Origin: Dudresnaya verticillata
Taxonomy: Eukaryota
Length of the DNA: 64,000 bases
NCBI GenBank assembly: GCA_977862235.1
Contig: OZ374565.1
Location: forward strand, 1 to 64,000
Direction of reading: 5' to 3'
In this document: in pieces, positions 1 to 64,000 of the stretch
How positions within the stretch are numbered: the first letter of the stretch is position 1
Layout: the number at the start of each line of letters is the position of its first letter
Position numbers and translations under genes: made by a program
Notes under the pieces: generated by a model
The model's database searches: none
What the model was told of the DNA's origin: nothing
Seen by the model: the letters and a program-made list of their open reading frames with translations, nothing else

Positions 1-1533
1 CCTAAACCCCTAAACCCCTAAACCCCTAAACCCCTAAAACCCCTAAAACCCCTAAACCCCTAAACCCCTAAACCCCTAAACCCCTAAACCCTAAACCCCT
101 AAACCCCTAAACCCCTAAACCCCTAAACCCCTAAACCCCTAAACCCCTAAACCCCTAAACCCCTAAACCCCTAAACCCCTAAACCCCTAAAACCCCTAAA
201 CCCCTAAAACCCCTAAAACCCCTAAAACCCCTAAACCCCTAAACCCCTAAACCCCTAAACCCCTAAACCCCTAAAACCCCTAAACCCCTAAACCCCTAAA
301 CCCCTAAACCCCTAAACCCCTAAACCCCTAAACCCCTAAACCCCTAAACCCCTAAACCCCTAAACCCCTAAACCCCTAAACCCCTAAACCCCTAAACCCC
401 TAAACCCCTAAAACCCCTAAACCCCTAAAACCCTAAAACCCCTAAACCCCTAAAACCCTAAACCCCTAAAACCCCTAAACCCCTAAAACCCCTAAACCCC
501 TAAACCCCTAAACCCCTAAACCCCTAAACCCCTAAACCCCTAAACCCCTAAACCCCTAAACCCCTAAACCCCTAAACCCCTAAACCCCTAAACCCCTAAA
601 CCCCTAAACCCCTAAACCCCTAAACCCCTAAACCCCTAAACCCCTAAACCCCTAAACCCCTAAACCCCTAAACCCCTAAACCCCTAAACCCCTAAACCCC
701 TAAACCCCTAAACCCCTAAACCCCTAAACCCCTAAACCCCTAAACCCCTAAACCCCTAAACCCCTAAACCCCTAAACCCCTAAACCCCTAAACCCCTAAA
801 CCCCTAAAACCCCTAAAACCCCTAAACCCCTAAACCCCTAAACCCCTAAACCCCTAAACCCCTAAACCCCTAAACCCCTAAACCCCTAAACCCCTAAACC
901 CCTAAAACCCCTAAACCCCTAAACCCCTAAACCCCTAAACCCCTAAACCCCTAAACCCCTAAAACCCCTAAACCCCTAAAACCCCTAAACCCCTAAAACC
1001 CCTAAAACCCCTAAACCCCTAAACCCCTAAACCCCTAAACCCCTAAAACCCCCTAAACCCCTAAAACCCCTAAACCCCTAAACCCCTAAACCCCTAAACC
1101 CCTAAAACCTAAACCCCTAAAACCCCTAAAACCCCTAAACCCCTAAAACCCCTAAACCCCTAAAACCCCTAAAACCCCTAAACCCCTAAACCCCTAAAAC
1201 CCCTAAACCCCTAAACCCCTAAACCCCTAAAACCCCTAAACCCCTAAACCCCTAAAACCCTAAACCCCTAAACCCCTAAACCCCTAAACCCCTAAACCCC
1301 TAAACCCCTAAAAACCCCTAAACCCCTAAACCCCTAAACCCCTAAAACCCCTAAACCCCTAAACCCCTAAAACCCCTAAACCCCTAAACCCCTAAAACCC
1401 TAAACCCCTAAAACCCCTAAACCCCTAAAACCCCTAAACCCCTAAACCCCTAAACCCCTAAACCCCTAAACCCCTAAAACCCCTAAAACCCCTAAAAAAA
1501 CCCCTAAAACCCCTAAACCCCTAAACCCCTAAA
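1..1533 (-). repeat. Telomeric repeat tract (CCCCTAAA)n = (TTTAGGGG)n on the minus strand, with CCCCTAAAA and CCCTAAAA variants
   Basis: Uninterrupted 8-9-nt tandem repeat from base 1, C-rich strand on +, as expected at a left chromosome end. Confidence 0.97.
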
Positions 1534-1598
1534 CTCACCTTTGACGGCGGGCGAGCGCGGTCTACTTTTGTCTCTTTTTGCGCCGTCGATCTGCGCCG

Positions 1599-1646
1599 CG
1601 ACGCCGTCGTCGTCGCCGCCGTCGCCGCCGCCGTCGTCGCCGACGG
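1599..1646 (+). repeat. GC-rich (GTC/GCC)n trinucleotide low-complexity tract in the element 5' UTR (present in every copy)
   Basis: cgacgccgtcgtcgtcgccgccgtcgccgccgccgtcgtcgccgacgg. Confidence 0.85.
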
Positions 1647-1679
1647 TCACGCGTTTCCTATTTTGCGCTTACTTTTAAG

Positions 1680-1725
1680 GTGATCCCTCACCTTGAAATT
1701 TGCCCGGGCCCCACTGACTTATCTT
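1680..1725 (-). promoter_or_regulatory. Bipartite 5S internal-control-region / target mimic in the element 5' UTR (box C + box A); also at 6348, 11006, 15666, 20326, 24986, 29646, 53608, 58255, 62902
   Basis: GTGATCCCTCACCT-N22-GACTTATCTT is identical in both blocks and in spacing to 5S gene 35225-35238 / 35261-35270. Copies 3-7 have GACTTGTCTT. Function is not established. Confidence 0.7.
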
Positions 1726-1765
1726 TCTTTCCCTGGCCCTGTACGCGTTTTGCTTGTACCCGGCA

Positions 1766-2460
1766 CAGCCTAGACTCTGTCTAGGCTGCCGTGGACTGTC
1801 GACAGAGGGGTTTCACACCCTTCAACTGACAGATTGGTAAAGGCCAGGCTTGTCCTGTAAAATCTTCCTTCGGGAAGTGCCGAGAGACCTACAAGTGTGG
1901 GAATCGCCAAAGACCCTCGACCTTGAGTGGTAGGCGGCTCGTGACCCACAAGCTCATCGCAGAAACGTGCCAAGCAACGTCGAAGTTGGGGTAACGTGGC
2001 TTAAGCCTGGTGGATCCTGTTTTGAAACCACCCCTTCTAAGATCGAGCGAACGTCCTGCCAGCGAACCTTCGGGGGAGGCCAAAAATCCTGTGGGCACTC
2101 ACAGGTAAACGGTGGTTCTGCGACCCCATTGAGAGCTTGTGCAAACGAGAAGTACCGCGCGTTACAGGACCGCAGTGAAGAGACTCTTCTCAGCTGCGGC
2201 AGGGAAGGGAACGTCCGATAAGTCTACGCGCGAACGCTAACACGTGCGCCCTTTTGCGCGAGCTCGTGCGCAAATTGCGCAAAATCACGCCCTACGCTGC
2301 GAAGAGGCCTTCATCTCGCAGCAAGGCCACCTGTAGCACCCTCTGGAGGTGTCCCGAACAGACTGACGACGGACGACAGGCTTGCGTCCCGGTTAGGAGG
2401 TCTGTGCCCCGAGGGAACCTACTGTAGAGGACCTTTACAGGTACCTTACCCAGCGCTGTA
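1766..2460 (+). ncRNA. Putative highly structured RNA region of the element 5' UTR (identity unknown)
   Basis: 10-bp hairpin 1766-1788; 9-bp long-range helix 1852-1860/2162-2170; CUUCC-UUCG-GGAAG 1864-1877; GCAA-capped stem 2136-2149; further stems 2088-2105, 2170-2199, 2296-2322. Confidence 0.55.
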
Positions 2461-2463
2461 ACC

Positions 2464-5400
2464 ATGATTGGTCAGCAGCACCCCGACATGCCGAAGGTAT
2501 GGCTCTCTCCATGCTTTATGCCTTCGGCAAAACACCGCCCGACAAACAGTACCAGCTGTCCTCTGGGCTGCCAGTCGTCCTCACTGCCTACTGTAGAAGC
2601 GCTACTCATGCACCTGCGGAAGATGCATGTTCCTGGCAGGCGAGGACCACCGACGAGGACCGACATCGAGCCTCTCAAGCAGCAGCTCCTGGACTATGGA
2701 GTATGGTACTGTGTGACTCACAACAAGTACATGCCTACCCACTGTAGCTCCCGCATGAACAGTGAAGGCATGTACAGTATGCGGTACAAGAATTGCAGCG
2801 CATGTCCCGCCACTCGCACTCCGGCGTTCTCCCACGTCCCGTCCAACCAATTGACGACACCGAGCCGTGAAGAAACTGTAGCCGCGCCATCACAGACTCC
2901 TGCTCTGGACGCGGTCACGGAGACGCAACCCGAGGACGGCGAGCCGGCGGACGATATCCTGCCAGCCCCGCGACGAATCCCGGACAGCCAGGAGCCGCCT
3001 CCTGCACCGGTACCAGCTACTCAAGTGGTACCAACTGCGCAAACCCGACACGCTGCGCGGGGTCCAGGAGGGCAGCTTCTGCCGGCGGTCGAAGATATCT
3101 GTCGCTCGCATATCCCTATGGTCACACATATACCGTCTCGCGTGCGCGCAGAGGTGCGCGACGCACTGTCCAAGACGGTATGGGCTTTTACGAACGCAAA
3201 CAACTCTCAGGAAGCCACCAAAGAGCTCACTGCATTCCTGCTTTTTCCAGCAGCCGTCTTGTCCAATCCTCCCGCGGCGAGTGCAAGGGCCGGCGCGTCA
3301 ACCTCTGCGTCCTCGATCGGCACCTTCCGCGATCGAATCCGCCGCTGGGGACTCAAGGATTACGACGCCCTATGGCAGGAGGCCTTGAAGGGCTCGACAT
3401 TCCGTGAGCAGACTGCGCCTTCCGCAGAAGAGCAACGCCGTATCAACGCCTCACGAGCCCTTCGCCTCGCAAAGGAGGGCGCCTACAGTAAGGCAGCAGC
3501 AGCTCTAGACTCTGATGGAATCGCGCCAGCCACAGACTCTGTGATACAGTCCATGAAGGACAAGCACCCACAGTCCGTACCGCAAACCGACGCGGACCAC
3601 GAGCTTGACCAGTCCGAACCGCTGCCGACCATGCCTGACTTTGTGCCTTTCACAGCCGACGAAGTACGAAAAGCAGTGGCCAAGTTCCCCCGGGCTTCGG
3701 CCTCGGGGGGCACAGGACTATCACCGACGCATCTGCAGGAACTGCTCTCAGTCCCGACCACTCACGAGCACACGGGCCTGCTTGGCGGGCTCACCAAAAT
3801 GGTCAACGTGCTGGCCAGCGGCGCAGGACCTGCGGAGCTGTCGCCTTGGATTGCCAGCGCTCCTCTCACGGCTCTGAAGAAGCGCACCGGCGGTGTCCGC
3901 CCCATTGCTGTAGGAGAGACAATCCGACGACTCGTGAGCTCTATGCTCATGACCAGAGTCGCTCCCAAGGCCAAGGCATACCTCGAACCGCTTCAGCTCG
4001 GGGTCGCAACCTCGGGCGGCACAGAAGCGATTGTACACGCGGTCCGGAAGCTGCAGAATTCTCACGGCCATGACAAGTCCTACGGGTTGCTACAAGTGGA
4101 CTTGAAGAATGCCTTCAACCTTGTCAGCCGCAAAGCATTCATGAAGGAGGTCCGCCGACATATGCCTGAACTGCTATCGTGGGTCAGATACTGTTATGAC
4201 TCTGAGGGCCCGCACCTGTGGATGGGTGACACTCTACTGCGGAGTGTCACTGGTGTACAGCAAGGTGACCCGCTCGGGCCGTTACTGTTTGCTTTAGTGC
4301 TGCAGGCACTGATCAAACAGTTGAAGGAACTCACCGCCGACCTGCGGCGCTCGGGCCGCAATCAGCAAGCGGAGGCAGCAAACAACTTGCTGCTGTCACT
4401 GTTCTACCTGGACGACGGCGTCATCGTGGCGAAACACGCCGTACTCAGGAAGGTTCTGTCCTTCTTTGACTCCGAGGAAGCTAAGGGCTACGGCTTCCAC
4501 CTGCGCATGGACAAGTGTACTGTTTGGTGGCCTACTGCACCCGACCCAGAAGACTGCGCTGCCTACCCGTCGGATCTTGGGCAGAGCTACGGAGAAGGCA
4601 CTACAGTACTTCAGGCTCCGATTGGAACGCAGAACTACATGGAGGAGAGCGTGAATGGCCATGTCGAGTCCATCCAGCCCCTGCTGGACGCAATTTCGGG
4701 ACTCGAAGACCTACACGTGGCCATAACTCTACTCCGCAACTGTGCCGGAGTCTGCCGGCTGAACTACCTGCTGCGAGTAGTTCCATCATCCGCCACGGCG
4801 AAGGGCGCCGAGCTCTTCGACCAGAAGATTGAGGCTTGCATGCGCAAGCTCGTGGGAGGAGTCCTACCGAGGGACACCTTCCGCGAACTTCAGCTTCCCC
4901 TGCGCACGAAAGATCCCAGCTTCGGAATCGGTATTTCGGGAGCTGGCGACATGAACTCGAGCGCGTTTTTGGCGTCCCTTTCACTGACCCGCAACTTACT
5001 GCGTTCTATCTTACCCGCTTCTGTGAACACTGCTCTTTCTGACGATCCTTTTGCAGTAGAAGCGCATGAAGACTGGAGCGCCAAGTGCCATAGTGAGGAT
5101 GCCCTGGACCTCGAGAAGATCGACAGCGACGAGTGCCCGCGCCAGCGGGACTTGACGCGGTTGGTACTGAAGAAGGTGCAGGCCGAGCTGCCGCTCGGGG
5201 ACAGGCGGACTCAAGCTTTCCGAGCTTCCCTTGGCGTGCCGGGCGCCAAGGACTGGCTCAAGTGCCAGCCGGCACCAGGCATGAAGACGTACATTGCGGA
5301 TCGGGACTACCGCGTATGGCTTCGATTCTACTGTCGGATTCCACTGCTGGAACCCGACACGGAGTGTCCTCGGGCCGGGTGCAAGAAGATGATGGATGTT

Positions 5401-5952
5401 CACGGCGACCATCTGCTGATTTGTCCGAACGGCATGCGGAACAGCGGATCTCCTCGGTCGTGGCGCCACGACTCTCAGGTTCGTCTGCTGGCTTCGGATC
5501 TGAAACGTGCGACACGCACCCCGACTGTGGAGCCCCGCCCTGTGGGGGCTCACCTGGATCGGCCGGACATCAAGGCGCTTGGAACAGAAGGAGGAACGGA
5601 CTACCTGGACGTCACAATCAGTCATCCACTGTCGTCAGAACAACGCATTCTCAGCTGCATAACAAACCCGCAAGGGACGCTGAAGAACGCCCACGCTGAC
5701 AAGGTGCGGACTTACCGTGGCTTCATCCAGGCTGCCGGACCGGGGGCAAGACTTGTGCCGGTGCCGATGACCACACTAGGTGGCTGGCACCCGGAGGCGC
5801 ACAAGTATATGCAAGAGTTGGCGGATACCGTGGCTTCTCGGGCCATGGTAACTCGCGGTGTTTCGCGAGCGGCTCTGTTCCACAGGCACGCGGCGCGACT
5901 GGTGCAGAACAACGTCAAGTGCCTGATGGAAGGGATCCAACAGGAGGTGTAG
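2464..5952 (+). CDS. Retrotransposon polyprotein, 1162 aa: N-terminal C2H2 zinc finger, reverse transcriptase, CCHC knuckle, restriction-like endonuclease
   Basis: C-x3-C-x13-H-x4-H; GVRPIAVGE, QLGV..GGTEA, DLKNAFN, GVQQGDPLGPLLF, YLDD; C-x4-C-x9-H-x3-C, RHD, RPD..LDVTI..K..Y. Confidence 0.97.
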   Translation: MIGQQHPDMPKVWLSPCFMPSAKHRPTNSTSCPLGCQSSSLPTVEALLMHLRKMHVPGRRGPPTRTDIEPLKQQLLDYGVWYCVTHNKYMPTHCSSRMNSEGMYSMRYKNCSACPATRTPAFSHVPSNQLTTPSREETVAAPSQTPALDAVTETQPEDGEPADDILPAPRRIPDSQEPPPAPVPATQVVPTAQTRHAARGPGGQLLPAVEDICRSHIPMVTHIPSRVRAEVRDALSKTVWAFTNANNSQEATKELTAFLLFPAAVLSNPPAASARAGASTSASSIGTFRDRIRRWGLKDYDALWQEALKGSTFREQTAPSAEEQRRINASRALRLAKEGAYSKAAAALDSDGIAPATDSVIQSMKDKHPQSVPQTDADHELDQSEPLPTMPDFVPFTADEVRKAVAKFPRASASGGTGLSPTHLQELLSVPTTHEHTGLLGGLTKMVNVLASGAGPAELSPWIASAPLTALKKRTGGVRPIAVGETIRRLVSSMLMTRVAPKAKAYLEPLQLGVATSGGTEAIVHAVRKLQNSHGHDKSYGLLQVDLKNAFNLVSRKAFMKEVRRHMPELLSWVRYCYDSEGPHLWMGDTLLRSVTGVQQGDPLGPLLFALVLQALIKQLKELTADLRRSGRNQQAEAANNLLLSLFYLDDGVIVAKHAVLRKVLSFFDSEEAKGYGFHLRMDKCTVWWPTAPDPEDCAAYPSDLGQSYGEGTTVLQAPIGTQNYMEESVNGHVESIQPLLDAISGLEDLHVAITLLRNCAGVCRLNYLLRVVPSSATAKGAELFDQKIEACMRKLVGGVLPRDTFRELQLPLRTKDPSFGIGISGAGDMNSSAFLASLSLTRNLLRSILPASVNTALSDDPFAVEAHEDWSAKCHSEDALDLEKIDSDECPRQRDLTRLVLKKVQAELPLGDRRTQAFRASLGVPGAKDWLKCQPAPGMKTYIADRDYRVWLRFYCRIPLLEPDTECPRAGCKKMMDVHGDHLLICPNGMRNSGSPRSWRHDSQVRLLASDLKRATRTPTVEPRPVGAHLDRPDIKALGTEGGTDYLDVTISHPLSSEQRILSCITNPQGTLKNAHADKVRTYRGFIQAAGPGARLVPVPMTTLGGWHPEAHKYMQELADTVASRAMVTRGVSRAALFHRHAARLVQNNVKCLMEGIQQEV

Positions 5953-6082
5953 ATGTGCAAGTTGTCTTGAGTTGGGGTTTAACTTTGGTGTGATACTAGA
6001 GTAGATTGTACGTCGAAAAATATTAGAATATGATCACCTGTTATAAAGTTGAACTCACCTCAGATAAAGTTGAACTCACCTC

Positions 6083-9000
6083 GGCGATCTGCCGAAAATT
6101 TTGTTTCGCGGATATCTCAACAAGTTCTGCACCGATCTTTTCGGCGGCGGTGCCGCCTGTTCGAGCGCGCGACGGCGCGTCGGTGCGGGGTTTTTCAGCC
6201 CTTCACCTTTGACGGCGGGCGAGCGCGGTCTACTTTTGTCTCTTTTTGCGCCGTCGATCTGCGCCGCGACGCCGTCGTCGTCGCCGCCGTCGCCGCCGCC
6301 GTCGTCGCCGACGGTCACGCGTTTCCTATTTTGCGCTTACTTTTAAGGTGATCCCTCACCTTGAAATTTGCCCGGGCCCCACTGACTTATCTTTCTTTCC
6401 CTGGCCCTGTACGCGTTTTGCTTGTACCCGGCACAGCCTAGACTCTGTCTAGGCTGCCGTGGACTGTCGACAGAGGGGTTTCACACCCTTCAACTGACAG
6501 ATTGGTAAAGGCCAGGCTTGTCCTGTAAAATCTTCCTTCGGGAAGTGCCGAGAGACCTACAAGTGTGGGAATCGCCAAAGACCCTCGACCTTGAGTGGTA
6601 GGCGGCTCGTGACCCACAAGCTCATCGCAGAAACGTGCCAAGCAACGTCGAAGTTGGGGTAACGTGGCTTAAGCCTGGTGGATCCTGTTTTGAAACCACC
6701 CCTTCTAAGATCGAGCGAACGTCCTGCCAGCGAACCTTCGGGGGAGGCCAAAAATCCTGTGGGCACTCACAGGTAAACGGTGGTTCTGCGACCCCATTGA
6801 GAGCTTGTGCAAACGAGAAGTACCGCGCGTTACAGGACCGCAGTGAAGAGACTCTTCTCAGCTGCGGCAGGGAAGGGAACGTCCGATAAGTCTACGCGCG
6901 AACGCTAACACGTGCGCCCTTTTGCGCGAGCTCGTGCGCAAATTGCGCAATCTCACGCCCTACGCTGCGAAGAGGCCTTCATCTCGCAGCAAGGCCACCT
7001 GTAGCACCCTCTGGAGGTGTCCCGAACAGACTGACGACGGACGACAGGCTTGCGTCCCGGTTAGGAGGTCTGTGCCCCGAGGGAACCTACTGTAGAGGAC
7101 CTTTACAGGTACCTTACCCAGCGCTGTAACCATGATTGGTCAGCAGCACCCCGACATGCCGAAGGTATGGCTCTCTCCATGCTTTATGCCTTCGGCAAAA
7201 CACCGCCCGACAAACAGTACCAGCTGTCCTCTGGGCTGCCAGTCGTCCTCACTGCCTACTGTAGAAGCGCTACTCATGCACCTGCGGAAGATGCATGTTC
7301 CTGGCAGGCGAGGACCACCGACGAGGACCGACATCGAGCCTCTCAAGCAGCAGCTCCTGGACTATGGAGTATGGTACTGTGTGACTCACAACAAGTACAT
7401 GCCTACCCACTGTAGCTCCCGCATGAACAGTGAAGGCATGTACAGTATGCGGTACAAGAATTGCAGCGCATGTCCCGCCACTCGCACTCCGGCGTTCTCC
7501 CACGTCCCGTCCAACCAATTGACGACACCGAGCCGTGAAGAAACTGTAGCCGCGCCATCACAGACTCCTGCCCTGGACGCGGTCACGGAGACGCAACCCG
7601 AGGACGGCGAGCCGGCGGACGATATCCTGCCAGCCCCGCGACGAATCCCGGACAGCCAGGAGCCGCCTCCTGCACCGGTACCAGCTACTCAAGTGGTACC
7701 AACTGCGCAAACCCGACACGCTGCGCGGGGTCCAGGAGGGCAGCTTCTGCCGGCGGTCGAAGATATCTGTCGCTCGCATATCCCTATGGTCACACATATA
7801 CCGTCTCGCGTCCGCGCAGAGGTGCGCGACGCACTGTCCAAGACGGTATGGGCTTTTACGAACGCAAACAACTCTCAGGAAGCCACCAAAGAGCTCACTG
7901 CATTCCTGCTTTTTCCAGCAGCCGTCTTGTCCAATCCTCCCGCGGCGAGTGCAAGGGCCGGCGCGTCAACCTCTGCGTCCTCGATCGGCACCTTCCGCGA
8001 TCGAATCCGCCGCTGGGGACTCAAGGATTACGACGCCCTATGGCAGGAGGCCTTGAAGGGCTCGACATTCCGTGAGCAGACTGCGCCTTCCGCAGAAGAG
8101 CAACGCCGTATCAACGCCTCACGAGCCCTTCGCCTCGCAAAGGAGGGCGCCTACAGTAAGGCAGCAGCAGCTCTAGACTCTGATGGAATCGCCCCAGCCA
8201 CAGACTCTGTGATACAGTCCATGAAGGACAAGCACCCACAGTCCGTACCGCAAACCGACGCGGACCACGAGCTTGACCAGTCCGAACCGCTGCCGACCAT
8301 GCCTGACTTTGTGCCTTTCACAGCCGACGAAGTACGAAAAGCAGTGGCCAAGTTCCCCCGGGCTTCGGCCTCGGGGGGCACAGGACTATCACCGACCCAT
8401 CTGCAGGAACTGCTCTCAGTCCCGACCACTCACGAGCACACGGGCCTGCTTGGCGGGCTCACCAAAATGGTCAACGTGCTGGCCAGCGGCGCAGGACCTG
8501 CGGAGCTGTCGCCTTGGATTGCCAGCGCTCCTCTCACGGCTCTGAAGAAGCGCACCGGCGGTGTCCGCCCCATTGCTGTAGGAGAGACAATCCGACGACT
8601 CGTGAGCTCTATGCTCATGACCAGAGTCGCTCCCAAGGCCAAGGCATACCTCGAACCGCTTCAGCTCGGGGTCGCAACCTCGGGCGGCACAGAAGCCATT
8701 GTACACGCGGTCCGGAAGCTGCAGAAGTCTCACGGCCATGACAAGTCCTACGGGTTGCTACAAGTGGACTTGAAGAATGCCTTCAACCTTGTCAGCCGCA
8801 AAGCATTCATGAAGGAGGTCCGCCGACATATGCCTGAACTACTACCGTGGGTCAGATTCTGTTATGACTCTGAGGGCCCGCACCTGTGGATGGGTGACAC
8901 TCTACTGCGGAGTGTCACTGGTGTACAGCAAGGTGACCCGCTCGGGCCGTTACTGTTTGCTTTGGTGCTGCAGGCACTGATCAAACAGTTGAAGGAACTC

Positions 9001-10721
9001 ACCGCCGACCTGCGGCGCTCGGGCCGCAATCAGCAAGCGGAGGGGGCGAACAACTTGCTGCTGTCACTGTTCTACCTGGACGACGGCGTCATCGTGGCGA
9101 AACACGCCGTACTCAGGAAGGTTCTGTCCTTCTTTGACTCCGAGGAAGCTAAGGGCTATGGCTTCCACCTGCGCATGGACAAGTGTACTGTTTGGTGGCC
9201 TACTGCACCCGACCCAGAAGACTGCGCTGCCTACCCATCGGATCTTGGGCAGAGCTACGGAGAAGGCACTACAGTACTTCAGGCTCCGATTGGAACGCAG
9301 AACTACATGGAGGAGAGCGTGAATGGCCATGTCGAGTCCATCCAGCCCCTGCTGGACGCAATTTCGGGACTAGAAGACCTACACGTGGCCATCACTCTAC
9401 TCCGCAACTGTGCCGGAGTCTGCCGGCTGAACTACCTGCTGCGAGTAGTTCCATCATCCGCCACGGCGAAGGGCGCCGAGCTCTTCGACCAGAAGATTGA
9501 GGCTTGCATGCGCAAGCTCGTGGGAGGAGTCCTACCGAGGGACACCTTCCGCGAACTTCAGCTTCCCCTGCGCACGAAAGAGCCCAGCTTCGGTATCGGT
9601 ATTTCGGGAGCTGGCGACATGAACTCGAGCGCGTTTTTGGCGTCCCTTTCACTGACCCGCAACTTACTGCGTTCTATCTTACCCGCTTCTGTGAACACTG
9701 CTCTTTCTGACGATCCTTTTGCAGTAGAAGCGCACGAAGACTGGAGCGCCAAGTGCCATAGTGAGGATGCTCTGGACCTGGAGAAGATCGACAGCGACGA
9801 GTGCCCACGCCAGAGGGACTTGACGCGGTTGGTACTGAAGAAAGTGCAAGCCGAGCTGCCGCTCGGGGACAGGCGGACGCAAGCTTTCCGAGCTTCCCTT
9901 GGCGCGCCGGGCGCCAAGGACTGGCTCAAGTGCCAGCCGGCACCAGGCATGAAGACGTACATTGCGGATCGGGACTACCGCGTATGGCTTCGATTCTACT
10001 GTCGGATTCCACTGCTGGAACCCGACACGGAGTGTCCTCGGGCCGGGTGCAAGAAGATGATGGATGTTCACGGCGACCATCTGCTGATTTGTCCGAACGG
10101 CATGCGGAACAGCGGATCTCCTCGGTCGTGGCGCCACGACTCTCAGGTTCGTCTGCTGGCTTCGGATCTGAAACGTGCGACACGCACCCCGATTGTGGAG
10201 CCCCGCCCTGTGGGGGCTCACCTGGATCGGCCGGACATCAAGGCGCTTGGAACAGAAGGAGGAACGGACTACCTGGACGTCACAATCAGTCATCCACTGT
10301 CGTCAGAACAACGCATTCTCAGCTGCATAACAAACCCGCAAGGGACGCTGAAGAACGCCCACGCTGACAAGGTGCGGACTTACCGTGGCTTCATCCAGGC
10401 TGCCGGACCGGGGGCAAGACTTGTGCCGGTGCCGATGACCACACTAGGTGGCTGGCACCCGGAGGCGCACAAGTACATGCAAGAGTTGGCGGATACTGTG
10501 GCTTCTCGGGCCATGGTAACTCGCGGTGTTTCGCGAGCGGCTCTATTCCACAGGCACGCGGCGCGACTGGTGCAGAACAACGTCAAGTGCCTGATGGAAG
10601 GGATCCAACAGGAGGTGTAGATGTGCAAGTTGTTTTGAGTTGGGGTTTAACTTTGTTGTGATACTACAGTAGATTGTACGTCGACAAATATTAGAATATG
10701 ATCACCTGTTATAAAGTTGAA
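6083..10721 (+). mobile_element. RLE non-LTR retrotransposon, copy 2
   Basis: Near-identical to the other copies; ends ATAAAGTTGAA, then CTCACCTCAGTACT (10722-10735). Confidence 0.93.
7132..10620 (+). CDS. Retrotransposon RT/RLE polyprotein, 1162 aa
   Basis: Intact ORF with the same motifs as 2464-5952. Confidence 0.97.
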   Translation: MIGQQHPDMPKVWLSPCFMPSAKHRPTNSTSCPLGCQSSSLPTVEALLMHLRKMHVPGRRGPPTRTDIEPLKQQLLDYGVWYCVTHNKYMPTHCSSRMNSEGMYSMRYKNCSACPATRTPAFSHVPSNQLTTPSREETVAAPSQTPALDAVTETQPEDGEPADDILPAPRRIPDSQEPPPAPVPATQVVPTAQTRHAARGPGGQLLPAVEDICRSHIPMVTHIPSRVRAEVRDALSKTVWAFTNANNSQEATKELTAFLLFPAAVLSNPPAASARAGASTSASSIGTFRDRIRRWGLKDYDALWQEALKGSTFREQTAPSAEEQRRINASRALRLAKEGAYSKAAAALDSDGIAPATDSVIQSMKDKHPQSVPQTDADHELDQSEPLPTMPDFVPFTADEVRKAVAKFPRASASGGTGLSPTHLQELLSVPTTHEHTGLLGGLTKMVNVLASGAGPAELSPWIASAPLTALKKRTGGVRPIAVGETIRRLVSSMLMTRVAPKAKAYLEPLQLGVATSGGTEAIVHAVRKLQKSHGHDKSYGLLQVDLKNAFNLVSRKAFMKEVRRHMPELLPWVRFCYDSEGPHLWMGDTLLRSVTGVQQGDPLGPLLFALVLQALIKQLKELTADLRRSGRNQQAEGANNLLLSLFYLDDGVIVAKHAVLRKVLSFFDSEEAKGYGFHLRMDKCTVWWPTAPDPEDCAAYPSDLGQSYGEGTTVLQAPIGTQNYMEESVNGHVESIQPLLDAISGLEDLHVAITLLRNCAGVCRLNYLLRVVPSSATAKGAELFDQKIEACMRKLVGGVLPRDTFRELQLPLRTKEPSFGIGISGAGDMNSSAFLASLSLTRNLLRSILPASVNTALSDDPFAVEAHEDWSAKCHSEDALDLEKIDSDECPRQRDLTRLVLKKVQAELPLGDRRTQAFRASLGAPGAKDWLKCQPAPGMKTYIADRDYRVWLRFYCRIPLLEPDTECPRAGCKKMMDVHGDHLLICPNGMRNSGSPRSWRHDSQVRLLASDLKRATRTPIVEPRPVGAHLDRPDIKALGTEGGTDYLDVTISHPLSSEQRILSCITNPQGTLKNAHADKVRTYRGFIQAAGPGARLVPVPMTTLGGWHPEAHKYMQELADTVASRAMVTRGVSRAALFHRHAARLVQNNVKCLMEGIQQEV

Positions 10722-10735
10722 CTCACCTCAGTACT
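10722..10735. other. 14-bp 5S-derived target sequence CTCACCTCAGTACT between tandem elements (TSD-like); also 15382, 20042, 24702, 29362, 57984, 62631; partial at 6054, 6075, 53327
   Basis: Identical to 5S gene 35232-35245. Confidence 0.88.
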
Positions 10736-13700
10736 CCCTCAGCGATCTGCCGAAATTTTTGTTTCGCGGATATCTCAACAAGTTCTGCACCGATCTTTTC
10801 GGCGGCGGTGCCGCCTGTTCGAGCGCGCGACGGCGCGTCGGTGCGGGGTTTTTCAGCCCTTCACCTTCGCGGGCGGGCGAGCGCGGTCTACTTTTGTCTC
10901 TTTCCGCGCCGCCGATCTGCGCCGCGACGCCGTCGTCGTCGCCGCCGTCGCCGCCGCCGTCGTCGCCGACGGTCACGCGTTTCCTATTTTGCGCTTACTT
11001 TTAAGGTGATCCCTCACCTTGAAATTTGCCCGGGCCCCACTGACTTGTCTTTCTTTCCCTGGCCCTGTACGCGTTTTGCTTGTACCCGGCACAGCCTAGA
11101 CTCTGTCTAGGCTGCCGTGGACTGTCGACAGAGGGGTTTCACACCCTTCAACTGACAGATTGGTAAAGGCCAGGCTTGTCCTGTAAAATCTTCCTTCGGG
11201 AAGTGCCGAGAGACCTACAAGTGTGGGAATCGCCAAAGACCCTCGACCTTGAGTGGTAGGCGGCTCGTGACCCACAAGCTCATCGCAGAAACGTGCCAAG
11301 CAACGTCGAAGTTGGGGTAACGTGGCTTAAGCCTGGTGGATCCTGTTTTGAAACCACCCCTTCTAAGATCGAGCGAACGTCCTGCCAGCGAACCTTCGGG
11401 GGAGGCCAAAAATCCTGTGGGCACTCACAGGTAAACGGTGGTTCTGCGACCCCATTGAGAGCTTGTGCAAACGAGAAGTACCGCGCGTTACAGGACCGCA
11501 GTGAAGAGAGTCTTCTCAGCTGCGGCAGGGAAGGGAACGTCCGATAACTCTGCGCGCACGAACGCTAACACGCGCGCCCTTTTGCGCGAGCTCGTGCGCA
11601 AAGTGCGCGATCTCGCGCCCTACGCTGCGAAGAGGCCCTCATCTCGCAGCAAGGCCACCTGTAGCACCCTCTGGAGGTGTCCCGAACAGACTGACGACGG
11701 ACGACAGGCTTGCGTCCCGGTTAGGAGGTCTGTGCCCCGTGGGAACCTACTGTAGAGGACCTTTACAGGTACCTTACCCAGCGCTGTAACCATGATTGGT
11801 CAGCAGCACCCCGACATGCCGAAGGTATGGCTCTCTCCATGCTTTATGCCTTCGGCAAAACACCGCCCGACAAACAGTACCAGCTGTCCTCTGGGCTGCC
11901 AGTCGTCCTCACTGCCTACTGTAGAAGCGCTACTCATGCACCTGCGGAAGATGCATGTTCCTGGCAGGCGAGGACCACCGACGAGGACCGACATCGAGCC
12001 TCTCAAGCAGCAGCTCCTGGACTATGGAGTATGGTACTGTGTGACTCACAACAAGTACATGCCCACCCACTGTAGCTCCCGCATGAACAGTGAAGGCATG
12101 TACAGTATGCGGTACAAGAATTACAGCGCATGTCCCGCTACTCGCACTCCGGCGTTCTCCCACGTCCCGTCCAACCAATTGACGACACCGAGCCGTGAAG
12201 AAACTGTAGCCGCGCCATCACAGTCTCCTGCTCTGGACGCGGTCACGGAGACGCAACCCGAGGACGGCGAGCCAGCGGACGATATCCTGCCAGCCCCGCG
12301 ACGAATCCCGGACAGCCAGGAGCCGCCTCCTGCACCGGTACCTGCTACTCGAGAGGTACCAACTGCGCAAACCCCACCCGTTGCGCGGGGTCCAGGAGGG
12401 CAGCTTCTGCCGGCGGTCGAAGACATCTGTCGCTCGCATATCCCTATGGTCACACATATACCGTCTCGCGTCCGCGCCGAGGTGCGCGACGCACTGTCCA
12501 AGACGGTATGGGCTTTTACGAACGCAACCAACTCTCAGGAAGCCACCAAAGAGCTCACTGCATTCCTGCTTTTTCCAGCAGCCGTCTTGTCCAATCCTCC
12601 CGCCGCGAGTGCAAGGGCCAGCGCGTCAACCTCTGCGTCCTCGATCGGCACCTTCCGCGATCGAATCCGACGCTGGGGACTCAAGGATTACGACGCCCTA
12701 TGGCAGGAGGCCTTGAAGGGCTCGACATTCCGTGAGCAGACTGCGCCTTCCGCAGAAGAGCAACGCCGTATCAATGCCTCACGAGCCCTTCGCCTTGCAA
12801 AGGAGGGCGCCTACAGTAAGGCAGCAGCAGCTCTAGACTCTGATGGAATCGCCCCAGCCACAGACTCTGTGATAGAGTCCATGAAGGACAAGCACCCGCA
12901 GTCCGTACCGCAAACCGACGCGGACCACGAGCTTGACCAGTCCGAACCGCTGCCGACCATGCCTGACTTCGTGCCTTTCACAGCCGACGAAGTACGAAAA
13001 GCAGTGGCCAAGTTCCCCCGGGCTTCGGCCTCGGGGGGAACAGGACTATCACCGACCCATCTGCAGGAACTGCTCTCAGTCCCGACCACTCACGAGCACA
13101 CGGGCCTGCTTGGCGGGCTCACCAAAATGGTCAACGTGCTGGCCAGCGGCGCAGGACCTGCGGAGCTGTCGCCTTGGATTGCCAGCGCTCCTCTCACGGC
13201 TCTGAAGAAGCGCACCGGCGGTGTCCGCCCCATTGCTGTAGGAGAGACAATCCGACGACTCGTGAGCTCTATGCTCATGACCAGAGTCGCTCCCAAGGCC
13301 AAGGCATACCTCGAACCGCTTCAGCTCGGGGTCGCAACCTCGGGCGGCACAGAAGCCATTGTACACGCGGTCCGGAAGCTGCAGAATTCTCACGGCCATG
13401 ACAAGTCCTACGGGTTGCTACAAGTGGACTTGAAGAATGCCTTCAACCTTGTCAGCCGCAAAGCATTCATGAAGGAGGTCCGCCGACATATGCCTGAACT
13501 ACTACCGTGGGTCAGATACTGTTATGACTCTGAGGGCCCGCACCTGTGGATGGGTGACACTCTACTGCGGAGTGTCACTGGTGTACAGCAAGGTGACCCG
13601 CTCGGGCCGTTACTGTTTGCTTTGGTGCTGCAGGCACTGATCAAACAGTTGAAGGAACTCACCGCCGACCTGCGGCGCTCGGGCCGCAATCAGCAAGCGG

Positions 13701-15381
13701 AGGGGGCGAACAACTTGCTGCTGTCACTGTTCTACCTGGACGACGGCGTCATCGTGGCGAAACACGCCGTACTCAGGAAGGTTCTGTCCTTCTTTGACTC
13801 CGAGGAAGCTAAGGGCTATGGCTTCCACCTGCGCATGGACAAGTGTACTGTTTGGTGGCCTACTGCACCCGACCCAGAAGACTGCGCTGCCTACCCGTCG
13901 GATCTTGGGCAGAGCTACGGAGAAGGCACTACAGTACTTCAGGCTCCGATTGGAACGCAGAACTACATGGAGGAGAGCGTGAATGGCCATGTCGAGTCCA
14001 TCCAGCCCCTGCTGGACGCAATTTCGGGACTAGAAGACCTACACGTGGCCATCACTCTACTCCGCAACTGTGCCGGAGTCTGCCGGCTGAACTACCTGCT
14101 GCGAGTAGTTCCATCATCCGCCACGGCAAAGGGCGCCGAGCTCTTCGACCAGAAGATTGAGGCTTGCATGCGCAAGCTCGTGGGAGGAGTCCTACCGAGG
14201 GACACCTTCCGCGAACTTCAGCTTCCCCTGCGCACGAAAGAGCCCAGCTTCGGAATCGGTATTTCGGGAGCTGGCGACATGAACTCGAGCGCGTTTTTGG
14301 CGTCCCTTTCACTGACCCGCAACTTACTGCGTTCTATCTTACCCGCTTCTGTGAACACTGCTCTTTCTGACGATCCTTTTGCAGTAGAAGCGCACGAAGA
14401 CTGGAGCGCCAAGTGCCATAGTGAGGATGCTCTGGACCTGGAGAAGATCGACAGCGACGAGTGCCCGCGCCAGCGGGACTTGACGCGGTTGGTTCTGAAG
14501 AAAGTGCAAGCCGAGCTGCCGCTCGGGGACAGGCGGACGCAAGCTTTCCGAGCTTCCCTTGGCGCGCCGGGCGCCAAGGACTGGCTCAAGTGCCAGCCGG
14601 CACCAGGCATGAAGACGTACATTGCGGATCGGGACTACCGCGTATGGCTTCGATTCTACTGTCGGATTCCACTGCTGGAACCCGACACGGAGTGTCCTCG
14701 GGCCGGGTGCAAGAAGATGATGGATGTTCACGGCGACCATCTGCTGATTTGTCCGAACGGCATGCGGAACAGCGGATCTCCTCGGTCGTGGCGCCACGAC
14801 TCTCAGGTTCGTCTGCTGGCTTCGGATCTGAAACGTGCGACACGCACCCCGATTGTGGAGCCCCGCCCTGTGGGGGCTCACCTGGATCGGCCGGACATCA
14901 AGGCGCTTGGAACAGAAGGAGGAACGGACTACCTGGACGTCACAATCAGTCATCCACTGTCGTCAGAACAACGCATTCTCAGCTGCATAACAAACCCGCA
15001 AGGGACGCTGAAGAACGCCCACGCTGACAAGGTGCGGACTTACCGTGGCTTCATCCAGGCTGCCGGACCGGGGGCAAGACTTGTGCCGGTGCCGATGACC
15101 ACACTAGGTGGCTGGCACCCGGAGGCGCACAAGTACATGCAAGAGTTGGCGGATACTGTGGCTTCTCGGGCCATGGTAACTCGCGGTGTTTCGCGAGCGG
15201 CTCTATTCCACAGGCACGCGGCGCGACTGGTGCAGAACAACGTCAAGTGCCTGATGGAAGGGATCCAACAGGAGGTGTAGATGTGCAAGTTGTTTTGAGT
15301 TGGGGTTTAACTTTGTTGTGATACTACAGTAGATTGTACGTCGACAAATATTAGAATATGATCACCTGTTATAAAGTTGAA
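10736..15381 (+). mobile_element. RLE non-LTR retrotransposon, copy 3 (4646 bp, longest form)
   Basis: Starts CCCTCAGCGATCTGCCG, ends ATAAAGTTGAA; flanked on both sides by the 14-bp 5S sequence. Confidence 0.95.
11792..15280 (+). CDS. Retrotransposon RT/RLE polyprotein, 1162 aa
   Basis: Intact ORF, same motifs. Confidence 0.97.
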   Translation: MIGQQHPDMPKVWLSPCFMPSAKHRPTNSTSCPLGCQSSSLPTVEALLMHLRKMHVPGRRGPPTRTDIEPLKQQLLDYGVWYCVTHNKYMPTHCSSRMNSEGMYSMRYKNYSACPATRTPAFSHVPSNQLTTPSREETVAAPSQSPALDAVTETQPEDGEPADDILPAPRRIPDSQEPPPAPVPATREVPTAQTPPVARGPGGQLLPAVEDICRSHIPMVTHIPSRVRAEVRDALSKTVWAFTNATNSQEATKELTAFLLFPAAVLSNPPAASARASASTSASSIGTFRDRIRRWGLKDYDALWQEALKGSTFREQTAPSAEEQRRINASRALRLAKEGAYSKAAAALDSDGIAPATDSVIESMKDKHPQSVPQTDADHELDQSEPLPTMPDFVPFTADEVRKAVAKFPRASASGGTGLSPTHLQELLSVPTTHEHTGLLGGLTKMVNVLASGAGPAELSPWIASAPLTALKKRTGGVRPIAVGETIRRLVSSMLMTRVAPKAKAYLEPLQLGVATSGGTEAIVHAVRKLQNSHGHDKSYGLLQVDLKNAFNLVSRKAFMKEVRRHMPELLPWVRYCYDSEGPHLWMGDTLLRSVTGVQQGDPLGPLLFALVLQALIKQLKELTADLRRSGRNQQAEGANNLLLSLFYLDDGVIVAKHAVLRKVLSFFDSEEAKGYGFHLRMDKCTVWWPTAPDPEDCAAYPSDLGQSYGEGTTVLQAPIGTQNYMEESVNGHVESIQPLLDAISGLEDLHVAITLLRNCAGVCRLNYLLRVVPSSATAKGAELFDQKIEACMRKLVGGVLPRDTFRELQLPLRTKEPSFGIGISGAGDMNSSAFLASLSLTRNLLRSILPASVNTALSDDPFAVEAHEDWSAKCHSEDALDLEKIDSDECPRQRDLTRLVLKKVQAELPLGDRRTQAFRASLGAPGAKDWLKCQPAPGMKTYIADRDYRVWLRFYCRIPLLEPDTECPRAGCKKMMDVHGDHLLICPNGMRNSGSPRSWRHDSQVRLLASDLKRATRTPIVEPRPVGAHLDRPDIKALGTEGGTDYLDVTISHPLSSEQRILSCITNPQGTLKNAHADKVRTYRGFIQAAGPGARLVPVPMTTLGGWHPEAHKYMQELADTVASRAMVTRGVSRAALFHRHAARLVQNNVKCLMEGIQQEV

Positions 15382-15395
15382 CTCACCTCAGTACT

Positions 15396-18300
15396 CCCTC
15401 AGCGATCTGCCGAAATTTTTGTTTCGCGGATATCTCAACAAGTTCTGCACCGATCTTTTCGGCGGCGGTGCCGCCTGTTCGAGCGCGCGACGGCGCGTCG
15501 GTGCGGGGTTTTTCAGCCCTTCACCTTCGCGGGCGGGCGAGCGCGGTCTACTTTTGTCTCTTTCCGCGCCGCCGATCTGCGCCGCGACGCCGTCGTCGTC
15601 GCCGCCGTCGCCGCCGCCGTCGTCGCCGACGGTCACGCGTTTCCTATTTTGCGCTTACTTTTAAGGTGATCCCTCACCTTGAAATTTGCCCGGGCCCCAC
15701 TGACTTGTCTTTCTTTCCCTGGCCCTGTACGCGTTTTGCTTGTACCCGGCACAGCCTAGACTCTGTCTAGGCTGCCGTGGACTGTCGACAGAGGGGTTTC
15801 ACACCCTTCAACTGACAGATTGGTAAAGGCCAGGCTTGTCCTGTAAAATCTTCCTTCGGGAAGTGCCGAGAGACCTACAAGTGTGGGAATCGCCAAAGAC
15901 CCTCGACCTTGAGTGGTAGGCGGCTCGTGACCCACAAGCTCATCGCAGAAACGTGCCAAGCAACGTCGAAGTTGGGGTAACGTGGCTTAAGCCTGGTGGA
16001 TCCTGTTTTGAAACCACCCCTTCTAAGATCGAGCGAACGTCCTGCCAGCGAACCTTCGGGGGAGGCCAAAAATCCTGTGGGCACTCACAGGTAAACGGTG
16101 GTTCTGCGACCCCATTGAGAGCTTGTGCAAACGAGAAGTACCGCGCGTTACAGGACCGCAGTGAAGAGAGTCTTCTCAGCTGCGGCAGGGAAGGGAACGT
16201 CCGATAACTCTGCGCGCACGAACGCTAACACGCGCGCCCTTTTGCGCGAGCTCGTGCGCAAAGTGCGCGATCTCGCGCCCTACGCTGCGAAGAGGCCCTC
16301 ATCTCGCAGCAAGGCCACCTGTAGCACCCTCTGGAGGTGTCCCGAACAGACTGACGACGGACGACAGGCTTGCGTCCCGGTTAGGAGGTCTGTGCCCCGT
16401 GGGAACCTACTGTAGAGGACCTTTACAGGTACCTTACCCAGCGCTGTAACCATGATTGGTCAGCAGCACCCCGACATGCCGAAGGTATGGCTCTCTCCAT
16501 GCTTTATGCCTTCGGCAAAACACCGCCCGACAAACAGTACCAGCTGTCCTCTGGGCTGCCAGTCGTCCTCACTGCCTACTGTAGAAGCGCTACTCATGCA
16601 CCTGCGGAAGATGCATGTTCCTGGCAGGCGAGGACCACCGACGAGGACCGACATCGAGCCTCTCAAGCAGCAGCTCCTGGACTATGGAGTATGGTACTGT
16701 GTGACTCACAACAAGTACATGCCCACCCACTGTAGCTCCCGCATGAACAGTGAAGGCATGTACAGTATGCGGTACAAGAATTACAGCGCATGTCCCGCTA
16801 CTCGCACTCCGGCGTTCTCCCACGTCCCGTCCAACCAATTGACGACACCGAGCCGTGAAGAAACTGTAGCCGCGCCATCACAGTCTCCTGCTCTGGACGC
16901 GGTCACGGAGACGCAACCCGAGGACGGCGAGCCAGCGGACGATATCCTGCCAGCCCCGCGACGAATCCCGGACAGCCAGGAGCCGCCTCCTGCACCGGTA
17001 CCTGCTACTCGAGAGGTACCAACTGCGCAAACCCCACCCGTTGCGCGGGGTCCAGGAGGGCAGCTTCTGCCGGCGGTCGAAGACATCTGTCGCTCGCATA
17101 TCCCTATGGTCACACATATACCGTCTCGCGTCCGCGCCGAGGTGCGCGACGCACTGTCCAAGACGGTATGGGCTTTTACGAACGCAACCAACTCTCAGGA
17201 AGCCACCAAAGAGCTCACTGCATTCCTGCTTTTTCCAGCAGCCGTCTTGTCCAATCCTCCCGCCGCGAGTGCAAGGGCCAGCGCGTCAACCTCTGCGTCC
17301 TCGATCGGCACCTTCCGCGATCGAATCCGACGCTGGGGACTCAAGGATTACGACGCCCTATGGCAGGAGGCCTTGAAGGGCTCGACATTCCGTGAGCAGA
17401 CTGCGCCTTCCGCAGAAGAGCAACGCCGTATCAATGCCTCACGAGCCCTTCGCCTTGCAAAGGAGGGCGCCTACAGTAAGGCAGCAGCAGCTCTAGACTC
17501 TGATGGAATCGCCCCAGCCACAGACTCTGTGATACAGTCCATGAAGGACAAGCACCCGCAGTCCGTACCGCAAACCGACGCGGACCACGAGCTTGACCAG
17601 TCCGAACCGCTGCCGACCATGCCTGACTTCGTGCCTTTCACAGCCGACGAAGTACGAAAAGCAGTGGCCAAGTTCCCCCGGGCTTCGGCCTCGGGGGGAA
17701 CAGGACTATCACCGACCCATCTGCAGGAACTGCTCTCAGTCCCGACCACTCACGAGCACACGGGCCTGCTTGGCGGGCTCACCAAAATGGTCAACGTGCT
17801 GGCCAGCGGCGCAGGACCTGCGGAGCTGTCGCCTTGGATTGCCAGCGCTCCTCTCACGGCTCTGAAGAAGCGCACCGGCGGTGTCCGCCCCATTGCTGTA
17901 GGAGAGACAATCCGACGACTCGTGAGCTCTATGCTCATGACCAGAGTCGCTCCCAAGGCCAAGGCATACCTCGAACCGCTTCAGCTCGGGGTCGCAACCT
18001 CGGGCGGCACAGAAGCCATTGTACACGCGGTCCGGAAGCTGCAGAATTCTCACGGCCATGACAAGTCCTACGGGTTGCTACAAGTGGACTTGAAGAATGC
18101 CTTCAACCTTGTCAGCCGCAAAGCATTCATGAAGGAGGTCCGCCGACATATGCCTGAACTACTACCGTGGGTCAGATACTGTTATGACTCTGAGGGCCCG
18201 CACCTGTGGATGGGTGACACTCTACTGCGGAGTGTCACTGGTGTACAGCAAGGTGACCCGCTCGGGCCGTTACTGTTTGCTTTGGTGCTGCAGGCACTGA

Positions 18301-20041
18301 TCAAACAGTTGAAGGAACTCACCGCCGACCTGCGGCGCTCGGGCCGCAATCAGCAAGCGGAGGGGGCGAACAACTTGCTGCTGTCACTGTTCTACCTGGA
18401 CGACGGCGTCATCGTGGCGAAACACGCCGTACTCAGGAAGGTTCTGTCCTTCTTTGACTCCGAGGAAGCTAAGGGCTATGGCTTCCACCTGCGCATGGAC
18501 AAGTGTACTGTTTGGTGGCCTACTGCACCCGACCCAGAAGACTGCGCTGCCTACCCGTCGGATCTTGGGCAGAGCTACGGAGAAGGCACTACAGTACTTC
18601 AGGCTCCGATTGGAACGCAGAACTACATGGAGGAGAGCGTGAATGGCCATGTCGAGTCCATCCAGCCCCTGCTGGACGCAATTTCGGGACTAGAAGACCT
18701 ACACGTGGCCATCACTCTACTCCGCAACTGTGCCGGAGTCTGCCGGCTGAACTACCTGCTGCGAGTAGTTCCATCATCCGCCACGGCAAAGGGCGCCGAG
18801 CTCTTCGACCAGAAGATTGAGGCTTGCATGCGCAAGCTCGTGGGAGGAGTCCTACCGAGGGACACCTTCCGCGAACTTCAGCTTCCCCTGCGCACGAAAG
18901 AGCCCAGCTTCGGAATCGGTATTTCGGGAGCTGGCGACATGAACTCGAGCGCGTTTTTGGCGTCCCTTTCACTGACCCGCAACTTACTGCGTTCTATCTT
19001 ACCCGCTTCTGTGAACACTGCTCTTTCTGACGATCCTTTTGCAGTAGAAGCGCACGAAGACTGGAGCGCCAAGTGCCATAGTGAGGATGCTCTGGACCTG
19101 GAGAAGATCGACAGCGACGAGTGCCCGCGCCAGCGGGACTTGACGCGGTTGGTTCTGAAGAAAGTGCAAGCCGAGCTGCCGCTCGGGGACAGGCGGACGC
19201 AAGCTTTCCGAGCTTCCCTTGGCGCGCCGGGCGCCAAGGACTGGCTCAAGTGCCAGCCGGCACCAGGCATGAAGACGTACATTGCGGATCGGGACTACCG
19301 CGTATGGCTTCGATTCTACTGTCGGATTCCACTGCTGGAACCCGACACGGAGTGTCCTCGGGCCGGGTGCAAGAAGATGATGGATGTTCACGGCGACCAT
19401 CTGCTGATTTGTCCGAACGGCATGCGGAACAGCGGATCTCCTCGGTCGTGGCGCCACGACTCTCAGGTTCGTCTGCTGGCTTCGGATCTGAAACGTGCGA
19501 CACGCACCCCGATTGTGGAGCCCCGCCCTGTGGGGGCTCACCTGGATCGGCCGGACATCAAGGCGCTTGGAACAGAAGGAGGAACGGACTACCTGGACGT
19601 CACAATCAGTCATCCACTGTCGTCAGAACAACGCATTCTCAGCTGCATAACAAACCCGCAAGGGACGCTGAAGAACGCCCACGCTGACAAGGTGCGGACT
19701 TACCGTGGCTTCATCCAGGCTGCCGGACCGGGGGCAAGACTTGTGCCGGTGCCGATGACCACACTAGGTGGCTGGCACCCGGAGGCGCACAAGTACATGC
19801 AAGAGTTGGCGGATACTGTGGCTTCTCGGGCCATGGTAACTCGCGGTGTTTCGCGAGCGGCTCTATTCCACAGGCACGCGGCGCGACTGGTGCAGAACAA
19901 CGTCAAGTGCCTGATGGAAGGGATCCAACAGGAGGTGTAGATGTGCAAGTTGTTTTGAGTTGGGGTTTAACTTTGTTGTGATACTACAGTAGATTGTACG
20001 TCGACAAATATTAGAATATGATCACCTGTTATAAAGTTGAA
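15396..20041 (+). mobile_element. RLE non-LTR retrotransposon, copy 4
   Basis: 4660-bp period repeat of copy 3. Confidence 0.95.
16452..19940 (+). CDS. Retrotransposon RT/RLE polyprotein, 1162 aa
   Basis: Intact ORF, same motifs. Confidence 0.97.
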   Translation: MIGQQHPDMPKVWLSPCFMPSAKHRPTNSTSCPLGCQSSSLPTVEALLMHLRKMHVPGRRGPPTRTDIEPLKQQLLDYGVWYCVTHNKYMPTHCSSRMNSEGMYSMRYKNYSACPATRTPAFSHVPSNQLTTPSREETVAAPSQSPALDAVTETQPEDGEPADDILPAPRRIPDSQEPPPAPVPATREVPTAQTPPVARGPGGQLLPAVEDICRSHIPMVTHIPSRVRAEVRDALSKTVWAFTNATNSQEATKELTAFLLFPAAVLSNPPAASARASASTSASSIGTFRDRIRRWGLKDYDALWQEALKGSTFREQTAPSAEEQRRINASRALRLAKEGAYSKAAAALDSDGIAPATDSVIQSMKDKHPQSVPQTDADHELDQSEPLPTMPDFVPFTADEVRKAVAKFPRASASGGTGLSPTHLQELLSVPTTHEHTGLLGGLTKMVNVLASGAGPAELSPWIASAPLTALKKRTGGVRPIAVGETIRRLVSSMLMTRVAPKAKAYLEPLQLGVATSGGTEAIVHAVRKLQNSHGHDKSYGLLQVDLKNAFNLVSRKAFMKEVRRHMPELLPWVRYCYDSEGPHLWMGDTLLRSVTGVQQGDPLGPLLFALVLQALIKQLKELTADLRRSGRNQQAEGANNLLLSLFYLDDGVIVAKHAVLRKVLSFFDSEEAKGYGFHLRMDKCTVWWPTAPDPEDCAAYPSDLGQSYGEGTTVLQAPIGTQNYMEESVNGHVESIQPLLDAISGLEDLHVAITLLRNCAGVCRLNYLLRVVPSSATAKGAELFDQKIEACMRKLVGGVLPRDTFRELQLPLRTKEPSFGIGISGAGDMNSSAFLASLSLTRNLLRSILPASVNTALSDDPFAVEAHEDWSAKCHSEDALDLEKIDSDECPRQRDLTRLVLKKVQAELPLGDRRTQAFRASLGAPGAKDWLKCQPAPGMKTYIADRDYRVWLRFYCRIPLLEPDTECPRAGCKKMMDVHGDHLLICPNGMRNSGSPRSWRHDSQVRLLASDLKRATRTPIVEPRPVGAHLDRPDIKALGTEGGTDYLDVTISHPLSSEQRILSCITNPQGTLKNAHADKVRTYRGFIQAAGPGARLVPVPMTTLGGWHPEAHKYMQELADTVASRAMVTRGVSRAALFHRHAARLVQNNVKCLMEGIQQEV

Positions 20042-20055
20042 CTCACCTCAGTACT

Positions 20056-23000
20056 CCCTCAGCGATCTGCCGAAATTTTTGTTTCGCGGATATCTCAACA
20101 AGTTCTGCACCGATCTTTTCGGCGGCGGTGCCGCCTGTTCGAGCGCGCGACGGCGCGTCGGTGCGGGGTTTTTCAGCCCTTCACCTTCGCGGGCGGGCGA
20201 GCGCGGTCTACTTTTGTCTCTTTCCGCGCCGCCGATCTGCGCCGCGACGCCGTCGTCGTCGCCGCCGTCGCCGCCGCCGTCGTCGCCGACGGTCACGCGT
20301 TTCCTATTTTGCGCTTACTTTTAAGGTGATCCCTCACCTTGAAATTTGCCCGGGCCCCACTGACTTGTCTTTCTTTCCCTGGCCCTGTACGCGTTTTGCT
20401 TGTACCCGGCACAGCCTAGACTCTGTCTAGGCTGCCGTGGACTGTCGACAGAGGGGTTTCACACCCTTCAACTGACAGATTGGTAAAGGCCAGGCTTGTC
20501 CTGTAAAATCTTCCTTCGGGAAGTGCCGAGAGACCTACAAGTGTGGGAATCGCCAAAGACCCTCGACCTTGAGTGGTAGGCGGCTCGTGACCCACAAGCT
20601 CATCGCAGAAACGTGCCAAGCAACGTCGAAGTTGGGGTAACGTGGCTTAAGCCTGGTGGATCCTGTTTTGAAACCACCCCTTCTAAGATCGAGCGAACGT
20701 CCTGCCAGCGAACCTTCGGGGGAGGCCAAAAATCCTGTGGGCACTCACAGGTAAACGGTGGTTCTGCGACCCCATTGAGAGCTTGTGCAAACGAGAAGTA
20801 CCGCGCGTTACAGGACCGCAGTGAAGAGAGTCTTCTCAGCTGCGGCAGGGAAGGGAACGTCCGATAACTCTGCGCGCACGAACGCTAACACGCGCGCCCT
20901 TTTGCGCGAGCTCGTGCGCAAAGTGCGCGATCTCGCGCCCTACGCTGCGAAGAGGCCCTCATCTCGCAGCAAGGCCACCTGTAGCACCCTCTGGAGGTGT
21001 CCCGAACAGACTGACGACGGACGACAGGCTTGCGTCCCGGTTAGGAGGTCTGTGCCCCGTGGGAACCTACTGTAGAGGACCTTTACAGGTACCTTACCCA
21101 GCGCTGTAACCATGATTGGTCAGCAGCACCCCGACATGCCGAAGGTATGGCTCTCTCCATGCTTTATGCCTTCGGCAAAACACCGCCCGACAAACAGTAC
21201 CAGCTGTCCTCTGGGCTGCCAGTCGTCCTCACTGCCTACTGTAGAAGCGCTACTCATGCACCTGCGGAAGATGCATGTTCCTGGCAGGCGAGGACCACCG
21301 ACGAGGACCGACATCGAGCCTCTCAAGCAGCAGCTCCTGGACTATGGAGTATGGTACTGTGTGACTCACAACAAGTACATGCCCACCCACTGTAGCTCCC
21401 GCATGAACAGTGAAGGCATGTACAGTATGCGGTACAAGAATTACAGCGCATGTCCCGCTACTCGCACTCCGGCGTTCTCCCACGTCCCGTCCAACCAATT
21501 GACGACACCGAGCCGTGAAGAAACTGTAGCCGCGCCATCACAGTCTCCTGCTCTGGACGCGGTCACGGAGACGCAACCCGAGGACGGCGAGCCAGCGGAC
21601 GATATCCTGCCAGCCCCGCGACGAATCCCGGACAGCCAGGAGCCGCCTCCTGCACCGGTACCTGCTACTCGAGAGGTACCAACTGCGCAAACCCCACCCG
21701 TTGCGCGGGGTCCAGGAGGGCAGCTTCTGCCGGCGGTCGAAGACATCTGTCGCTCGCATATCCCTATGGTCACACATATACCGTCTCGCGTCCGCGCCGA
21801 GGTGCGCGACGCACTGTCCAAGACGGTATGGGCTTTTACGAACGCAACCAACTCTCAGGAAGCCACCAAAGAGCTCACTGCATTCCTGCTTTTTCCAGCA
21901 GCCGTCTTGTCCAATCCTCCCGCCGCGAGTGCAAGGGCCAGCGCGTCAACCTCTGCGTCCTCGATCGGCACCTTCCGCGATCGAATCCGACGCTGGGGAC
22001 TCAAGGATTACGACGCCCTATGGCAGGAGGCCTTGAAGGGCTCGACATTCCGTGAGCAGACTGCGCCTTCCGCAGAAGAGCAACGCCGTATCAATGCCTC
22101 ACGAGCCCTTCGCCTTGCAAAGGAGGGCGCCTACAGTAAGGCAGCAGCAGCTCTAGACTCTGATGGAATCGCCCCAGCCACAGACTCTGTGATACAGTCC
22201 ATGAAGGACAAGCACCCGCAGTCCGTACCGCAAACCGACGCGGACCACGAGCTTGACCAGTCCGAACCGCTGCCGACCATGCCTGACTTCGTGCCTTTCA
22301 CAGCCGACGAAGTACGAAAAGCAGTGGCCAAGTTCCCCCGGGCTTCGGCCTCGGGGGGAACAGGACTATCACCGACCCATCTGCAGGAACTGCTCTCAGT
22401 CCCGACCACTCACGAGCACACGGGCCTGCTTGGCGGGCTCACCAAAATGGTCAACGTGCTGGCCAGCGGCGCAGGACCTGCGGAGCTGTCGCCTTGGATT
22501 GCCAGCGCTCCTCTCACGGCTCTGAAGAAGCGCACCGGCGGTGTCCGCCCCATTGCTGTAGGAGAGACAATCCGACGACTCGTGAGCTCTATGCTCATGA
22601 CCAGAGTCGCTCCCAAGGCCAAGGCATACCTCGAACCGCTTCAGCTCGGGGTCGCAACCTCGGGCGGCACAGAAGCCATTGTACACGCGGTCCGGAAGCT
22701 GCAGAATTCTCACGGCCATGACAAGTCCTACGGGTTGCTACAAGTGGACTTGAAGAATGCCTTCAACCTTGTCAGCCGCAAAGCATTCATGAAGGAGGTC
22801 CGCCGACATATGCCTGAACTACTACCGTGGGTCAGATACTGTTATGACTCTGAGGGCCCGCACCTGTGGATGGGTGACACTCTACTGCGGAGTGTCACTG
22901 GTGTACAGCAAGGTGACCCGCTCGGGCCGTTACTGTTTGCTTTGGTGCTGCAGGCACTGATCAAACAGTTGAAGGAACTCACCGCCGACCTGCGGCGCTC

Positions 23001-24701
23001 GGGCCGCAATCAGCAAGCGGAGGGGGCGAACAACTTGCTGCTGTCACTGTTCTACCTGGACGACGGCGTCATCGTGGCGAAACACGCCGTACTCAGGAAG
23101 GTTCTGTCCTTCTTTGACTCCGAGGAAGCTAAGGGCTATGGCTTCCACCTGCGCATGGACAAGTGTACTGTTTGGTGGCCTACTGCACCCGACCCAGAAG
23201 ACTGCGCTGCCTACCCGTCGGATCTTGGGCAGAGCTACGGAGAAGGCACTACAGTACTTCAGGCTCCGATTGGAACGCAGAACTACATGGAGGAGAGCGT
23301 GAATGGCCATGTCGAGTCCATCCAGCCCCTGCTGGACGCAATTTCGGGACTAGAAGACCTACACGTGGCCATCACTCTACTCCGCAACTGTGCCGGAGTC
23401 TGCCGGCTGAACTACCTGCTGCGAGTAGTTCCATCATCCGCCACGGCAAAGGGCGCCGAGCTCTTCGACCAGAAGATTGAGGCTTGCATGCGCAAGCTCG
23501 TGGGAGGAGTCCTACCGAGGGACACCTTCCGCGAACTTCAGCTTCCCCTGCGCACGAAAGAGCCCAGCTTCGGAATCGGTATTTCGGGAGCTGGCGACAT
23601 GAACTCGAGCGCGTTTTTGGCGTCCCTTTCACTGACCCGCAACTTACTGCGTTCTATCTTACCCGCTTCTGTGAACACTGCTCTTTCTGACGATCCTTTT
23701 GCAGTAGAAGCGCACGAAGACTGGAGCGCCAAGTGCCATAGTGAGGATGCTCTGGACCTGGAGAAGATCGACAGCGACGAGTGCCCGCGCCAGCGGGACT
23801 TGACGCGGTTGGTTCTGAAGAAAGTGCAAGCCGAGCTGCCGCTCGGGGACAGGCGGACGCAAGCTTTCCGAGCTTCCCTTGGCGCGCCGGGCGCCAAGGA
23901 CTGGCTCAAGTGCCAGCCGGCACCAGGCATGAAGACGTACATTGCGGATCGGGACTACCGCGTATGGCTTCGATTCTACTGTCGGATTCCACTGCTGGAA
24001 CCCGACACGGAGTGTCCTCGGGCCGGGTGCAAGAAGATGATGGATGTTCACGGCGACCATCTGCTGATTTGTCCGAACGGCATGCGGAACAGCGGATCTC
24101 CTCGGTCGTGGCGCCACGACTCTCAGGTTCGTCTGCTGGCTTCGGATCTGAAACGTGCGACACGCACCCCGATTGTGGAGCCCCGCCCTGTGGGGGCTCA
24201 CCTGGATCGGCCGGACATCAAGGCGCTTGGAACAGAAGGAGGAACGGACTACCTGGACGTCACAATCAGTCATCCACTGTCGTCAGAACAACGCATTCTC
24301 AGCTGCATAACAAACCCGCAAGGGACGCTGAAGAACGCCCACGCTGACAAGGTGCGGACTTACCGTGGCTTCATCCAGGCTGCCGGACCGGGGGCAAGAC
24401 TTGTGCCGGTGCCGATGACCACACTAGGTGGCTGGCACCCGGAGGCGCACAAGTACATGCAAGAGTTGGCGGATACTGTGGCTTCTCGGGCCATGGTAAC
24501 TCGCGGTGTTTCGCGAGCGGCTCTATTCCACAGGCACGCGGCGCGACTGGTGCAGAACAACGTCAAGTGCCTGATGGAAGGGATCCAACAGGAGGTGTAG
24601 ATGTGCAAGTTGTTTTGAGTTGGGGTTTAACTTTGTTGTGATACTACAGTAGATTGTACGTCGACAAATATTAGAATATGATCACCTGTTATAAAGTTGA
24701 A
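20056..24701 (+). mobile_element. RLE non-LTR retrotransposon, copy 5
   Basis: 4660-bp period repeat. Confidence 0.95.
21112..24600 (+). CDS. Retrotransposon RT/RLE polyprotein, 1162 aa
   Basis: Intact ORF, same motifs. Confidence 0.97.
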   Translation: MIGQQHPDMPKVWLSPCFMPSAKHRPTNSTSCPLGCQSSSLPTVEALLMHLRKMHVPGRRGPPTRTDIEPLKQQLLDYGVWYCVTHNKYMPTHCSSRMNSEGMYSMRYKNYSACPATRTPAFSHVPSNQLTTPSREETVAAPSQSPALDAVTETQPEDGEPADDILPAPRRIPDSQEPPPAPVPATREVPTAQTPPVARGPGGQLLPAVEDICRSHIPMVTHIPSRVRAEVRDALSKTVWAFTNATNSQEATKELTAFLLFPAAVLSNPPAASARASASTSASSIGTFRDRIRRWGLKDYDALWQEALKGSTFREQTAPSAEEQRRINASRALRLAKEGAYSKAAAALDSDGIAPATDSVIQSMKDKHPQSVPQTDADHELDQSEPLPTMPDFVPFTADEVRKAVAKFPRASASGGTGLSPTHLQELLSVPTTHEHTGLLGGLTKMVNVLASGAGPAELSPWIASAPLTALKKRTGGVRPIAVGETIRRLVSSMLMTRVAPKAKAYLEPLQLGVATSGGTEAIVHAVRKLQNSHGHDKSYGLLQVDLKNAFNLVSRKAFMKEVRRHMPELLPWVRYCYDSEGPHLWMGDTLLRSVTGVQQGDPLGPLLFALVLQALIKQLKELTADLRRSGRNQQAEGANNLLLSLFYLDDGVIVAKHAVLRKVLSFFDSEEAKGYGFHLRMDKCTVWWPTAPDPEDCAAYPSDLGQSYGEGTTVLQAPIGTQNYMEESVNGHVESIQPLLDAISGLEDLHVAITLLRNCAGVCRLNYLLRVVPSSATAKGAELFDQKIEACMRKLVGGVLPRDTFRELQLPLRTKEPSFGIGISGAGDMNSSAFLASLSLTRNLLRSILPASVNTALSDDPFAVEAHEDWSAKCHSEDALDLEKIDSDECPRQRDLTRLVLKKVQAELPLGDRRTQAFRASLGAPGAKDWLKCQPAPGMKTYIADRDYRVWLRFYCRIPLLEPDTECPRAGCKKMMDVHGDHLLICPNGMRNSGSPRSWRHDSQVRLLASDLKRATRTPIVEPRPVGAHLDRPDIKALGTEGGTDYLDVTISHPLSSEQRILSCITNPQGTLKNAHADKVRTYRGFIQAAGPGARLVPVPMTTLGGWHPEAHKYMQELADTVASRAMVTRGVSRAALFHRHAARLVQNNVKCLMEGIQQEV

Positions 24702-24715
24702 CTCACCTCAGTACT

Positions 24716-27700
24716 CCCTCAGCGATCTGCCGAAATTTTTGTTTCGCGGATATCTCAACAAGTTCTGCACCGATCTTTTCGGCGGCGGTGCCGCCTGTTC
24801 GAGCGCGCGACGGCGCGTCGGTGCGGGGTTTTTCAGCCCTTCACCTTCGCGGGCGGGCGAGCGCGGTCTACTTTTGTCTCTTTCCGCGCCGCCGATCTGC
24901 GCCGCGACGCCGTCGTCGTCGCCGCCGTCGCCGCCGCCGTCGTCGCCGACGGTCACGCGTTTCCTATTTTGCGCTTACTTTTAAGGTGATCCCTCACCTT
25001 GAAATTTGCCCGGGCCCCACTGACTTGTCTTTCTTTCCCTGGCCCTGTACGCGTTTTGCTTGTACCCGGCACAGCCTAGACTCTGTCTAGGCTGCCGTGG
25101 ACTGTCGACAGAGGGGTTTCACACCCTTCAACTGACAGATTGGTAAAGGCCAGGCTTGTCCTGTAAAATCTTCCTTCGGGAAGTGCCGAGAGACCTACAA
25201 GTGTGGGAATCGCCAAAGACCCTCGACCTTGAGTGGTAGGCGGCTCGTGACCCACAAGCTCATCGCAGAAACGTGCCAAGCAACGTCGAAGTTGGGGTAA
25301 CGTGGCTTAAGCCTGGTGGATCCTGTTTTGAAACCACCCCTTCTAAGATCGAGCGAACGTCCTGCCAGCGAACCTTCGGGGGAGGCCAAAAATCCTGTGG
25401 GCACTCACAGGTAAACGGTGGTTCTGCGACCCCATTGAGAGCTTGTGCAAACGAGAAGTACCGCGCGTTACAGGACCGCAGTGAAGAGAGTCTTCTCAGC
25501 TGCGGCAGGGAAGGGAACGTCCGATAACTCTGCGCGCACGAACGCTAACACGCGCGCCCTTTTGCGCGAGCTCGTGCGCAAAGTGCGCGATCTCGCGCCC
25601 TACGCTGCGAAGAGGCCCTCATCTCGCAGCAAGGCCACCTGTAGCACCCTCTGGAGGTGTCCCGAACAGACTGACGACGGACGACAGGCTTGCGTCCCGG
25701 TTAGGAGGTCTGTGCCCCGTGGGAACCTACTGTAGAGGACCTTTACAGGTACCTTACCCAGCGCTGTAACCATGATTGGTCAGCAGCACCCCGACATGCC
25801 GAAGGTATGGCTCTCTCCATGCTTTATGCCTTCGGCAAAACACCGCCCGACAAACAGTACCAGCTGTCCTCTGGGCTGCCAGTCGTCCTCACTGCCTACT
25901 GTAGAAGCGCTACTCATGCACCTGCGGAAGATGCATGTTCCTGGCAGGCGAGGACCACCGACGAGGACCGACATCGAGCCTCTCAAGCAGCAGCTCCTGG
26001 ACTATGGAGTATGGTACTGTGTGACTCACAACAAGTACATGCCCACCCACTGTAGCTCCCGCATGAACAGTGAAGGCATGTACAGTATGCGGTACAAGAA
26101 TTACAGCGCATGTCCCGCTACTCGCACTCCGGCGTTCTCCCACGTCCCGTCCAACCAATTGACGACACCGAGCCGTGAAGAAACTGTAGCCGCGCCATCA
26201 CAGTCTCCTGCTCTGGACGCGGTCACGGAGACGCAACCCGAGGACGGCGAGCCAGCGGACGATATCCTGCCAGCCCCGCGACGAATCCCGGACAGCCAGG
26301 AGCCGCCTCCTGCACCGGTACCTGCTACTCGAGAGGTACCAACTGCGCAAACCCCACCCGTTGCGCGGGGTCCAGGAGGGCAGCTTCTGCCGGCGGTCGA
26401 AGACATCTGTCGCTCGCATATCCCTATGGTCACACATATACCGTCTCGCGTCCGCGCCGAGGTGCGCGACGCACTGTCCAAGACGGTATGGGCTTTTACG
26501 AACGCAACCAACTCTCAGGAAGCCACCAAAGAGCTCACTGCATTCCTGCTTTTTCCAGCAGCCGTCTTGTCCAATCCTCCCGCCGCGAGTGCAAGGGCCA
26601 GCGCGTCAACCTCTGCGTCCTCGATCGGCACCTTCCGCGATCGAATCCGACGCTGGGGACTCAAGGATTACGACGCCCTATGGCAGGAGGCCTTGAAGGG
26701 CTCGACATTCCGTGAGCAGACTGCGCCTTCCGCAGAAGAGCAACGCCGTATCAATGCCTCACGAGCCCTTCGCCTTGCAAAGGAGGGCGCCTACAGTAAG
26801 GCAGCAGCAGCTCTAGACTCTGATGGAATCGCCCCAGCCACAGACTCTGTGATACAGTCCATGAAGGACAAGCACCCGCAGTCCGTACCGCAAACCGACG
26901 CGGACCACGAGCTTGACCAGTCCGAACCGCTGCCGACCATGCCTGACTTCGTGCCTTTCACAGCCGACGAAGTACGAAAAGCAGTGGCCAAGTTCCCCCG
27001 GGCTTCGGCCTCGGGGGGAACAGGACTATCACCGACCCATCTGCAGGAACTGCTCTCAGTCCCGACCACTCACGAGCACACGGGCCTGCTTGGCGGGCTC
27101 ACCAAAATGGTCAACGTGCTGGCCAGCGGCGCAGGACCTGCGGAGCTGTCGCCTTGGATTGCCAGCGCTCCTCTCACGGCTCTGAAGAAGCGCACCGGCG
27201 GTGTCCGCCCCATTGCTGTAGGAGAGACAATCCGACGACTCGTGAGCTCTATGCTCATGACCAGAGTCGCTCCCAAGGCCAAGGCATACCTCGAACCGCT
27301 TCAGCTCGGGGTCGCAACCTCGGGCGGCACAGAAGCCATTGTACACGCGGTCCGGAAGCTGCAGAATTCTCACGGCCATGACAAGTCCTACGGGTTGCTA
27401 CAAGTGGACTTGAAGAATGCCTTCAACCTTGTCAGCCGCAAAGCATTCATGAAGGAGGTCCGCCGACATATGCCTGAACTACTACCGTGGGTCAGATACT
27501 GTTATGACTCTGAGGGCCCGCACCTGTGGATGGGTGACACTCTACTGCGGAGTGTCACTGGTGTACAGCAAGGTGACCCGCTCGGGCCGTTACTGTTTGC
27601 TTTGGTGCTGCAGGCACTGATCAAACAGTTGAAGGAACTCACCGCCGACCTGCGGCGCTCGGGCCGCAATCAGCAAGCGGAGGGGGCGAACAACTTGCTG

Positions 27701-29361
27701 CTGTCACTGTTCTACCTGGACGACGGCGTCATCGTGGCGAAACACGCCGTACTCAGGAAGGTTCTGTCCTTCTTTGACTCCGAGGAAGCTAAGGGCTATG
27801 GCTTCCACCTGCGCATGGACAAGTGTACTGTTTGGTGGCCTACTGCACCCGACCCAGAAGACTGCGCTGCCTACCCGTCGGATCTTGGGCAGAGCTACGG
27901 AGAAGGCACTACAGTACTTCAGGCTCCGATTGGAACGCAGAACTACATGGAGGAGAGCGTGAATGGCCATGTCGAGTCCATCCAGCCCCTGCTGGACGCA
28001 ATTTCGGGACTAGAAGACCTACACGTGGCCATCACTCTACTCCGCAACTGTGCCGGAGTCTGCCGGCTGAACTACCTGCTGCGAGTAGTTCCATCATCCG
28101 CCACGGCAAAGGGCGCCGAGCTCTTCGACCAGAAGATTGAGGCTTGCATGCGCAAGCTCGTGGGAGGAGTCCTACCGAGGGACACCTTCCGCGAACTTCA
28201 GCTTCCCCTGCGCACGAAAGAGCCCAGCTTCGGAATCGGTATTTCGGGAGCTGGCGACATGAACTCGAGCGCGTTTTTGGCGTCCCTTTCACTGACCCGC
28301 AACTTACTGCGTTCTATCTTACCCGCTTCTGTGAACACTGCTCTTTCTGACGATCCTTTTGCAGTAGAAGCGCACGAAGACTGGAGCGCCAAGTGCCATA
28401 GTGAGGATGCTCTGGACCTGGAGAAGATCGACAGCGACGAGTGCCCGCGCCAGCGGGACTTGACGCGGTTGGTTCTGAAGAAAGTGCAAGCCGAGCTGCC
28501 GCTCGGGGACAGGCGGACGCAAGCTTTCCGAGCTTCCCTTGGCGCGCCGGGCGCCAAGGACTGGCTCAAGTGCCAGCCGGCACCAGGCATGAAGACGTAC
28601 ATTGCGGATCGGGACTACCGCGTATGGCTTCGATTCTACTGTCGGATTCCACTGCTGGAACCCGACACGGAGTGTCCTCGGGCCGGGTGCAAGAAGATGA
28701 TGGATGTTCACGGCGACCATCTGCTGATTTGTCCGAACGGCATGCGGAACAGCGGATCTCCTCGGTCGTGGCGCCACGACTCTCAGGTTCGTCTGCTGGC
28801 TTCGGATCTGAAACGTGCGACACGCACCCCGATTGTGGAGCCCCGCCCTGTGGGGGCTCACCTGGATCGGCCGGACATCAAGGCGCTTGGAACAGAAGGA
28901 GGAACGGACTACCTGGACGTCACAATCAGTCATCCACTGTCGTCAGAACAACGCATTCTCAGCTGCATAACAAACCCGCAAGGGACGCTGAAGAACGCCC
29001 ACGCTGACAAGGTGCGGACTTACCGTGGCTTCATCCAGGCTGCCGGACCGGGGGCAAGACTTGTGCCGGTGCCGATGACCACACTAGGTGGCTGGCACCC
29101 GGAGGCGCACAAGTACATGCAAGAGTTGGCGGATACTGTGGCTTCTCGGGCCATGGTAACTCGCGGTGTTTCGCGAGCGGCTCTATTCCACAGGCACGCG
29201 GCGCGACTGGTGCAGAACAACGTCAAGTGCCTGATGGAAGGGATCCAACAGGAGGTGTAGATGTGCAAGTTGTTTTGAGTTGGGGTTTAACTTTGTTGTG
29301 ATACTACAGTAGATTGTACGTCGACAAATATTAGAATATGATCACCTGTTATAAAGTTGAA
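24716..29361 (+). mobile_element. RLE non-LTR retrotransposon, copy 6
   Basis: 4660-bp period repeat. Confidence 0.95.
25772..29260 (+). CDS. Retrotransposon RT/RLE polyprotein, 1162 aa
   Basis: Intact ORF, same motifs. Confidence 0.97.
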   Translation: MIGQQHPDMPKVWLSPCFMPSAKHRPTNSTSCPLGCQSSSLPTVEALLMHLRKMHVPGRRGPPTRTDIEPLKQQLLDYGVWYCVTHNKYMPTHCSSRMNSEGMYSMRYKNYSACPATRTPAFSHVPSNQLTTPSREETVAAPSQSPALDAVTETQPEDGEPADDILPAPRRIPDSQEPPPAPVPATREVPTAQTPPVARGPGGQLLPAVEDICRSHIPMVTHIPSRVRAEVRDALSKTVWAFTNATNSQEATKELTAFLLFPAAVLSNPPAASARASASTSASSIGTFRDRIRRWGLKDYDALWQEALKGSTFREQTAPSAEEQRRINASRALRLAKEGAYSKAAAALDSDGIAPATDSVIQSMKDKHPQSVPQTDADHELDQSEPLPTMPDFVPFTADEVRKAVAKFPRASASGGTGLSPTHLQELLSVPTTHEHTGLLGGLTKMVNVLASGAGPAELSPWIASAPLTALKKRTGGVRPIAVGETIRRLVSSMLMTRVAPKAKAYLEPLQLGVATSGGTEAIVHAVRKLQNSHGHDKSYGLLQVDLKNAFNLVSRKAFMKEVRRHMPELLPWVRYCYDSEGPHLWMGDTLLRSVTGVQQGDPLGPLLFALVLQALIKQLKELTADLRRSGRNQQAEGANNLLLSLFYLDDGVIVAKHAVLRKVLSFFDSEEAKGYGFHLRMDKCTVWWPTAPDPEDCAAYPSDLGQSYGEGTTVLQAPIGTQNYMEESVNGHVESIQPLLDAISGLEDLHVAITLLRNCAGVCRLNYLLRVVPSSATAKGAELFDQKIEACMRKLVGGVLPRDTFRELQLPLRTKEPSFGIGISGAGDMNSSAFLASLSLTRNLLRSILPASVNTALSDDPFAVEAHEDWSAKCHSEDALDLEKIDSDECPRQRDLTRLVLKKVQAELPLGDRRTQAFRASLGAPGAKDWLKCQPAPGMKTYIADRDYRVWLRFYCRIPLLEPDTECPRAGCKKMMDVHGDHLLICPNGMRNSGSPRSWRHDSQVRLLASDLKRATRTPIVEPRPVGAHLDRPDIKALGTEGGTDYLDVTISHPLSSEQRILSCITNPQGTLKNAHADKVRTYRGFIQAAGPGARLVPVPMTTLGGWHPEAHKYMQELADTVASRAMVTRGVSRAALFHRHAARLVQNNVKCLMEGIQQEV

Positions 29362-29375
29362 CTCACCTCAGTACT

Positions 29376-32300
29376 CCCTCAGCGATCTGCCGAAATTTTT
29401 GTTTCGCGGATATCTCAACAAGTTCTGCACCGATCTTTTCGGCGGCGGTGCCGCCTGTTCGAGCGCGCGACGGCGCGTCGGTGCGGGGTTTTTCAGCCCT
29501 TCACCTTCGCGGGCGGGCGAGCGCGGTCTACTTTTGTCTCTTTCCGCGCCGCCGATCTGCGCCGCGACGCCGTCGTCGTCGCCGCCGTCGCCGCCGCCGT
29601 CGTCGCCGACGGTCACGCGTTTCCTATTTTGCGCTTACTTTTAAGGTGATCCCTCACCTTGAAATTTGCCCGGGCCCCACTGACTTGTCTTTCTTTCCCT
29701 GGCCCTGTACGCGTTTTGCTTGTACCCGGCACAGCCTAGACTCTGTCTAGGCTGCCGTGGACTGTCGACAGAGGGGTTTCACACCCTTCAACTGACAGAT
29801 TGGTAAAGGCCAGGCTTGTCCTGTAAAATCTTCCTTCGGGAAGTGCCGAGAGACCTACAAGTGTGGGAATCGCCAAAGACCCTCGACCTTGAGTGGTAGG
29901 CGGCTCGTGACCCACAAGCTCATCGCAGAAACGTGCCAAGCAACGTCGAAGTTGGGGTAACGTGGCTTAAGCCTGGTGGATCCTGTTTTGAAACCACCCC
30001 TTCTAAGATCGAGCGAACGTCCTGCCAGCGAACCTTCGGGGGAGGCCAAAAATCCTGTGGGCACTCACAGGTAAACGGTGGTTCTGCGACCCCATTGAGA
30101 GCTTGTGCAAACGAGAAGTACCGCGCGTTACAGGACCGCAGTGAAGAGAGTCTTCTCAGCTGCGGCAGGGAAGGGAACGTCCGATAACTCTGCGCGCACG
30201 AACGCTAACACGCGCGCCCTTTTGCGCGAGCTCGTGCGCAAAGTGCGCGATCTCGCGCCCTACGCTGCGAAGAGGCCCTCATCTCGCAGCAAGGCCACCT
30301 GTAGCACCCTCTGGAGGTGTCCCGAACAGACTGACGACGGACGACAGGCTTGCGTCCCGGTTAGGAGGTCTGTGCCCCGTGGGAACCTACTGTAGAGGAC
30401 CTTTACAGGTACCTTACCCAGCGCTGTAACCATGATTGGTCAGCAGCACCCCGACATGCCGAAGGTATGGCTCTCTCCATGCTTTATGCCTTCGGCAAAA
30501 CACCGCCCGACAAACAGTACCAGCTGTCCTCTGGGCTGCCAGTCGTCCTCACTGCCTACTGTAGAAGCGCTACTCATGCACCTGCGGAAGATGCATGTTC
30601 CTGGCAGGCGAGGACCACCGACGAGGACCGACATCGAGCCTCTCAAGCAGCAGCTCCTGGACTATGGAGTATGGTACTGTGTGACTCACAACAAGTACAT
30701 GCCCACCCACTGTAGCTCCCGCATGAACAGTGAAGGCATGTACAGTATGCGGTACAAGAATTACAGCGCATGTCCCGCTACTCGCACTCCGGCGTTCTCC
30801 CACGTCCCGTCCAACCAATTGACGACACCGAGCCGTGAAGAAACTGTAGCCGCGCCATCACAGTCTCCTGCTCTGGACGCGGTCACGGAGACGCAACCCG
30901 AGGACGGCGAGCCAGCGGACGATATCCTGCCAGCCCCGCGACGAATCCCGGACAGCCAGGAGCCGCCTCCTGCACCGGTACCTGCTACTCGAGAGGTACC
31001 AACTGCGCAAACCCCACCCGTTGCGCGGGGTCCAGGAGGGCAGCTTCTGCCGGCGGTCGAAGACATCTGTCGCTCGCATATCCCTATGGTCACACATATA
31101 CCGTCTCGCGTCCGCGCCGAGGTGCGCGACGCACTGTCCAAGACGGTATGGGCTTTTACGAACGCAACCAACTCTCAGGAAGCCACCAAAGAGCTCACTG
31201 CATTCCTGCTTTTTCCAGCAGCCGTCTTGTCCAATCCTCCCGCCGCGAGTGCAAGGGCCAGCGCGTCAACCTCTGCGTCCTCGATCGGCACCTTCCGCGA
31301 TCGAATCCGACGCTGGGGACTCAAGGATTACGACGCCCTATGGCAGGAGGCCTTGAAGGGCTCGACATTCCGTGAGCAGACTGCGCCTTCCGCAGAAGAG
31401 CAACGCCGTATCAATGCCTCACGAGCCCTTCGCCTTGCAAAGGAGGGCGCCTACAGTAAGGCAGCAGCAGCTCTAGACTCTGATGGAATCGCCCCAGCCA
31501 CAGACTCTGTGATACAGTCCATGAAGGACAAGCACCCGCAGTCCGTACCGCAAACCGACGCGGACCACGAGCTTGACCAGTCCGAACCGCTGCCGACCAT
31601 GCCTGACTTCGTGCCTTTCACAGCCGACGAAGTACGAAAAGCAGTGGCCAAGTTCCCCCGGGCTTCGGCCTCGGGGGGAACAGGACTATCACCGACCCAT
31701 CTGCAGGAACTGCTCTCAGTCCCGACCACTCACGAGCACACGGGCCTGCTTGGCGGGCTCACCAAAATGGTCAACGTGCTGGCCAGCGGCGCAGGACCTG
31801 CGGAGCTGTCGCCTTGGATTGCCAGCGCTCCTCTCACGGCTCTGAAGAAGCGCACCGGCGGTGTCCGCCCCATTGCTGTAGGAGAGACAATCCGACGACT
31901 CGTGAGCTCTATGCTCATGACCAGAGTCGCTCCCAAGGCCAAGGCATACCTCGAACCGCTTCAGCTCGGGGTCGCAACCTCGGGCGGCACAGAAGCCATT
32001 GTACACGCGGTCCGGAAGCTGCAGAATTCTCACGGCCATGACAAGTCCTACGGGTTGCTACAAGTGGACTTGAAGAATGCCTTCAACCTTGTCAGCCGCA
32101 AAGCATTCATGAAGGAGGTCCGCCGACATATGCCTGAACTACTACCGTGGGTCAGATACTGTTATGACTCTGAGGGCCCGCACCTGTGGATGGGTGACAC
32201 TCTACTGCGGAGTGTCACTGGTGTACAGCAAGGTGACCCGCTCGGGCCGTTACTGTTTGCTTTGGTGCTGCAGGCACTGATCAAACAGTTGAAGGAACTC

Positions 32301-34021
32301 ACCGCCGACCTGCGGCGCTCGGGCCGCAATCAGCAAGCGGAGGGGGCGAACAACTTGCTGCTGTCACTGTTCTACCTGGACGACGGCGTCATCGTGGCGA
32401 AACACGCCGTACTCAGGAAGGTTCTGTCCTTCTTTGACTCCGAGGAAGCTAAGGGCTATGGCTTCCACCTGCGCATGGACAAGTGTACTGTTTGGTGGCC
32501 TACTGCACCCGACCCAGAAGACTGCGCTGCCTACCCGTCGGATCTTGGGCAGAGCTACGGAGAAGGCACTACAGTACTTCAGGCTCCGATTGGAACGCAG
32601 AACTACATGGAGGAGAGCGTGAATGGCCATGTCGAGTCCATCCAGCCCCTGCTGGACGCAATTTCGGGACTAGAAGACCTACACGTGGCCATCACTCTAC
32701 TCCGCAACTGTGCCGGAGTCTGCCGGCTGAACTACCTGCTGCGAGTAGTTCCATCATCCGCCACGGCAAAGGGCGCCGAGCTCTTCGACCAGAAGATTGA
32801 GGCTTGCATGCGCAAGCTCGTGGGAGGAGTCCTACCGAGGGACACCTTCCGCGAACTTCAGCTTCCCCTGCGCACGAAAGAGCCCAGCTTCGGAATCGGT
32901 ATTTCGGGAGCTGGCGACATGAACTCGAGCGCGTTTTTGGCGTCCCTTTCACTGACCCGCAACTTACTGCGTTCTATCTTACCCGCTTCTGTGAACACTG
33001 CTCTTTCTGACGATCCTTTTGCAGTAGAAGCGCACGAAGACTGGAGCGCCAAGTGCCATAGTGAGGATGCCCTGGACCTGGAGAAGATCGACAGCGACGA
33101 GTGCCCGCGCCAGCGGGACTTGACGCGGTTGGTTCTGAAGAAAGTGCAAGCCGAGCTGCCGCTCGGGGACAGGCGGACGCAAGCTTTCCGAGCTTCCCTT
33201 GGCGTGCCGGGCGCCAAGGACTGGCTCAAGTGCCAGCCGGCACCAGGCATGAAGACGTACATTGCGGATCGGGACTACCGCGTATGGCTTCGATTCTACT
33301 GTCGGATTCCACTGCTGGAACCCGACACGGAGTGTCCTCGGGCCGGGTGCAAGAAGATGATGGATGTTCACGGCGACCATCTGCTGATTTGTCCGAACGG
33401 CATGCGGAACAGCGGATCTCCTCGGTCGTGGCGCCACGACTCTCAGGTTCGTCTGCTGGCTTCGGATCTGAAACGTGCGACACGCACCCCGATTGTGGAG
33501 CCCCGCCCTGTGGGGGCTCACTTGGATCGGCCGGACATCAAGGCGCTTGGAACAGAAGGAGGAACGGACTACCTGGACGTCACAATCAGTCATCCACTGT
33601 CGTCAGAACAACGCATTCTCAGCTGCATAACAAACCCGCAAGGGACGCTGAAGAACGCCCACGCTGACAAGGTGCGGACTTACCGTGGCTTCATCCAGGC
33701 TGCCGGACCGGGGGCAAGGCTTGTGCCGGTGCCGATGACCACACTAGGTGGCTGGCACCCGGAGGCGCACAAGTATATGCAAGAGTTGGCGGATACCGTG
33801 GCTTCTCGGGCCATGGTAACTCGCGGTGTTTCGCGAGCGGCTCTGTTCCACAGGCACGCGGCGCGACTGGTGCAGAACAACGTCAAGTGCCTGATGGAAG
33901 GGATCCAACAGGAGGTGTAGATGTGCAGGTTGTTTTGAGTTGGGGTTTAACTTTGTTGTGATACTACAGTAGATTGTACGTCGACAAATATTAGAATATG
34001 GTCACCTGTTATAAAGTTGAA
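29376..34021 (+). mobile_element. RLE non-LTR retrotransposon, copy 7; 3' end joined directly into a 5S rRNA gene
   Basis: ...ATAAAGTTGAA|CTCACCTCAGTACTAAACCAGCC..., continuing as 5S sequence. Confidence 0.95.
30432..33920 (+). CDS. Retrotransposon RT/RLE polyprotein, 1162 aa
   Basis: Intact ORF, same motifs. Confidence 0.97.
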   Translation: MIGQQHPDMPKVWLSPCFMPSAKHRPTNSTSCPLGCQSSSLPTVEALLMHLRKMHVPGRRGPPTRTDIEPLKQQLLDYGVWYCVTHNKYMPTHCSSRMNSEGMYSMRYKNYSACPATRTPAFSHVPSNQLTTPSREETVAAPSQSPALDAVTETQPEDGEPADDILPAPRRIPDSQEPPPAPVPATREVPTAQTPPVARGPGGQLLPAVEDICRSHIPMVTHIPSRVRAEVRDALSKTVWAFTNATNSQEATKELTAFLLFPAAVLSNPPAASARASASTSASSIGTFRDRIRRWGLKDYDALWQEALKGSTFREQTAPSAEEQRRINASRALRLAKEGAYSKAAAALDSDGIAPATDSVIQSMKDKHPQSVPQTDADHELDQSEPLPTMPDFVPFTADEVRKAVAKFPRASASGGTGLSPTHLQELLSVPTTHEHTGLLGGLTKMVNVLASGAGPAELSPWIASAPLTALKKRTGGVRPIAVGETIRRLVSSMLMTRVAPKAKAYLEPLQLGVATSGGTEAIVHAVRKLQNSHGHDKSYGLLQVDLKNAFNLVSRKAFMKEVRRHMPELLPWVRYCYDSEGPHLWMGDTLLRSVTGVQQGDPLGPLLFALVLQALIKQLKELTADLRRSGRNQQAEGANNLLLSLFYLDDGVIVAKHAVLRKVLSFFDSEEAKGYGFHLRMDKCTVWWPTAPDPEDCAAYPSDLGQSYGEGTTVLQAPIGTQNYMEESVNGHVESIQPLLDAISGLEDLHVAITLLRNCAGVCRLNYLLRVVPSSATAKGAELFDQKIEACMRKLVGGVLPRDTFRELQLPLRTKEPSFGIGISGAGDMNSSAFLASLSLTRNLLRSILPASVNTALSDDPFAVEAHEDWSAKCHSEDALDLEKIDSDECPRQRDLTRLVLKKVQAELPLGDRRTQAFRASLGVPGAKDWLKCQPAPGMKTYIADRDYRVWLRFYCRIPLLEPDTECPRAGCKKMMDVHGDHLLICPNGMRNSGSPRSWRHDSQVRLLASDLKRATRTPIVEPRPVGAHLDRPDIKALGTEGGTDYLDVTISHPLSSEQRILSCITNPQGTLKNAHADKVRTYRGFIQAAGPGARLVPVPMTTLGGWHPEAHKYMQELADTVASRAMVTRGVSRAALFHRHAARLVQNNVKCLMEGIQQEV

Positions 34022-34110
34022 CTCACCTCAGTACTAAACCAGCCTGACGAGACTTATCTTCGCAGTTCGGGATGGGATACGGAGCATGTCTGCGTAGTAT
34101 GGCCGAATGT
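34022..34110 (-). pseudogene. 5S rRNA gene truncated by retrotransposon insertion (nt 1-89 retained)
   Basis: Identical to 35232-35320; nt 90-120 and the terminator are replaced by the element 3' end. Confidence 0.93.
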
Positions 34111-35187
34111 GCTTGCTGTTCCCGCCGTACCCCTATTTAAATGCGCCATCAACTGCACTCCCCGTCATCGACTAAAGACTCCTGCGTCCAATGTCCATCC
34201 CACTGTAGTGTACACGTGGAGCATTATAGTAGTGACTCATAACCGTATACCATTTACTCTAAACGCAGGATCCAATATAAATACGGTGAACCAGCTCATG
34301 GACGTTCTGACCCCTTGGTTCAATGAAACCAGCACCCAATCTAATTTACAGAGCCCCTAGATCCAATCCTATAACGCTTTGACTTCTGTTGATCCAATCC
34401 ATCCACCCTTATTGGATCCGAACCTGATGCATTCCGTGATTTATATTACTGCATTGTACTATACTTTCTCATCCTTCCCTTTCCATTTCCTCATCCTTAC
34501 TCCTTTCCTTCCCACTCTCTGCACCCCTAAACGCGTTAAAATGACACATCCCTAACACCCCTAAACCCACCCATAACCATACGTGCCCCAAACCCCGATT
34601 TAACCCGCTCAAAAGCTGCCGACGGCCCGTGGGGACGTTTTGCACCATAGAAACGCGCTAAAAAGTCGATTTAGGAGGGTAAGAGCGCTACGCAATGCGC
34701 AGCAACGAGACGCTTCGATTGAGCTACTGAACAGCGCCCGAGCCCCAGCCGTTCCAAAGTTATGAGCACAAACGTCCAAGCCACCCTCACCCCAGCCACC
34801 AGACTTGATCCGATTGTGGTGATCCTTGATCCAATCTTCTGGGTACTAAATCTAATCCAATTCTATGTCCCTAAATCCAATTCATCCACCACACTGATCC
34901 ATTCCATCCACCACCATGATTCACTCCATGCACCAACACTAGACCCTTTACCCTCCCAATATCATGCCCCTCGCGTACCAGAGTAACCAAACTAACCGTA
35001 GACCTAACCCTAAACAACCCCTAGACACCTGCAAACACTCTCAGACTCCCTCCCACTTACAAGAAAAGGGGAAAAGTGCGAGTGAAAAGAATACGCTGTA
35101 CAGAGGCAGTGGGTCGGGGATTCTGCGGGAGAGGTATGCAAGGCAGCAATGTACGCAGAGGGCGGCGGGGAGGAAGGAATGAGGTGC

Positions 35188-35200
35188 AAAAAAATAAAAA
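35188..35200 (-). terminator. Pol III oligo-T terminator of the 5S gene (in each intact unit)
   Basis: TTTTTATTTTTTT on the minus strand directly after the gene 3' end. Confidence 0.88.
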
Positions 35201-35320
35201 ACATTCGGCACTGGCGATTCCAGAGTGATCCCTCACCTCAGTACTAAACCAGCCTGACGAGACTTATCTTCGCAGTTCGGGATGGGATACGGAGCATGTC
35301 TGCGTAGTATGGCCGAATGT
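35201..35320 (-). rRNA. 5S rRNA
   Basis: Minus strand ACATTCGGCCATAC...CCCATCCCGAACTGCGAAGATAAG...TTAGTACTGAGGTGAGGGATCACTCTGGAATC...GCCGAATGT; 120 nt; terminal helix ACATTCGGC/GCCGAATGT; oligo-T follows. Confidence 0.96.
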
Positions 35321-35343
35321 GCTTGCTGTTCCCGCCGTACCCC

Positions 35344-35351
35344 TATTTAAA
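35344..35351 (-). promoter_or_regulatory. TATA-like element at about -24 to -31 of the 5S gene (in each unit)
   Basis: TTTAAATA on the minus strand at the usual upstream position for 5S genes. Confidence 0.6.
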
Positions 35352-36410
35352 TGCGCCATCAACTGCACTCCCCGTCATCGACTAAAGACTCCTGCGTCCA
35401 ATGTCCATCCCACTGTAGTGTACACGTGGAGCATTATAGTAGTGACTCATAACCGTATACCATTTACTCTAAACGCAGGATCCAATATAAATACGGTGAA
35501 CCAGCTCATGGACGTTCTGACCCCTTGGTTCAATGAAACCAGCACCCAATCTAATTTACAGAGCCCCTAGATCCAATCCTATAACGCTTTGACTTCTGTT
35601 GATCCAATCCATCCACCCTTATTGGATCCGAACCTGATGCATTCCGTGATTTATATTACTGCATTGTACTATACTTTCTCATCCTTCCCTTTCCATTTCC
35701 TCATCCTTACTCCTTTCCTTCCCACTCTCTGCACCCCTAAACGCGTTAAAATGACACATCCCTAACACCCCTAAACCCACCCATAACCATACGTGCCCCA
35801 AACCCCGATTTAACCCGCTCAAAAGCTGCCGACGGCCCGTGGGGACGTTTTGCACCATAGAAACGCGCTAAAAAGTCGATTTAGGAGGGTAAGAGCGCTA
35901 CGCAATGCGCAGCAACGAGACGCTTCGATTGAGCTACTGAACAGCGCCCGAGCCCCAGCCGTTCCAAAGTTATGAGCACAAACGTCCAAGCCACCCTCAC
36001 CCCAGCCACCAGACTTGATCCGATTGTGGTGATCCTTGATCCAATCTTCTGGGTACTAAATCTAATCCAATTCTATGTCCCTAAATCCAATTCATCCACC
36101 ACACTGATCCATTCCATCCACCACCATGATTCACTCCATGCACCAACACTAGACCCTTTACCCTCCCAATATCATGCCCCTCGCGTACCAGAGTAACCAA
36201 ACTAACCGTAGACCTAACCCTAAACAACCCCTAGACACCTGCAAACACTCTCAGACTCCCTCCCACTTACAAGAAAAGGGGAAAAGTGCGAGTGAAAAGA
36301 ATACGCTGTACAGAGGCAGTGGGTCGGGGATTCTGCGGGAGAGGTATGCAAGGCAGCAATGTACGCAGAGGGCGGCGGGGAGGAAGGAATGAGGTGCAAA
36401 AAAATAAAAA

Positions 36411-36530
36411 ACATTCGGCACTGGCGATTCCAGAGTGATCCCTCACCTCAGTACTAAACCAGCCTGACGAGACTTATCTTCGCAGTTCGGGATGGGATAC
36501 GGAGCATGTCTGCGTAGTATGGCCGAATGT
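36411..36530 (-). rRNA. 5S rRNA
   Basis: Repeat of 35201-35320. Confidence 0.95.
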
Positions 36531-37620
36531 GCTTGCTGTTCCCGCCGTACCCCTATTTAAATGCGCCATCAACTGCACTCCCCGTCATCGACTAAAGACT
36601 CCTGCGTCCAATGTCCATCCCACTGTAGTGTACACGTGGAGCATTATAGTAGTGACTCATAACCGTATACCATTTACTCTAAACGCAGGATCCAATATAA
36701 ATACGGTGAACCAGCTCATGGACGTTCTGACCCCTTGGTTCAATGAAACCAGCACCCAATCTAATTTACAGAGCCCCTAGATCCAATCCTATAACGCTTT
36801 GACTTCTGTTGATCCAATCCATCCACCCTTATTGGATCCGAACCTGATGCATTCCGTGATTTATATTACTGCATTGTACTATACTTTCTCATCCTTCCCT
36901 TTCCATTTCCTCATCCTTACTCCTTTCCTTCCCACTCTCTGCACCCCTAAACGCGTTAAAATGACACATCCCTAACACCCCTAAACCCACCCATAACCAT
37001 ACGTGCCCCAAACCCCGATTTAACCCGCTCAAAAGCTGCCGACGGCCCGTGGGGACGTTTTGCACCATAGAAACGCGCTAAAAAGTCGATTTAGGAGGGT
37101 AAGAGCGCTACGCAATGCGCAGCAACGAGACGCTTCGATTGAGCTACTGAACAGCGCCCGAGCCCCAGCCGTTCCAAAGTTATGAGCACAAACGTCCAAG
37201 CCACCCTCACCCCAGCCACCAGACTTGATCCGATTGTGGTGATCCTTGATCCAATCTTCTGGGTACTAAATCTAATCCAATTCTATGTCCCTAAATCCAA
37301 TTCATCCACCACACTGATCCATTCCATCCACCACCATGATTCACTCCATGCACCAACACTAGACCCTTTACCCTCCCAATATCATGCCCCTCGCGTACCA
37401 GAGTAACCAAACTAACCGTAGACCTAACCCTAAACAACCCCTAGACACCTGCAAACACTCTCAGACTCCCTCCCACTTACAAGAAAAGGGGAAAAGTGCG
37501 AGTGAAAAGAATACGCTGTACAGAGGCAGTGGGTCGGGGATTCTGCGGGAGAGGTATGCAAGGCAGCAATGTACGCAGAGGGCGGCGGGGAGGAAGGAAT
37601 GAGGTGCAAAAAAATAAAAA

Positions 37621-37740
37621 ACATTCGGCACTGGCGATTCCAGAGTGATCCCTCACCTCAGTACTAAACCAGCCTGACGAGACTTATCTTCGCAGTTCGG
37701 GATGGGATACGGAGCATGTCTGCGTAGTATGGCCGAATGT
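37621..37740 (-). rRNA. 5S rRNA
   Basis: Repeat of 35201-35320. Confidence 0.95.
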
Positions 37741-38830
37741 GCTTGCTGTTCCCGCCGTACCCCTATTTAAATGCGCCATCAACTGCACTCCCCGTCATCG
37801 ACTAAAGACTCCTGCGTCCAATGTCCATCCCACTGTAGTGTACACGTGGAGCATTATAGTAGTGACTCATAACCGTATACCATTTACTCTAAACGCAGGA
37901 TCCAATATAAATACGGTGAACCAGCTCATGGACGTTCTGACCCCTTGGTTCAATGAAACCAGCACCCAATCTAATTTACAGAGCCCCTAGATCCAATCCT
38001 ATAACGCTTTGACTTCTGTTGATCCAATCCATCCACCCTTATTGGATCCGAACCTGATGCATTCCGTGATTTATATTACTGCATTGTACTATACTTTCTC
38101 ATCCTTCCCTTTCCATTTCCTCATCCTTACTCCTTTCCTTCCCACTCTCTGCACCCCTAAACGCGTTAAAATGACACATCCCTAACACCCCTAAACCCAC
38201 CCATAACCATACGTGCCCCAAACCCCGATTTAACCCGCTCAAAAGCTGCCGACGGCCCGTGGGGACGTTTTGCACCATAGAAACGCGCTAAAAAGTCGAT
38301 TTAGGAGGGTAAGAGCGCTACGCAATGCGCAGCAACGAGACGCTTCGATTGAGCTACTGAACAGCGCCCGAGCCCCAGCCGTTCCAAAGTTATGAGCACA
38401 AACGTCCAAGCCACCCTCACCCCAGCCACCAGACTTGATCCGATTGTGGTGATCCTTGATCCAATCTTCTGGGTACTAAATCTAATCCAATTCTATGTCC
38501 CTAAATCCAATTCATCCACCACACTGATCCATTCCATCCACCACCATGATTCACTCCATGCACCAACACTAGACCCTTTACCCTCCCAATATCATGCCCC
38601 TCGCGTACCAGAGTAACCAAACTAACCGTAGACCTAACCCTAAACAACCCCTAGACACCTGCAAACACTCTCAGACTCCCTCCCACTTACAAGAAAAGGG
38701 GAAAAGTGCGAGTGAAAAGAATACGCTGTACAGAGGCAGTGGGTCGGGGATTCTGCGGGAGAGGTATGCAAGGCAGCAATGTACGCAGAGGGCGGCGGGG
38801 AGGAAGGAATGAGGTGCAAAAAAATAAAAA

Positions 38831-38950
38831 ACATTCGGCACTGGCGATTCCAGAGTGATCCCTCACCTCAGTACTAAACCAGCCTGACGAGACTTATCTT
38901 CGCAGTTCGGGATGGGATACGGAGCATGTCTGCGTAGTATGGCCGAATGT
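38831..38950 (-). rRNA. 5S rRNA
   Basis: Repeat of 35201-35320. Confidence 0.95.
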
Positions 38951-40040
38951 GCTTGCTGTTCCCGCCGTACCCCTATTTAAATGCGCCATCAACTGCACTC
39001 CCCGTCATCGACTAAAGACTCCTGCGTCCAATGTCCATCCCACTGTAGTGTACACGTGGAGCATTATAGTAGTGACTCATAACCGTATACCATTTACTCT
39101 AAACGCAGGATCCAATATAAATACGGTGAACCAGCTCATGGACGTTCTGACCCCTTGGTTCAATGAAACCAGCACCCAATCTAATTTACAGAGCCCCTAG
39201 ATCCAATCCTATAACGCTTTGACTTCTGTTGATCCAATCCATCCACCCTTATTGGATCCGAACCTGATGCATTCCGTGATTTATATTACTGCATTGTACT
39301 ATACTTTCTCATCCTTCCCTTTCCATTTCCTCATCCTTACTCCTTTCCTTCCCACTCTCTGCACCCCTAAACGCGTTAAAATGACACATCCCTAACACCC
39401 CTAAACCCACCCATAACCATACGTGCCCCAAACCCCGATTTAACCCGCTCAAAAGCTGCCGACGGCCCGTGGGGACGTTTTGCACCATAGAAACGCGCTA
39501 AAAAGTCGATTTAGGAGGGTAAGAGCGCTACGCAATGCGCAGCAACGAGACGCTTCGATTGAGCTACTGAACAGCGCCCGAGCCCCAGCCGTTCCAAAGT
39601 TATGAGCACAAACGTCCAAGCCACCCTCACCCCAGCCACCAGACTTGATCCGATTGTGGTGATCCTTGATCCAATCTTCTGGGTACTAAATCTAATCCAA
39701 TTCTATGTCCCTAAATCCAATTCATCCACCACACTGATCCATTCCATCCACCACCATGATTCACTCCATGCACCAACACTAGACCCTTTACCCTCCCAAT
39801 ATCATGCCCCTCGCGTACCAGAGTAACCAAACTAACCGTAGACCTAACCCTAAACAACCCCTAGACACCTGCAAACACTCTCAGACTCCCTCCCACTTAC
39901 AAGAAAAGGGGAAAAGTGCGAGTGAAAAGAATACGCTGTACAGAGGCAGTGGGTCGGGGATTCTGCGGGAGAGGTATGCAAGGCAGCAATGTACGCAGAG
40001 GGCGGCGGGGAGGAAGGAATGAGGTGCAAAAAAATAAAAA

Positions 40041-40160
40041 ACATTCGGCACTGGCGATTCCAGAGTGATCCCTCACCTCAGTACTAAACCAGCCTGACGA
40101 GACTTATCTTCGCAGTTCGGGATGGGATACGGAGCATGTCTGCGTAGTATGGCCGAATGT
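40041..40160 (-). rRNA. 5S rRNA
   Basis: Repeat of 35201-35320. Confidence 0.95.
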
Positions 40161-41250
40161 GCTTGCTGTTCCCGCCGTACCCCTATTTAAATGCGCCATC
40201 AACTGCACTCCCCGTCATCGACTAAAGACTCCTGCGTCCAATGTCCATCCCACTGTAGTGTACACGTGGAGCATTATAGTAGTGACTCATAACCGTATAC
40301 CATTTACTCTAAACGCAGGATCCAATATAAATACGGTGAACCAGCTCATGGACGTTCTGACCCCTTGGTTCAATGAAACCAGCACCCAATCTAATTTACA
40401 GAGCCCCTAGATCCAATCCTATAACGCTTTGACTTCTGTTGATCCAATCCATCCACCCTTATTGGATCCGAACCTGATGCATTCCGTGATTTATATTACT
40501 GCATTGTACTATACTTTCTCATCCTTCCCTTTCCATTTCCTCATCCTTACTCCTTTCCTTCCCACTCTCTGCACCCCTAAACGCGTTAAAATGACACATC
40601 CCTAACACCCCTAAACCCACCCATAACCATACGTGCCCCAAACCCCGATTTAACCCGCTCAAAAGCTGCCGACGGCCCGTGGGGACGTTTTGCACCATAG
40701 AAACGCGCTAAAAAGTCGATTTAGGAGGGTAAGAGCGCTACGCAATGCGCAGCAACGAGACGCTTCGATTGAGCTACTGAACAGCGCCCGAGCCCCAGCC
40801 GTTCCAAAGTTATGAGCACAAACGTCCAAGCCACCCTCACCCCAGCCACCAGACTTGATCCGATTGTGGTGATCCTTGATCCAATCTTCTGGGTACTAAA
40901 TCTAATCCAATTCTATGTCCCTAAATCCAATTCATCCACCACACTGATCCATTCCATCCACCACCATGATTCACTCCATGCACCAACACTAGACCCTTTA
41001 CCCTCCCAATATCATGCCCCTCGCGTACCAGAGTAACCAAACTAACCGTAGACCTAACCCTAAACAACCCCTAGACACCTGCAAACACTCTCAGACTCCC
41101 TCCCACTTACAAGAAAAGGGGAAAAGTGCGAGTGAAAAGAATACGCTGTACAGAGGCAGTGGGTCGGGGATTCTGCGGGAGAGGTATGCAAGGCAGCAAT
41201 GTACGCAGAGGGCGGCGGGGAGGAAGGAATGAGGTGCAAAAAAATAAAAA

Positions 41251-41370
41251 ACATTCGGCACTGGCGATTCCAGAGTGATCCCTCACCTCAGTACTAAACC
41301 AGCCTGACGAGACTTATCTTCGCAGTTCGGGATGGGATACGGAGCATGTCTGCGTAGTATGGCCGAATGT
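41251..41370 (-). rRNA. 5S rRNA
   Basis: Repeat of 35201-35320. Confidence 0.95.
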
Positions 41371-42460
41371 GCTTGCTGTTCCCGCCGTACCCCTATTTAA
41401 ATGCGCCATCAACTGCACTCCCCGTCATCGACTAAAGACTCCTGCGTCCAATGTCCATCCCACTGTAGTGTACACGTGGAGCATTATAGTAGTGACTCAT
41501 AACCGTATACCATTTACTCTAAACGCAGGATCCAATATAAATACGGTGAACCAGCTCATGGACGTTCTGACCCCTTGGTTCAATGAAACCAGCACCCAAT
41601 CTAATTTACAGAGCCCCTAGATCCAATCCTATAACGCTTTGACTTCTGTTGATCCAATCCATCCACCCTTATTGGATCCGAACCTGATGCATTCCGTGAT
41701 TTATATTACTGCATTGTACTATACTTTCTCATCCTTCCCTTTCCATTTCCTCATCCTTACTCCTTTCCTTCCCACTCTCTGCACCCCTAAACGCGTTAAA
41801 ATGACACATCCCTAACACCCCTAAACCCACCCATAACCATACGTGCCCCAAACCCCGATTTAACCCGCTCAAAAGCTGCCGACGGCCCGTGGGGACGTTT
41901 TGCACCATAGAAACGCGCTAAAAAGTCGATTTAGGAGGGTAAGAGCGCTACGCAATGCGCAGCAACGAGACGCTTCGATTGAGCTACTGAACAGCGCCCG
42001 AGCCCCAGCCGTTCCAAAGTTATGAGCACAAACGTCCAAGCCACCCTCACCCCAGCCACCAGACTTGATCCGATTGTGGTGATCCTTGATCCAATCTTCT
42101 GGGTACTAAATCTAATCCAATTCTATGTCCCTAAATCCAATTCATCCACCACACTGATCCATTCCATCCACCACCATGATTCACTCCATGCACCAACACT
42201 AGACCCTTTACCCTCCCAATATCATGCCCCTCGCGTACCAGAGTAACCAAACTAACCGTAGACCTAACCCTAAACAACCCCTAGACACCTGCAAACACTC
42301 TCAGACTCCCTCCCACTTACAAGAAAAGGGGAAAAGTGCGAGTGAAAAGAATACGCTGTACAGAGGCAGTGGGTCGGGGATTCTGCGGGAGAGGTATGCA
42401 AGGCAGCAATGTACGCAGAGGGCGGCGGGGAGGAAGGAATGAGGTGCAAAAAAATAAAAA

Positions 42461-42580
42461 ACATTCGGCACTGGCGATTCCAGAGTGATCCCTCACCTCA
42501 GTACTAAACCAGCCTGACGAGACTTATCTTCGCAGTTCGGGATGGGATACGGAGCATGTCTGCGTAGTATGGCCGAATGT
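42461..42580 (-). rRNA. 5S rRNA
   Basis: Repeat of 35201-35320. Confidence 0.95.
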
Positions 42581-43670
42581 GCTTGCTGTTCCCGCCGTAC
42601 CCCTATTTAAATGCGCCATCAACTGCACTCCCCGTCATCGACTAAAGACTCCTGCGTCCAATGTCCATCCCACTGTAGTGTACACGTGGAGCATTATAGT
42701 AGTGACTCATAACCGTATACCATTTACTCTAAACGCAGGATCCAATATAAATACGGTGAACCAGCTCATGGACGTTCTGACCCCTTGGTTCAATGAAACC
42801 AGCACCCAATCTAATTTACAGAGCCCCTAGATCCAATCCTATAACGCTTTGACTTCTGTTGATCCAATCCATCCACCCTTATTGGATCCGAACCTGATGC
42901 ATTCCGTGATTTATATTACTGCATTGTACTATACTTTCTCATCCTTCCCTTTCCATTTCCTCATCCTTACTCCTTTCCTTCCCACTCTCTGCACCCCTAA
43001 ACGCGTTAAAATGACACATCCCTAACACCCCTAAACCCACCCATAACCATACGTGCCCCAAACCCCGATTTAACCCGCTCAAAAGCTGCCGACGGCCCGT
43101 GGGGACGTTTTGCACCATAGAAACGCGCTAAAAAGTCGATTTAGGAGGGTAAGAGCGCTACGCAATGCGCAGCAACGAGACGCTTCGATTGAGCTACTGA
43201 ACAGCGCCCGAGCCCCAGCCGTTCCAAAGTTATGAGCACAAACGTCCAAGCCACCCTCACCCCAGCCACCAGACTTGATCCGATTGTGGTGATCCTTGAT
43301 CCAATCTTCTGGGTACTAAATCTAATCCAATTCTATGTCCCTAAATCCAATTCATCCACCACACTGATCCATTCCATCCACCACCATGATTCACTCCATG
43401 CACCAACACTAGACCCTTTACCCTCCCAATATCATGCCCCTCGCGTACCAGAGTAACCAAACTAACCGTAGACCTAACCCTAAACAACCCCTAGACACCT
43501 GCAAACACTCTCAGACTCCCTCCCACTTACAAGAAAAGGGGAAAAGTGCGAGTGAAAAGAATACGCTGTACAGAGGCAGTGGGTCGGGGATTCTGCGGGA
43601 GAGGTATGCAAGGCAGCAATGTACGCAGAGGGCGGCGGGGAGGAAGGAATGAGGTGCAAAAAAATAAAAA

Positions 43671-43790
43671 ACATTCGGCACTGGCGATTCCAGAGTGATC
43701 CCTCACCTCAGTACTAAACCAGCCTGACGAGACTTATCTTCGCAGTTCGGGATGGGATACGGAGCATGTCTGCGTAGTATGGCCGAATGT
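43671..43790 (-). rRNA. 5S rRNA
   Basis: Repeat of 35201-35320. Confidence 0.95.
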
Positions 43791-44880
43791 GCTTGCTGTT
43801 CCCGCCGTACCCCTATTTAAATGCGCCATCAACTGCACTCCCCGTCATCGACTAAAGACTCCTGCGTCCAATGTCCATCCCACTGTAGTGTACACGTGGA
43901 GCATTATAGTAGTGACTCATAACCGTATACCATTTACTCTAAACGCAGGATCCAATATAAATACGGTGAACCAGCTCATGGACGTTCTGACCCCTTGGTT
44001 CAATGAAACCAGCACCCAATCTAATTTACAGAGCCCCTAGATCCAATCCTATAACGCTTTGACTTCTGTTGATCCAATCCATCCACCCTTATTGGATCCG
44101 AACCTGATGCATTCCGTGATTTATATTACTGCATTGTACTATACTTTCTCATCCTTCCCTTTCCATTTCCTCATCCTTACTCCTTTCCTTCCCACTCTCT
44201 GCACCCCTAAACGCGTTAAAATGACACATCCCTAACACCCCTAAACCCACCCATAACCATACGTGCCCCAAACCCCGATTTAACCCGCTCAAAAGCTGCC
44301 GACGGCCCGTGGGGACGTTTTGCACCATAGAAACGCGCTAAAAAGTCGATTTAGGAGGGTAAGAGCGCTACGCAATGCGCAGCAACGAGACGCTTCGATT
44401 GAGCTACTGAACAGCGCCCGAGCCCCAGCCGTTCCAAAGTTATGAGCACAAACGTCCAAGCCACCCTCACCCCAGCCACCAGACTTGATCCGATTGTGGT
44501 GATCCTTGATCCAATCTTCTGGGTACTAAATCTAATCCAATTCTATGTCCCTAAATCCAATTCATCCACCACACTGATCCATTCCATCCACCACCATGAT
44601 TCACTCCATGCACCAACACTAGACCCTTTACCCTCCCAATATCATGCCCCTCGCGTACCAGAGTAACCAAACTAACCGTAGACCTAACCCTAAACAACCC
44701 CTAGACACCTGCAAACACTCTCAGACTCCCTCCCACTTACAAGAAAAGGGGAAAAGTGCGAGTGAAAAGAATACGCTGTACAGAGGCAGTGGGTCGGGGA
44801 TTCTGCGGGAGAGGTATGCAAGGCAGCAATGTACGCAGAGGGCGGCGGGGAGGAAGGAATGAGGTGCAAAAAAATAAAAA

Positions 44881-45000
44881 ACATTCGGCACTGGCGATTC
44901 CAGAGTGATCCCTCACCTCAGTACTAAACCAGCCTGACGAGACTTATCTTCGCAGTTCGGGATGGGATACGGAGCATGTCTGCGTAGTATGGCCGAATGT
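44881..45000 (-). rRNA. 5S rRNA
   Basis: Repeat of 35201-35320. Confidence 0.95.
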
Positions 45001-46090
45001 GCTTGCTGTTCCCGCCGTACCCCTATTTAAATGCGCCATCAACTGCACTCCCCGTCATCGACTAAAGACTCCTGCGTCCAATGTCCATCCCACTGTAGTG
45101 TACACGTGGAGCATTATAGTAGTGACTCATAACCGTATACCATTTACTCTAAACGCAGGATCCAATATAAATACGGTGAACCAGCTCATGGACGTTCTGA
45201 CCCCTTGGTTCAATGAAACCAGCACCCAATCTAATTTACAGAGCCCCTAGATCCAATCCTATAACGCTTTGACTTCTGTTGATCCAATCCATCCACCCTT
45301 ATTGGATCCGAACCTGATGCATTCCGTGATTTATATTACTGCATTGTACTATACTTTCTCATCCTTCCCTTTCCATTTCCTCATCCTTACTCCTTTCCTT
45401 CCCACTCTCTGCACCCCTAAACGCGTTAAAATGACACATCCCTAACACCCCTAAACCCACCCATAACCATACGTGCCCCAAACCCCGATTTAACCCGCTC
45501 AAAAGCTGCCGACGGCCCGTGGGGACGTTTTGCACCATAGAAACGCGCTAAAAAGTCGATTTAGGAGGGTAAGAGCGCTACGCAATGCGCAGCAACGAGA
45601 CGCTTCGATTGAGCTACTGAACAGCGCCCGAGCCCCAGCCGTTCCAAAGTTATGAGCACAAACGTCCAAGCCACCCTCACCCCAGCCACCAGACTTGATC
45701 CGATTGTGGTGATCCTTGATCCAATCTTCTGGGTACTAAATCTAATCCAATTCTATGTCCCTAAATCCAATTCATCCACCACACTGATCCATTCCATCCA
45801 CCACCATGATTCACTCCATGCACCAACACTAGACCCTTTACCCTCCCAATATCATGCCCCTCGCGTACCAGAGTAACCAAACTAACCGTAGACCTAACCC
45901 TAAACAACCCCTAGACACCTGCAAACACTCTCAGACTCCCTCCCACTTACAAGAAAAGGGGAAAAGTGCGAGTGAAAAGAATACGCTGTACAGAGGCAGT
46001 GGGTCGGGGATTCTGCGGGAGAGGTATGCAAGGCAGCAATGTACGCAGAGGGCGGCGGGGAGGAAGGAATGAGGTGCAAAAAAATAAAAA

Positions 46091-46210
46091 ACATTCGGCA
46101 CTGGCGATTCCAGAGTGATCCCTCACCTCAGTACTAAACCAGCCTGACGAGACTTATCTTCGCAGTTCGGGATGGGATACGGAGCATGTCTGCGTAGTAT
46201 GGCCGAATGT
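46091..46210 (-). rRNA. 5S rRNA
   Basis: Repeat of 35201-35320. Confidence 0.95.
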
Positions 46211-47300
46211 GCTTGCTGTTCCCGCCGTACCCCTATTTAAATGCGCCATCAACTGCACTCCCCGTCATCGACTAAAGACTCCTGCGTCCAATGTCCATCC
46301 CACTGTAGTGTACACGTGGAGCATTATAGTAGTGACTCATAACCGTATACCATTTACTCTAAACGCAGGATCCAATATAAATACGGTGAACCAGCTCATG
46401 GACGTTCTGACCCCTTGGTTCAATGAAACCAGCACCCAATCTAATTTACAGAGCCCCTAGATCCAATCCTATAACGCTTTGACTTCTGTTGATCCAATCC
46501 ATCCACCCTTATTGGATCCGAACCTGATGCATTCCGTGATTTATATTACTGCATTGTACTATACTTTCTCATCCTTCCCTTTCCATTTCCTCATCCTTAC
46601 TCCTTTCCTTCCCACTCTCTGCACCCCTAAACGCGTTAAAATGACACATCCCTAACACCCCTAAACCCACCCATAACCATACGTGCCCCAAACCCCGATT
46701 TAACCCGCTCAAAAGCTGCCGACGGCCCGTGGGGACGTTTTGCACCATAGAAACGCGCTAAAAAGTCGATTTAGGAGGGTAAGAGCGCTACGCAATGCGC
46801 AGCAACGAGACGCTTCGATTGAGCTACTGAACAGCGCCCGAGCCCCAGCCGTTCCAAAGTTATGAGCACAAACGTCCAAGCCACCCTCACCCCAGCCACC
46901 AGACTTGATCCGATTGTGGTGATCCTTGATCCAATCTTCTGGGTACTAAATCTAATCCAATTCTATGTCCCTAAATCCAATTCATCCACCACACTGATCC
47001 ATTCCATCCACCACCATGATTCACTCCATGCACCAACACTAGACCCTTTACCCTCCCAATATCATGCCCCTCGCGTACCAGAGTAACCAAACTAACCGTA
47101 GACCTAACCCTAAACAACCCCTAGACACCTGCAAACACTCTCAGACTCCCTCCCACTTACAAGAAAAGGGGAAAAGTGCGAGTGAAAAGAATACGCTGTA
47201 CAGAGGCAGTGGGTCGGGGATTCTGCGGGAGAGGTATGCAAGGCAGCAATGTACGCAGAGGGCGGCGGGGAGGAAGGAATGAGGTGCAAAAAAATAAAAA

Positions 47301-47420
47301 ACATTCGGCACTGGCGATTCCAGAGTGATCCCTCACCTCAGTACTAAACCAGCCTGACGAGACTTATCTTCGCAGTTCGGGATGGGATACGGAGCATGTC
47401 TGCGTAGTATGGCCGAATGT
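47301..47420 (-). rRNA. 5S rRNA
   Basis: Repeat of 35201-35320. Confidence 0.95.
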
Positions 47421-48510
47421 GCTTGCTGTTCCCGCCGTACCCCTATTTAAATGCGCCATCAACTGCACTCCCCGTCATCGACTAAAGACTCCTGCGTCCA
47501 ATGTCCATCCCACTGTAGTGTACACGTGGAGCATTATAGTAGTGACTCATAACCGTATACCATTTACTCTAAACGCAGGATCCAATATAAATACGGTGAA
47601 CCAGCTCATGGACGTTCTGACCCCTTGGTTCAATGAAACCAGCACCCAATCTAATTTACAGAGCCCCTAGATCCAATCCTATAACGCTTTGACTTCTGTT
47701 GATCCAATCCATCCACCCTTATTGGATCCGAACCTGATGCATTCCGTGATTTATATTACTGCATTGTACTATACTTTCTCATCCTTCCCTTTCCATTTCC
47801 TCATCCTTACTCCTTTCCTTCCCACTCTCTGCACCCCTAAACGCGTTAAAATGACACATCCCTAACACCCCTAAACCCACCCATAACCATACGTGCCCCA
47901 AACCCCGATTTAACCCGCTCAAAAGCTGCCGACGGCCCGTGGGGACGTTTTGCACCATAGAAACGCGCTAAAAAGTCGATTTAGGAGGGTAAGAGCGCTA
48001 CGCAATGCGCAGCAACGAGACGCTTCGATTGAGCTACTGAACAGCGCCCGAGCCCCAGCCGTTCCAAAGTTATGAGCACAAACGTCCAAGCCACCCTCAC
48101 CCCAGCCACCAGACTTGATCCGATTGTGGTGATCCTTGATCCAATCTTCTGGGTACTAAATCTAATCCAATTCTATGTCCCTAAATCCAATTCATCCACC
48201 ACACTGATCCATTCCATCCACCACCATGATTCACTCCATGCACCAACACTAGACCCTTTACCCTCCCAATATCATGCCCCTCGCGTACCAGAGTAACCAA
48301 ACTAACCGTAGACCTAACCCTAAACAACCCCTAGACACCTGCAAACACTCTCAGACTCCCTCCCACTTACAAGAAAAGGGGAAAAGTGCGAGTGAAAAGA
48401 ATACGCTGTACAGAGGCAGTGGGTCGGGGATTCTGCGGGAGAGGTATGCAAGGCAGCAATGTACGCAGAGGGCGGCGGGGAGGAAGGAATGAGGTGCAAA
48501 AAAATAAAAA

Positions 48511-48630
48511 ACATTCGGCACTGGCGATTCCAGAGTGATCCCTCACCTCAGTACTAAACCAGCCTGACGAGACTTATCTTCGCAGTTCGGGATGGGATAC
48601 GGAGCATGTCTGCGTAGTATGGCCGAATGT
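48511..48630 (-). rRNA. 5S rRNA
   Basis: Repeat of 35201-35320. Confidence 0.95.
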
Positions 48631-49720
48631 GCTTGCTGTTCCCGCCGTACCCCTATTTAAATGCGCCATCAACTGCACTCCCCGTCATCGACTAAAGACT
48701 CCTGCGTCCAATGTCCATCCCACTGTAGTGTACACGTGGAGCATTATAGTAGTGACTCATAACCGTATACCATTTACTCTAAACGCAGGATCCAATATAA
48801 ATACGGTGAACCAGCTCATGGACGTTCTGACCCCTTGGTTCAATGAAACCAGCACCCAATCTAATTTACAGAGCCCCTAGATCCAATCCTATAACGCTTT
48901 GACTTCTGTTGATCCAATCCATCCACCCTTATTGGATCCGAACCTGATGCATTCCGTGATTTATATTACTGCATTGTACTATACTTTCTCATCCTTCCCT
49001 TTCCATTTCCTCATCCTTACTCCTTTCCTTCCCACTCTCTGCACCCCTAAACGCGTTAAAATGACACATCCCTAACACCCCTAAACCCACCCATAACCAT
49101 ACGTGCCCCAAACCCCGATTTAACCCGCTCAAAAGCTGCCGACGGCCCGTGGGGACGTTTTGCACCATAGAAACGCGCTAAAAAGTCGATTTAGGAGGGT
49201 AAGAGCGCTACGCAATGCGCAGCAACGAGACGCTTCGATTGAGCTACTGAACAGCGCCCGAGCCCCAGCCGTTCCAAAGTTATGAGCACAAACGTCCAAG
49301 CCACCCTCACCCCAGCCACCAGACTTGATCCGATTGTGGTGATCCTTGATCCAATCTTCTGGGTACTAAATCTAATCCAATTCTATGTCCCTAAATCCAA
49401 TTCATCCACCACACTGATCCATTCCATCCACCACCATGATTCACTCCATGCACCAACACTAGACCCTTTACCCTCCCAATATCATGCCCCTCGCGTACCA
49501 GAGTAACCAAACTAACCGTAGACCTAACCCTAAACAACCCCTAGACACCTGCAAACACTCTCAGACTCCCTCCCACTTACAAGAAAAGGGGAAAAGTGCG
49601 AGTGAAAAGAATACGCTGTACAGAGGCAGTGGGTCGGGGATTCTGCGGGAGAGGTATGCAAGGCAGCAATGTACGCAGAGGGCGGCGGGGAGGAAGGAAT
49701 GAGGTGCAAAAAAATAAAAA

Positions 49721-49840
49721 ACATTCGGCACTGGCGATTCCAGAGTGATCCCTCACCTCAGTACTAAACCAGCCTGACGAGACTTATCTTCGCAGTTCGG
49801 GATGGGATACGGAGCATGTCTGCGTAGTATGGCCGAATGT
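49721..49840 (-). rRNA. 5S rRNA
   Basis: Repeat of 35201-35320. Confidence 0.95.
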
Positions 49841-50930
49841 GCTTGCTGTTCCCGCCGTACCCCTATTTAAATGCGCCATCAACTGCACTCCCCGTCATCG
49901 ACTAAAGACTCCTGCGTCCAATGTCCATCCCACTGTAGTGTACACGTGGAGCATTATAGTAGTGACTCATAACCGTATACCATTTACTCTAAACGCAGGA
50001 TCCAATATAAATACGGTGAACCAGCTCATGGACGTTCTGACCCCTTGGTTCAATGAAACCAGCACCCAATCTAATTTACAGAGCCCCTAGATCCAATCCT
50101 ATAACGCTTTGACTTCTGTTGATCCAATCCATCCACCCTTATTGGATCCGAACCTGATGCATTCCGTGATTTATATTACTGCATTGTACTATACTTTCTC
50201 ATCCTTCCCTTTCCATTTCCTCATCCTTACTCCTTTCCTTCCCACTCTCTGCACCCCTAAACGCGTTAAAATGACACATCCCTAACACCCCTAAACCCAC
50301 CCATAACCATACGTGCCCCAAACCCCGATTTAACCCGCTCAAAAGCTGCCGACGGCCCGTGGGGACGTTTTGCACCATAGAAACGCGCTAAAAAGTCGAT
50401 TTAGGAGGGTAAGAGCGCTACGCAATGCGCAGCAACGAGACGCTTCGATTGAGCTACTGAACAGCGCCCGAGCCCCAGCCGTTCCAAAGTTATGAGCACA
50501 AACGTCCAAGCCACCCTCACCCCAGCCACCAGACTTGATCCGATTGTGGTGATCCTTGATCCAATCTTCTGGGTACTAAATCTAATCCAATTCTATGTCC
50601 CTAAATCCAATTCATCCACCACACTGATCCATTCCATCCACCACCATGATTCACTCCATGCACCAACACTAGACCCTTTACCCTCCCAATATCATGCCCC
50701 TCGCGTACCAGAGTAACCAAACTAACCGTAGACCTAACCCTAAACAACCCCTAGACACCTGCAAACACTCTCAGACTCCCTCCCACTTACAAGAAAAGGG
50801 GAAAAGTGCGAGTGAAAAGAATACGCTGTACAGAGGCAGTGGGTCGGGGATTCTGCGGGAGAGGTATGCAAGGCAGCAATGTACGCAGAGGGCGGCGGGG
50901 AGGAAGGAATGAGGTGCAAAAAAATAAAAA

Positions 50931-51050
50931 ACATTCGGCACTGGCGATTCCAGAGTGATCCCTCACCTCAGTACTAAACCAGCCTGACGAGACTTATCTT
51001 CGCAGTTCGGGATGGGATACGGAGCATGTCTGCGTAGTATGGCCGAATGT
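50931..51050 (-). rRNA. 5S rRNA
   Basis: Repeat of 35201-35320. Confidence 0.95.
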
Positions 51051-52140
51051 GCTTGCTGTTCCCGCCGTACCCCTATTTAAATGCGCCATCAACTGCACTC
51101 CCCGTCATCGACTAAAGACTCCTGCGTCCAATGTCCATCCCACTGTAGTGTACACGTGGAGCATTATAGTAGTGACTCATAACCGTATACCATTTACTCT
51201 AAACGCAGGATCCAATATAAATACGGTGAACCAGCTCATGGACGTTCTGACCCCTTGGTTCAATGAAACCAGCACCCAATCTAATTTACAGAGCCCCTAG
51301 ATCCAATCCTATAACGCTTTGACTTCTGTTGATCCAATCCATCCACCCTTATTGGATCCGAACCTGATGCATTCCGTGATTTATATTACTGCATTGTACT
51401 ATACTTTCTCATCCTTCCCTTTCCATTTCCTCATCCTTACTCCTTTCCTTCCCACTCTCTGCACCCCTAAACGCGTTAAAATGACACATCCCTAACACCC
51501 CTAAACCCACCCATAACCATACGTGCCCCAAACCCCGATTTAACCCGCTCAAAAGCTGCCGACGGCCCGTGGGGACGTTTTGCACCATAGAAACGCGCTA
51601 AAAAGTCGATTTAGGAGGGTAAGAGCGCTACGCAATGCGCAGCAACGAGACGCTTCGATTGAGCTACTGAACAGCGCCCGAGCCCCAGCCGTTCCAAAGT
51701 TATGAGCACAAACGTCCAAGCCACCCTCACCCCAGCCACCAGACTTGATCCGATTGTGGTGATCCTTGATCCAATCTTCTGGGTACTAAATCTAATCCAA
51801 TTCTATGTCCCTAAATCCAATTCATCCACCACACTGATCCATTCCATCCACCACCATGATTCACTCCATGCACCAACACTAGACCCTTTACCCTCCCAAT
51901 ATCATGCCCCTCGCGTACCAGAGTAACCAAACTAACCGTAGACCTAACCCTAAACAACCCCTAGACACCTGCAAACACTCTCAGACTCCCTCCCACTTAC
52001 AAGAAAAGGGGAAAAGTGCGAGTGAAAAGAATACGCTGTACAGAGGCAGTGGGTCGGGGATTCTGCGGGAGAGGTATGCAAGGCAGCAATGTACGCAGAG
52101 GGCGGCGGGGAGGAAGGAATGAGGTGCAAAAAAATAAAAA

Positions 52141-52260
52141 ACATTCGGCACTGGCGATTCCAGAGTGATCCCTCACCTCAGTACTAAACCAGCCTGACGA
52201 GACTTATCTTCGCAGTTCGGGATGGGATACGGAGCATGTCTGCGTAGTATGGCCGAATGT
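52141..52260 (-). rRNA. 5S rRNA
   Basis: Repeat of 35201-35320. Confidence 0.95.
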
Positions 52261-53337
52261 GCTTGCTGTTCCCGCCGTACCCCTATTTAAATGCGCCATC
52301 AACTGCACTCCCCGTCATCGACTAAAGACTCCTGCGTCCAATGTCCATCCCACTGTAGTGTACACGTGGAGCATTATAGTAGTGACTCATAACCGTATAC
52401 CATTTACTCTAAACGCAGGATCCAATATAAATACGGTGAACCAGCTCATGGACGTTCTGACCCCTTGGTTCAATGAAACCAGCACCCAATCTAATTTACA
52501 GAGCCCCTAGATCCAATCCTATAACGCTTTGACTTCTGTTGATCCAATCCATCCACCCTTATTGGATCCGAACCTGATGCATTCCGTGATTTATATTACT
52601 GCATTGTACTATACTTTCTCATCCTTCCCTTTCCATTTCCTCATCCTTACTCCTTTCCTTCCCACTCTCTGCACCCCTAAACGCGTTAAAATGACACATC
52701 CCTAACACCCCTAAACCCACCCATAACCATACGTGCCCCAAACCCCGATTTAACCCGCTCAAAAGCTGCCGACGGCCCGTGGGGACGTTTTGCACCATAG
52801 AAACGCGCTAAAAAGTCGATTTAGGAGGGTAAGAGCGCTACGCAATGCGCAGCAACGAGACGCTTCGATTGAGCTACTGAACAGCGCCCGAGCCCCAGCC
52901 GTTCCAAAGTTATGAGCACAAACGTCCAAGCCACCCTCACCCCAGCCACCAGACTTGATCCGATTGTGGTGATCCTTGATCCAATCTTCTGGGTACTAAA
53001 TCTAATCCAATTCTATGTCCCTAAATCCAATTCATCCACCACACTGATCCATTCCATCCACCACCATGATTCACTCCATGCACCAACACTAGACCCTTTA
53101 CCCTCCCAATATCATGCCCCTCGCGTACCAGAGTAACCAAACTAACCGTAGACCTAACCCTAAACAACCCCTAGACACCTGCAAACACTCTCAGACTCCC
53201 TCCCACTTACAAGAAAAGGGGAAAAGTGCGAGTGAAAAGAATACGCTGTACAGAGGCAGTGGGTCGGGGATTCTGCGGGAGAGGTATGCAAGGCAGCAAT
53301 GTACGCAGAGGGCGGCTTCACCGAAGACCTCAGTACT

Positions 53338-56300
53338 CCCTCAGCGATCTGCCGAAATTTTTGTTTCGCGGATATCTCAACAAGTTCTGCACCGATCTTT
53401 TCGGCGGCGGTGCCGCCTGTTCGAGCGCGCGACGGCGCGTCGGTGCGGGGTTTTTCAGCCCTTCACCTTCGCGGGCGGGCGAGCGCGGTCTACTTTTGTC
53501 TCTTTCCGCGCCGCCGATCTGCGCCGCGACGCCGTCGTCGTCGCCGCCGTCGCCGCCGCCGTCGTCGCCGACGGTCACGCGTTTCCTATTTTGCGCTTAC
53601 TTTTAAGGTGATCCCTCACCTTGAAATTTGCCCGGGCCCCACTGACTTATCTTTCTTTCCCTGGCCCTGTACGCGTTTTGCTTGTACCCGGCACAGCCTA
53701 GACTCTGTCTAGGCTGCCGTGGACTGTCGACAGAGGGGTTTCACACCCTTCAACTGACAGATTGGTAAAGGCCAGGCTTGTCCTGTAAAATCTTCCTTCG
53801 GGAAGTGCCGAGAGACCTACAAGTGTGGGAATCGCCAAAGACCCTCGACCTTGAGTGGTAGGCGGCTCGTGACCCACAAGCTCATCGCAGAAACGTGCCA
53901 AGCAACGTCGAAGTTGGGGTAACGTGGCTTAAGCCTGGTGGATCCTGTTTTGAAACCACCCCTTCTAAGATCGAGCGAACGTCCTGCCAGCGAACCTTCG
54001 GGGGAGGCCAAAAATCCTGTGGGCACTCACAGGTAAACGGTGGTTCTGCGACCCCATTGAGAGCTTGTGCAAACGAGAAGTACCGCGCGTTACAGGACCG
54101 CAGTGAAGAGAGTCTTCTCAGCTGCGGCAGGGAAGGGAACGTCCGATAACTCTGCGCGCACGAACGCTAACACGCGCGCCCTTTTGCGCGAGCTCGTGCG
54201 CAAAGTGCGCGATCTCGCGCCCTACGCTGCGAAGAGGCCCTCATCTCGCAGCAAGGCCACCTGTAGCACCCTCTGGAGGTGTCCCGAACAGACTGACGAC
54301 GGACGACAGGCTTGCGTCCCGGTTAGGAGGCCTGTGCCCCGTGGGAACCTACTGTAGAGGACCTTTACAGGTACCTTACCCAGCGCTGTAACCATGATTG
54401 GTCAGCAGCACCCCGACATGCCGAAGGTATGGCTCTCTCCATGCTTTATGCCTTCGGCAAAACACCGCCCGACAAACAGTACCAGCTGTCCTCTGGGCTG
54501 CCAGTCGTCCTCACTGCCTACTGTAGAAGCGCTACTCATGCACCTGCGGAAGATGCATGTTCCTGGCAGGCGAGGACCACCGACGAGGACCGACATCGAG
54601 CCTCTCAAGCAGCAGCTCCTGGACTATGGAGTATGGTACTGTGTGACTCACAACAAGTACATGCCCACCCACTGTAGCTCCCGCATGAACAGTGAAGGCA
54701 TGTACAGTATGCGGTACAAGAATTGCAGCGCATGTCCCGCTACTCGCACTCCGGCGTTCTCCCACGTCCCGTCCAACCAATTGACGACACCGAGCCGTGA
54801 AGAAACTGTAGCCGCGCCATCACAGTCTCCTGCTCTGGACGCGGTCACGGAGACGCAACCCGAGGACGGCGAGCCAGCGGACGATATCCTGCCAGCCCCG
54901 CGACGAATCCCGGACAGCCAGGAGCCGCCTCCTGCACCGGTACCTGCTACTCGCGAGGTACCAACTGCGCAAACCCCACCCGTTGCGCGGGGTCCAGGAG
55001 GGCAGCTTCTGCCGGCGGTCGAAGACATCTGTCGCTCGCATATCCCTATGGTCACACATATACCGTCTCGCGTCCGCGCCGAGGTGCGCGACGCACTGTC
55101 CAAGACGGTATGGGCTTTTACGAACGCAACCAACTCTCAGGAAGCCACCAAAGAGCTCACTGCATTCCTGCTTTTTCCAGCAGCCGTCTTGTCCAATCCT
55201 CCCGCCGCGAGTGCAAGGGCCAGCGCGTCAACCTCTGCGTCCTCGATCGGCACCTTCCGCGATCGAATCCGACGCTGGGGACTCAAGGATTACGACGCCC
55301 TATGGCAGGAGGCCTTGAAGGGCTCGACATTCCGTGAGCAGACTGCGCCTTCCGCAGAAGAGCAACGCCGTATCAATGCCTCACGAGCCCTTCGCCTTGC
55401 AAAGGAGGGCGCCTACAGTAAGGCAGCAGCAGCTCTAGACTCTGATGGAATCGCCCCAGCCACAGACTCTGTGATACAGTCCATGAAGGACAAGCACCCG
55501 CAGTCCGTACCGCAAACCGACGCGGACCACGAGCTTGACCAGTCCGAACCGCTGCCGACCATGCCTGACTTCGTGCCTTTCACAGCCGACGAAGTACGAA
55601 AAGCAGTGGCCAAGTTCCCCCGGGCTTCGGCCTCGGGGGGAACAGGACTATCACCGACCCATCTGCAGGAACTGCTCTCAGTCCCGACCACTCACGAGCA
55701 CACGGGCCTGCTTGGCGGGCTCACCAAAATGGTCAACGTGCTGGCCAGCGGCGCAGGACCTGCGGAGCTGTCGCCTTGGATTGCCAGCGCTCCTCTCACG
55801 GCTCTGAAGAAGCGCACCGGCGGTGTCCGCCCCATTGCTGTAGGAGAGACAATCCGACGACTCGTGAGCTCTATGCTCATGACCAGAGTCGCTCCCAAGG
55901 CCAAGGCATACCTCGAACCGCTTCAGCTCGGGGTCGCAACCTCGGGCGGCACAGAAGCCATTGTACACGCGGTCCGGAAGCTGCAGAAGTCTCACGGCCA
56001 TGACAAGTCCTACGGGTTGCTACAAGTGGACTTGAAGAATGCCTTCAACCTTGTCAGCCGCAAAGCATTCATGAAGGAGGTCCGCCGACATATGCCTGAA
56101 CTACTACCGTGGGTCAGATACTGTTATGACTCTGAGGGCCCGCACCTGTGGATGGGTGACACTCTACTGCGGAGTGTCACTGGTGTACAGCAAGGTGACC
56201 CGCTCGGGCCGTTACTGTTTGCTTTGGTGCTGCAGGCACTGATCAAACAGTTGAAGGAACTCACCGCCGACCTGCGGCGCTCGGGCCGCAATCAGCAAGC

Positions 56301-57983
56301 GGAGGGGGCGAACAACTTGCTGCTGTCACTGTTCTACCTGGACGACGGCGTCATCGTGGCGAAACACGCCGTACTCAGGAAGGTTCTGTCCTTCTTTGAC
56401 TCCGAGGAAGCTAAGGGCTATGGCTTCCACCTGCGCATGGACAAGTGTACTGTTTGGTGGCCTACTGCACCCGACCCAGAAGACTGCGCTGCCTACCCGT
56501 CGGATCTTGGGCAGAGCTACGGAGAAGGCACTACAGTACTTCAGGCTCCGATTGGAACGCAGAACTACATGGAGGAGAGCGTGAATGGCCATGTCGAGTC
56601 CATCCAGCCCCTGCTGGACGCAATTTCGGGACTAGAAGACCTACACGTGGCCATCACTCTACTCCGCAACTGTGCCGGAGTCTGCCGGCTGAACTACCTG
56701 CTGCGAGTAGTTCCATCATCCGCCACGGCAAAGGGCGCCGAGCTCTTCGACCAGAAGATTGAGGCTTGCATGCGCAAGCTCGTGGGAGGAGTCCTACCGA
56801 GGGACACCTTCCGCGAACTTCAGCTTCCCCTGCGCACGAAAGAGCCCAGCTTCGGAATCGGTATTTCGGGAGCTGGCGACATGAACTCGAGCGCGTTTTT
56901 GGCGTCCCTTTCACTGACCCGCAACTTACTGCGTTCTATCTTACCCGCTTCTGTGAACACTGCTCTTTCTGACGATCCTTTTGCAGTAGAAGCGCACGAA
57001 GACTGGAGCGCCAAGTGCCATAGTGAGGATGCCCTGGACCTGGAGAAGATCGACAGCGACGAGTGCCCGCGCCAGCGGGACTTGACGCGGTTGGTTCTGA
57101 AGAAAGTGCAAGCCGAGCTGCCGCTCGGGGACAGGCGGACGCAAGCTTTCCGAGCTTCCCTTGGCGTGCCGGGCGCCAAGGACTGGCTCAAGTGCCAGCC
57201 GGCACCAGGCATGAAGACGTACATTGCGGATCGGGACTACCGCGTATGCCTTCGATTCTACTGTCGGATTCCACTGCTGGAACCCGACACGGAGTGTCCT
57301 CGGGCCGGGTGCAAGAAGATGATGGATGTTCACGGCGACCATCTGCTGATTTGTCCGAACGGCATGCGGAACAGCGGATCTCCTCGGTCGTGGCGCCACG
57401 ACTCTCAGGTTCGTCTGCTGGCTTCGGATCTGAAACGTGCGACACGCACCCCGATTGTGGAGCCCCGCCCTGTGGGGGCTCACTTGGATCGGCCGGACAT
57501 CAAGGCGCTTGGAACAGAAGGAGGAACGGACTACCTGGACGTCACAATCAGTCATCCACTGTCGTCAGAACAACGCATTCTCAGCTGCATAACAAACCCG
57601 CAAGGGACGCTGAAGAACGCCCACGCTGACAAGGTGCGGACTTACCGTGGCTTCATCCAGGCTGCCGGACCGGGGGCAAGGCTTGTGCCGGTGCCGATGA
57701 CCACACTAGGTGGCTGGCACCCGGAGGCGCACAAGTATATGCAAGAGTTGGCGGATACCGTGGCTTCTCGGGCCATGGTAACTCGCGGTGTTTCGCGAGC
57801 GGCTCTGTTCCACAGGCACGCGGCGCGACTGGTGCAGAACAACGTCAAGTGCCTGATGGAAGGGATCCAACAGGAGGTGTAGATGTGCAGGTTGTTTTGA
57901 GTTGGGGTTTAACTTTGTTGTGATACTACAGTAGATTGTACGTCGACAAATATTAGAATATGGTCACCTGTTATAAAGTTGAA
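53338..57983 (+). mobile_element. RLE non-LTR retrotransposon, copy 8 (4646 bp)
   Basis: Preceded by ACCTCAGTACT (53327-53337), followed by CTCACCTCAGTACT (57984-57997). Confidence 0.95.
54394..57882 (+). CDS. Retrotransposon RT/RLE polyprotein, 1162 aa
   Basis: Intact ORF, same motifs. Confidence 0.97.
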   Translation: MIGQQHPDMPKVWLSPCFMPSAKHRPTNSTSCPLGCQSSSLPTVEALLMHLRKMHVPGRRGPPTRTDIEPLKQQLLDYGVWYCVTHNKYMPTHCSSRMNSEGMYSMRYKNCSACPATRTPAFSHVPSNQLTTPSREETVAAPSQSPALDAVTETQPEDGEPADDILPAPRRIPDSQEPPPAPVPATREVPTAQTPPVARGPGGQLLPAVEDICRSHIPMVTHIPSRVRAEVRDALSKTVWAFTNATNSQEATKELTAFLLFPAAVLSNPPAASARASASTSASSIGTFRDRIRRWGLKDYDALWQEALKGSTFREQTAPSAEEQRRINASRALRLAKEGAYSKAAAALDSDGIAPATDSVIQSMKDKHPQSVPQTDADHELDQSEPLPTMPDFVPFTADEVRKAVAKFPRASASGGTGLSPTHLQELLSVPTTHEHTGLLGGLTKMVNVLASGAGPAELSPWIASAPLTALKKRTGGVRPIAVGETIRRLVSSMLMTRVAPKAKAYLEPLQLGVATSGGTEAIVHAVRKLQKSHGHDKSYGLLQVDLKNAFNLVSRKAFMKEVRRHMPELLPWVRYCYDSEGPHLWMGDTLLRSVTGVQQGDPLGPLLFALVLQALIKQLKELTADLRRSGRNQQAEGANNLLLSLFYLDDGVIVAKHAVLRKVLSFFDSEEAKGYGFHLRMDKCTVWWPTAPDPEDCAAYPSDLGQSYGEGTTVLQAPIGTQNYMEESVNGHVESIQPLLDAISGLEDLHVAITLLRNCAGVCRLNYLLRVVPSSATAKGAELFDQKIEACMRKLVGGVLPRDTFRELQLPLRTKEPSFGIGISGAGDMNSSAFLASLSLTRNLLRSILPASVNTALSDDPFAVEAHEDWSAKCHSEDALDLEKIDSDECPRQRDLTRLVLKKVQAELPLGDRRTQAFRASLGVPGAKDWLKCQPAPGMKTYIADRDYRVCLRFYCRIPLLEPDTECPRAGCKKMMDVHGDHLLICPNGMRNSGSPRSWRHDSQVRLLASDLKRATRTPIVEPRPVGAHLDRPDIKALGTEGGTDYLDVTISHPLSSEQRILSCITNPQGTLKNAHADKVRTYRGFIQAAGPGARLVPVPMTTLGGWHPEAHKYMQELADTVASRAMVTRGVSRAALFHRHAARLVQNNVKCLMEGIQQEV

Positions 57984-57997
57984 CTCACCTCAGTACT

Positions 57998-60900
57998 GCC
58001 GAATTTTTTGTTTCGGAGATTTCTCAGCAAGTTCTGCACCGATCTTTTCGGCGGCGGTGCCGCCTGTTCGAGCGCGCGACGGCGCGTCGGTGCGGGGTTT
58101 TTCAGCCCTTCACCTTCGCGGGCGGGCGAGCGCGGTCTACTTTTGTCTCTTTCCGCGCCGCCGATCTGCGCCGCGACGCCGTCGTCGTCGCCGCCGTCGC
58201 CGCCGCCGTCGTCGCCGACGGTCACGCGTTTCCTATTTTGCGCTTACTTTTAAGGTGATCCCTCACCTTGAAATTTGCCCGGGCCCCACTGACTTATCTT
58301 TCTTTCCCTGGCCCTGTACGCGTTTTGCTTGTACCCGGCACAGCCTAGACTCTGTCTAGGCTGCCGTGGACTGTCGACAGAGGGGTTTCACACCCTTCAA
58401 CTGACAGATTGGTAAAGGCCAGGCTTGTCCTGTAAAATCTTCCTTCGGGAAGTGCCGAGAGACCTACAAGTGTGGGAATCGCCAAAGACCCTCGACCTTG
58501 AGTGGTAGGCGGCTCGTGACCCACAAGCTCATCGCAGAAACGTGCCAAGCAACGTCGAAGTTGGGGTAACGTGGCTTAAGCCTGGTGGATCCTGTTTTGA
58601 AACCACCCCTTCTAAGATCGAGCGAACGTCCTGCCAGCGAACCTTCGGGGGAGGCCAAAAATCCTGTGGGCACTCACAGGTAAACGGTGGTTCTGCGACC
58701 CCATTGAGAGCTTGTGCAAACGAGAAGTACCGCGCGTTACAGGACCGCAGTGAAGAGAGTCTTCTCAGCTGCGGCAGGGAAGGGAACGTCCGATACCTCT
58801 GCGCGCACGAACGCTAACACGCGCGCCCTTTTGCGCGAGCTCGTGCGCAAAGTGCGCGATCTCGCGCCCTACGCTGCGAAGAGGCCCTCATCTCGCAGCA
58901 AGGCCACCTGTAGCACCCTCTGGAGGTGTCCCGAACAGACTGACGACGGACGACAGGCTTGCGTCCCGGTTAGGAGGCCTGTGCCCCGTGGGAACCTACT
59001 GTAGAGGACCTTTACAGGTACCTTACCCAGCGCTGTAACCATGATTGGTCAGCAGCACCCCGACATGCCGAAGGTATGGCTCTCTCCATGCTTTATGCCT
59101 TCGGCAAAACACCGCCCGACAAACAGTACCAGCTGTCCTCTGGGCTGCCAGTCGTCCTCACTGCCTACTGTAGAAGCGCTACTCATGCACCTGCGGAAGA
59201 TGCATGTTCCTGGCAGGCGAGGACCACCGACGAGGACCGACATCGAGCCTCTCAAGCAGCAGCTCCTGGACTATGGAGTATGGTACTGTGTGACTCACAA
59301 CAAGTACATGCCCACCCACTGTAGCTCCCGCATGAACAGTGAAGGCATGTACAGTATGCGGTACAAGAATTGCAGCGCATGTCCCGCTACTCGCACTCCG
59401 GCGTTCTCCCACGTCCCGTCCAACCAATTGACGACACCGAGCCGTGAAGAAACTGTAGCCGCGCCATCACAGTCTCCTGCTCTGGACGCGGTCACGGAGA
59501 CGCAACCCGAGGACGGCGAGCCAGCGGACGATATCCTGCCAGCCCCGCGACGAATCCCGGACAGCCAGGAGCCGCCTCCTGCACCGGTACCTGCTACTCG
59601 CGAGGTACCAACTGCGCAAACCCCACCCGTTGCGCGGGGTCCAGGAGGGCAGCTTCTGCCGGCGGTCGAAGACATCTGTCGCTCGCATATCCCTATGGTC
59701 ACACATATACCGTCTCGCGTCCGCGCCGAGGTGCGCGACGCACTGTCCAAGACGGTATGGGCTTTTACGAACGCAACCAACTCTCAGGAAGCCACCAAAG
59801 AGCTCACTGCATTCCTGCTTTTTCCAGCAGCCGTCTTGTCCAATCCTCCCGCCGCGAGTGCAAGGGCCAGCGCGTCAACCTCTGCGTCCTCGATCGGCAC
59901 CTTCCGCGATCGAATCCGACGCTGGGGACTCAAGGATTACGACGCCCTATGGCAGGAGGCCTTGAAGGGCTCGACATTCCGTGAGCAGACTGCGCCTTCC
60001 GCAGAAGAGCAACGCCGTATCAATGCCTCACGAGCCCTTCGCCTTGCAAAGGAGGGCGCCTACAGTAAGGCAGCAGCAGCTCTAGACTCTGATGGAATCG
60101 CCCCAGCCACAGACTCTGTGATACAGTCCATGAAGGACAAGCACCCGCAGTCCGTACCGCAAACCGACGCGGACCACGAGCTTGACCAGTCCGAACCGCT
60201 GCCGACCATGCCTGACTTCGTGCCTTTCACAGCCGACGAAGTACGAAAAGCAGTGGCCAAGTTCCCCCGGGCTTCGGCCTCGGGGGGAACAGGACTATCA
60301 CCGACCCATCTGCAGGAACTGCTCTCAGTCCCGACCACTCACGAGCACACGGGCCTGCTTGGCGGGCTCACCAAAATGGTCAACGTGCTGGCCAGCGGCG
60401 CAGGACCTGCGGAGCTGTCGCCTTGGATTGCCAGCGCTCCTCTCACGGCTCTGAAGAAGCGCACCGGCGGTGTCCGCCCCATTGCTGTAGGAGAGACAAT
60501 CCGACGACTCGTGAGCTCTATGCTCATGACCAGAGTCGCTCCCAAGGCCAAGGCATACCTCGAACCGCTTCAGCTCGGGGTCGCAACCTCGGGCGGCACA
60601 GAAGCCATTGTACACGCGGTCCGGAAGCTGCAGAAGTCTCACGGCCATGACAAGTCCTACGGGTTGCTACAAGTGGACTTGAAGAATGCCTTCAACCTTG
60701 TCAGCCGCAAAGCATTCATGAAGGAGGTCCGCCGACATATGCCTGAACTACTACCGTGGGTCAGATACTGTTATGACTCTGAGGGCCCGCACCTGTGGAT
60801 GGGTGACACTCTACTGCGGAGTGTCACTGGTGTACAGCAAGGTGACCCGCTCGGGCCGTTACTGTTTGCTTTGGTGCTGCAGGCACTGATCAAACAGTTG

Positions 60901-62630
60901 AAGGAACTCACCGCCGACCTGCGGCGCTCGGGCCGCAATCAGCAAGCGGAGGGGGCGAACAACTTGCTGCTGTCACTGTTCTACCTGGACGACGGCGTCA
61001 TCGTGGCGAAACACGCCGTACTCAGGAAGGTTCTGTCCTTCTTTGACTCCGAGGAAGCTAAGGGCTATGGCTTCCACCTGCGCATGGACAAGTGTACTGT
61101 TTGGTGGCCTACTGCACCCGACCCAGAAGACTGCGCTGCCTACCCGTCGGATCTTGGGCAGAGCTACGGAGAAGGCACTACAGTACTTCAGGCTCCGATT
61201 GGAACGCAGAACTACATGGAGGAGAGCGTGAATGGCCATGTCGAGTCCATCCAGCCCCTGCTGGACGCAATTTCGGGACTAGAAGACCTACACGTGGCCA
61301 TCACTCTACTCCGCAACTGTGCCGGAGTCTGCCGGCTGAACTACCTGCTGCGAGTAGTTCCATCATCCGCCACGGCAAAGGGCGCCGAGCTCTTCGACCA
61401 GAAGATTGAGGCTTGCATGCGCAAGCTCGTGGGAGGAGTCCTACCGAGGGACACCTTCCGCGAACTTCAGCTTCCCCTGCGCACGAAAGAGCCCAGCTTC
61501 GGAATCGGTATTTCGGGAGCTGGCGACATGAACTCGAGCGCGTTTTTGGCGTCCCTTTCACTGACCCGCAACTTACTGCGTTCTATCTTACCCGCTTCTG
61601 TGAACACTGCTCTTTCTGACGATCCTTTTGCAGTAGAAGCGCACGAAGACTGGAGCGCCAAGTGCCATAGTGAGGATGCCCTGGACCTGGAGAAGATCGA
61701 CAGCGACGAGTGCCCGCGCCAGCGGGACTTGACGCGGTTGGTTCTGAAGAAAGTGCAAGCCGAGCTGCCGCTCGGGGACAGGCGGACGCAAGCTTTCCGA
61801 GCTTCCCTTGGCGTGCCGGGCGCCAAGGACTGGCTCAAGTGCCAGCCGGCACCAGGCATGAAGACGTACATTGCGGATCGGGACTACCGCGTATGCCTTC
61901 GATTCTACTGTCGGATTCCACTGCTGGAACCCGACACGGAGTGTCCTCGGGCCGGGTGCAAGAAGATGATGGATGTTCACGGCGACCATCTGCTGATTTG
62001 TCCGAACGGCATGCGGAACAGCGGATCTCCTCGGTCGTGGCGCCACGACTCTCAGGTTCGTCTGCTGGCTTCGGATCTGAAACGTGCGACACGCACCCCG
62101 ATTGTGGAGCCCCGCCCTGTGGGGGCTCACTTGGATCGGCCGGACATCAAGGCGCTTGGAACAGAAGGAGGAACGGACTACCTGGACGTCACAATCAGTC
62201 ATCCACTGTCGTCAGAACAACGCATTCTCAGCTGCATAACAAACCCGCAAGGGACGCTGAAGAACGCCCACGCTGACAAGGTGCGGACTTACCGTGGCTT
62301 CATCCAGGCTGCCGGACCGGGGGCAAGGCTTGTGCCGGTGCCGATGACCACACTAGGTGGCTGGCACCCGGAGGCGCACAAGTATATGCAAGAGTTGGCG
62401 GATACCGTGGCTTCTCGGGCCATGGTAACTCGCGGTGTTTCGCGAGCGGCTCTGTTCCACAGGCACGCGGCGCGACTGGTGCAGAACAACGTCAAGTGCC
62501 TGATGGAAGGGATCCAACAGGAGGTGTAGATGTGCAGGTTGTTTTGAGTTGGGGTTTAACTTTGTTGTGATACTACAGTAGATTGTACGTCGACAAATAT
62601 TAGAATATGGTCACCTGTTATAAAGTTGAA
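57998..62630 (+). mobile_element. RLE non-LTR retrotransposon, copy 9 (variant 5' end, 13 nt shorter)
   Basis: Starts GCCGAATTTTTTG; ends ATAAAGTTGAA followed by the 14-bp target. Confidence 0.95.
59041..62529 (+). CDS. Retrotransposon RT/RLE polyprotein, 1162 aa
   Basis: Intact ORF, same motifs. Confidence 0.97.
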   Translation: MIGQQHPDMPKVWLSPCFMPSAKHRPTNSTSCPLGCQSSSLPTVEALLMHLRKMHVPGRRGPPTRTDIEPLKQQLLDYGVWYCVTHNKYMPTHCSSRMNSEGMYSMRYKNCSACPATRTPAFSHVPSNQLTTPSREETVAAPSQSPALDAVTETQPEDGEPADDILPAPRRIPDSQEPPPAPVPATREVPTAQTPPVARGPGGQLLPAVEDICRSHIPMVTHIPSRVRAEVRDALSKTVWAFTNATNSQEATKELTAFLLFPAAVLSNPPAASARASASTSASSIGTFRDRIRRWGLKDYDALWQEALKGSTFREQTAPSAEEQRRINASRALRLAKEGAYSKAAAALDSDGIAPATDSVIQSMKDKHPQSVPQTDADHELDQSEPLPTMPDFVPFTADEVRKAVAKFPRASASGGTGLSPTHLQELLSVPTTHEHTGLLGGLTKMVNVLASGAGPAELSPWIASAPLTALKKRTGGVRPIAVGETIRRLVSSMLMTRVAPKAKAYLEPLQLGVATSGGTEAIVHAVRKLQKSHGHDKSYGLLQVDLKNAFNLVSRKAFMKEVRRHMPELLPWVRYCYDSEGPHLWMGDTLLRSVTGVQQGDPLGPLLFALVLQALIKQLKELTADLRRSGRNQQAEGANNLLLSLFYLDDGVIVAKHAVLRKVLSFFDSEEAKGYGFHLRMDKCTVWWPTAPDPEDCAAYPSDLGQSYGEGTTVLQAPIGTQNYMEESVNGHVESIQPLLDAISGLEDLHVAITLLRNCAGVCRLNYLLRVVPSSATAKGAELFDQKIEACMRKLVGGVLPRDTFRELQLPLRTKEPSFGIGISGAGDMNSSAFLASLSLTRNLLRSILPASVNTALSDDPFAVEAHEDWSAKCHSEDALDLEKIDSDECPRQRDLTRLVLKKVQAELPLGDRRTQAFRASLGVPGAKDWLKCQPAPGMKTYIADRDYRVCLRFYCRIPLLEPDTECPRAGCKKMMDVHGDHLLICPNGMRNSGSPRSWRHDSQVRLLASDLKRATRTPIVEPRPVGAHLDRPDIKALGTEGGTDYLDVTISHPLSSEQRILSCITNPQGTLKNAHADKVRTYRGFIQAAGPGARLVPVPMTTLGGWHPEAHKYMQELADTVASRAMVTRGVSRAALFHRHAARLVQNNVKCLMEGIQQEV

Positions 62631-62644
62631 CTCACCTCAGTACT

Positions 62645-64000
62645 GCCGAATTTTTTGTTTCGGAGATTTCTCAGCAAGTTCTGCACCGATCTTTTCGGCG
62701 GCGGTGCCGCCTGTTCGAGCGCGCGACGGCGCGTCGGTGCGGGGTTTTTCAGCCCTTCACCTTCGCGGGCGGGCGAGCGCGGTCTACTTTTGTCTCTTTC
62801 CGCGCCGCCGATCTGCGCCGCGACGCCGTCGTCGTCGCCGCCGTCGCCGCCGCCGTCGTCGCCGACGGTCACGCGTTTCCTATTTTGCGCTTACTTTTAA
62901 GGTGATCCCTCACCTTGAAATTTGCCCGGGCCCCACTGACTTATCTTTCTTTCCCTGGCCCTGTACGCGTTTTGCTTGTACCCGGCACAGCCTAGACTCT
63001 GTCTAGGCTGCCGTGGACTGTCGACAGAGGGGTTTCACACCCTTCAACTGACAGATTGGTAAAGGCCAGGCTTGTCCTGTAAAATCTTCCTTCGGGAAGT
63101 GCCGAGAGACCTACAAGTGTGGGAATCGCCAAAGACCCTCGACCTTGAGTGGTAGGCGGCTCGTGACCCACAAGCTCATCGCAGAAACGTGCCAAGCAAC
63201 GTCGAAGTTGGGGTAACGTGGCTTAAGCCTGGTGGATCCTGTTTTGAAACCACCCCTTCTAAGATCGAGCGAACGTCCTGCCAGCGAACCTTCGGGGGAG
63301 GCCAAAAATCCTGTGGGCACTCACAGGTAAACGGTGGTTCTGCGACCCCATTGAGAGCTTGTGCAAACGAGAAGTACCGCGCGTTACAGGACCGCAGTGA
63401 AGAGAGTCTTCTCAGCTGCGGCAGGGAAGGGAACGTCCGATACCTCTGCGCGCACGAACGCTAACACGCGCGCCCTTTTGCGCGAGCTCGTGCGCAAAGT
63501 GCGCGATCTCGCGCCCTACGCTGCGAAGAGGCCCTCATCTCGCAGCAAGGCCACCTGTAGCACCCTCTGGAGGTGTCCCGAACAGACTGACGACGGACGA
63601 CAGGCTTGCGTCCCGGTTAGGAGGCCTGTGCCCCGTGGGAACCTACTGTAGAGGACCTTTACAGGTACCTTACCCAGCGCTGTAACCATGATTGGTCAGC
63701 AGCACCCCGACATGCCGAAGGTATGGCTCTCTCCATGCTTTATGCCTTCGGCAAAACACCGCCCGACAAACAGTACCAGCTGTCCTCTGGGCTGCCAGTC
63801 GTCCTCACTGCCTACTGTAGAAGCGCTACTCATGCACCTGCGGAAGATGCATGTTCCTGGCAGGCGAGGACCACCGACGAGGACCGACATCGAGCCTCTC
63901 AAGCAGCAGCTCCTGGACTATGGAGTATGGTACTGTGTGACTCACAACAAGTACATGCCCACCCACTGTAGCTCCCGCATGAACAGTGAAGGCATGTACA
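62645..64000 (+). mobile_element. RLE non-LTR retrotransposon, copy 10 (cut by the window edge)
   Basis: Repeat of copy 9 at offset 4647. Confidence 0.93.
63688..64000 (+). CDS. Retrotransposon polyprotein, N-terminal part (runs off the window)
   Basis: ATGATTGGTCAGCAGCAC... matches the start of the other copies. Confidence 0.9.
   Translation, partial: MIGQQHPDMPKVWLSPCFMPSAKHRPTNSTSCPLGCQSSSLPTVEALLMHLRKMHVPGRRGPPTRTDIEPLKQQLLDYGVWYCVTHNKYMPTHCSSRMNSEGMY

Follow-up and report, generated by a model that had tools for sequence, protein, structure and literature searches.

Layouts similar to the one described here are known from the GilM and GilT elements of Giardia, which are reported to form unidirectional head-to-tail arrays between subtelomere and telomere repeats, with some copies 5'-truncated (PMC5537684). 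Their reverse transcription is described as directed to the chromosome end (PMC10999387), and their RT assigns them to the CRE clade (PMC10088271). For MoTeR, truncation and de novo telomere addition have been documented, and endonuclease cutting without reverse transcription has been proposed (10.1101/845669). Cnl1 is likewise reported at chromosome ends, together with a telomere-like duplication (PMC12810828). Mutsu in zebrafish and Dada-5S are described as inserting sequence-specifically into 5S rRNA genes (PMC5340908, PMC8869645). R2 is reported to proceed through a bottom-strand nick, TPRT and pairing of the cDNA to the upstream target (PMC13580325).

We analysed a window consisting of the first 64,000 nt of contig OZ374565.1 from Dudresnaya verticillata (assembly GCA_977862235.1). 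Its 5S sequence and the identifier style of one homologue (P0010) make a red alga the probable host. It opens with a telomere array, (CCCCTAAA)n at 1..1533 with the C-rich strand on the plus strand, followed by seven head-to-tail copies of a retrotransposon with a unit of about 4.65 kb (1535-34021), all on the plus strand. The outermost copy, c1 (1535..6053), has a 5' end 125 nt shorter than that of c3, and copies c2-c7 follow head to tail (6085..34021). Behind them lies a 5S rDNA array on the minus strand (34022..53316), made up of 15 identical 1210-bp periods and a last 1145 bp and carrying 15 intact 5S genes, and then copies c8-c10 on the plus strand (53338..64000), c10 being cut by the window end. 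As in GilM/GilT, a head-to-tail array has its 5' end to the tip and a truncated copy at the telomere, a match of layout and not of family. Unlike GilM/GilT, for which the accessible text of the reports leaves targeting unexplained and reads the truncation as erosion, this locus has a defined 5S site and a telomere junction in the register of that site. The element shares with MoTeR1 (Magnaporthe), FoTeR (Fusarium) and Cnl1 (Cryptococcus) a single ORF with RT and REL endonuclease and a tipward 5' end; the FoTeR protein has about 1,150-1,184 aa, against 1162 aa here. Telomere repeats harbour those elements and serve them as target and seed alike, whereas here the target is the 5S gene and the healed site is not telomere-like. 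Insertion into telomere repeats, a trait of MoTeR and FoTeR, was not observed for this element, and no telomere repeats were found between copies, all junctions holding 5S target sequence. Unlike Mutsu, described as having two ORFs and a site about 20 nt from the 5S 5' end, the element has one ORF and lies antisense after nt 89, and unlike Dada, a DNA transposon, it has one ORF with a candidate C-terminal REL motif. R2, which targets 28S rDNA, shows only 16-17% identity, and here 10-14 nt of apparently duplicated target separate the copies. We found no 5S-specific restriction-like-endonuclease element, in red algae or elsewhere, in the literature searched (outside subscription journals and Repbase). 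The 5S target appears new for this element type, while layouts like it are known (GilM/GilT, MoTeR, Cnl1).

The complete 1162-aa ORF is present in 9/9 complete copies, and in c1 it is intact at 2464..5952 on the plus strand. Its RT domain (residues 472-688) matched RVT_1 with an E value of 5e-17, and residues 968-1049 hold a predicted, intact restriction-like endonuclease motif (CCHC knuckle and RHD-E-RPD-D). A single-ORF non-LTR RT, a C-terminal REL motif and a precise 3' junction in a multicopy target, with apparent target duplication, mark it, as judged from the sequence, as a REL non-LTR retrotransposon. From motif resemblance we presume that the element likely belongs to the CRE clade (CRE, SLACS, CZAR, MoTeR, Cnl1). 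Homologue searches returned no named CRE-clade reference protein, and the ten homologues that we looked up yielded one bare identifier and no informative name. Among solved structures, R2 proteins were the best sequence and fold matches, with fold matches 1-7 all R2; the endonuclease region aligned weakly with the R2 C-terminal RH/PD region, at about 9 bits, which is not significant alone. The catalytic spacing of the REL motif (gaps of 19, 9 and 13 residues) fits the pattern given in PMC12857005, whereas the CCHC gaps of 4, 9, 3 and 13 compare with ranges of 1-3, 7-8, 3-4 and 9-10 in that pattern, so a widened CCHC pattern was needed. A putative N-terminal C2H2 zinc finger (C32, C36, H50, H55), recognised by eye and aligned in P0003 and P0004, had no Pfam match and a pLDDT <50. 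P0004, a close relative, has an additional PF02902 (Ulp1 protease) domain, and at L002 the DNA upstream of the RT may, as seen by eye, encode a similar Ulp1-like domain. An antisense ORF of 204 aa (minus strand, 5011-5625) overlies the endonuclease region in all nine complete copies and is probably a shadow frame. Among 80 metagenome loci with related proteins there was no 5S, UTR or telomere-repeat match, and an Rfam scan of 18 of them gave no RNA family.

The copies differ in their relationships along the array. A 5' haplotype common to c1 and c2 is absent from the eight other copies (c3-c10), and the two are no simple duplicates of each other, since their ORFs differ at 32 positions. Further in, the ORFs of c4-c6 are identical and c3 differs from them at 1 position, while c7 is a mosaic whose 3' end is closer to c8-c9. 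This pattern suggests that the outer two copies were separate insertions and that the inner copies were amplified or homogenised by recombination.

The insertion register is set by the 3' junctions. As the initial annotation had described, element insertions read GTTGAA|CTCACCTC, which held for 9/9 element 3' ends in the window. That annotation had missed the 5S rRNA gene as the real target: on the plus strand the gene reads GTGATCC^CTCACCTCAGTACT, and c7 passes directly into a 5S half. Taken together, the 3' ends, the 5S sequence and the continuation of c7 place the insertion antisense after 5S nt 89. Copy c7 is the one element that runs on into a 5S gene, and no insertion with both 5S halves intact occurs within the window. 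Between copies lie 10-14 nt of the target right half (14 nt between neighbours c2-c3 through c6-c7), which by analogy with R2 (PMC13580325) would represent a target duplication, the bottom strand being nicked and the top strand cut 10-14 nt further right. This nick position is deduced from the 3' junctions; should the 3' end of the RNA include target sequence, the nick would be placed more to the right.

At the chromosome end, the telomere array comprises 187 units, 139/187 of which are exact CCCCTAAA and none of which has a single C. The last telomere base (1533) is followed by C at 1534 and then by TCACCTTTGACGG beginning at 1535; at 6199-6215 the intact copy reads CCCTTCACCTTTGACGG, with T where the telomere junction has C1534. 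The junction was thus as initially annotated. C1534 has no counterpart in the intact UTR, while 1535-1540 are common to target and UTR. Because of this C, the heptamer CTCACCT (1534..1540, plus strand) is identical to target +1 to +7, a match to the target right half at 7/7 bases in exact register, and the junction sequence is nearer to the target than the intact UTR is. The better reading is that C1534 is the first base of the 5S target, with c1 5'-truncated and joined via TCACCT microhomology and the telomere at the true insertion register. As a counterpoint, half of the telomere repeat is C, so C1534 could also be a telomere base. In the target reading the G strand runs ...AGGTGAG and then TTTAGGGG, which offers telomerase one in-phase G, against zero in-phase telomere bases when the junction is read as UTR only. 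The site is not a telomere seed, and every 5S spacer contains two exact CCCCTAAA, which are better seeds. The adjacent CCCT, to which the initial annotation had allowed a role as telomerase microhomology, was rejected as a seed since its bases are missing from the junction. In vitro, human telomerase is reported to require about 5 nt of 3' overhang (10.1101/2022.10.31.514589); such an overhang would be available from a free cDNA end or a staggered cut. The 8-base telomere unit itself, CCCCTAAA / TTTAGGGG, may be an undescribed telomere type for the lineage: TTTAGGGG was scarce in the literature searched, with no algal match as judged by title, and a survey of algal telomeres describes those of rhodophytes as recalcitrant to standard analysis (PMC3622300).

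How often a random break would give such a match was estimated with a null model in which a break falls at any position of one element unit, combined with any telomere phase (37,208 cases). At least 7 target right-half bases were found at most 1 nt from the junction in 68 of the 37,208 simulated breaks, and at least 6 in 112, a strict chance of 0.18-0.30%; the lenient setting, at least 5 bases at most 3 nt away, was reached in 655 (1.8%). Since the test was devised after the motif had been noticed, 0.2-2% is the fair range. The telomere junction is real, and its link to the insertion register is better than chance. Of the annotated claim that the telomere joins within 1 nt of that register, the link to the register stands, while the offset shrinks to 0 if C1534 is a target base.

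The two junctions behind c1 show the same kind of switch. At 6054..6074 (plus strand), target +1 to +10 precedes a mini-copy of the last 11 nt of the element, giving a 21-nt period, and the junction at 6054 is in register, without gaps, with a TCACCT in the 3' UTR. Simple slippage was rejected as the source of the 21-bp duplication, because the second copy has the target CAG and not GTT. Target +1 to +10 also makes up the 5' junction of c2 (6075..6084, plus strand); it carries a single change and is in register with the CCTCAG that lies at the element 5' end. From the sequences at 1534, 6054 and 6075, all three outermost junctions switch from target to element via a 6-base look-alike, and only 6 places in the 4,646-nt element body offer such a look-alike in gapless register. 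The other junctions are not long in-register switches, those of c3-c8 being blunt (14 nt) and those of c9-c10 having a 2-nt overlap. The second element array has lost 66-69 bp of spacer and upstream 5S half at its outer edge (53317..53337, plus strand), where a short filler is present with two possible right edges (target +2 or +5); this edge resembles an end-joining scar at the same place. The 11-nt filler (53317-53327) begins with TTCACC, a match to both the target and the UTR junction site, and as a whole it had no source elsewhere in the window.

We put at about 50% the probability that the endonuclease nicked a genuine 5S target, that a new copy was joined through TCACCT microhomology and that telomerase healed the end after loss of the outer DNA; this figure and the gradings of the alternatives are our judgement. 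Layout, target, register and in-register neighbour switches can be read directly in the window, and from the one telomere junction we infer cleavage and telomerase healing. In this scheme, a new copy would be primed by a bottom-strand nick on the left side of CTCACC, at the array's outer edge, where the target had been regenerated, and the top strand would be cut 10-14 nt to the right. Reverse transcription would halt some 125 nt before reaching the 5' end; AGGTGA of the cDNA would pair with TCACCT of the target top-strand overhang, and the cDNA would gain one G. The join would then fail, or be re-cut later at the same register, with loss of the outer 5S DNA, and telomerase would extend the free end ...AGGTGAG-3'. 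The TCACCT motif of the UTR would accordingly act as a pairing site rather than a cut site. For R2, pairing of the cDNA to the upstream target is described as the favoured completion route, and a break has been proposed to remain where such pairing is lacking (PMC13580325). As the initial annotation had suggested, the likeliest class of explanation is that telomerase healed a break related to the element; the register link is above chance and the predicted endonuclease motif is intact.

The alternative that survives best, which we nevertheless hold to be rather doubtful, is coincidence, with either erosion of the end or a break at random reaching 1535, telomerase starting with a G, and TCACCT matching by chance. 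There is a single junction only, TCACCT is present 3 times in 1,157 nt of UTRs, the lenient chance is 655/37,208, and the site lies on a predicted hairpin arm that could be fragile. Precedents exist as well, since 5' truncation of the Giardia elements has been interpreted as terminal erosion (PMC5537684) and a truncated MoTeR2 healed on a single T has been reported (10.1101/845669), so that telomere addition on a one-base seed requires no special mechanism. Against this, the strict chance is just 0.18-0.30%, an in-phase telomere base is absent if the end was a simple UTR break, and the matching in-register switches at 6054 and 6075 are left unexplained.

Unlikely, in our judgement, is the mechanism put forward in the initial annotation, in which a target look-alike within the 5' UTR of the element itself was cut by the endonuclease and the broken end was then healed by telomerase. 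The junction is at most 1 nt from the insertion register, TCACCT is common to site and target, a one-base shift also aligns CCCT, and insertions of Cnl1 into copies of itself have been reported (PMC12810828). When scored without gaps over target -7 to +14 (21 positions), however, the intact equivalent of the junction site (6196..6215, plus strand, in the 3' arm of a hairpin predicted for the 5' UTR) has only 9/21 target matches, equalled or bettered by 242/4,651 positions of the unit. The best look-alike of the unit, with 14 contiguous bases and 16/21 matches (1677..1698, plus strand), lies 153 nt further in, at 1687, and survives uncut in the terminal copy. Neither UTR site carries an insertion or break in other copies: the junction site is intact in 9/9 others and the site at 1687 in 10/10 copies. 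A cut in the UTR would moreover require loss of the T and a telomerase start without pairing. The 1677-1698 look-alike falls within a strong predicted hairpin (11 pairs, z -5.26), and location in such predicted UTR hairpins may be one reason why both sites are kept.

Other features of the UTRs bear on these motifs. The 3 occurrences of TCACCT in 1,157 nt compare with 0.26 expected (0/500 shuffles), and the target-like motifs may either be left over from old junctions or serve as pairing sites. A cluster of 3 bases directly after the junction motif distinguishes the two 5' haplotypes (6210-6213 vs 10868-10871), and both versions pair with the upstream arm of one predicted hairpin. A 21-nt motif of the 5' UTR is repeated at 6188-6208 and 6475-6495 (71% identity), both in G-rich/C-rich predicted hairpins. 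No ribozyme or other RNA family reached the gathering score in the 5' UTR, where 3 weak matches look like chance.

Slightly less probable again is a history in two steps, in which a full-length junction first received the telomere at its true register and about 125-140 bp between two TCACCT motifs were deleted later. It would give an identical final sequence in the identical exact register, and the mosaic copies indicate active recombination within the array. Yet a second event is required, and a comparable deletion is seen at none of the 9 other 5' junctions. Finally, an assembly artefact or the capture of a ready-made telomere from another end is very improbable: although no reads lie over the junction (23 and 7 short pieces were available, none there, which is evidence in neither direction), the telomere has irregular variant units and c1 has many private variants, and capture merely shifts the question of origin to another end.

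Among the literature matches listed, judged by their titles and with incomplete coverage, there was no case of telomere healing at a non-telomeric retrotransposon target. That retrotransposon endonucleases make ends which telomerase then heals was proposed earlier for MoTeR (10.1101/845669). A MoTeR junction cannot reveal what made the break, because target and telomere seed are the same sequence. Because the 5S target is non-telomeric, a telomere lying in its register can be read as a footprint, which makes the idea testable via junctions. The description of the element as a retrotransposon-driven chromosome-end generator, given in the initial annotation, is based on one telomere junction. 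If it is indeed a 5S-specific REL element, it would be a further candidate site-specific insertion enzyme. Possible, though tentative, is a broader picture in which a 5S-specific retrotransposon repeatedly resets the chromosome end: cuts in subtelomeric 5S genes would yield a G-ended 3' strand that telomerase heals, failed insertions would trim distal 5S genes and leave the newest copy at the telomere, and the target-like motifs of both UTRs would be built-in pairing sites.

Follow-up and report, generated by a model that had tools for sequence, protein, structure and literature searches.

Does an array of retrotransposons that fills the whole space beneath a telomere belong to the machinery of the chromosome end, or does its layout have another source? 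The question is raised by a 64-kb stretch of DNA (hereafter the window) in which a telomere, a head-to-tail retrotransposon array, a 5S rRNA gene array and a second retrotransposon array follow one another. A sequence-only reading of its terminal part had proposed that a 5S-targeted element has become a buffer or extender of the chromosome end alongside telomerase.

Results

The terminal array

The window opens with 1534 bp of the C-rich telomere strand (1..1534, listed without orientation), a repeat of period 8 amounting to 187.9 units of the CCCCTAAA type with CCCCTAAAA variants; of 187 units, 146 have three A and 39 have four, and the innermost, partial unit is a single C. Behind it lie seven copies of a 4.66-kb element, D1 to D7, all on the + strand, with 3' ends at 6053, 10721, 15381, 20041, 24701, 29361 and 34021, which bears out the number and common orientation previously given. 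The distal copy had been described as 5'-truncated and capped, and D1 (1535..6053) does abut the telomere directly and lacks 118 bp of the D2-type 5' end (position 1535 corresponds to 6203, and the D2 body starts at 6085). D2 (6085..10721) and D7 (29362..34021) are full length, the 3' end of D7 being joined to the 5S target. Between them, D3 to D6 (10722..29361; 4660 bp each, starting at 10722, 15382, 20042 and 24702) combine a D7-type 5' part with a D2-type 3' part, and each opens with 14 bp of 5S target plus 7 bp. The stated lack of telomeric repeats between copies also holds, with CCCCTAAA, CCCTAAA and TTTAGGG all absent from 1535-34021.

Every D copy has an open stop-to-stop frame of 1174 aa (2428-5952 in D1, 7096-10620 in D2, 30396-33920 in D7), and the frame is open in all nine complete copies of the window. 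With a pN/pS of 0.139 for D1-D7 (Fisher p 2e-10), the frames are intact and under purifying selection. The divergence of D1 and D2 was dropped as a measure of insertion age, the changes being mostly synonymous and having arisen under selection. D7 has 6 differences from the interior copy P1, 52 from D2 and 66 from D1 over about 4475 sites (4475 aligned bases for D1), and the copy closest to the interior family is the one adjoining the 5S gene, not the one at the tip. Its 3' UTR is 101 bp long and has no poly(A).

The encoded protein

The single ORF (2428..5952 in D1, + strand; first Met at residue 13) encodes a C2H2-like motif (residues 44-67), a reverse transcriptase (RT; 484-700) and a CCHC knuckle followed by a restriction-like endonuclease (REL) motif (980-1061). 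The only Pfam domain found is RVT_1 (E 5.4e-17), in the RT. R2 proteins are the best PDB sequence matches and also the best Foldseek matches to the structure model (pLDDT 85.1), aligning over model residues 249-1173 at 16-17% identity in the structural alignments; the R2 chains align through residue 1173, covering the endonuclease region as part of the whole-protein model. At the C-terminus the CCHC knuckle and the endonuclease residues RHD..E..RPD..D are present with relaxed spacing, and no APE domain was seen. The REL spacers are 4, 9, 3, 13, 19, 9 and 13, of which the first, second and fourth exceed the CRE1/2-SLACS pattern, as quoted in the available text of PMC12857005, by 1-3 residues. 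The protein does not match that pattern in its strict form, but neither does any of 120 homologues, so the pattern is narrow. The N-terminal C-x3-C-x14-H-x4-H (44-67) has no Pfam match and lies where model confidence is low.

One ORF joining a non-LTR RT to C-terminal REL residues provides both marks of an RLE-type element. From its sequence features the element is likely a CRE-clade retrotransposon with an R2 fold and a single ORF for RT and RLE, an assignment to CRE that is presumed from the architecture and from RT motifs. In the tree its clade comprises 25 of the 120 sequences with support 1.0; no named CRE-clade reference occurred among the homologues in the atlas and cluster look-ups, which supplied no clade name. 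A segmental duplication or satellite was rejected on account of the intact RT-RLE frames and target junctions, and end priming of the Penelope/Athena type on account of the endonuclease and R2 fold.

The first 399 nt of the element fold at a z-score of -5.2, and the search of the 5' UTR for ribozyme families gave none, with two weak Rfam matches below threshold. Within the 5' UTR a 14-nt match to the 5S antisense strand spans the insertion site (29646..29659, + strand; 1680-1693 in D1) and lies inside an 11-bp hairpin; in a shuffle control, 5 of 2000 sequences gave a match of at least 14 nt to the 5S gene.

Junctions with the 5S rRNA gene

The 3' ends of all nine complete copies in the window are attached at a single 5S position, nt 89/90, in antisense orientation, four of them being copies of one junction. 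This supports the 5S targeting that had been claimed, and use of one site in a multicopy RNA gene is a feature of site-specific RLE elements. D7 joins a disrupted 5S gene of which nt 1-89 remain (34022..34110, - strand), the 14-mer target being nt 76-89 (34022-34035). Distal to this gene, 5S nt 90-121 are not represented by even a 10-mer, nor the 5S spacer by a 15-mer, in agreement with the reported absence of the 3' part of the gene and of any distal units. Proximal to it (34111..53316, - strand) stand 15 intact 5S genes (35200-35320 to 52140-52260; Rfam RF00001, 91.9 bits each) in 1210-bp units with no differences among them.

Five of the six element-element junctions in the D array hold the 14-bp target plus 7 bp. 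In the sixth, D1/D2 (6054..6084, + strand), two 10-bp stretches of target, the second with one mismatch, flank 11 bp of the element's own 3' end; this makes a 21-bp duplication, possibly an abortive re-insertion. The description of the junctions as 5S sequence alone is therefore close to correct but not exact. The target sequence between copies is 10-14 bp, and upstream 5S sequence is intact beside none of the copies in the window. Since no insertion in the 64-kb window has intact 5S sequence on both sides, the target-site duplication is read from the element-element junctions only.

At least 2.3 further copies, oriented as the D array, form a second array that runs from 53317 to the window end behind the 15 intact 5S genes. 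At its 5' junction (53317..53344, + strand) 65 bp of the 5S unit are missing (the spacer end, the terminator and the 3' end of the gene), followed by a 10-nt filler and then the junction sequence found before D3-D7. P1 (to 57983), P2 (57984-62630) and P3 (62631 to the window end) follow at 53345..64000 on the + strand, joined by the 14-bp 5S target. Because the interior array has the same polarity behind intact 5S genes, polarity follows the 5S gene.

Recombinant structure of D3 to D6

D4, D5 and D6 are identical and D3 differs from them at one site. A single crossover between D2 and D7 accounts for 57 of 58 informative sites in D3-D6, a fit equalled by none of 20,000 permutations, and one D2 allele lies as a patch within the D7-type part of the chimeras. 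Being chimeric between D2 and D7, four of the seven copies come from recombination or from over-assembly of the copy number, not from transposition; at most three different 3' junctions (D1/D2, D2/D7 and D7/5S) require transposition. For MoTeR, identical junctions have been argued to indicate amplification by D-loop or break-induced replication, with 5'-truncated copies healed likewise (10.1101/845669, in its available text).

The count of seven depends on a 23-kb near-perfect repeat as assembled (9835-33070), with one mismatch at period 4660. This repeat and the 15 identical 1210-bp units raise the alternative of a partial assembly artefact, in which the assembly has too many or too few copies of D3-D6 or of the 5S units, or has linked a terminal and an interior array from different loci or haplotypes through the 19-kb perfect 5S repeat. 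Repeats of such length exceed common accurate read lengths, and a sequencing run supporting the junctions was not found; the one run with matches (X1, share 0.08) gave a few low-depth contig pieces of element and spacer, none spanning a junction, and is neutral either way. We nevertheless consider an artefact unlikely. The telomere/D1, D1/D2, D7/5S and 5S/P1 junctions are locally unique, the private site of D3 and the crossover patch are not expected from a simple graph loop, and the sequence contains no N, with indel noise absent from D3-D7, P1 and P2.

The telomere junction

At the telomere/element junction (1534..1540, + strand) the sequence matches the 5S target over its initial 7 nt, 6 of which the element shares; this hexamer occurs six times in the 4668-bp D2 unit. 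That the telomere joins at a 7-nt match to the start of the target is a hint that it was seeded by a nick of the element itself. A broader proposal would make the endonuclease a telomere-seeding enzyme: a nicked 5S target would leave a G-ended 3'-OH facing the chromosome end, extendable by the element's RT or by telomerase, 5S arrays would act as built-in break-and-heal sites, and the telomere-element-5S order would be a standing design at several ends of the organism. Its footprint would be 1534-1540, where the telomere starts at the first base of the target in a register fitting a G-ended primer. We regard this proposal, too, as unlikely.

Relatives in other sequence data

We collected 129 related loci, 80 from metagenomes (the best 80 of 462) and 49 from prokaryote-labelled assemblies, the latter likely being eukaryotic contamination; viral contigs contained none. 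Beside these 129 loci, many of them on contigs that stop near the ORF, nhmmer found no 5S gene and no telomere-type repeat run was present; nor was any Rfam family found in the flanks of the 59 of 129 that were scanned. The only close relative whose flanks are long (L002, 39%) is a broken copy among protein-coding frames, and a gene beside it came out as thioredoxin in the atlas look-up. With no 5S gene beside the 129 loci and L002 in this setting, these data lend no support to 5S targeting as a trait of the clade.

Discussion

As assembled, and for the one locus and one chromosome end from which its specificity and layout are known, the array is probably the product of a 5S-specific RLE parasite and not of a telomere builder, arising by target-primed insertion, recombinational amplification, loss of distal DNA and healing by telomerase. 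The endonuclease would nick the 5S gene at nt 89/90, and target-primed reverse transcription would follow. We infer that the 5S genes are transcribed towards the telomere with the element antisense to them, and that the first nick would expose a 3'-OH on the strand whose 5'-to-3' direction leads to the chromosome end. An element copied from that 3'-OH would necessarily have its 5' end facing the telomere. With 10-14 bp duplicated, the downstream target would be restored at every insertion, so that later elements would be added on the inner side in head-to-tail order. D7 and D2 would have undergone one unequal exchange or one break-induced-replication loop, and repetition of that event would give D3-D6. 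A break at the 5' end of D1, possibly the element's own nick at the target-like 7-mer, would have cost the chromosome all distal 5S sequence before the end was healed. Lengthening of the end by the array would be a by-product only, and passive buffering follows trivially from the array's position.

The layout did invite the proposal of a co-opted buffer or extender, in which the telomere-element-5S order is general and arrays are selected to lengthen or shield the ends alongside telomerase. The 32.5 kb of intact copies occupy the entire space under the telomere with their 5' ends outward, insertion at the inner junction does move the tip outward, and Cnl1 arrays stand at 27/28 and 28/28 ends in two strains, where a telomerase-bypass role has been suggested (10.1101/2021.08.11.455996, available text). 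However, the interior array has the same polarity, 3' ends are primed at the 5S gene and not at the chromosome end, four copies were made by recombination from one crossover, and 187 telomere units (1.5 kb of telomerase-type repeat) are present. D7 also has no G4 motif on either strand by a simple pattern, in contrast to most telomeric elements in the accessible portion of PMC10088271, where the method was different. We did not retain the extender role, which is distinctly unlikely. It is very unlikely that a broken 5S array or end captured an array built elsewhere, telomere included, by ectopic recombination or break-induced replication: the D1 and D2 lineages do lie 1.1-1.5% from D7/P and have their 5' half in common (of 38 differences, 5 fall in the first 2.3 kb), and the 5' end of P1 bears junction sequence of the D type, so sequence moves between arrays; but the 3' end of D7 meets the 5S gene precisely, the interior copies are almost the same as D7, and a 5S-specific element would be required all the same.

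The comparison with known systems is based on the accessible portions of the sources cited. MoTeR1 of Magnaporthe (Pyricularia) oryzae and FoTeR of Fusarium oxysporum are also single-ORF RT and REL elements in tandem arrays at chromosome ends, amplified by recombination, with 5'-truncated terminal copies capped de novo (10.1101/845669; PMC12857005). They insert into telomere repeats and keep interstitial repeats, whereas here target and spacer are 5S sequence and an interior array exists. The earlier likening to known arrays stands as regards the layout of GilM/GilT and Cnl1. Cnl1 of Cryptococcus neoformans forms expanding and contracting subtelomeric arrays, 5-80 kb long, that are followed by telomere repeats, but it occupies nearly all ends of hypermutator strains and also inserts into genes, and the available text mentions no 5S target (10.1101/2021.08.11.455996). 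GilM/GilT of Giardia, CRE-clade by RT (PMC10088271), lie head-to-tail in one direction, with the subtelomere on one side and telomere repeats on the other, and some are 5'-truncated (PMC5537684, PMC10999387); descriptions present them as telomeric elements of unknown targeting whose 3' UTRs are long, in contrast to the 101-bp 3' UTR and defined 5S site here. The likeness fails for an extender role of the HeT-A/TART kind, the 3' ends here being at the 5S target. Drosophila HeT-A/TART/TAHRE share the head-to-tail array with 5' ends outward, but operate without telomerase, have an APE-type Pol and a Gag, and attach to ends apparently without a nick (PMC5537684). Here there is a telomerase-type cap, every 3' end is at an internal target, an interior array is present and poly(A) is absent.

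Sequence-specific insertion inside 5S rRNA genes is shared with Mutsu of zebrafish (PMC5340908) and Dada-5S of fish (PMC8869645). Dada-5S is a DNA transposon (PMC8869645). Mutsu has two ORFs, poly(A) and L1 names in Repbase, and its sites lie within the gene's 5' half (PMC5340908), in contrast to the one ORF, R2-like fold and nt 89/90 site described here.

In architecture and strategy the element agrees with R2, Utopia and CRE1/SLACS, site-specific RLE elements of multicopy RNA genes. Their targets differ, being 28S, U2 or, for CRE1/SLACS, spliced-leader genes, and identity to R2 is low. Occasional tandem insertion in U2 genes is on record for Utopia-1_NVit (PMC4640811, available text).

What is new is an RLE-type element with a 5S gene target; none was found in the literature searched, although a CRE family specific for 5S genes may already appear in supplementary target tables. 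Elements that insert inside the 5S gene are rare: a review from 2024 states that, to its authors' knowledge, TE insertion within a 5S gene is unreported, yet its table lists Mutsu (PMC10946416, available text). With its 5S site, this intact and compact RLE element brings a new target to an enzyme class used in site-specific gene insertion. Outward-facing, telomere-capped arrays can come from an rDNA parasite and recombination, so caution is advised before arrays of this kind are taken for telomere systems. Should the nick indeed seed telomerase, target-primed reverse transcription and de novo telomere addition would be linked at one 3'-OH.

Organisation of the chromosome end

The window opens with 1534 bp of CCCCTAAA-type telomeric repeat (1-1534), which resembles the TTTTTAGGGG repeat of the red alga Bostrychia (10.1101/2025.02.11.637652). 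Self-comparison gave a 4660-bp period at 1535-34035, a 1210-bp period at 34022-53316 and a second occurrence of the 4.66-kb unit from 53327 to the window end, and Rfam identified 15 full-length 5S genes, all on the minus strand, plus a cut 5S gene at 33993-34110. Nine 1174-aa frames lie on the plus strand, seven in distal copies (D1-D7, numbered from the telomere) and two in interior copies (P1 and P2); a third interior copy, P3, runs past the window end. The seven copies, their shared orientation, the 5' truncation and the telomere cap described in a sequence-only reading are all real. The interior array was absent from that reading and alters its meaning.

The 15 5S units (34111-53316) are identical across 1210 bp, and the 5' end of the 5S gene resembles that of red algae. 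Each spacer carries four motifs in telomere orientation, two CCCCTAAA and two further CCCTAAA, which could seed telomere healing. The 5' ends of P2 and P3 (57984-58060 and 62631-62700) are a variant with several changes, 13 bp shorter than those of P1 and D3-D7.

The element and its relatives

The element's single ORF contains a reverse transcriptase (RT) domain (Pfam RVT_1, E 5.4e-17), a C2H2-like motif at residues 44-67 and, at residues 980-1061, a CCHC knuckle followed by RHD, E, RPD and D. Spacing within the endonuclease motif slightly exceeds that of the CRE/SLACS pattern quoted in PMC12857005; the strict pattern matched none of 120 homologues and a relaxed one matched 21, of which 18 are among the 24 closest. 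A structure model built from 78 of the 120 aligned sequences (pLDDT 85.1) had R2 proteins as its seven best Foldseek matches. In VIA, R2 chains aligned over model residues 249-1173 (Z 16.6-18.5, rmsd 4.6-6.7), and LINE-1 ORF2p scored equally high over the RT part (Z up to 18.8). The element is a non-LTR element of the restriction-like endonuclease (RLE) type. Its architecture and RT motifs make it a likely CRE member. In a tree free of named CRE references it forms one clade (support 1.0) with its 24 closest database proteins (ranks 1-24 at 36-57% identity; column 28-57%). The frame is open in all nine complete copies and pN/pS between D1 and D7 is 0.139; the family has therefore replicated under selection.

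The 5' UTR of every copy (29646-29659; 1680-1693 in D1) carries a 14-nt antisense copy of 5S spanning the insertion site. This match, within an 11-bp hairpin, was reached by 5 of 2000 shuffles, and could represent a junction captured long ago or a mimic of the target. Element nt 1-399 (29362-29760) fold strongly (z -5.2), with no Rfam ribozyme match.

No 5S gene was found beside any of 129 related loci elsewhere, mostly short and about 30% identical. One of them, L002 (39% identity), is broken and set among protein-coding frames; its upstream frame (4541-5800) looks by eye like a Ulp1-type protease. Such a domain (PF02902) is listed for some close relatives (proteins P0006 and P0007), and none is found in the window's element. 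Forty-nine loci (L081-L129) carry a related eukaryotic retroelement in assemblies labelled bacteria, likely through host contamination.

Target site and polarity

Every complete 3' end runs into the antisense of 5S from nt 89 downward, and the 5S gene after D7 is unbroken to nt 1. The insertion site falls within the Pol III internal promoter region. The P1/P2 and P2/P3 boundaries carry a 14-mer (5S nt 76-89), the same 14-mer plus 7 bp precedes each of D3-D7, and the D1/D2 boundary has a 21-bp duplication, 11 bp of it from the element end and 10 bp from the target. At the P1 5' junction 65 bp of the 5S unit are gone, and 10 filler bases are followed by a repeat of the D-type junction. If the target were regenerated and used again and again, each insertion duplicating 10-14 bp, such junctions would result; no insertion with 5S on both flanks occurs within the window. 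Sequencing runs gave no evidence for or against any of the junctions.

The 5S genes are read in the direction of the telomere, with the element inserted antisense to them. If the 5S sense strand is nicked first, the resulting 3'-OH would face the chromosome end, and priming from it, by the established target-primed mechanism (PMC5537684), would place the 5' end of any insertion outward. Polarity is identical in the interior array, which lies 19 kb further from the telomere. Outward 5' ends had been offered as a sign of a telomere role; they provide no evidence for one, because 5S-directed insertion would fix the polarity and the interior array matches.

Growth of the distal array

Copies D4-D6 share a single sequence, from which D3 departs at one site, and 9835-33070 consists of five repeats with a single mismatch. 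Across the 58 sites that separate D2 from D7, D4 is D7-like in its 5' part and D2-like in its 3' part, and a single breakpoint (alignment columns 3790-3861; D2 9834-9905) fits 57, with none of 20000 permutations equally good. D3-D6 are what one would expect if the neighbouring copies D2 and D7 had exchanged repeatedly, and identical junctions led to the same conclusion in the MoTeR study (10.1101/845669). Four separate insertions of a chimeric master, each landing precisely between the two parent copies, would be a less economical account. Under repeated exchange the 32 kb therefore represents three founder copies; the D3-D6 copy number may be an assembly estimate.

D7, which lies beside the live target, shows 6 differing sites against P1, 52 against D2 and 66 against D1. 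This fits, and does not prove, array growth from inside, opposite in direction to that of HeT-A/TART; D1 and D2 are possibly sister lineages. D1 and D2 (1535-10721) have 5 differences in the 5' 2.3 kb and 33 sites beyond, and we attribute the shared 5' part to an older recombination event.

The telomere cap

D1 is without 118 bp of its 5' end. Breakage followed by healing, of the ordinary kind described for MoTeR and rDNA ends in Magnaporthe (10.1101/845669), is enough to explain the cap. Including the last telomeric C, the junction matches the target's opening 7 nt; at the position of that C the element itself has T. The hexamer common to both is present six times in the 4668-bp D2 unit, and each of the 186 full telomere units contains at least two C. 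It may be that a nick formed at a remnant of the target, or at a site resembling it, and that telomerase extended the G-ended strand in register. Such nick-seeded addition, a post hoc reading of one base at one junction, is only a lead. Telomere units containing four or more A become commoner inward, counted by quarter (7/46, 6/47, 12/47 and 16/47), reflecting either real variant repeats or read error.

Comparison with known systems

Mutsu (PMC5340908) and Dada-5S (PMC8869645) are described as targeting 5S genes, and Starships may be a further case. The literature searched, with most subscription papers and Repbase outside it, contained no 5S-inserted element of RLE or CRE type and no comparable arrays in red algae; either may already be described elsewhere. 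Telomere-capped CRE-type arrays are reported from fungi and Giardia (10.1101/845669, 10.1101/2021.08.11.455996, PMC12857005, PMC10088271, PMC5537684, PMC10999387). By their defining features, the element falls outside HeT-A/TART, MoTeR and Mutsu. The structure is real. In its mode of action it resembles site-specific RNA-gene parasites such as R2, Utopia and CRE, with an array at the chromosome end that behaves as that of MoTeR does. Its value lies in having 5S as its target and in preserving a clean record of recombination, and not in any telomere function.

Follow-up and report, generated by a model that had tools for sequence, protein, structure and literature searches.

Results

A retrotransposon array between a telomere and the 5S rRNA genes

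The window, by which we mean the whole 64,000-nucleotide stretch of Dudresnaya verticillata DNA that was analysed, carries seven head-to-tail copies of a 4.64-kb element between a telomere repeat array and an interrupted 5S rRNA gene, followed by intact 5S genes and by further copies of the element:

1–1534, no strand assigned: telomere repeat array, unit CCCTAAAC (8 nt, about 188 copies)
1535–6053, plus strand: element copy c1, its 5' end truncated by the telomere
6085–10721, plus strand: element copy c2, full-length (4637 bp), with a 1047-nt leader and the two-block module described below at 6348–6393
34022–34110, minus strand: interrupted 5S gene (nt 1–89; Rfam), at the 3' junction of copy c7
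35200–52260, minus strand: 15 intact, identical 5S genes in 1210-bp units (Rfam)
53345–64000, plus strand: element copies c8–c10, c10 being cut off by the window end

Copies c3–c7 follow c2 head to tail and end at 34021. Each 5S unit has a TATA-like sequence, TTTAAATA, at −31 to −24 and a T-run terminator, and the gene at 35320–35200 (Rfam call) served as the reference for the matches reported here. All 15 of the 1210-bp 5S units are identical, as are c4–c6 over 4.5 kb, which reflects either very recent homogenisation or an assembly consensus. The element copies differ at 0–75 positions and, being near-identical, do not amount to ten independent observations. Between c1 and c2 (6054–6084) lies an 11-nt fragment of the element 3' end with target bases on both sides, either an aborted insertion or a template jump.

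The element encodes a CRE-like protein and interrupts box C of the 5S gene

The element has one open reading frame:

2464–5952, plus strand: single ORF (ATG at 2464; 1162 aa) with a C2H2 finger, a reverse transcriptase (RT), and a CCHC motif plus restriction-like endonuclease (RLE)

The C2H2 finger lies near the N-terminus at aa 44; the RT matches PF00078 (E = 5e-17), has the motif YLDD and finds its nearest solved structures in R2 and L1 proteins (E about 1e-7); and the C-terminus reads CX4CX9HX3CX13RHD-X19-E-X9-RPD-X13-D, a CCHC plus RLE motif. The CCHC/endonuclease region comes near the SLACS/CRE pattern of the CRE clade (PMC12857005), but its CCHC spacing is wider. On these sequence features we call the element a CRE-like restriction-endonuclease retrotransposon; the tree in which it was placed contained unnamed relatives and no named CRE reference.

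Insertion is antisense at 5S nt 89/90, inside box C, with the 3' junction at 34021 reading GTGATCC/CTCACCT. All ten element 3' ends (nine copies plus the 11-nt fragment) run into CTCACCTC, target sequence that extends for 8–14 nt or, at 34021, over nt 89–1 of the 5S gene; there is no poly-A tail. The 5' ends abut the telomere cap (c1), 5S spacer (c8) or the preceding copy (the remainder), and no intact junction between a 5S gene and an element 5' end is found within the window. Junctions accrete 8–14 target nt together with an extra CCTCAG, common to c3–c8. At c8 (53317–53345) the element is joined to 5S spacer through 10 unexplained bases, and the 5S gene lacks its 3' part there; this copy carries the same 5' tag as c3–c7 on the opposite side of the 5S array, so elements pass on their junction bases. 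A further TCACCT in the 3' UTR (6030–6053), 14 nt from the element end, is possibly an older 3' junction. Overall, the retrotransposon looks recently active.

Two relatives stand beside antisense tRNA genes

Eleven related proteins share 41–56% identity with the element protein, the closest (P0002–P0004) 47–56%; the only close match with a name is EukProt IDg10506t1, whose identifier has the style of a red seaweed. In a quick tree, these eleven proteins, ten metagenome loci and the element form one group with 100% SH-aLRT support. We examined 100 loci, namely 80 from metagenomes (the best 80 of 357) and 20 genome contigs. Searching these with the host 5S by blastn gave nothing beyond one 13-mer, and Rfam found no 5S in 18 loci at gathering level or in 9 loci at E up to 5; ARAGORN, run on all 100, found two tRNAs.

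One locus, L002, begins where an intact antisense tRNA-Arg gene has its 5' end; after the 3' end of L002 come the same 11 bases and an older copy, 73% identical, of the L002 5' end. Another, L009, has an intact antisense tRNA-Ala gene on its 5' side, with a junction that is not pinned. The stretches concerned are 3829–3903 and 8600–8785 in L002 and 4449–4520 in L009, and both loci carry an extra upstream reading frame. A tRNA gene is thus present at only 2 of the ten close loci, five of which are fragments, and no Pol III gene was seen at three close loci that have a 5' flank. L002 and L009 likely represent a tRNA-targeting branch of the lineage.

Several further observations were made. A Ulp1-type protease lies upstream of the RT in P0005 and P0009 (PF02902, precomputed) and, by eye, in L003, L005 and L016. 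L004 (1–100 and 4660–4768) is a collapsed tandem unit belonging to a related element, and its junction shows no recognisable host gene. No relative of the element was found in viral contigs; one pattern match there, L101, whose spacer is 23 nt long and whose surrounding 300 nt show neither 5S nor element sequence, was put down to chance.

Two blocks of the 5S gene are kept in register in the element leader

The leader holds, on the minus strand, the following matches to the 5S gene:

1680–1693, minus strand: box C copy, GTGATCCCTCACCT (5S nt 83–96; 5S gene 35225–35238)
1703–1708, minus strand: equivalent of the intermediate promoter element (IE), CCCGGG (5S nt 68–73), with G71 and G72 as in the host; weak alone
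1716–1725, minus strand: box A copy, GACTTATCTT (5S nt 51–60; 5S gene 35261–35270)

The sequence-only reading had described two blocks separated by 22 nt as in the 5S gene, with a poorly matched spacer and unmatched flanks. Both blocks do fall on one ungapped diagonal; six spacer positions are identical, and these include the IE guanines G71 and G72; and the flanks match at 6 of 25 positions on the left and 15 of 72 on the right (10-mer excluded), which is chance level. The 14-mer also straddles the insertion site as had been proposed, with 7 nt on either side of the junction, the true nick lying possibly further right if the element RNA carries target bases.

All ten copies have the 14-mer and the 22-nt block spacing; five match the 10-mer exactly and the other five, c3–c7, differ from it by a single A>G change (GACTTGTCTT). 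When the whole element was shuffled by dinucleotides, a match to 5S of at least 14 nt arose in 7 of 2000 shuffles; a further run lying on one diagonal with it appeared in 11 of 200000 when 10/10 was required and in 274 of 200000 at 9/10. The diagonal holds 30 matches in 46 positions, and such clustering has a probability of about 8e-8 under uniform decay, which supports selection over neutral decay for the retained, spaced blocks, as had been suggested. An Rfam search of the leader found no 5S match (E up to 10) and returned three weak matches, all far below gathering score.

The kept positions are those of the type-1 promoter

We took the 5S promoter consensus (box A, IE and box C) from PMC3369914 and the box positions from Xenopus (50–64, 67–72 and 80–97; PMC6204057), shifted by two per the Rfam alignment. 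At consensus-specified positions the leader equals the host 5S at 20 of 21, against 25 of 100 elsewhere, so that the assignment of the blocks to box C and box A is tighter than first stated. The Xenopus-to-host numbering offset is in part our assumption. Variant copies with the A>G change keep 19 of the 21, and the changed base still fits the consensus Y. The leader also copies the host's departures from the consensus (A54, T59, A88 and T93) and keeps the isolated T99 of the host 5S.

In box C, 12 of 12 specified positions are as in the host, 9 of them fitting the general consensus, likewise in the host itself. In box A the figure is 6 of 6 (5 of 6 in the variant), in a register from the Rfam alignment; by consensus alone, another place in the host gene fits box A better (5 vs 4 of 6). 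CCCGGG fits S-N-N-R-R-N at both registers tried, the motif being too short for significance, and the clustering of 4 matches in 6 IE positions, in a register chosen to fit the host, has p = 0.025 for a fixed window and 0.24 for any window. Stretches of 5S outside the promoter that are just as conserved are lost, with matches at 0/4 positions of nt 10–13, 4/12 of loop C and 2/4 each of loop E and nt 100–103. Loop E, 11–14 nt from the nick, is retained at most real junctions and lost in the leader copy.

TFIIIA reads the C-box, the IE and the A-box (PMC12409998). The consensus-specified positions are also the most conserved positions of 5S, and the element protein could equally read them.

A second module and the element's own protein

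The module could be a bipartite DNA site of the element protein, made up of a nick motif and a motif at +30 to +39, and serving as a decoy, in promoter autoregulation, or as the place of annealing or cutting during integration; we consider this doubtful. The 14-mer is centred on the nick, TCACCT occurs three times in the UTRs against 0.23 expected, and R2 N-terminal domains footprint separate patches 15–37 bp from the nick (PMC11204384). There is, moreover, a related sequence upstream:

1534–1572, minus strand: second, degenerate module, 153 bp upstream of the first and in the same register

It has TCACCT at 1535–1540 and ACTT at 1564–1567, and is identical to the first module at 26–27 of 46 positions, a resemblance of moderate significance (3–21 of 5000 local shuffles, 3–34 of 600 whole-element shuffles). 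Compared with 5S alone, it matches at 14 of 24 positions, which is tied with a chance match and not significant. The telomere meets c1 exactly at the nick-equivalent base of this second module (1531–1545 of the window), a single event which suggests that the chromosome end at c1 was made at an element cut or junction, either by an endonuclease cut or by a truncated copy annealing to the target overhang, with the target cut later.

Against such a site, none of the nine element 5' junctions (three junction types plus c8) falls at the internal module, and the target bases +8 to +14 that are present at junctions are missing from it. Tandem junctions match box A at only 1–3 of 10 positions (+30 to +39), so the box A block is apparently unnecessary for insertion, provided that these junctions arose by insertion; they could alternatively come from template jumping. 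A TFIIIA site would resemble the target anyway and, if it overlaps the target, the telomere break can be a by-product. The earlier suggestion of a decoy or self-target thus gains from the telomere join at the second module and loses from the lack of any 5' junction (n = 9) at the site.

Leader RNA structure: relic or guide

The blocks might instead be what remains of an old 5' junction that had a long target-site duplication, preserved solely through their part in leader RNA structure (hairpin, loop and pyrimidine tract). Element ends do accrete target bases, which probably explains the origin of the module, not its retention. The 14-mer lies inside an 11-bp hairpin (1673–1698) containing a U-G pair that is workable in the sense strand only, and the leader is strongly structured and free of ATG. 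We nevertheless judge a structural relic to be quite unlikely: neutral decay is incompatible with the clustering of matches (8e-8), and structure alone would leave the loop letters, box A, G71/G72, T99 and the 22-nt spacing free.

The same hairpin bears on the proposal that both blocks serve the element RNA as a built-in guide, by which it would pair with 5S rRNA or with the nicked strand of the 5S target. Over 7 nt to each side of the junction, the sense RNA complements the strand that is primed in target-primed reverse transcription (TPRT); the A>G variant still pairs as G-U with the duplex energy unchanged; and in engineered systems R2 TPRT can be redirected by internal homology arms (review PMC13708176). 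The 14-mer is, however, predicted to be locked in the 11-bp hairpin (−11.4 kcal/mol; mean unpaired 0.31; 9/9 folds), in which four loop bases are unpaired, and this pairing in every fold tried weakens the guide as originally put forward. An RNA guide needs neither the promoter-specific positions nor the exact DNA spacing; the blocks are 260 nt inside the 5' end, with 4.3 kb between them and the priming 3' end; and the tRNA-adjacent L002 has no internal target copy in its short leader (read by eye). We therefore hold a guide role to be very unlikely. A two-block guide unmasked by protein, pairing across the nick and 30–39 bp away, would make this a natural RNA-guided, reprogrammable target-primed retrotransposon, which we regard as highly improbable.

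Transcription from the antisense boxes

Across its 1049 nt the leader lacks an ATG (2 of 3000 shuffles), the mark of a genuine scanned sense leader, and the boxes cannot, as a result, be the promoter of the element's own RNA. Any Pol III transcript from them would run antisense:

1775, minus strand: equivalent of 5S +1, a G on this strand, where any antisense Pol III transcript is predicted to begin

At the equivalent of −31 to −24 no TATA-like box is present, the element having TCTGTCGA where the host has TTTAAATA; an upstream TATA-like element is not universal among 5S genes (PMC3369914). We scanned the full-length copies c2, c3, c8 and c9 for T4 runs on the minus strand beyond the +1 equivalent. 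The first run falls in the last 14 nt of c2 and 466 nt on in c8, and c3 and c9 are free of one for 1500 nt; in none of the four copies does a run precede the element's last 14 nt. Composition alone accounts for the lack of A4 runs (86% of shuffles). The A-poor zone of the leader ends at element position 341–385 (support 323–408), the +1 equivalent being at 359, and a structured, pyrimidine-rich sense leader would also explain this zone. Folding of the leader is stronger in sense than in antisense (z −4.7 vs −2.5).

Other features of the leader were also recorded. Over 6085–7131 it is ATG-free for more than 1 kb, and its first 400 nt are CpG-rich and strongly folded, which suggests a leader that is transcribed by Pol II from an internal promoter and then scanned. 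At 1762–1791 an inverted repeat of 10 bp, perfect in both arms, has its centre two bases from the +1 equivalent. Exact 8–10-mers of sense 5S occur in 6544–7027, five in c2 (p = 0.006) or four in c3 (p = 0.03) against 1.2 expected, in reversed order, and in the c2 fold one of them pairs with the box A block; they are possibly due to chance. A leader intron, considered for a branch-like CTGAC before a pyrimidine tract, was rejected because the leader has no GTRAG donor. Neither Rfam nor a simple descriptor, applied to both strands, found an HDV-like or hammerhead ribozyme core; a divergent one could escape both.

Discussion

A probable outward-facing promoter mimic

We think that the module is probably an antisense mimic of a type-1 Pol III promoter, a putative TFIIIA site facing out of the element's 5' end. 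Of the three roles first offered for the blocks, a captured 5S promoter or TFIIIA site in antisense is the best supported, its functional side being read from sequence.

The segment would have been captured from a 5S gene or from an old 5' junction, after which everything that TFIIIA does not read decayed. The antisense copy likely binds host TFIIIA and likely assembles a 5S-type Pol III complex that points outward. Insertion cuts through box C, so that box A and the IE end up on the 3' side and the 5' end of the element would lose any intact Pol III promoter; the tRNA-adjacent relative L002 has an intact, outward-pointing tRNA gene at its 5' end, and the internal 5S copy may, to go by two loci, restore such an arrangement. 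What the element likely gains is open, 5S-like chromatin, or a barrier, around its own sense promoter in an array adjacent to 5S genes and a telomere. Whether Pol III fires from 1775, giving an antisense RNA of about 350 nt, we put at about even chances. With the TATA-like box missing, the module may bind without firing, and to judge from the boxes putative TFIIIA binding is more probable than productive transcription. The mimic reading draws on one host, whose TFIIIA is putative, and the extension of the 14-mer into a hairpin, superfluous for a DNA site, counts against it.

If TFIIIA does bind, an autonomous retrotransposon destroys a 5S promoter on insertion and supplies an outward-facing replacement, and the locus offers a compact test of how site-specific elements stay expressed in silenced or Pol III-dedicated arrays. 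The promoter-mimic reading predicts that the boxes covary with those of the host, host by host, as in Cassandra. A 5S-aimed RLE retrotransposon with relatives beside tRNA genes also adds a target class for RNA-based gene insertion.

Comparison with known elements

The antisense promoter of L1 is, like the module here, outward-facing and a few hundred nt inside the 5' UTR. It is, in contrast, a Pol II promoter and not derived from a target gene. Mutsu, a zebrafish non-LTR element, belongs to the APE-type Tx1 clade. It shares site-specific insertion into 5S genes with the element here, but has two ORFs, a site about 20 nt from the 5S 5' end and, in the available part of its description, no promoter copy (PMC5340908).

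The CRE clade (SLACS, CZAR, CRE1/2) and the related Cnl1, MoTeR and FoTeR resemble the element here in having a single ORF with zinc finger, RT and RLE; they are site-specific, with target duplications of varying size and arrays at chromosome ends (PMC12278014, PMC12857005, bioRxiv 2021.08.11.455996). CRE elements described there, however, target spliced-leader genes or telomere repeats (same sources), whereas the element here lies antisense in the 5S gene and lacks poly-A. RLE elements that target tRNA genes are known in the NeSL group (PMC4640811). In literature searches that reached neither Repbase nor most subscription papers, we found neither a CRE-type element that targets 5S nor an autonomous LINE with an antisense 5S promoter.

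SINE3 likewise carries a 5S-derived type-1 promoter in a retroelement, but there it is in sense and at the head, whereas here it lies 260 nt inside a 1047-nt leader and in antisense (PMC10946416). The element is autonomous, its module is internal and antisense, and it has no tail or duplication of the kind that marks a SINE. The 5S-promoter-bearing elements in the table of that review are SINEs and TRIMs only (PMC10946416).

Cassandra and Ajax keep box A, the IE and box C of the host 5S with variable stretches between them, as seen here (PMC10853983, PMC10886601); Cassandra mirrors host-specific changes in the boxes (PMC10853983), and Ajax retains only the three boxes (PMC10886601). Both are non-autonomous, with LTRs and a sense promoter that makes their own template RNA, none of which the element has. 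Unlike them it is an autonomous non-LTR element with its boxes in antisense, has 24 contiguous bases left, and inserts into the gene that it copied; its intact RT-RLE ORF, head-to-tail non-LTR copies and antisense boxes set it apart from the TRIM type of Cassandra and Ajax. By analogy, the module most likely works like a Cassandra-type promoter capture turned backwards. It is a real, selected, promoter-only copy of 5S within an autonomous 5S-targeting retrotransposon that is a member of neither Cassandra nor SINE3.

Follow-up and report, generated by a model that had tools for sequence, protein, structure and literature searches.

A predicted multibranch RNA domain in the 5' UTR of a CRE-like retrotransposon inserted antisense in 5S rDNA

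R2, by now a tool for gene insertion, supplies the best-known RNA elements among retrotransposons with a restriction-like endonuclease. The 'three-claw' 5' RNA of R2 contains a pseudoknot, captures the R2 protein (binding is proven) and activates second-strand cleavage (10.1101/2023.04.07.536001). Like that RNA, the domain described here is predicted to be a large structured 5' RNA of a site-specific, rDNA-targeting element whose single ORF encodes a reverse transcriptase (RT) and a restriction-like endonuclease. The present domain is likened to the R2 RNA by predicted structure and context, without a match in sequence or fold, and no pseudoknot is evident in it. HDV-like ribozymes process the RNAs of R2 and other non-LTR elements, those of R2 cleaving either at the 5' junction or upstream of it (PMC3774820). 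These are also structured 5' RNAs in site-specific non-LTR elements; in contrast to them, the present domain yielded no double-pseudoknot core when searched, is internal and measures ~490 nt. Furthermore, since the present element is antisense to its host gene, it would not be cut from a host co-transcript, unlike in the HDV-like case. R2 targets the 28S gene, whereas the present element targets the 5S gene in antisense.

Mutsu of zebrafish belongs to the Tx1 clade and encodes an APE endonuclease. Mutsu inserts sequence-specifically in 5S rRNA genes, as the present element does, but it has two ORFs and its sites are shown in the 5S 5' half, compared with one ORF and 5S nt ~76-89 here (PMC5340908). 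The CRE group (CRE1/2, SLACS, CZAR, Cnl1, MoTeR and FoTeR) shares with the present element a single ORF, site specificity (here beside a telomere) and a long 5' UTR (492-3366 bp among the FoTeR rows), as set out in the consulted sections of PMC12857005, which describe no 5' UTR structure for the group. The endonuclease motif of the present element, RHD.X19.E.X9.RPD.X13.D, fits the SLACS/CRE motif given in those sections, while its CCHC spacings (4, 9, 3, 13) are longer and its target is a 5S gene, the CRE assignment being made by motif and architecture.

The window analysed comprises 64,000 nucleotides from Dudresnaya verticillata and runs from a telomere through seven tandem copies of a ~4.66-kb element and a 5S array to three further copies (Table 1). 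The target 14-mer recurs, whole or partial, at the copy junctions and is found in the 15 intact 5S genes, and the element is therefore site-specific and antisense to 5S. Window annotation and junctions thus confirm an earlier note on this DNA, made from the sequence alone, in which a tandem element antisense to 5S with a nearby copy of the target had been described. The 3' end of copy 7 enters a 5S gene at CTCACCTCAGTACT, at nt ~76-89, in the box C region of the internal promoter. The interrupted gene lies at 33993-34110. At the 5' junction of copy 8 (53318-53343) the 5S gene is missing its 3' portion together with the terminator. In every complete copy the ORF contains an RT (PF00078, aa 472-688) and ends in a CCHC motif followed by the endonuclease motif. 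A single ORF with RT, C-terminal CCHC and RHD..E..R/KPD..D endonuclease of fitting catalytic spacing, together with site-specific insertion in a multicopy target, fits the CRE pattern, and the host element would accordingly be classed as a non-LTR retrotransposon of CRE-like type, lying antisense within 5S rDNA. The closest solved structures to the ORF protein are R2 proteins.

Table 1. Positions of the element, its leader and the predicted RNA features in the window (p, pairing probability).
Feature	Positions	Strand	Details
Telomeric repeat (CCCCTAAA)n joined to 5'-truncated element copy 1	1-1533	.	truncation from copy alignment
Remainder of GC- and CpG-rich 5' UTR segment in copy 1	1534-1721	+	
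Predicted 11-bp hairpin holding 14-nt exact 5S-target copy	1673-1698	+	in 10/10 copies
Block identical in 10/10 copies	1722-2183	+	other starts: 6390, 11048, 15708, 20368, 25028, 29688, 53650, 58297, 62944
Predicted closed multibranch RNA domain	1724-2211	+	folding ensemble
Closing helix	1724-1735/2200-2211	+	12 bp, p 0.96
Helix	1738-1743/2163-2168	+	p 0.91
Helix	1744-1748/2157-2161	+	p 1.0
Helix	1751-1755/2150-2154	+	p 0.96
Six predicted hairpin arms of central multibranch loop	1759-1937	+	p 0.80-1.0; 1759-1794 (contains the 10-bp hairpin of the earlier note), 1796-1832, 1835-1846, 1847-1881, 1888-1901, 1904-1937
10-bp hairpin	1766-1788		p 0.86-0.96
GTCCTGTAA/TTACAGGAC, closing pair of a ~300-nt domain proposed in the earlier note	1852/2162		
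CTTCGG	1868 and 2068		
Long predicted arm	1938-2149	+	1938-1942/2145-2149 (5 bp), 1947-1955/2133-2141 (9 bp), 1957-1963/2117-2123 (7 bp)
CCTGTG/CACAGG stem	2088/2100		p 0.86-1.0
GCAA tetraloop stem	2136-2149		
Side hairpin	2170-2199	+	loop holds the sole substitution within the domain (2184 C/G)
CCGCAG/CTGCGG stem	2170/2194		p 0.95-1.0
UTR 3' part, variable between copies	2212-2463	+	14 variable columns; has GCTGCGA stem 2296-2322 and predicted stem 2329-2442
TTTGCGC/GCGCAAA stems	2253/2268 and 2277		p at most 0.11
GCTGCGA/TCGCAGC stem	2296/2316		p 0.90-0.93
Single ORF: N-terminal Cys/His zinc-finger-like motifs, RT, C-terminal CCHC and restriction-like endonuclease	2464-5952	+	1162 aa
5S rRNA array	33993-52260	-	15 intact genes and 1 interrupted by copy 7 3' end
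Target CTCACCTCAGTACT	35232-35245		in an intact 5S gene; recurs at element junctions

At full length the 5' UTR measures ~1050 nt; copy 1, cut by the telomere, retains ~930 nt by copy alignment. The telomere joins copy 1 at AAACTCACCT (window 1531-1545), the same letters as the element 3' end, and the join falls on an internal TCACCT site of the element; it may record self-insertion of the element before telomere healing, or else microhomology. In full copies the first 312 nt of the UTR have a CpG observed/expected ratio of 1.64 and are a candidate internal promoter. The segment 1680-1693 is an exact copy of the 5S target at 35225-35238, spans the left edge of the duplicated 14-mer and sits 30 bases upstream of the predicted domain; this copy could represent a fossil junction, a site recognized by protein or a guide. 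The 1050-nt UTR contains no AUG (shuffle mean 5.5; 3 of 2000 shuffles without one), a feature that extends to all three parts of the leader, including the upstream 312 nt and the domain, while the minus strand is ordinary in this respect (3 vs 4.8 in shuffles). No upstream ORF with a start codon was found in the leader. This absence of upstream AUGs is read as suggesting selection on a scanned mRNA leader.

Several other features of the leader were noted. A hypervariable patch (11 variable columns in 70 nt) lies in GCGC-rich palindromes at 2221-2290, and a second identical run, of 323 nt, extends over the start codon (2413-2735), with a 120-nt window that starts near 2434 giving a z of -3.6 on the + strand. 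At 1712-1768, CACTGAC, a pyrimidine tract and CACAG resemble the consensus of a branch point and 3' splice site; this pyrimidine tract is also the 5' arm of the closing helix of the domain. The 6-mer CCTGTA/TACAGG occurs 5 times in 1700-2463 against 0.33 expected and is absent from the ORF (P 2.6e-5, uncorrected for 594 6-mers). As several competing helices use it, it may belong to a switch or a DNA site.

Folding of the leader points to a closed domain in which a closing helix and a stack of inner helices lead into a central multibranch loop. The tip of its long arm is a poorly defined multiloop with a hairpin at 2088-2105. The predicted energy of the domain is -200 kcal/mol, and the z of 1722-2212 is -4.89 on the + strand (0/100 shuffles as good) and -2.12 on the - strand (2/100), values that are not blind because the boundaries were set after the copy alignment and fold had been seen. 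Five shifted UTR windows of the same length gave z of -0.5 to -2.7, and ensemble diversity is 63 for the domain compared with 112-156 in these windows. The probabilities of the inner helices were unchanged across five window sizes and in copy 3's full UTR, where the closing helix too appears in the minimum-energy fold. The nested-helix score, a statistic picked after the fold was seen, is 17 compared with 8.1 +/- 1.9 in shuffles (0/500) and 14 in the best of 20 ORF windows. Among helices with p of 0.8 or more there are 14 G-U pairs, and the pseudoknot candidates are weak, 5-bp and AU-rich. Probabilities of the helices labelled CUCGU, CACAAGCUC, CGCAGAA, UUCG2, CUGUC, GAGGG, CCUAC, A, B2, GAGGGGT and CCGCA are from the domain-level fold. 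Of 30 ORF windows, one has a larger energy gap than the domain and three a lower ensemble diversity. The window 4764-5254, between RT and endonuclease, has a z of -4.89 on + and 0.23 on -, and is possibly a second RNA element on these folding values.

These results revise the structure first suggested for this leader. The earlier note had placed a large, densely structured RNA of no known class at 1766-2460 and closed a ~300-nt domain within it by pairing the motifs at 1852 and 2162. What is supported is a large structured RNA, outside any Rfam class, in the 5' UTR of a non-LTR element, although its boundaries and closing helix differ from those proposed. The pair proposed to close it (1852/2170) has a p of 0.24 in 1766-2460 and 0.00 once 1722-1765 is added, because 2163-2168 then pairs with 1738-1743 instead, and forcing it costs 11.1 kcal/mol. 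Dense structure throughout 1766-2460 is not borne out: its counts of perfect helices with 6/7/8/9 bp or more, 56/18/7/3, are matched by 84/36/26/16 of 300 shuffles and exceeded in the first ORF window (67/19/8/4). The z of that interval is modest and alike on both strands (-2.07 on +, 0/20 shuffles as good; -1.97 on -, 1/20), and five 120-nt windows starting at ~1834-2074, inside the ~300-nt domain, gave z of -0.2 to +1.9. All of the motifs listed in that note occur where it put them, but several fail to form in the predicted ensemble. Pair probabilities uphold the 10-bp hairpin and the CCTGTG, CCGCAG and GCTGCGA stems and not the TTTGCGC stems. The first UUCG hairpin (p at most 0.13), the second (p 0.0) and the GCAA hairpin (p 0.0) require 3.5, 4.7 and 5.4 kcal/mol when forced, costs within reach of tertiary stabilization, so that these hairpins may still form; the folding ensemble lends nothing to the argument that their tetraloops identify the strand. 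The energy of 1724-2211 beats shuffles, and the covariation that was also proposed as a check was not found. Taken together, the RNA domain is probably real on this modelling, although the boundaries first given for it were wrong and the fold partly so.

The block of full identity begins 2 nt ahead of the closing helix. Among the nine complete copies none of its 462 columns varies, compared with 10/183 upstream, 15/280 downstream, 6/105 in the 3' UTR and 61/3489 in the ORF; the flanking UTR thus varies at ~5% of sites. The tenth copy is also identical over the block. Copies 1 and 3 differ at 24 of 663 fourfold sites, a rate at which ~16 changes would be expected in the block (Poisson P 1e-7 at 3.5% and 1e-4 at a cautious 2%). 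The lone change within the domain is unpaired. No compensatory change was seen among the copies in the domain helices, which never vary and therefore give no information on pairing. Downstream of the domain no two-sided change was seen among the copies, and T2401C breaks a pair of p 0.99 in copy 1.

The domain belongs to none of the RNA families tested. Rfam 15 covariance models (IRES, RNase P, SRP, group I, GIR1, twister and others) gave no match in the UTR, the best scores being 15.1 and 15.9 bits against gathering scores of 45 and 50. An HDV P3-L3 core with a U-Y-C-N-C-G loop is absent from copy 1 (1501-2600) and copy 9, the control (L135) having been found; copy 3 has one such anchor at its 5' tip (~10760), outside the domain, and on inspection this anchor has no P1 partner or P1.1 GG. 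A loose descriptor of a nested double pseudoknot with a catalytic C in J4/2 recovered its control and found 5 anchors in the UTR, as against 1-8 in 20 shuffles, and further HDV descriptors, run without a control, had 0 matches on the + strand. The HDV-like processing ribozyme raised in the earlier note thus met with negative core and Rfam searches. For the hammerhead, the single CUGANGA (CUGACGA, 2363) has no CGAAA downstream on the + strand. No Rfam group II model reached its gathering score in the window, or E up to 10 in the UTR, and no UTR match came from a profile built on the 5' parts of 19 bacterial group II introns (RF02001 class only); this profile search also ruled out a resemblance to group IIC DI-DIII motifs. 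Group I-like motifs were either in the wrong order or variable between copies.

Relatives of the element were also searched. There are 58 related proteins (the best 56, 50, 47 and 45% identical), one of which (P0005) has a PF02902 domain, presumably an Ulp1-type protease, ahead of the RT. In 85 related loci (80 metagenome, 5 genome, 0 viral; 22-48% identity in the best segment) no homologous UTR was found (blastn best E 0.025; nhmmer best E 0.052), and a covariance model for 1736-1940, for which two identical copies served as input, gave nothing better than E 0.38 on 98 loci. Rfam searches of 40 of the 85 loci returned 2 tRNAs and no ribozyme. The plasmids and phages searched had no match, and viral contigs scanned for the motif yielded 120 loci at chance level, 0/120 with the partner arm. 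Two sequencing runs match with small shares, with no RNA run among the matches listed, and their contigs, which do not span the domain, had no clear element junction at the 5S site. Two relatives, L002 and L008, have different 5' regions and lie beside tRNA genes, so the domain may not be general in the clade. At L002 1303-1376 and 1508-2479 and at L008 1449-1520, these two are placed in head-to-head orientation a short way upstream of tRNA-Arg and tRNA-Ala genes. Direct repeats mark their ends (183 nt at 73% and 32 nt at 91%), and they are possibly a tRNA-gene-targeting branch of the clade; L002 also has an upstream open frame of 324 aa. A literature search of paper listings and the openings of abstracts, beyond which lay Repbase, most subscription journals and supplements, turned up nothing on a CRE element that targets 5S or on the RNA of its leader, nor, within the same limits, on a single-ORF RLE element targeting 5S in antisense.

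Four explanations of the conserved block were weighed. The leader could have no special RNA function, being GC-rich and kept identical by gene conversion in the tandem array or by promoter sites at the DNA level, an account that is possible but somewhat unlikely. The copies are mosaics, the identity test draws nearly all its power from comparing copies 1-2 with the others, and there are further identical runs of 323, 299, 287 and 282 nt, so the block may be a conversion tract. The equal stability of the ORF window 4764-5254 and helix counts near those of shuffles agree with this account, and the repeated CCTGTA/TACAGG could be a DNA site that also makes stems. However, in each of the two copy pairs compared, no identical stretch is longer than the one formed by the block (462 and 597 nt), which is non-coding and meets the 5' edge of the domain, and the fold favors the mRNA strand, with G-U pairs among its confident helices.

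The remaining accounts accept a function for the RNA. That the domain is a translation element, an IRES or ribosome shunt that brings ribosomes to the AUG at 2464 when the RNA is uncapped or a read-through product, appears unlikely. Same-orientation tandem copies would yield read-through transcripts, a domain of such stability burdens scanning, and viral IRES elements are comparable in size and multibranch form; against this, a leader AUG-free throughout would fit scanning better than internal entry, the domain stops 252 nt short of the AUG, and Rfam has no IRES match. More doubtful still is a ribozyme of a new class that cuts or caps the element RNA from tandem read-through transcripts. The HDV-like precedent (PMC3774820) favors it, identity that includes the loops fits a tertiary constraint, and the target copy at 1680-1693 may be the fossil of a 5' junction, in which case the domain would sit at an ancestral 5' end. 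In contrast, neither an Rfam ribozyme, an HDV core, a complete hammerhead core nor group II similarity was detected, and the pseudoknot candidates are weak. The domain begins 312 nt inside the element, unlike the R2 ribozymes with their cuts at the junction or upstream of it, and the upstream part persists at several distinct 5' junctions. Because ~300 nt upstream are kept in the nine copies not cut by the telomere (six aligned, three by junctions), cleavage at the domain is argued against. The preferred account, which is held tentatively and by analogy, is that the domain is a binding platform or scaffold for the element's own protein and works like the R2 5' RNA.

A mechanism for such a scaffold can be outlined. 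Because the element lies antisense to 5S, it would be transcribed either from an internal promoter in the CpG-rich first ~310 nt or by read-through from an upstream copy. Ribosomes would then scan the leader to the AUG at 2464. Next, the newly made protein would bind the domain in cis, marking the RNA as template and likely damping further translation. Finally, once reverse transcription has removed the 3' RNA, the 5' domain, still bound, would stimulate cleavage of the second strand in the manner of the R2 5' RNA. A bolder extension, considered improbable, is that the domain and the adjacent hairpin, whose 14-nt target copy crosses the insertion site, might act together as a single RNA module, pairing with the target strand and guiding or catalyzing insertion, which would make this an RNA-guided or ribozyme-assisted non-LTR retrotransposon with a new fold class.

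If the identity reflects gene conversion alone, this is an ordinary leader in an element whose target remains unusual; if the scaffold account is true, the domain works like a known kind of RNA. A compact, intact, ten-copy CRE-like element that targets 5S, with a sharply bounded candidate domain and an internal target copy, offers a direct test case for a 5' RNA scaffold or guide in this group.

Follow-up and report, generated by a model that had tools for sequence, protein, structure and literature searches.

Does a retrotransposon of the restriction-like endonuclease (RLE) type insert site-specifically into 5S rRNA genes, and what makes its copies end at one nucleotide of these genes? The question is raised by a subtelomeric array of Dudresnaya verticillata in which 15 5S genes are flanked by ten head-to-tail copies of one element; the window is the whole 64,000-nt stretch of DNA analyzed. 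We consider it probable that this is an intact RT/RLE retrotransposon whose copies end at 5S nt 89, likely because its own endonuclease cuts and primes reverse transcription there, and which carries predicted TFIIIA-binding boxes A and C in its 5' UTR.

Organization of the array

Nine of the ten copies are complete, and in agreement with the sequence-only reading each of the nine carries an intact 1162-aa zinc-finger/RT/RLE ORF with a single stop (Table 1). The 5S genes are the only Rfam family found in the window, whereas R2 inserts into 28S rDNA. A 204-aa antisense ORF and a 165-aa junction ORF look like by-products.

Table 1. Features of the window, with copy 7 given in full (positions counted from the first nucleotide of the window)
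Feature	Position	Strand	Remarks
Telomeric repeat (CCCCTAAA)n	1..1533	.	meets 5'-truncated copy 1 at CTCACCT
Copy 1	1534..6053	+	5' end short by about 125 nt; ORF 2464-5952
Junction type 1	6054..6082	+	target 10 nt, element 3'-end repeat 11 nt, target 8 nt
Copies 2-6, tandem	6083..29361	+	14-nt target piece between them (junction type 2)
14-nt 5S piece (nt 76-89) preceding copy 7	29362..29375	-	read as target-site duplication
Copy 7, full-length element	29376..34021	+	4646 nt; no poly(A) tail
Copy 7 5' UTR	29376..30431	+	1056 nt
5S box C copy (nt 83-96)	29646..29659	-	14/14; in 10/10 element copies
5S intermediate element position (nt 67-72)	29670..29675	-	4/6 identical
5S box A copy (nt 51-60)	29682..29691	-	exact 5S spacing
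Single ORF (P0001)	30432..33920	+	1162 aa
N-terminal C2H2-type zinc-finger motif, aa 32-55	30525..30596	+	by-eye reading; no Pfam match
Reverse transcriptase	31845..32495	+	Pfam RVT_1, aa 472-688, E 1.4e-16
CCHC knuckle and restriction-like endonuclease	33333..33671	+	motif residues; structural model
3' UTR	33921..34021	+	101 nt
Interrupted 5S gene, nt 1-89	34022..34110	-	Rfam
15 full 5S genes	35200..52260	-	identical 1210-bp units; Rfam
Copy 8 5' junction with 5S array	53317..53337	+	10-nt filler, then 11 nt of target piece
Copies 8, 9 and start of copy 10	53338..64000	+	junction type 3 at 57984 and 62631

The encoded protein is CRE-like by motif

The element shows the hallmarks of an RLE-type non-LTR retrotransposon, namely a single ORF, no LTRs, a fixed 3' end and a variable 5' end, and the type assigned to it earlier (single ORF, zinc finger, RT, CCHC and restriction-like endonuclease) was borne out by Pfam, motifs and a structural model. 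The N-terminal zinc-finger motif is common to the closest relatives, the RT retains the catalytic YxDD as YLDD at residue 648, and the endonuclease region comprises C968-C987, RHD 1001, E1023, RPD 1033, D1049 and K1080, with the CCHC and PD-(D/E)xK motif residues invariant in 20 sequences. The model of the C-terminal part (pLDDT 92) matches the R2 endonuclease region (R2Tg 1143-1385) with a Z score of 16.7 and an rmsd of 3.1 over 219 residues, the next unrelated structural match having a Z score of 7.1; the best PDB matches are R2 and L1. With regard to the clade, the core endonuclease spacing (X19, X9, X13) fits the consensus printed for CRE/SLACS endonucleases, RHD-X19-33-E-X9-21-R/KPD-X12-14-D/E (PMC12857005). 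The CRE CCHC consensus is given in the same source as C-X1-3-C-X7-8-H-X3-4-C-X9-10-RHD (PMC12857005); the element has the CCHC residues with spacers of X4, X9, X3 and X13, three of the four slightly above the printed range. A protein tree (127/128 proteins, composed with no named reference) places the element in a 27-member clade with support of 1.0. The element thus appears CRE-like, membership being based on motifs. Celine, considered as a CRE relative, was dropped, since the literature consulted does not class it as CRE.

Junctions with the 5S gene

The 3' end of copy 7 (...ATAAAGTTGAA) runs straight into a 5S gene on the minus strand, nt 89 down to nt 1, the join lying between nt 89 and 90 inside box C and the loop D hairpin. 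The site and the antisense orientation (element on plus, 5S gene on minus) are therefore as the sequence-only reading had placed them, and so is the shared flank: CTCACCTC, which is 5S sequence from nt 89, directly follows all nine complete 3' ends. The length of 5S after these ends is 14 nt in seven of the nine, 10 nt in copy 1, and the gene remainder plus spacer in copy 7, the only 3' junction at which more than 14 nt of 5S is seen. All 3' junctions are precise, without added bases, and the upstream 5S flank (nt 90-121) is not intact at any insertion in the window. The 14-nt piece between copies (nt 76-89) is as expected of a target duplication.

On the 5' side three junction types occur while the 3' side is constant; in type 3 the target piece is 14 nt and the element 5' end is about 12 nt shorter, and all junction changes lose element 5' sequence, the 3' end being touched by none. 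The 5' end of copy 8 lines up with the target position in the following 5S unit, 68 nt of the 5S repeat being replaced by the filler. This deletion and the telomere both stop at the target motif, with the telomere join and the deletion's right-hand boundary no more than 3 nt away from nt 89/90 rather than at 75/76. TCACCT occurs four times per 4660-nt unit, and the element shows no excess of this motif; the C where the telomere joins may itself be telomeric. The telomere join suggests that the enzyme may be able to set the position of a chromosome end. None of the ten internal box C copies contains an insertion. The sequence-only reading had mentioned neither the 14-bp target duplication nor the promoter copy inside the 5' UTR, nor that telomere and deletion end at the target motif. 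Specific pairing of the 3' UTR with the target tail was considered and rejected because equally good folding was seen with 386 of 3000 random tails and with 1071 of 3000 shuffled ones.

Divergence of the copies

Copies 4-6 share one sequence and copy 7 has a mosaic structure; the nine junctions are therefore not nine independent events, and recombination explains part of the array. Copies 1, 2 and 7, on the other hand, differ mostly silently (dN/dS about 0.14, range 0.10-0.15; binomial P 1e-10), with for example 13 changed and 32 silent codons between copies 1 and 7, and such purifying selection is the expectation if the lineages spread via their own protein. Copies 8 and 9 carry W952C, in a column invariant across the 20-sequence alignment. 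The three 5'-junction types and the purifying selection favour repeated insertion over a single accident; types 1 and 3 might have arisen later from type 2 by deletion at microhomologies. Within the window, site-specific insertion has good support, because the 3' and 5' junctions share one site, in addition to the 14-nt piece, the three 5' types and the selection between copies.

A 5S promoter copy in the 5' UTR

The 5' UTR holds antisense 5S box C and box A sequences, box A being 10/10 identical in copies 1, 2, 8, 9 and 10 and 9/10 (one change) in copies 3-7. Box positions were set by analogy to Xenopus 5S (48-100 nt), and the finer limits drawn on the promoter copy are those we take the 5S boxes to have. 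Outside the promoter boxes, identity is at background (9/50, 0/6, 2/10 and 6/25). The two-run score, a statistic chosen after the match was seen, is 24, the highest value among 500 dinucleotide shuffles being 18, and the 14-nt match alone recurs in 4 of 1000 shuffles. The first 330 nt of the 5' UTR are more stable than shuffles (z -4.2), and an Rfam scan of the 5' UTR found no ribozyme or other family. This antisense box A/box C copy in the 5' UTR was first noticed in the present analysis.

Relatives and earlier descriptions

The evidence for 5S specificity comes from one 64-kb window, and the earlier claim of site-specific insertion is well supported within it. No 5S was found by nhmmer near any of the relatives' 55 loci, which exclude the DNA of the nearest relatives (52-57% identical), and Rfam found none in the 6 close-clade loci, three of which reach past the ORF end, or in 20 of the 49 further loci (26/55 scanned). 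The 5S sequences point tentatively to a red alga as the host of the element. The promoter-box pattern is likewise found in 0/55 loci, and ARAGORN gave one doubtful tRNA, far from the match, in the 55. A 10-nt target look-alike lying behind one relative (L023) is a chance match and does not lie within a 5S gene. Viral contigs yielded no relatives in two scans. In prokaryote genomes, none of 93 stretches was confirmed with the C-terminal query; the full query gave the 49 loci, at 23-43% identity, which are likely eukaryotic contaminants. Contigs of three sequencing runs of the search contained a few short near-identical pieces, none covering junctions, and the sequencing-run search gave one DNA run with a low share and no RNA run among the matches listed. 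Repbase holds CRE families from Chondrus crispus, and a supplement to Fell et al. 2025 is said to include a family showing 5S preference. In the literature searched (with Repbase, Fell 2025, Starnes 2012, Gabriel 1990 and supplements outside it), we found neither an RLE element in 5S genes nor a description of 5S box C targeting combined with an antisense 5S promoter copy in an R2-like element.

Proposed mechanism and alternatives

The junctions are consistent with a scheme in which the enzyme would nick between nt 89 and 90 on the minus strand, the sense strand of 5S, the freed 3' end then priming copying of the element RNA and giving the invariant 3' junction. The second strand would be cut about 14 nt on (nt 75/76), duplicating nt 76-89, and the 5' end would be joined with variable trimming at microhomologies of 2-6 nt. 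Such a duplication would restore the site, so that further copies could be added head to tail, to be multiplied and mixed afterwards by conversion or unequal exchange. Where no insertion followed a cut, repair would likely have taken another course: in one case the loss of 68 nt with gain of the filler, in another the addition of a telomere. Finally, the box A/box C copy would likely restore a TFIIIA-type site in place of the one split by insertion, acting as a chromatin or regulatory element and possibly driving an antisense Pol III RNA.

Other histories could have led to the same array. A single chance insertion in a 5S gene, followed by recombination among copies or via the 14-bp direct repeats and by small deletions, would leave an element that is not strictly 5S-specific; the identical and mosaic copies fit this account, as do the relatives' loci without 5S, the fact that types 1 and 3 are each derivable from type 2 by microhomology deletion, and the documented growth of MoTeR arrays by break-induced replication. 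However, diverged copies under purifying selection share the 3' junction, and the junction changes never remove the 3' end. Moreover, the 5' UTR has both target sides and box A in register, more than a single chance insertion could have provided. This history is unlikely. It is also improbable that the element, while still 5S-specific, nicks near nt 75/76 and acquires the 14 nt from a read-through 3' tail of its RNA annealing to the target, with no staggered duplication: both models give the same final sequence and the precise 3' junctions suit either, but the piece is down to 10 nt at copy 1 and to 8 nt at the short repeat, both the telomere join and the deletion's right-hand boundary map near nt 89/90, and folding gave no sign of the tail in the 3' UTR structure. 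A telomere-targeting element like MoTeR, FoTeR or Cnl1, with a secondary link to 5S, might be suspected since the array starts at the telomere and the 5' ends of its copies face that end of the chromosome, as in MoTeR and FoTeR; copies 8-10, however, are found on the far side of the 5S array, 53 kb away from the telomeric end, and the telomeric repeat is present in 0/9 junctions, whereas all FoTeR 3' ends precede 3-7 telomere repeats, so that this reading is very improbable indeed.

Other readings apply to the promoter boxes. They might be a non-functional remnant of a captured 5S gene or SINE3, pair as RNA with the target strand or 5S rRNA, or form a site for the element's own protein and not TFIIIA's. 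The promoter copy has no upstream TATA-like box (the host 5S gene has one), its box A is changed in five of ten copies, and its box C, a perfect palindrome within a hairpin, has the cut site at its centre. Against this, identity is confined to the promoter boxes, the pattern from which promoter function was inferred for Ajax (PMC10886601, PMC10946416); nt 73-82, beside the cut and within the duplication, are kept at 2 of 10 positions; and the antisense strand has no 5S-like fold (z -0.7), the box C copy in the sense RNA being locked in the hairpin. On balance one of these explanations of the boxes is a serious possibility, and TFIIIA binding remains the predicted function we prefer. A bolder version of that preferred reading is somewhat doubtful: having cut 5S box C, the CRE-like element would supply its own reversed box A/IE/box C, altered beside the cut to escape its own endonuclease; the boxes would attract TFIIIA, and an antisense Pol III RNA driven from them would run as far as the host gene's terminator; its cuts would break chromosomes, telomerase taking the 3' end from the RT; and the wider clade would switch between Pol III gene targets (5S here, possibly tRNA in relative L004).

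Significance and comparison with known systems

Enzymes of site-specific RLE retrotransposons, almost all of them from R2, are under development for RNA-based gene insertion. An intact one-protein member whose site in 5S, a multicopy and conserved gene, is precise to the base, and whose cut is predicted to be staggered by 14 nt, would bring in a new class of target along with a substrate that can be tested directly. The promoter copy poses a testable question on element regulation and on tolerance in Pol III gene arrays. Among known systems, R2 (9dou, 9nl3, 8gh6) is structurally the best match, whether the entire protein or its endonuclease region is compared, with the same inferred TPRT chemistry; identity is nevertheless only 16-20%, and the target of R2 is 28S rDNA (PMC13580325). 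The element resembles CRE1/CRE2, SLACS, CZAR, MoTeR1, FoTeR and Cnl1 in its single ORF (about 1150-1180 aa), C2H2 finger, RT and CCHC-RHD-E-RPD-D series, in site-specific insertion into a repeated target and in tandem arrays, and MoTeR in particular in its telomere-capped terminal truncated copy (PMC12857005, PMC7367193). These elements target spliced-leader genes (CRE1/CRE2, SLACS, CZAR) or telomeres (MoTeR1, FoTeR, Cnl1), whereas the element here targets 5S box C, has CCHC spacers slightly longer than the printed consensus and carries a 5S promoter copy. In MoTeR and FoTeR the 3' ends precede telomere repeats, as opposed to 0/9 here.

Mutsu of zebrafish is of the APE/Tx1 type, and the present element differs from it in having one ORF, a restriction-like endonuclease and an antisense insertion at nt 89/90. 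Both are non-LTR retrotransposons at fixed sites in 5S rRNA genes, Mutsu with two ORFs and a site about 20 nt into the 5S gene, counted from its 5' end (PMC5340908). Utopia and Dada share with the element small-RNA-gene targets, a fixed 3' and variable 5' junction and occasional tandem insertion (PMC4640811, PMC8869645, PMC3706591). For Utopia, tandem insertion and, in reptiles, a 20-bp duplication have been described, but its target is U2 (PMC4640811); Dada-U1 forms tandem copies with one target duplication between them, Dada-5S likewise targets 5S and Dada-U6 carries a short target-gene copy near its ends, but Dada is a DNA transposon (PMC8869645, PMC3706591). Cassandra, Ajax and SINE3 also keep only the 5S boxes A, IE and C, yet they are short and non-autonomous and employ the boxes for producing their own RNA (PMC10886601, PMC10946416), whereas the element described here is 4.6 kb long, has an autonomous ORF on the plus strand and its boxes on the minus strand, and inserts into box C.

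Junctions between the element and the 5S genes

The sequence-only reading held that all complete copies end alike and that copy 7 runs into a 5S gene, and both claims were borne out: each of the nine complete 3' ends reads ...AAAGTTGAA and then 5S sequence that descends from nt 89 (over 14 nt in seven copies and 10 nt in copy 1), and behind copy 7 the whole remainder of the gene and its spacer are present. The insertion site is within box C of the 5S gene, which in Xenopus is described as recruiting TFIIIA (PMC8789306). A single 14-nt piece (5S nt 76-89) separates neighbouring copies, as would be expected if insertion had been repeated with a 14-bp duplication each time; tandem Dada-U1 insertions have been explained by like reasoning on a single target duplication. 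The 5' end of copy 8 keeps register with the target in the following 5S unit; a 10-nt filler stands in place of 68 nt of the repeat, and this deletion ends 3 nt from the inferred nick. Together with the 3' junction of copy 7, this shows that the element joins the 5S array at one site from both sides.

Layout of the element and 5S arrays (coordinates in the window)
Feature	Position	Strand	Remark
Telomeric (CCCCTAAA)n	first 1533 nt
Copies 1-7	1534-34021	+	seven head-to-tail, element 4.65 kb
GCC/GTC-rich repeat	29560-29608		5' UTR, copy 7
Interrupted 5S gene, then 15 intact 5S genes		-	identical 1210-bp units
5S spacer with telomere-like motifs	35734-36226
Copies 8-10	53338 to window end	+	three further copies
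ORF, copy 8	54394-57882	+	W952C
ORF, copy 9	59041-62529	+	W952C

The copies are not fully independent, and recombination has acted: copies 4-6 are identical, copy 3 differs by one base, and copy 7 is a mosaic whose 5' part is as in copies 3-6 and whose 3' part is as in copies 8-9. The 5' junction is of the full type in copies 3-8, is shorter by about 12 nt at a CT microhomology in copies 9 and 10 (type 3), and in copy 2 (type 1) has its join at CCTC and includes 11 nt repeated from the element 3' end; types 1 and 3 could be later deletions. Copies 1, 2, and 7 differ at up to 72 bases, mostly silently (32 silent versus 13 changed codons between copies 1 and 7), with dN/dS of 0.10-0.15. That lineages under selection for their protein share a constant 3' junction argues for repeated transposition to a single site.

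The telomere unit CCCCTAAA is an 8-mer, with 139 exact units and 38 carrying an additional A (window 1510-1560), and a 5S array is located no more than 35 kb away from the end of the chromosome. Telomere and copy 1 join at CTCACCT, TCACCT occurring four times per 4660-nt unit. Healing by telomerase of a break at a restored target, or at a look-alike of it, would fit this join and has been put forward for MoTeR (PMC7367193), but the case is single and post hoc, and its first C is perhaps telomeric. A number of motifs that resemble the telomere repeat (CCCCTAAAC, CCCTAAA) lie in one 5S spacer and share the telomere's strand.

Protein and relatives

As had been claimed, the ORF is intact in all nine complete copies (1162 aa, single stop). 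It encodes a C2H2-like motif (aa 32-55), an RT (aa 472-688; Pfam), and a C terminus with a CCHC knuckle and the endonuclease residues RHD 1001, E1023, RPD 1033, D1049, and K1080; the residues of the C2H2-like, CCHC, and endonuclease motifs are invariant or nearly so in 20 relatives. In copies 8 and 9, W952C alters a residue that never varies among these relatives, and the two copies may be impaired even though their frame is open. The core endonuclease-motif spacing agrees with the CRE/SLACS consensus as printed in PMC12857005, and three CCHC spacers are slightly longer. The full-length model (pLDDT 81) has R2 as its best match, and the model of the C terminus aligns with the endonuclease region of R2Tg (Z 16.7, rmsd 3.1, 219 residues), the next fold being far below. 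The motifs and this R2-endonuclease-like model uphold the part of the CRE-clade-like RLE claim that concerns the RLE type; CRE membership is by motif only, because no named CRE element is among the homologues. In an RT tree of 127 of the 128 chosen proteins, a 27-member clade with support 1.0 includes the close homologues, 23 of the 709 found, at 36-57% identity. Three members (P0006, P0124, and P0128) have a Ulp1-type protease region (PF02902 in P0006) together with N-terminal zinc-finger modules in repeated form, a combination that has otherwise been described in NeSL/Utopia.

No 5S sequence was found at six close-clade and 49 distant loci (nhmmer at 55/55; Rfam at 26/55), so that 5S targeting is not, on present evidence, a clade-wide trait; three of the six close-clade loci reach past the ORF, and the DNA of the nearest relatives lies outside the set. 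At L004, a relative of the Ulp1 subgroup, the ORF is followed by an apparent tRNA-gene 3' half (1130-1225) with a perfect T-arm containing a B box and a T-run terminator, for which ARAGORN and Rfam give no call; a tRNA-targeting sister family is possible. L001 ends in a 15-nt motif that at L004 precedes the tRNA-like half, and L002 has no recognizable feature beyond the ORF. The 49 distant loci are CRE-like sequences in prokaryotic genome bins, several terminating in poly(A) and then (TA)n, and probably represent contaminating contigs of eukaryotic origin.

Copy of 5S promoter boxes within the 5' UTR

Each of the ten copies contains 14 nt identical to 5S nt 83-96, with the insertion site central and seven bases on either side; a 14-nt match anywhere in 5S arose in 4 of 1000 shuffles. 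Box A (nt 51-60) is matched over 10 nt, in exact 5S register and at a distance of 22 nt; this match is perfect in copies 1, 2, 8, 9, and 10 and has one change in copies 3-7, and the IE position is 4/6 identical. The two-run sum of 24, a statistic picked after seeing the match, compares with a maximum of 18 in 500 shuffles. Outside the boxes, identity is at background (9/50, 0/6, 2/10, and 6/25), and such confinement has been taken to indicate a promoter in Ajax and Cassandra (PMC10886601). Unlike in those elements, the boxes here oppose the ORF and are oriented like the host 5S genes.

The strand bearing the boxes has no 5S-like fold, no TATA-like box lies upstream, whereas the host 5S gene has one, and no Pol III terminator run occurs within 700 nt (copies 7 and 9). 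The promoter copy is best read as a predicted TFIIIA site, which we regard as reasonably probable, transcription from it being less certain. The ten internal box C copies are all free of insertions, and nt 73-82 have not been retained, a pattern that would agree with avoidance of cutting by the element itself. The 5' UTR also holds a short GCC/GTC-rich tandem repeat inside a stably folding region (z -4.2).

Comparison with known elements

This is a real RLE retrotransposon that is probably 5S-specific, and the promoter copy in its 5' UTR is unexpected. Fell et al. 2025, a survey of animal genomes according to a review, reportedly includes a family that prefers 5S. The literature covered showed no RLE element in 5S genes, with Repbase and that study outside coverage. 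Among known 5S-specific elements, Dada-5S is a DNA transposon, and Mutsu, described as having two ORFs and a site about 20 nt into the 5S gene (PMC5340908), is given as the sole defined 5S-specific LINE in a 2024 review of links between rDNA and transposable elements.
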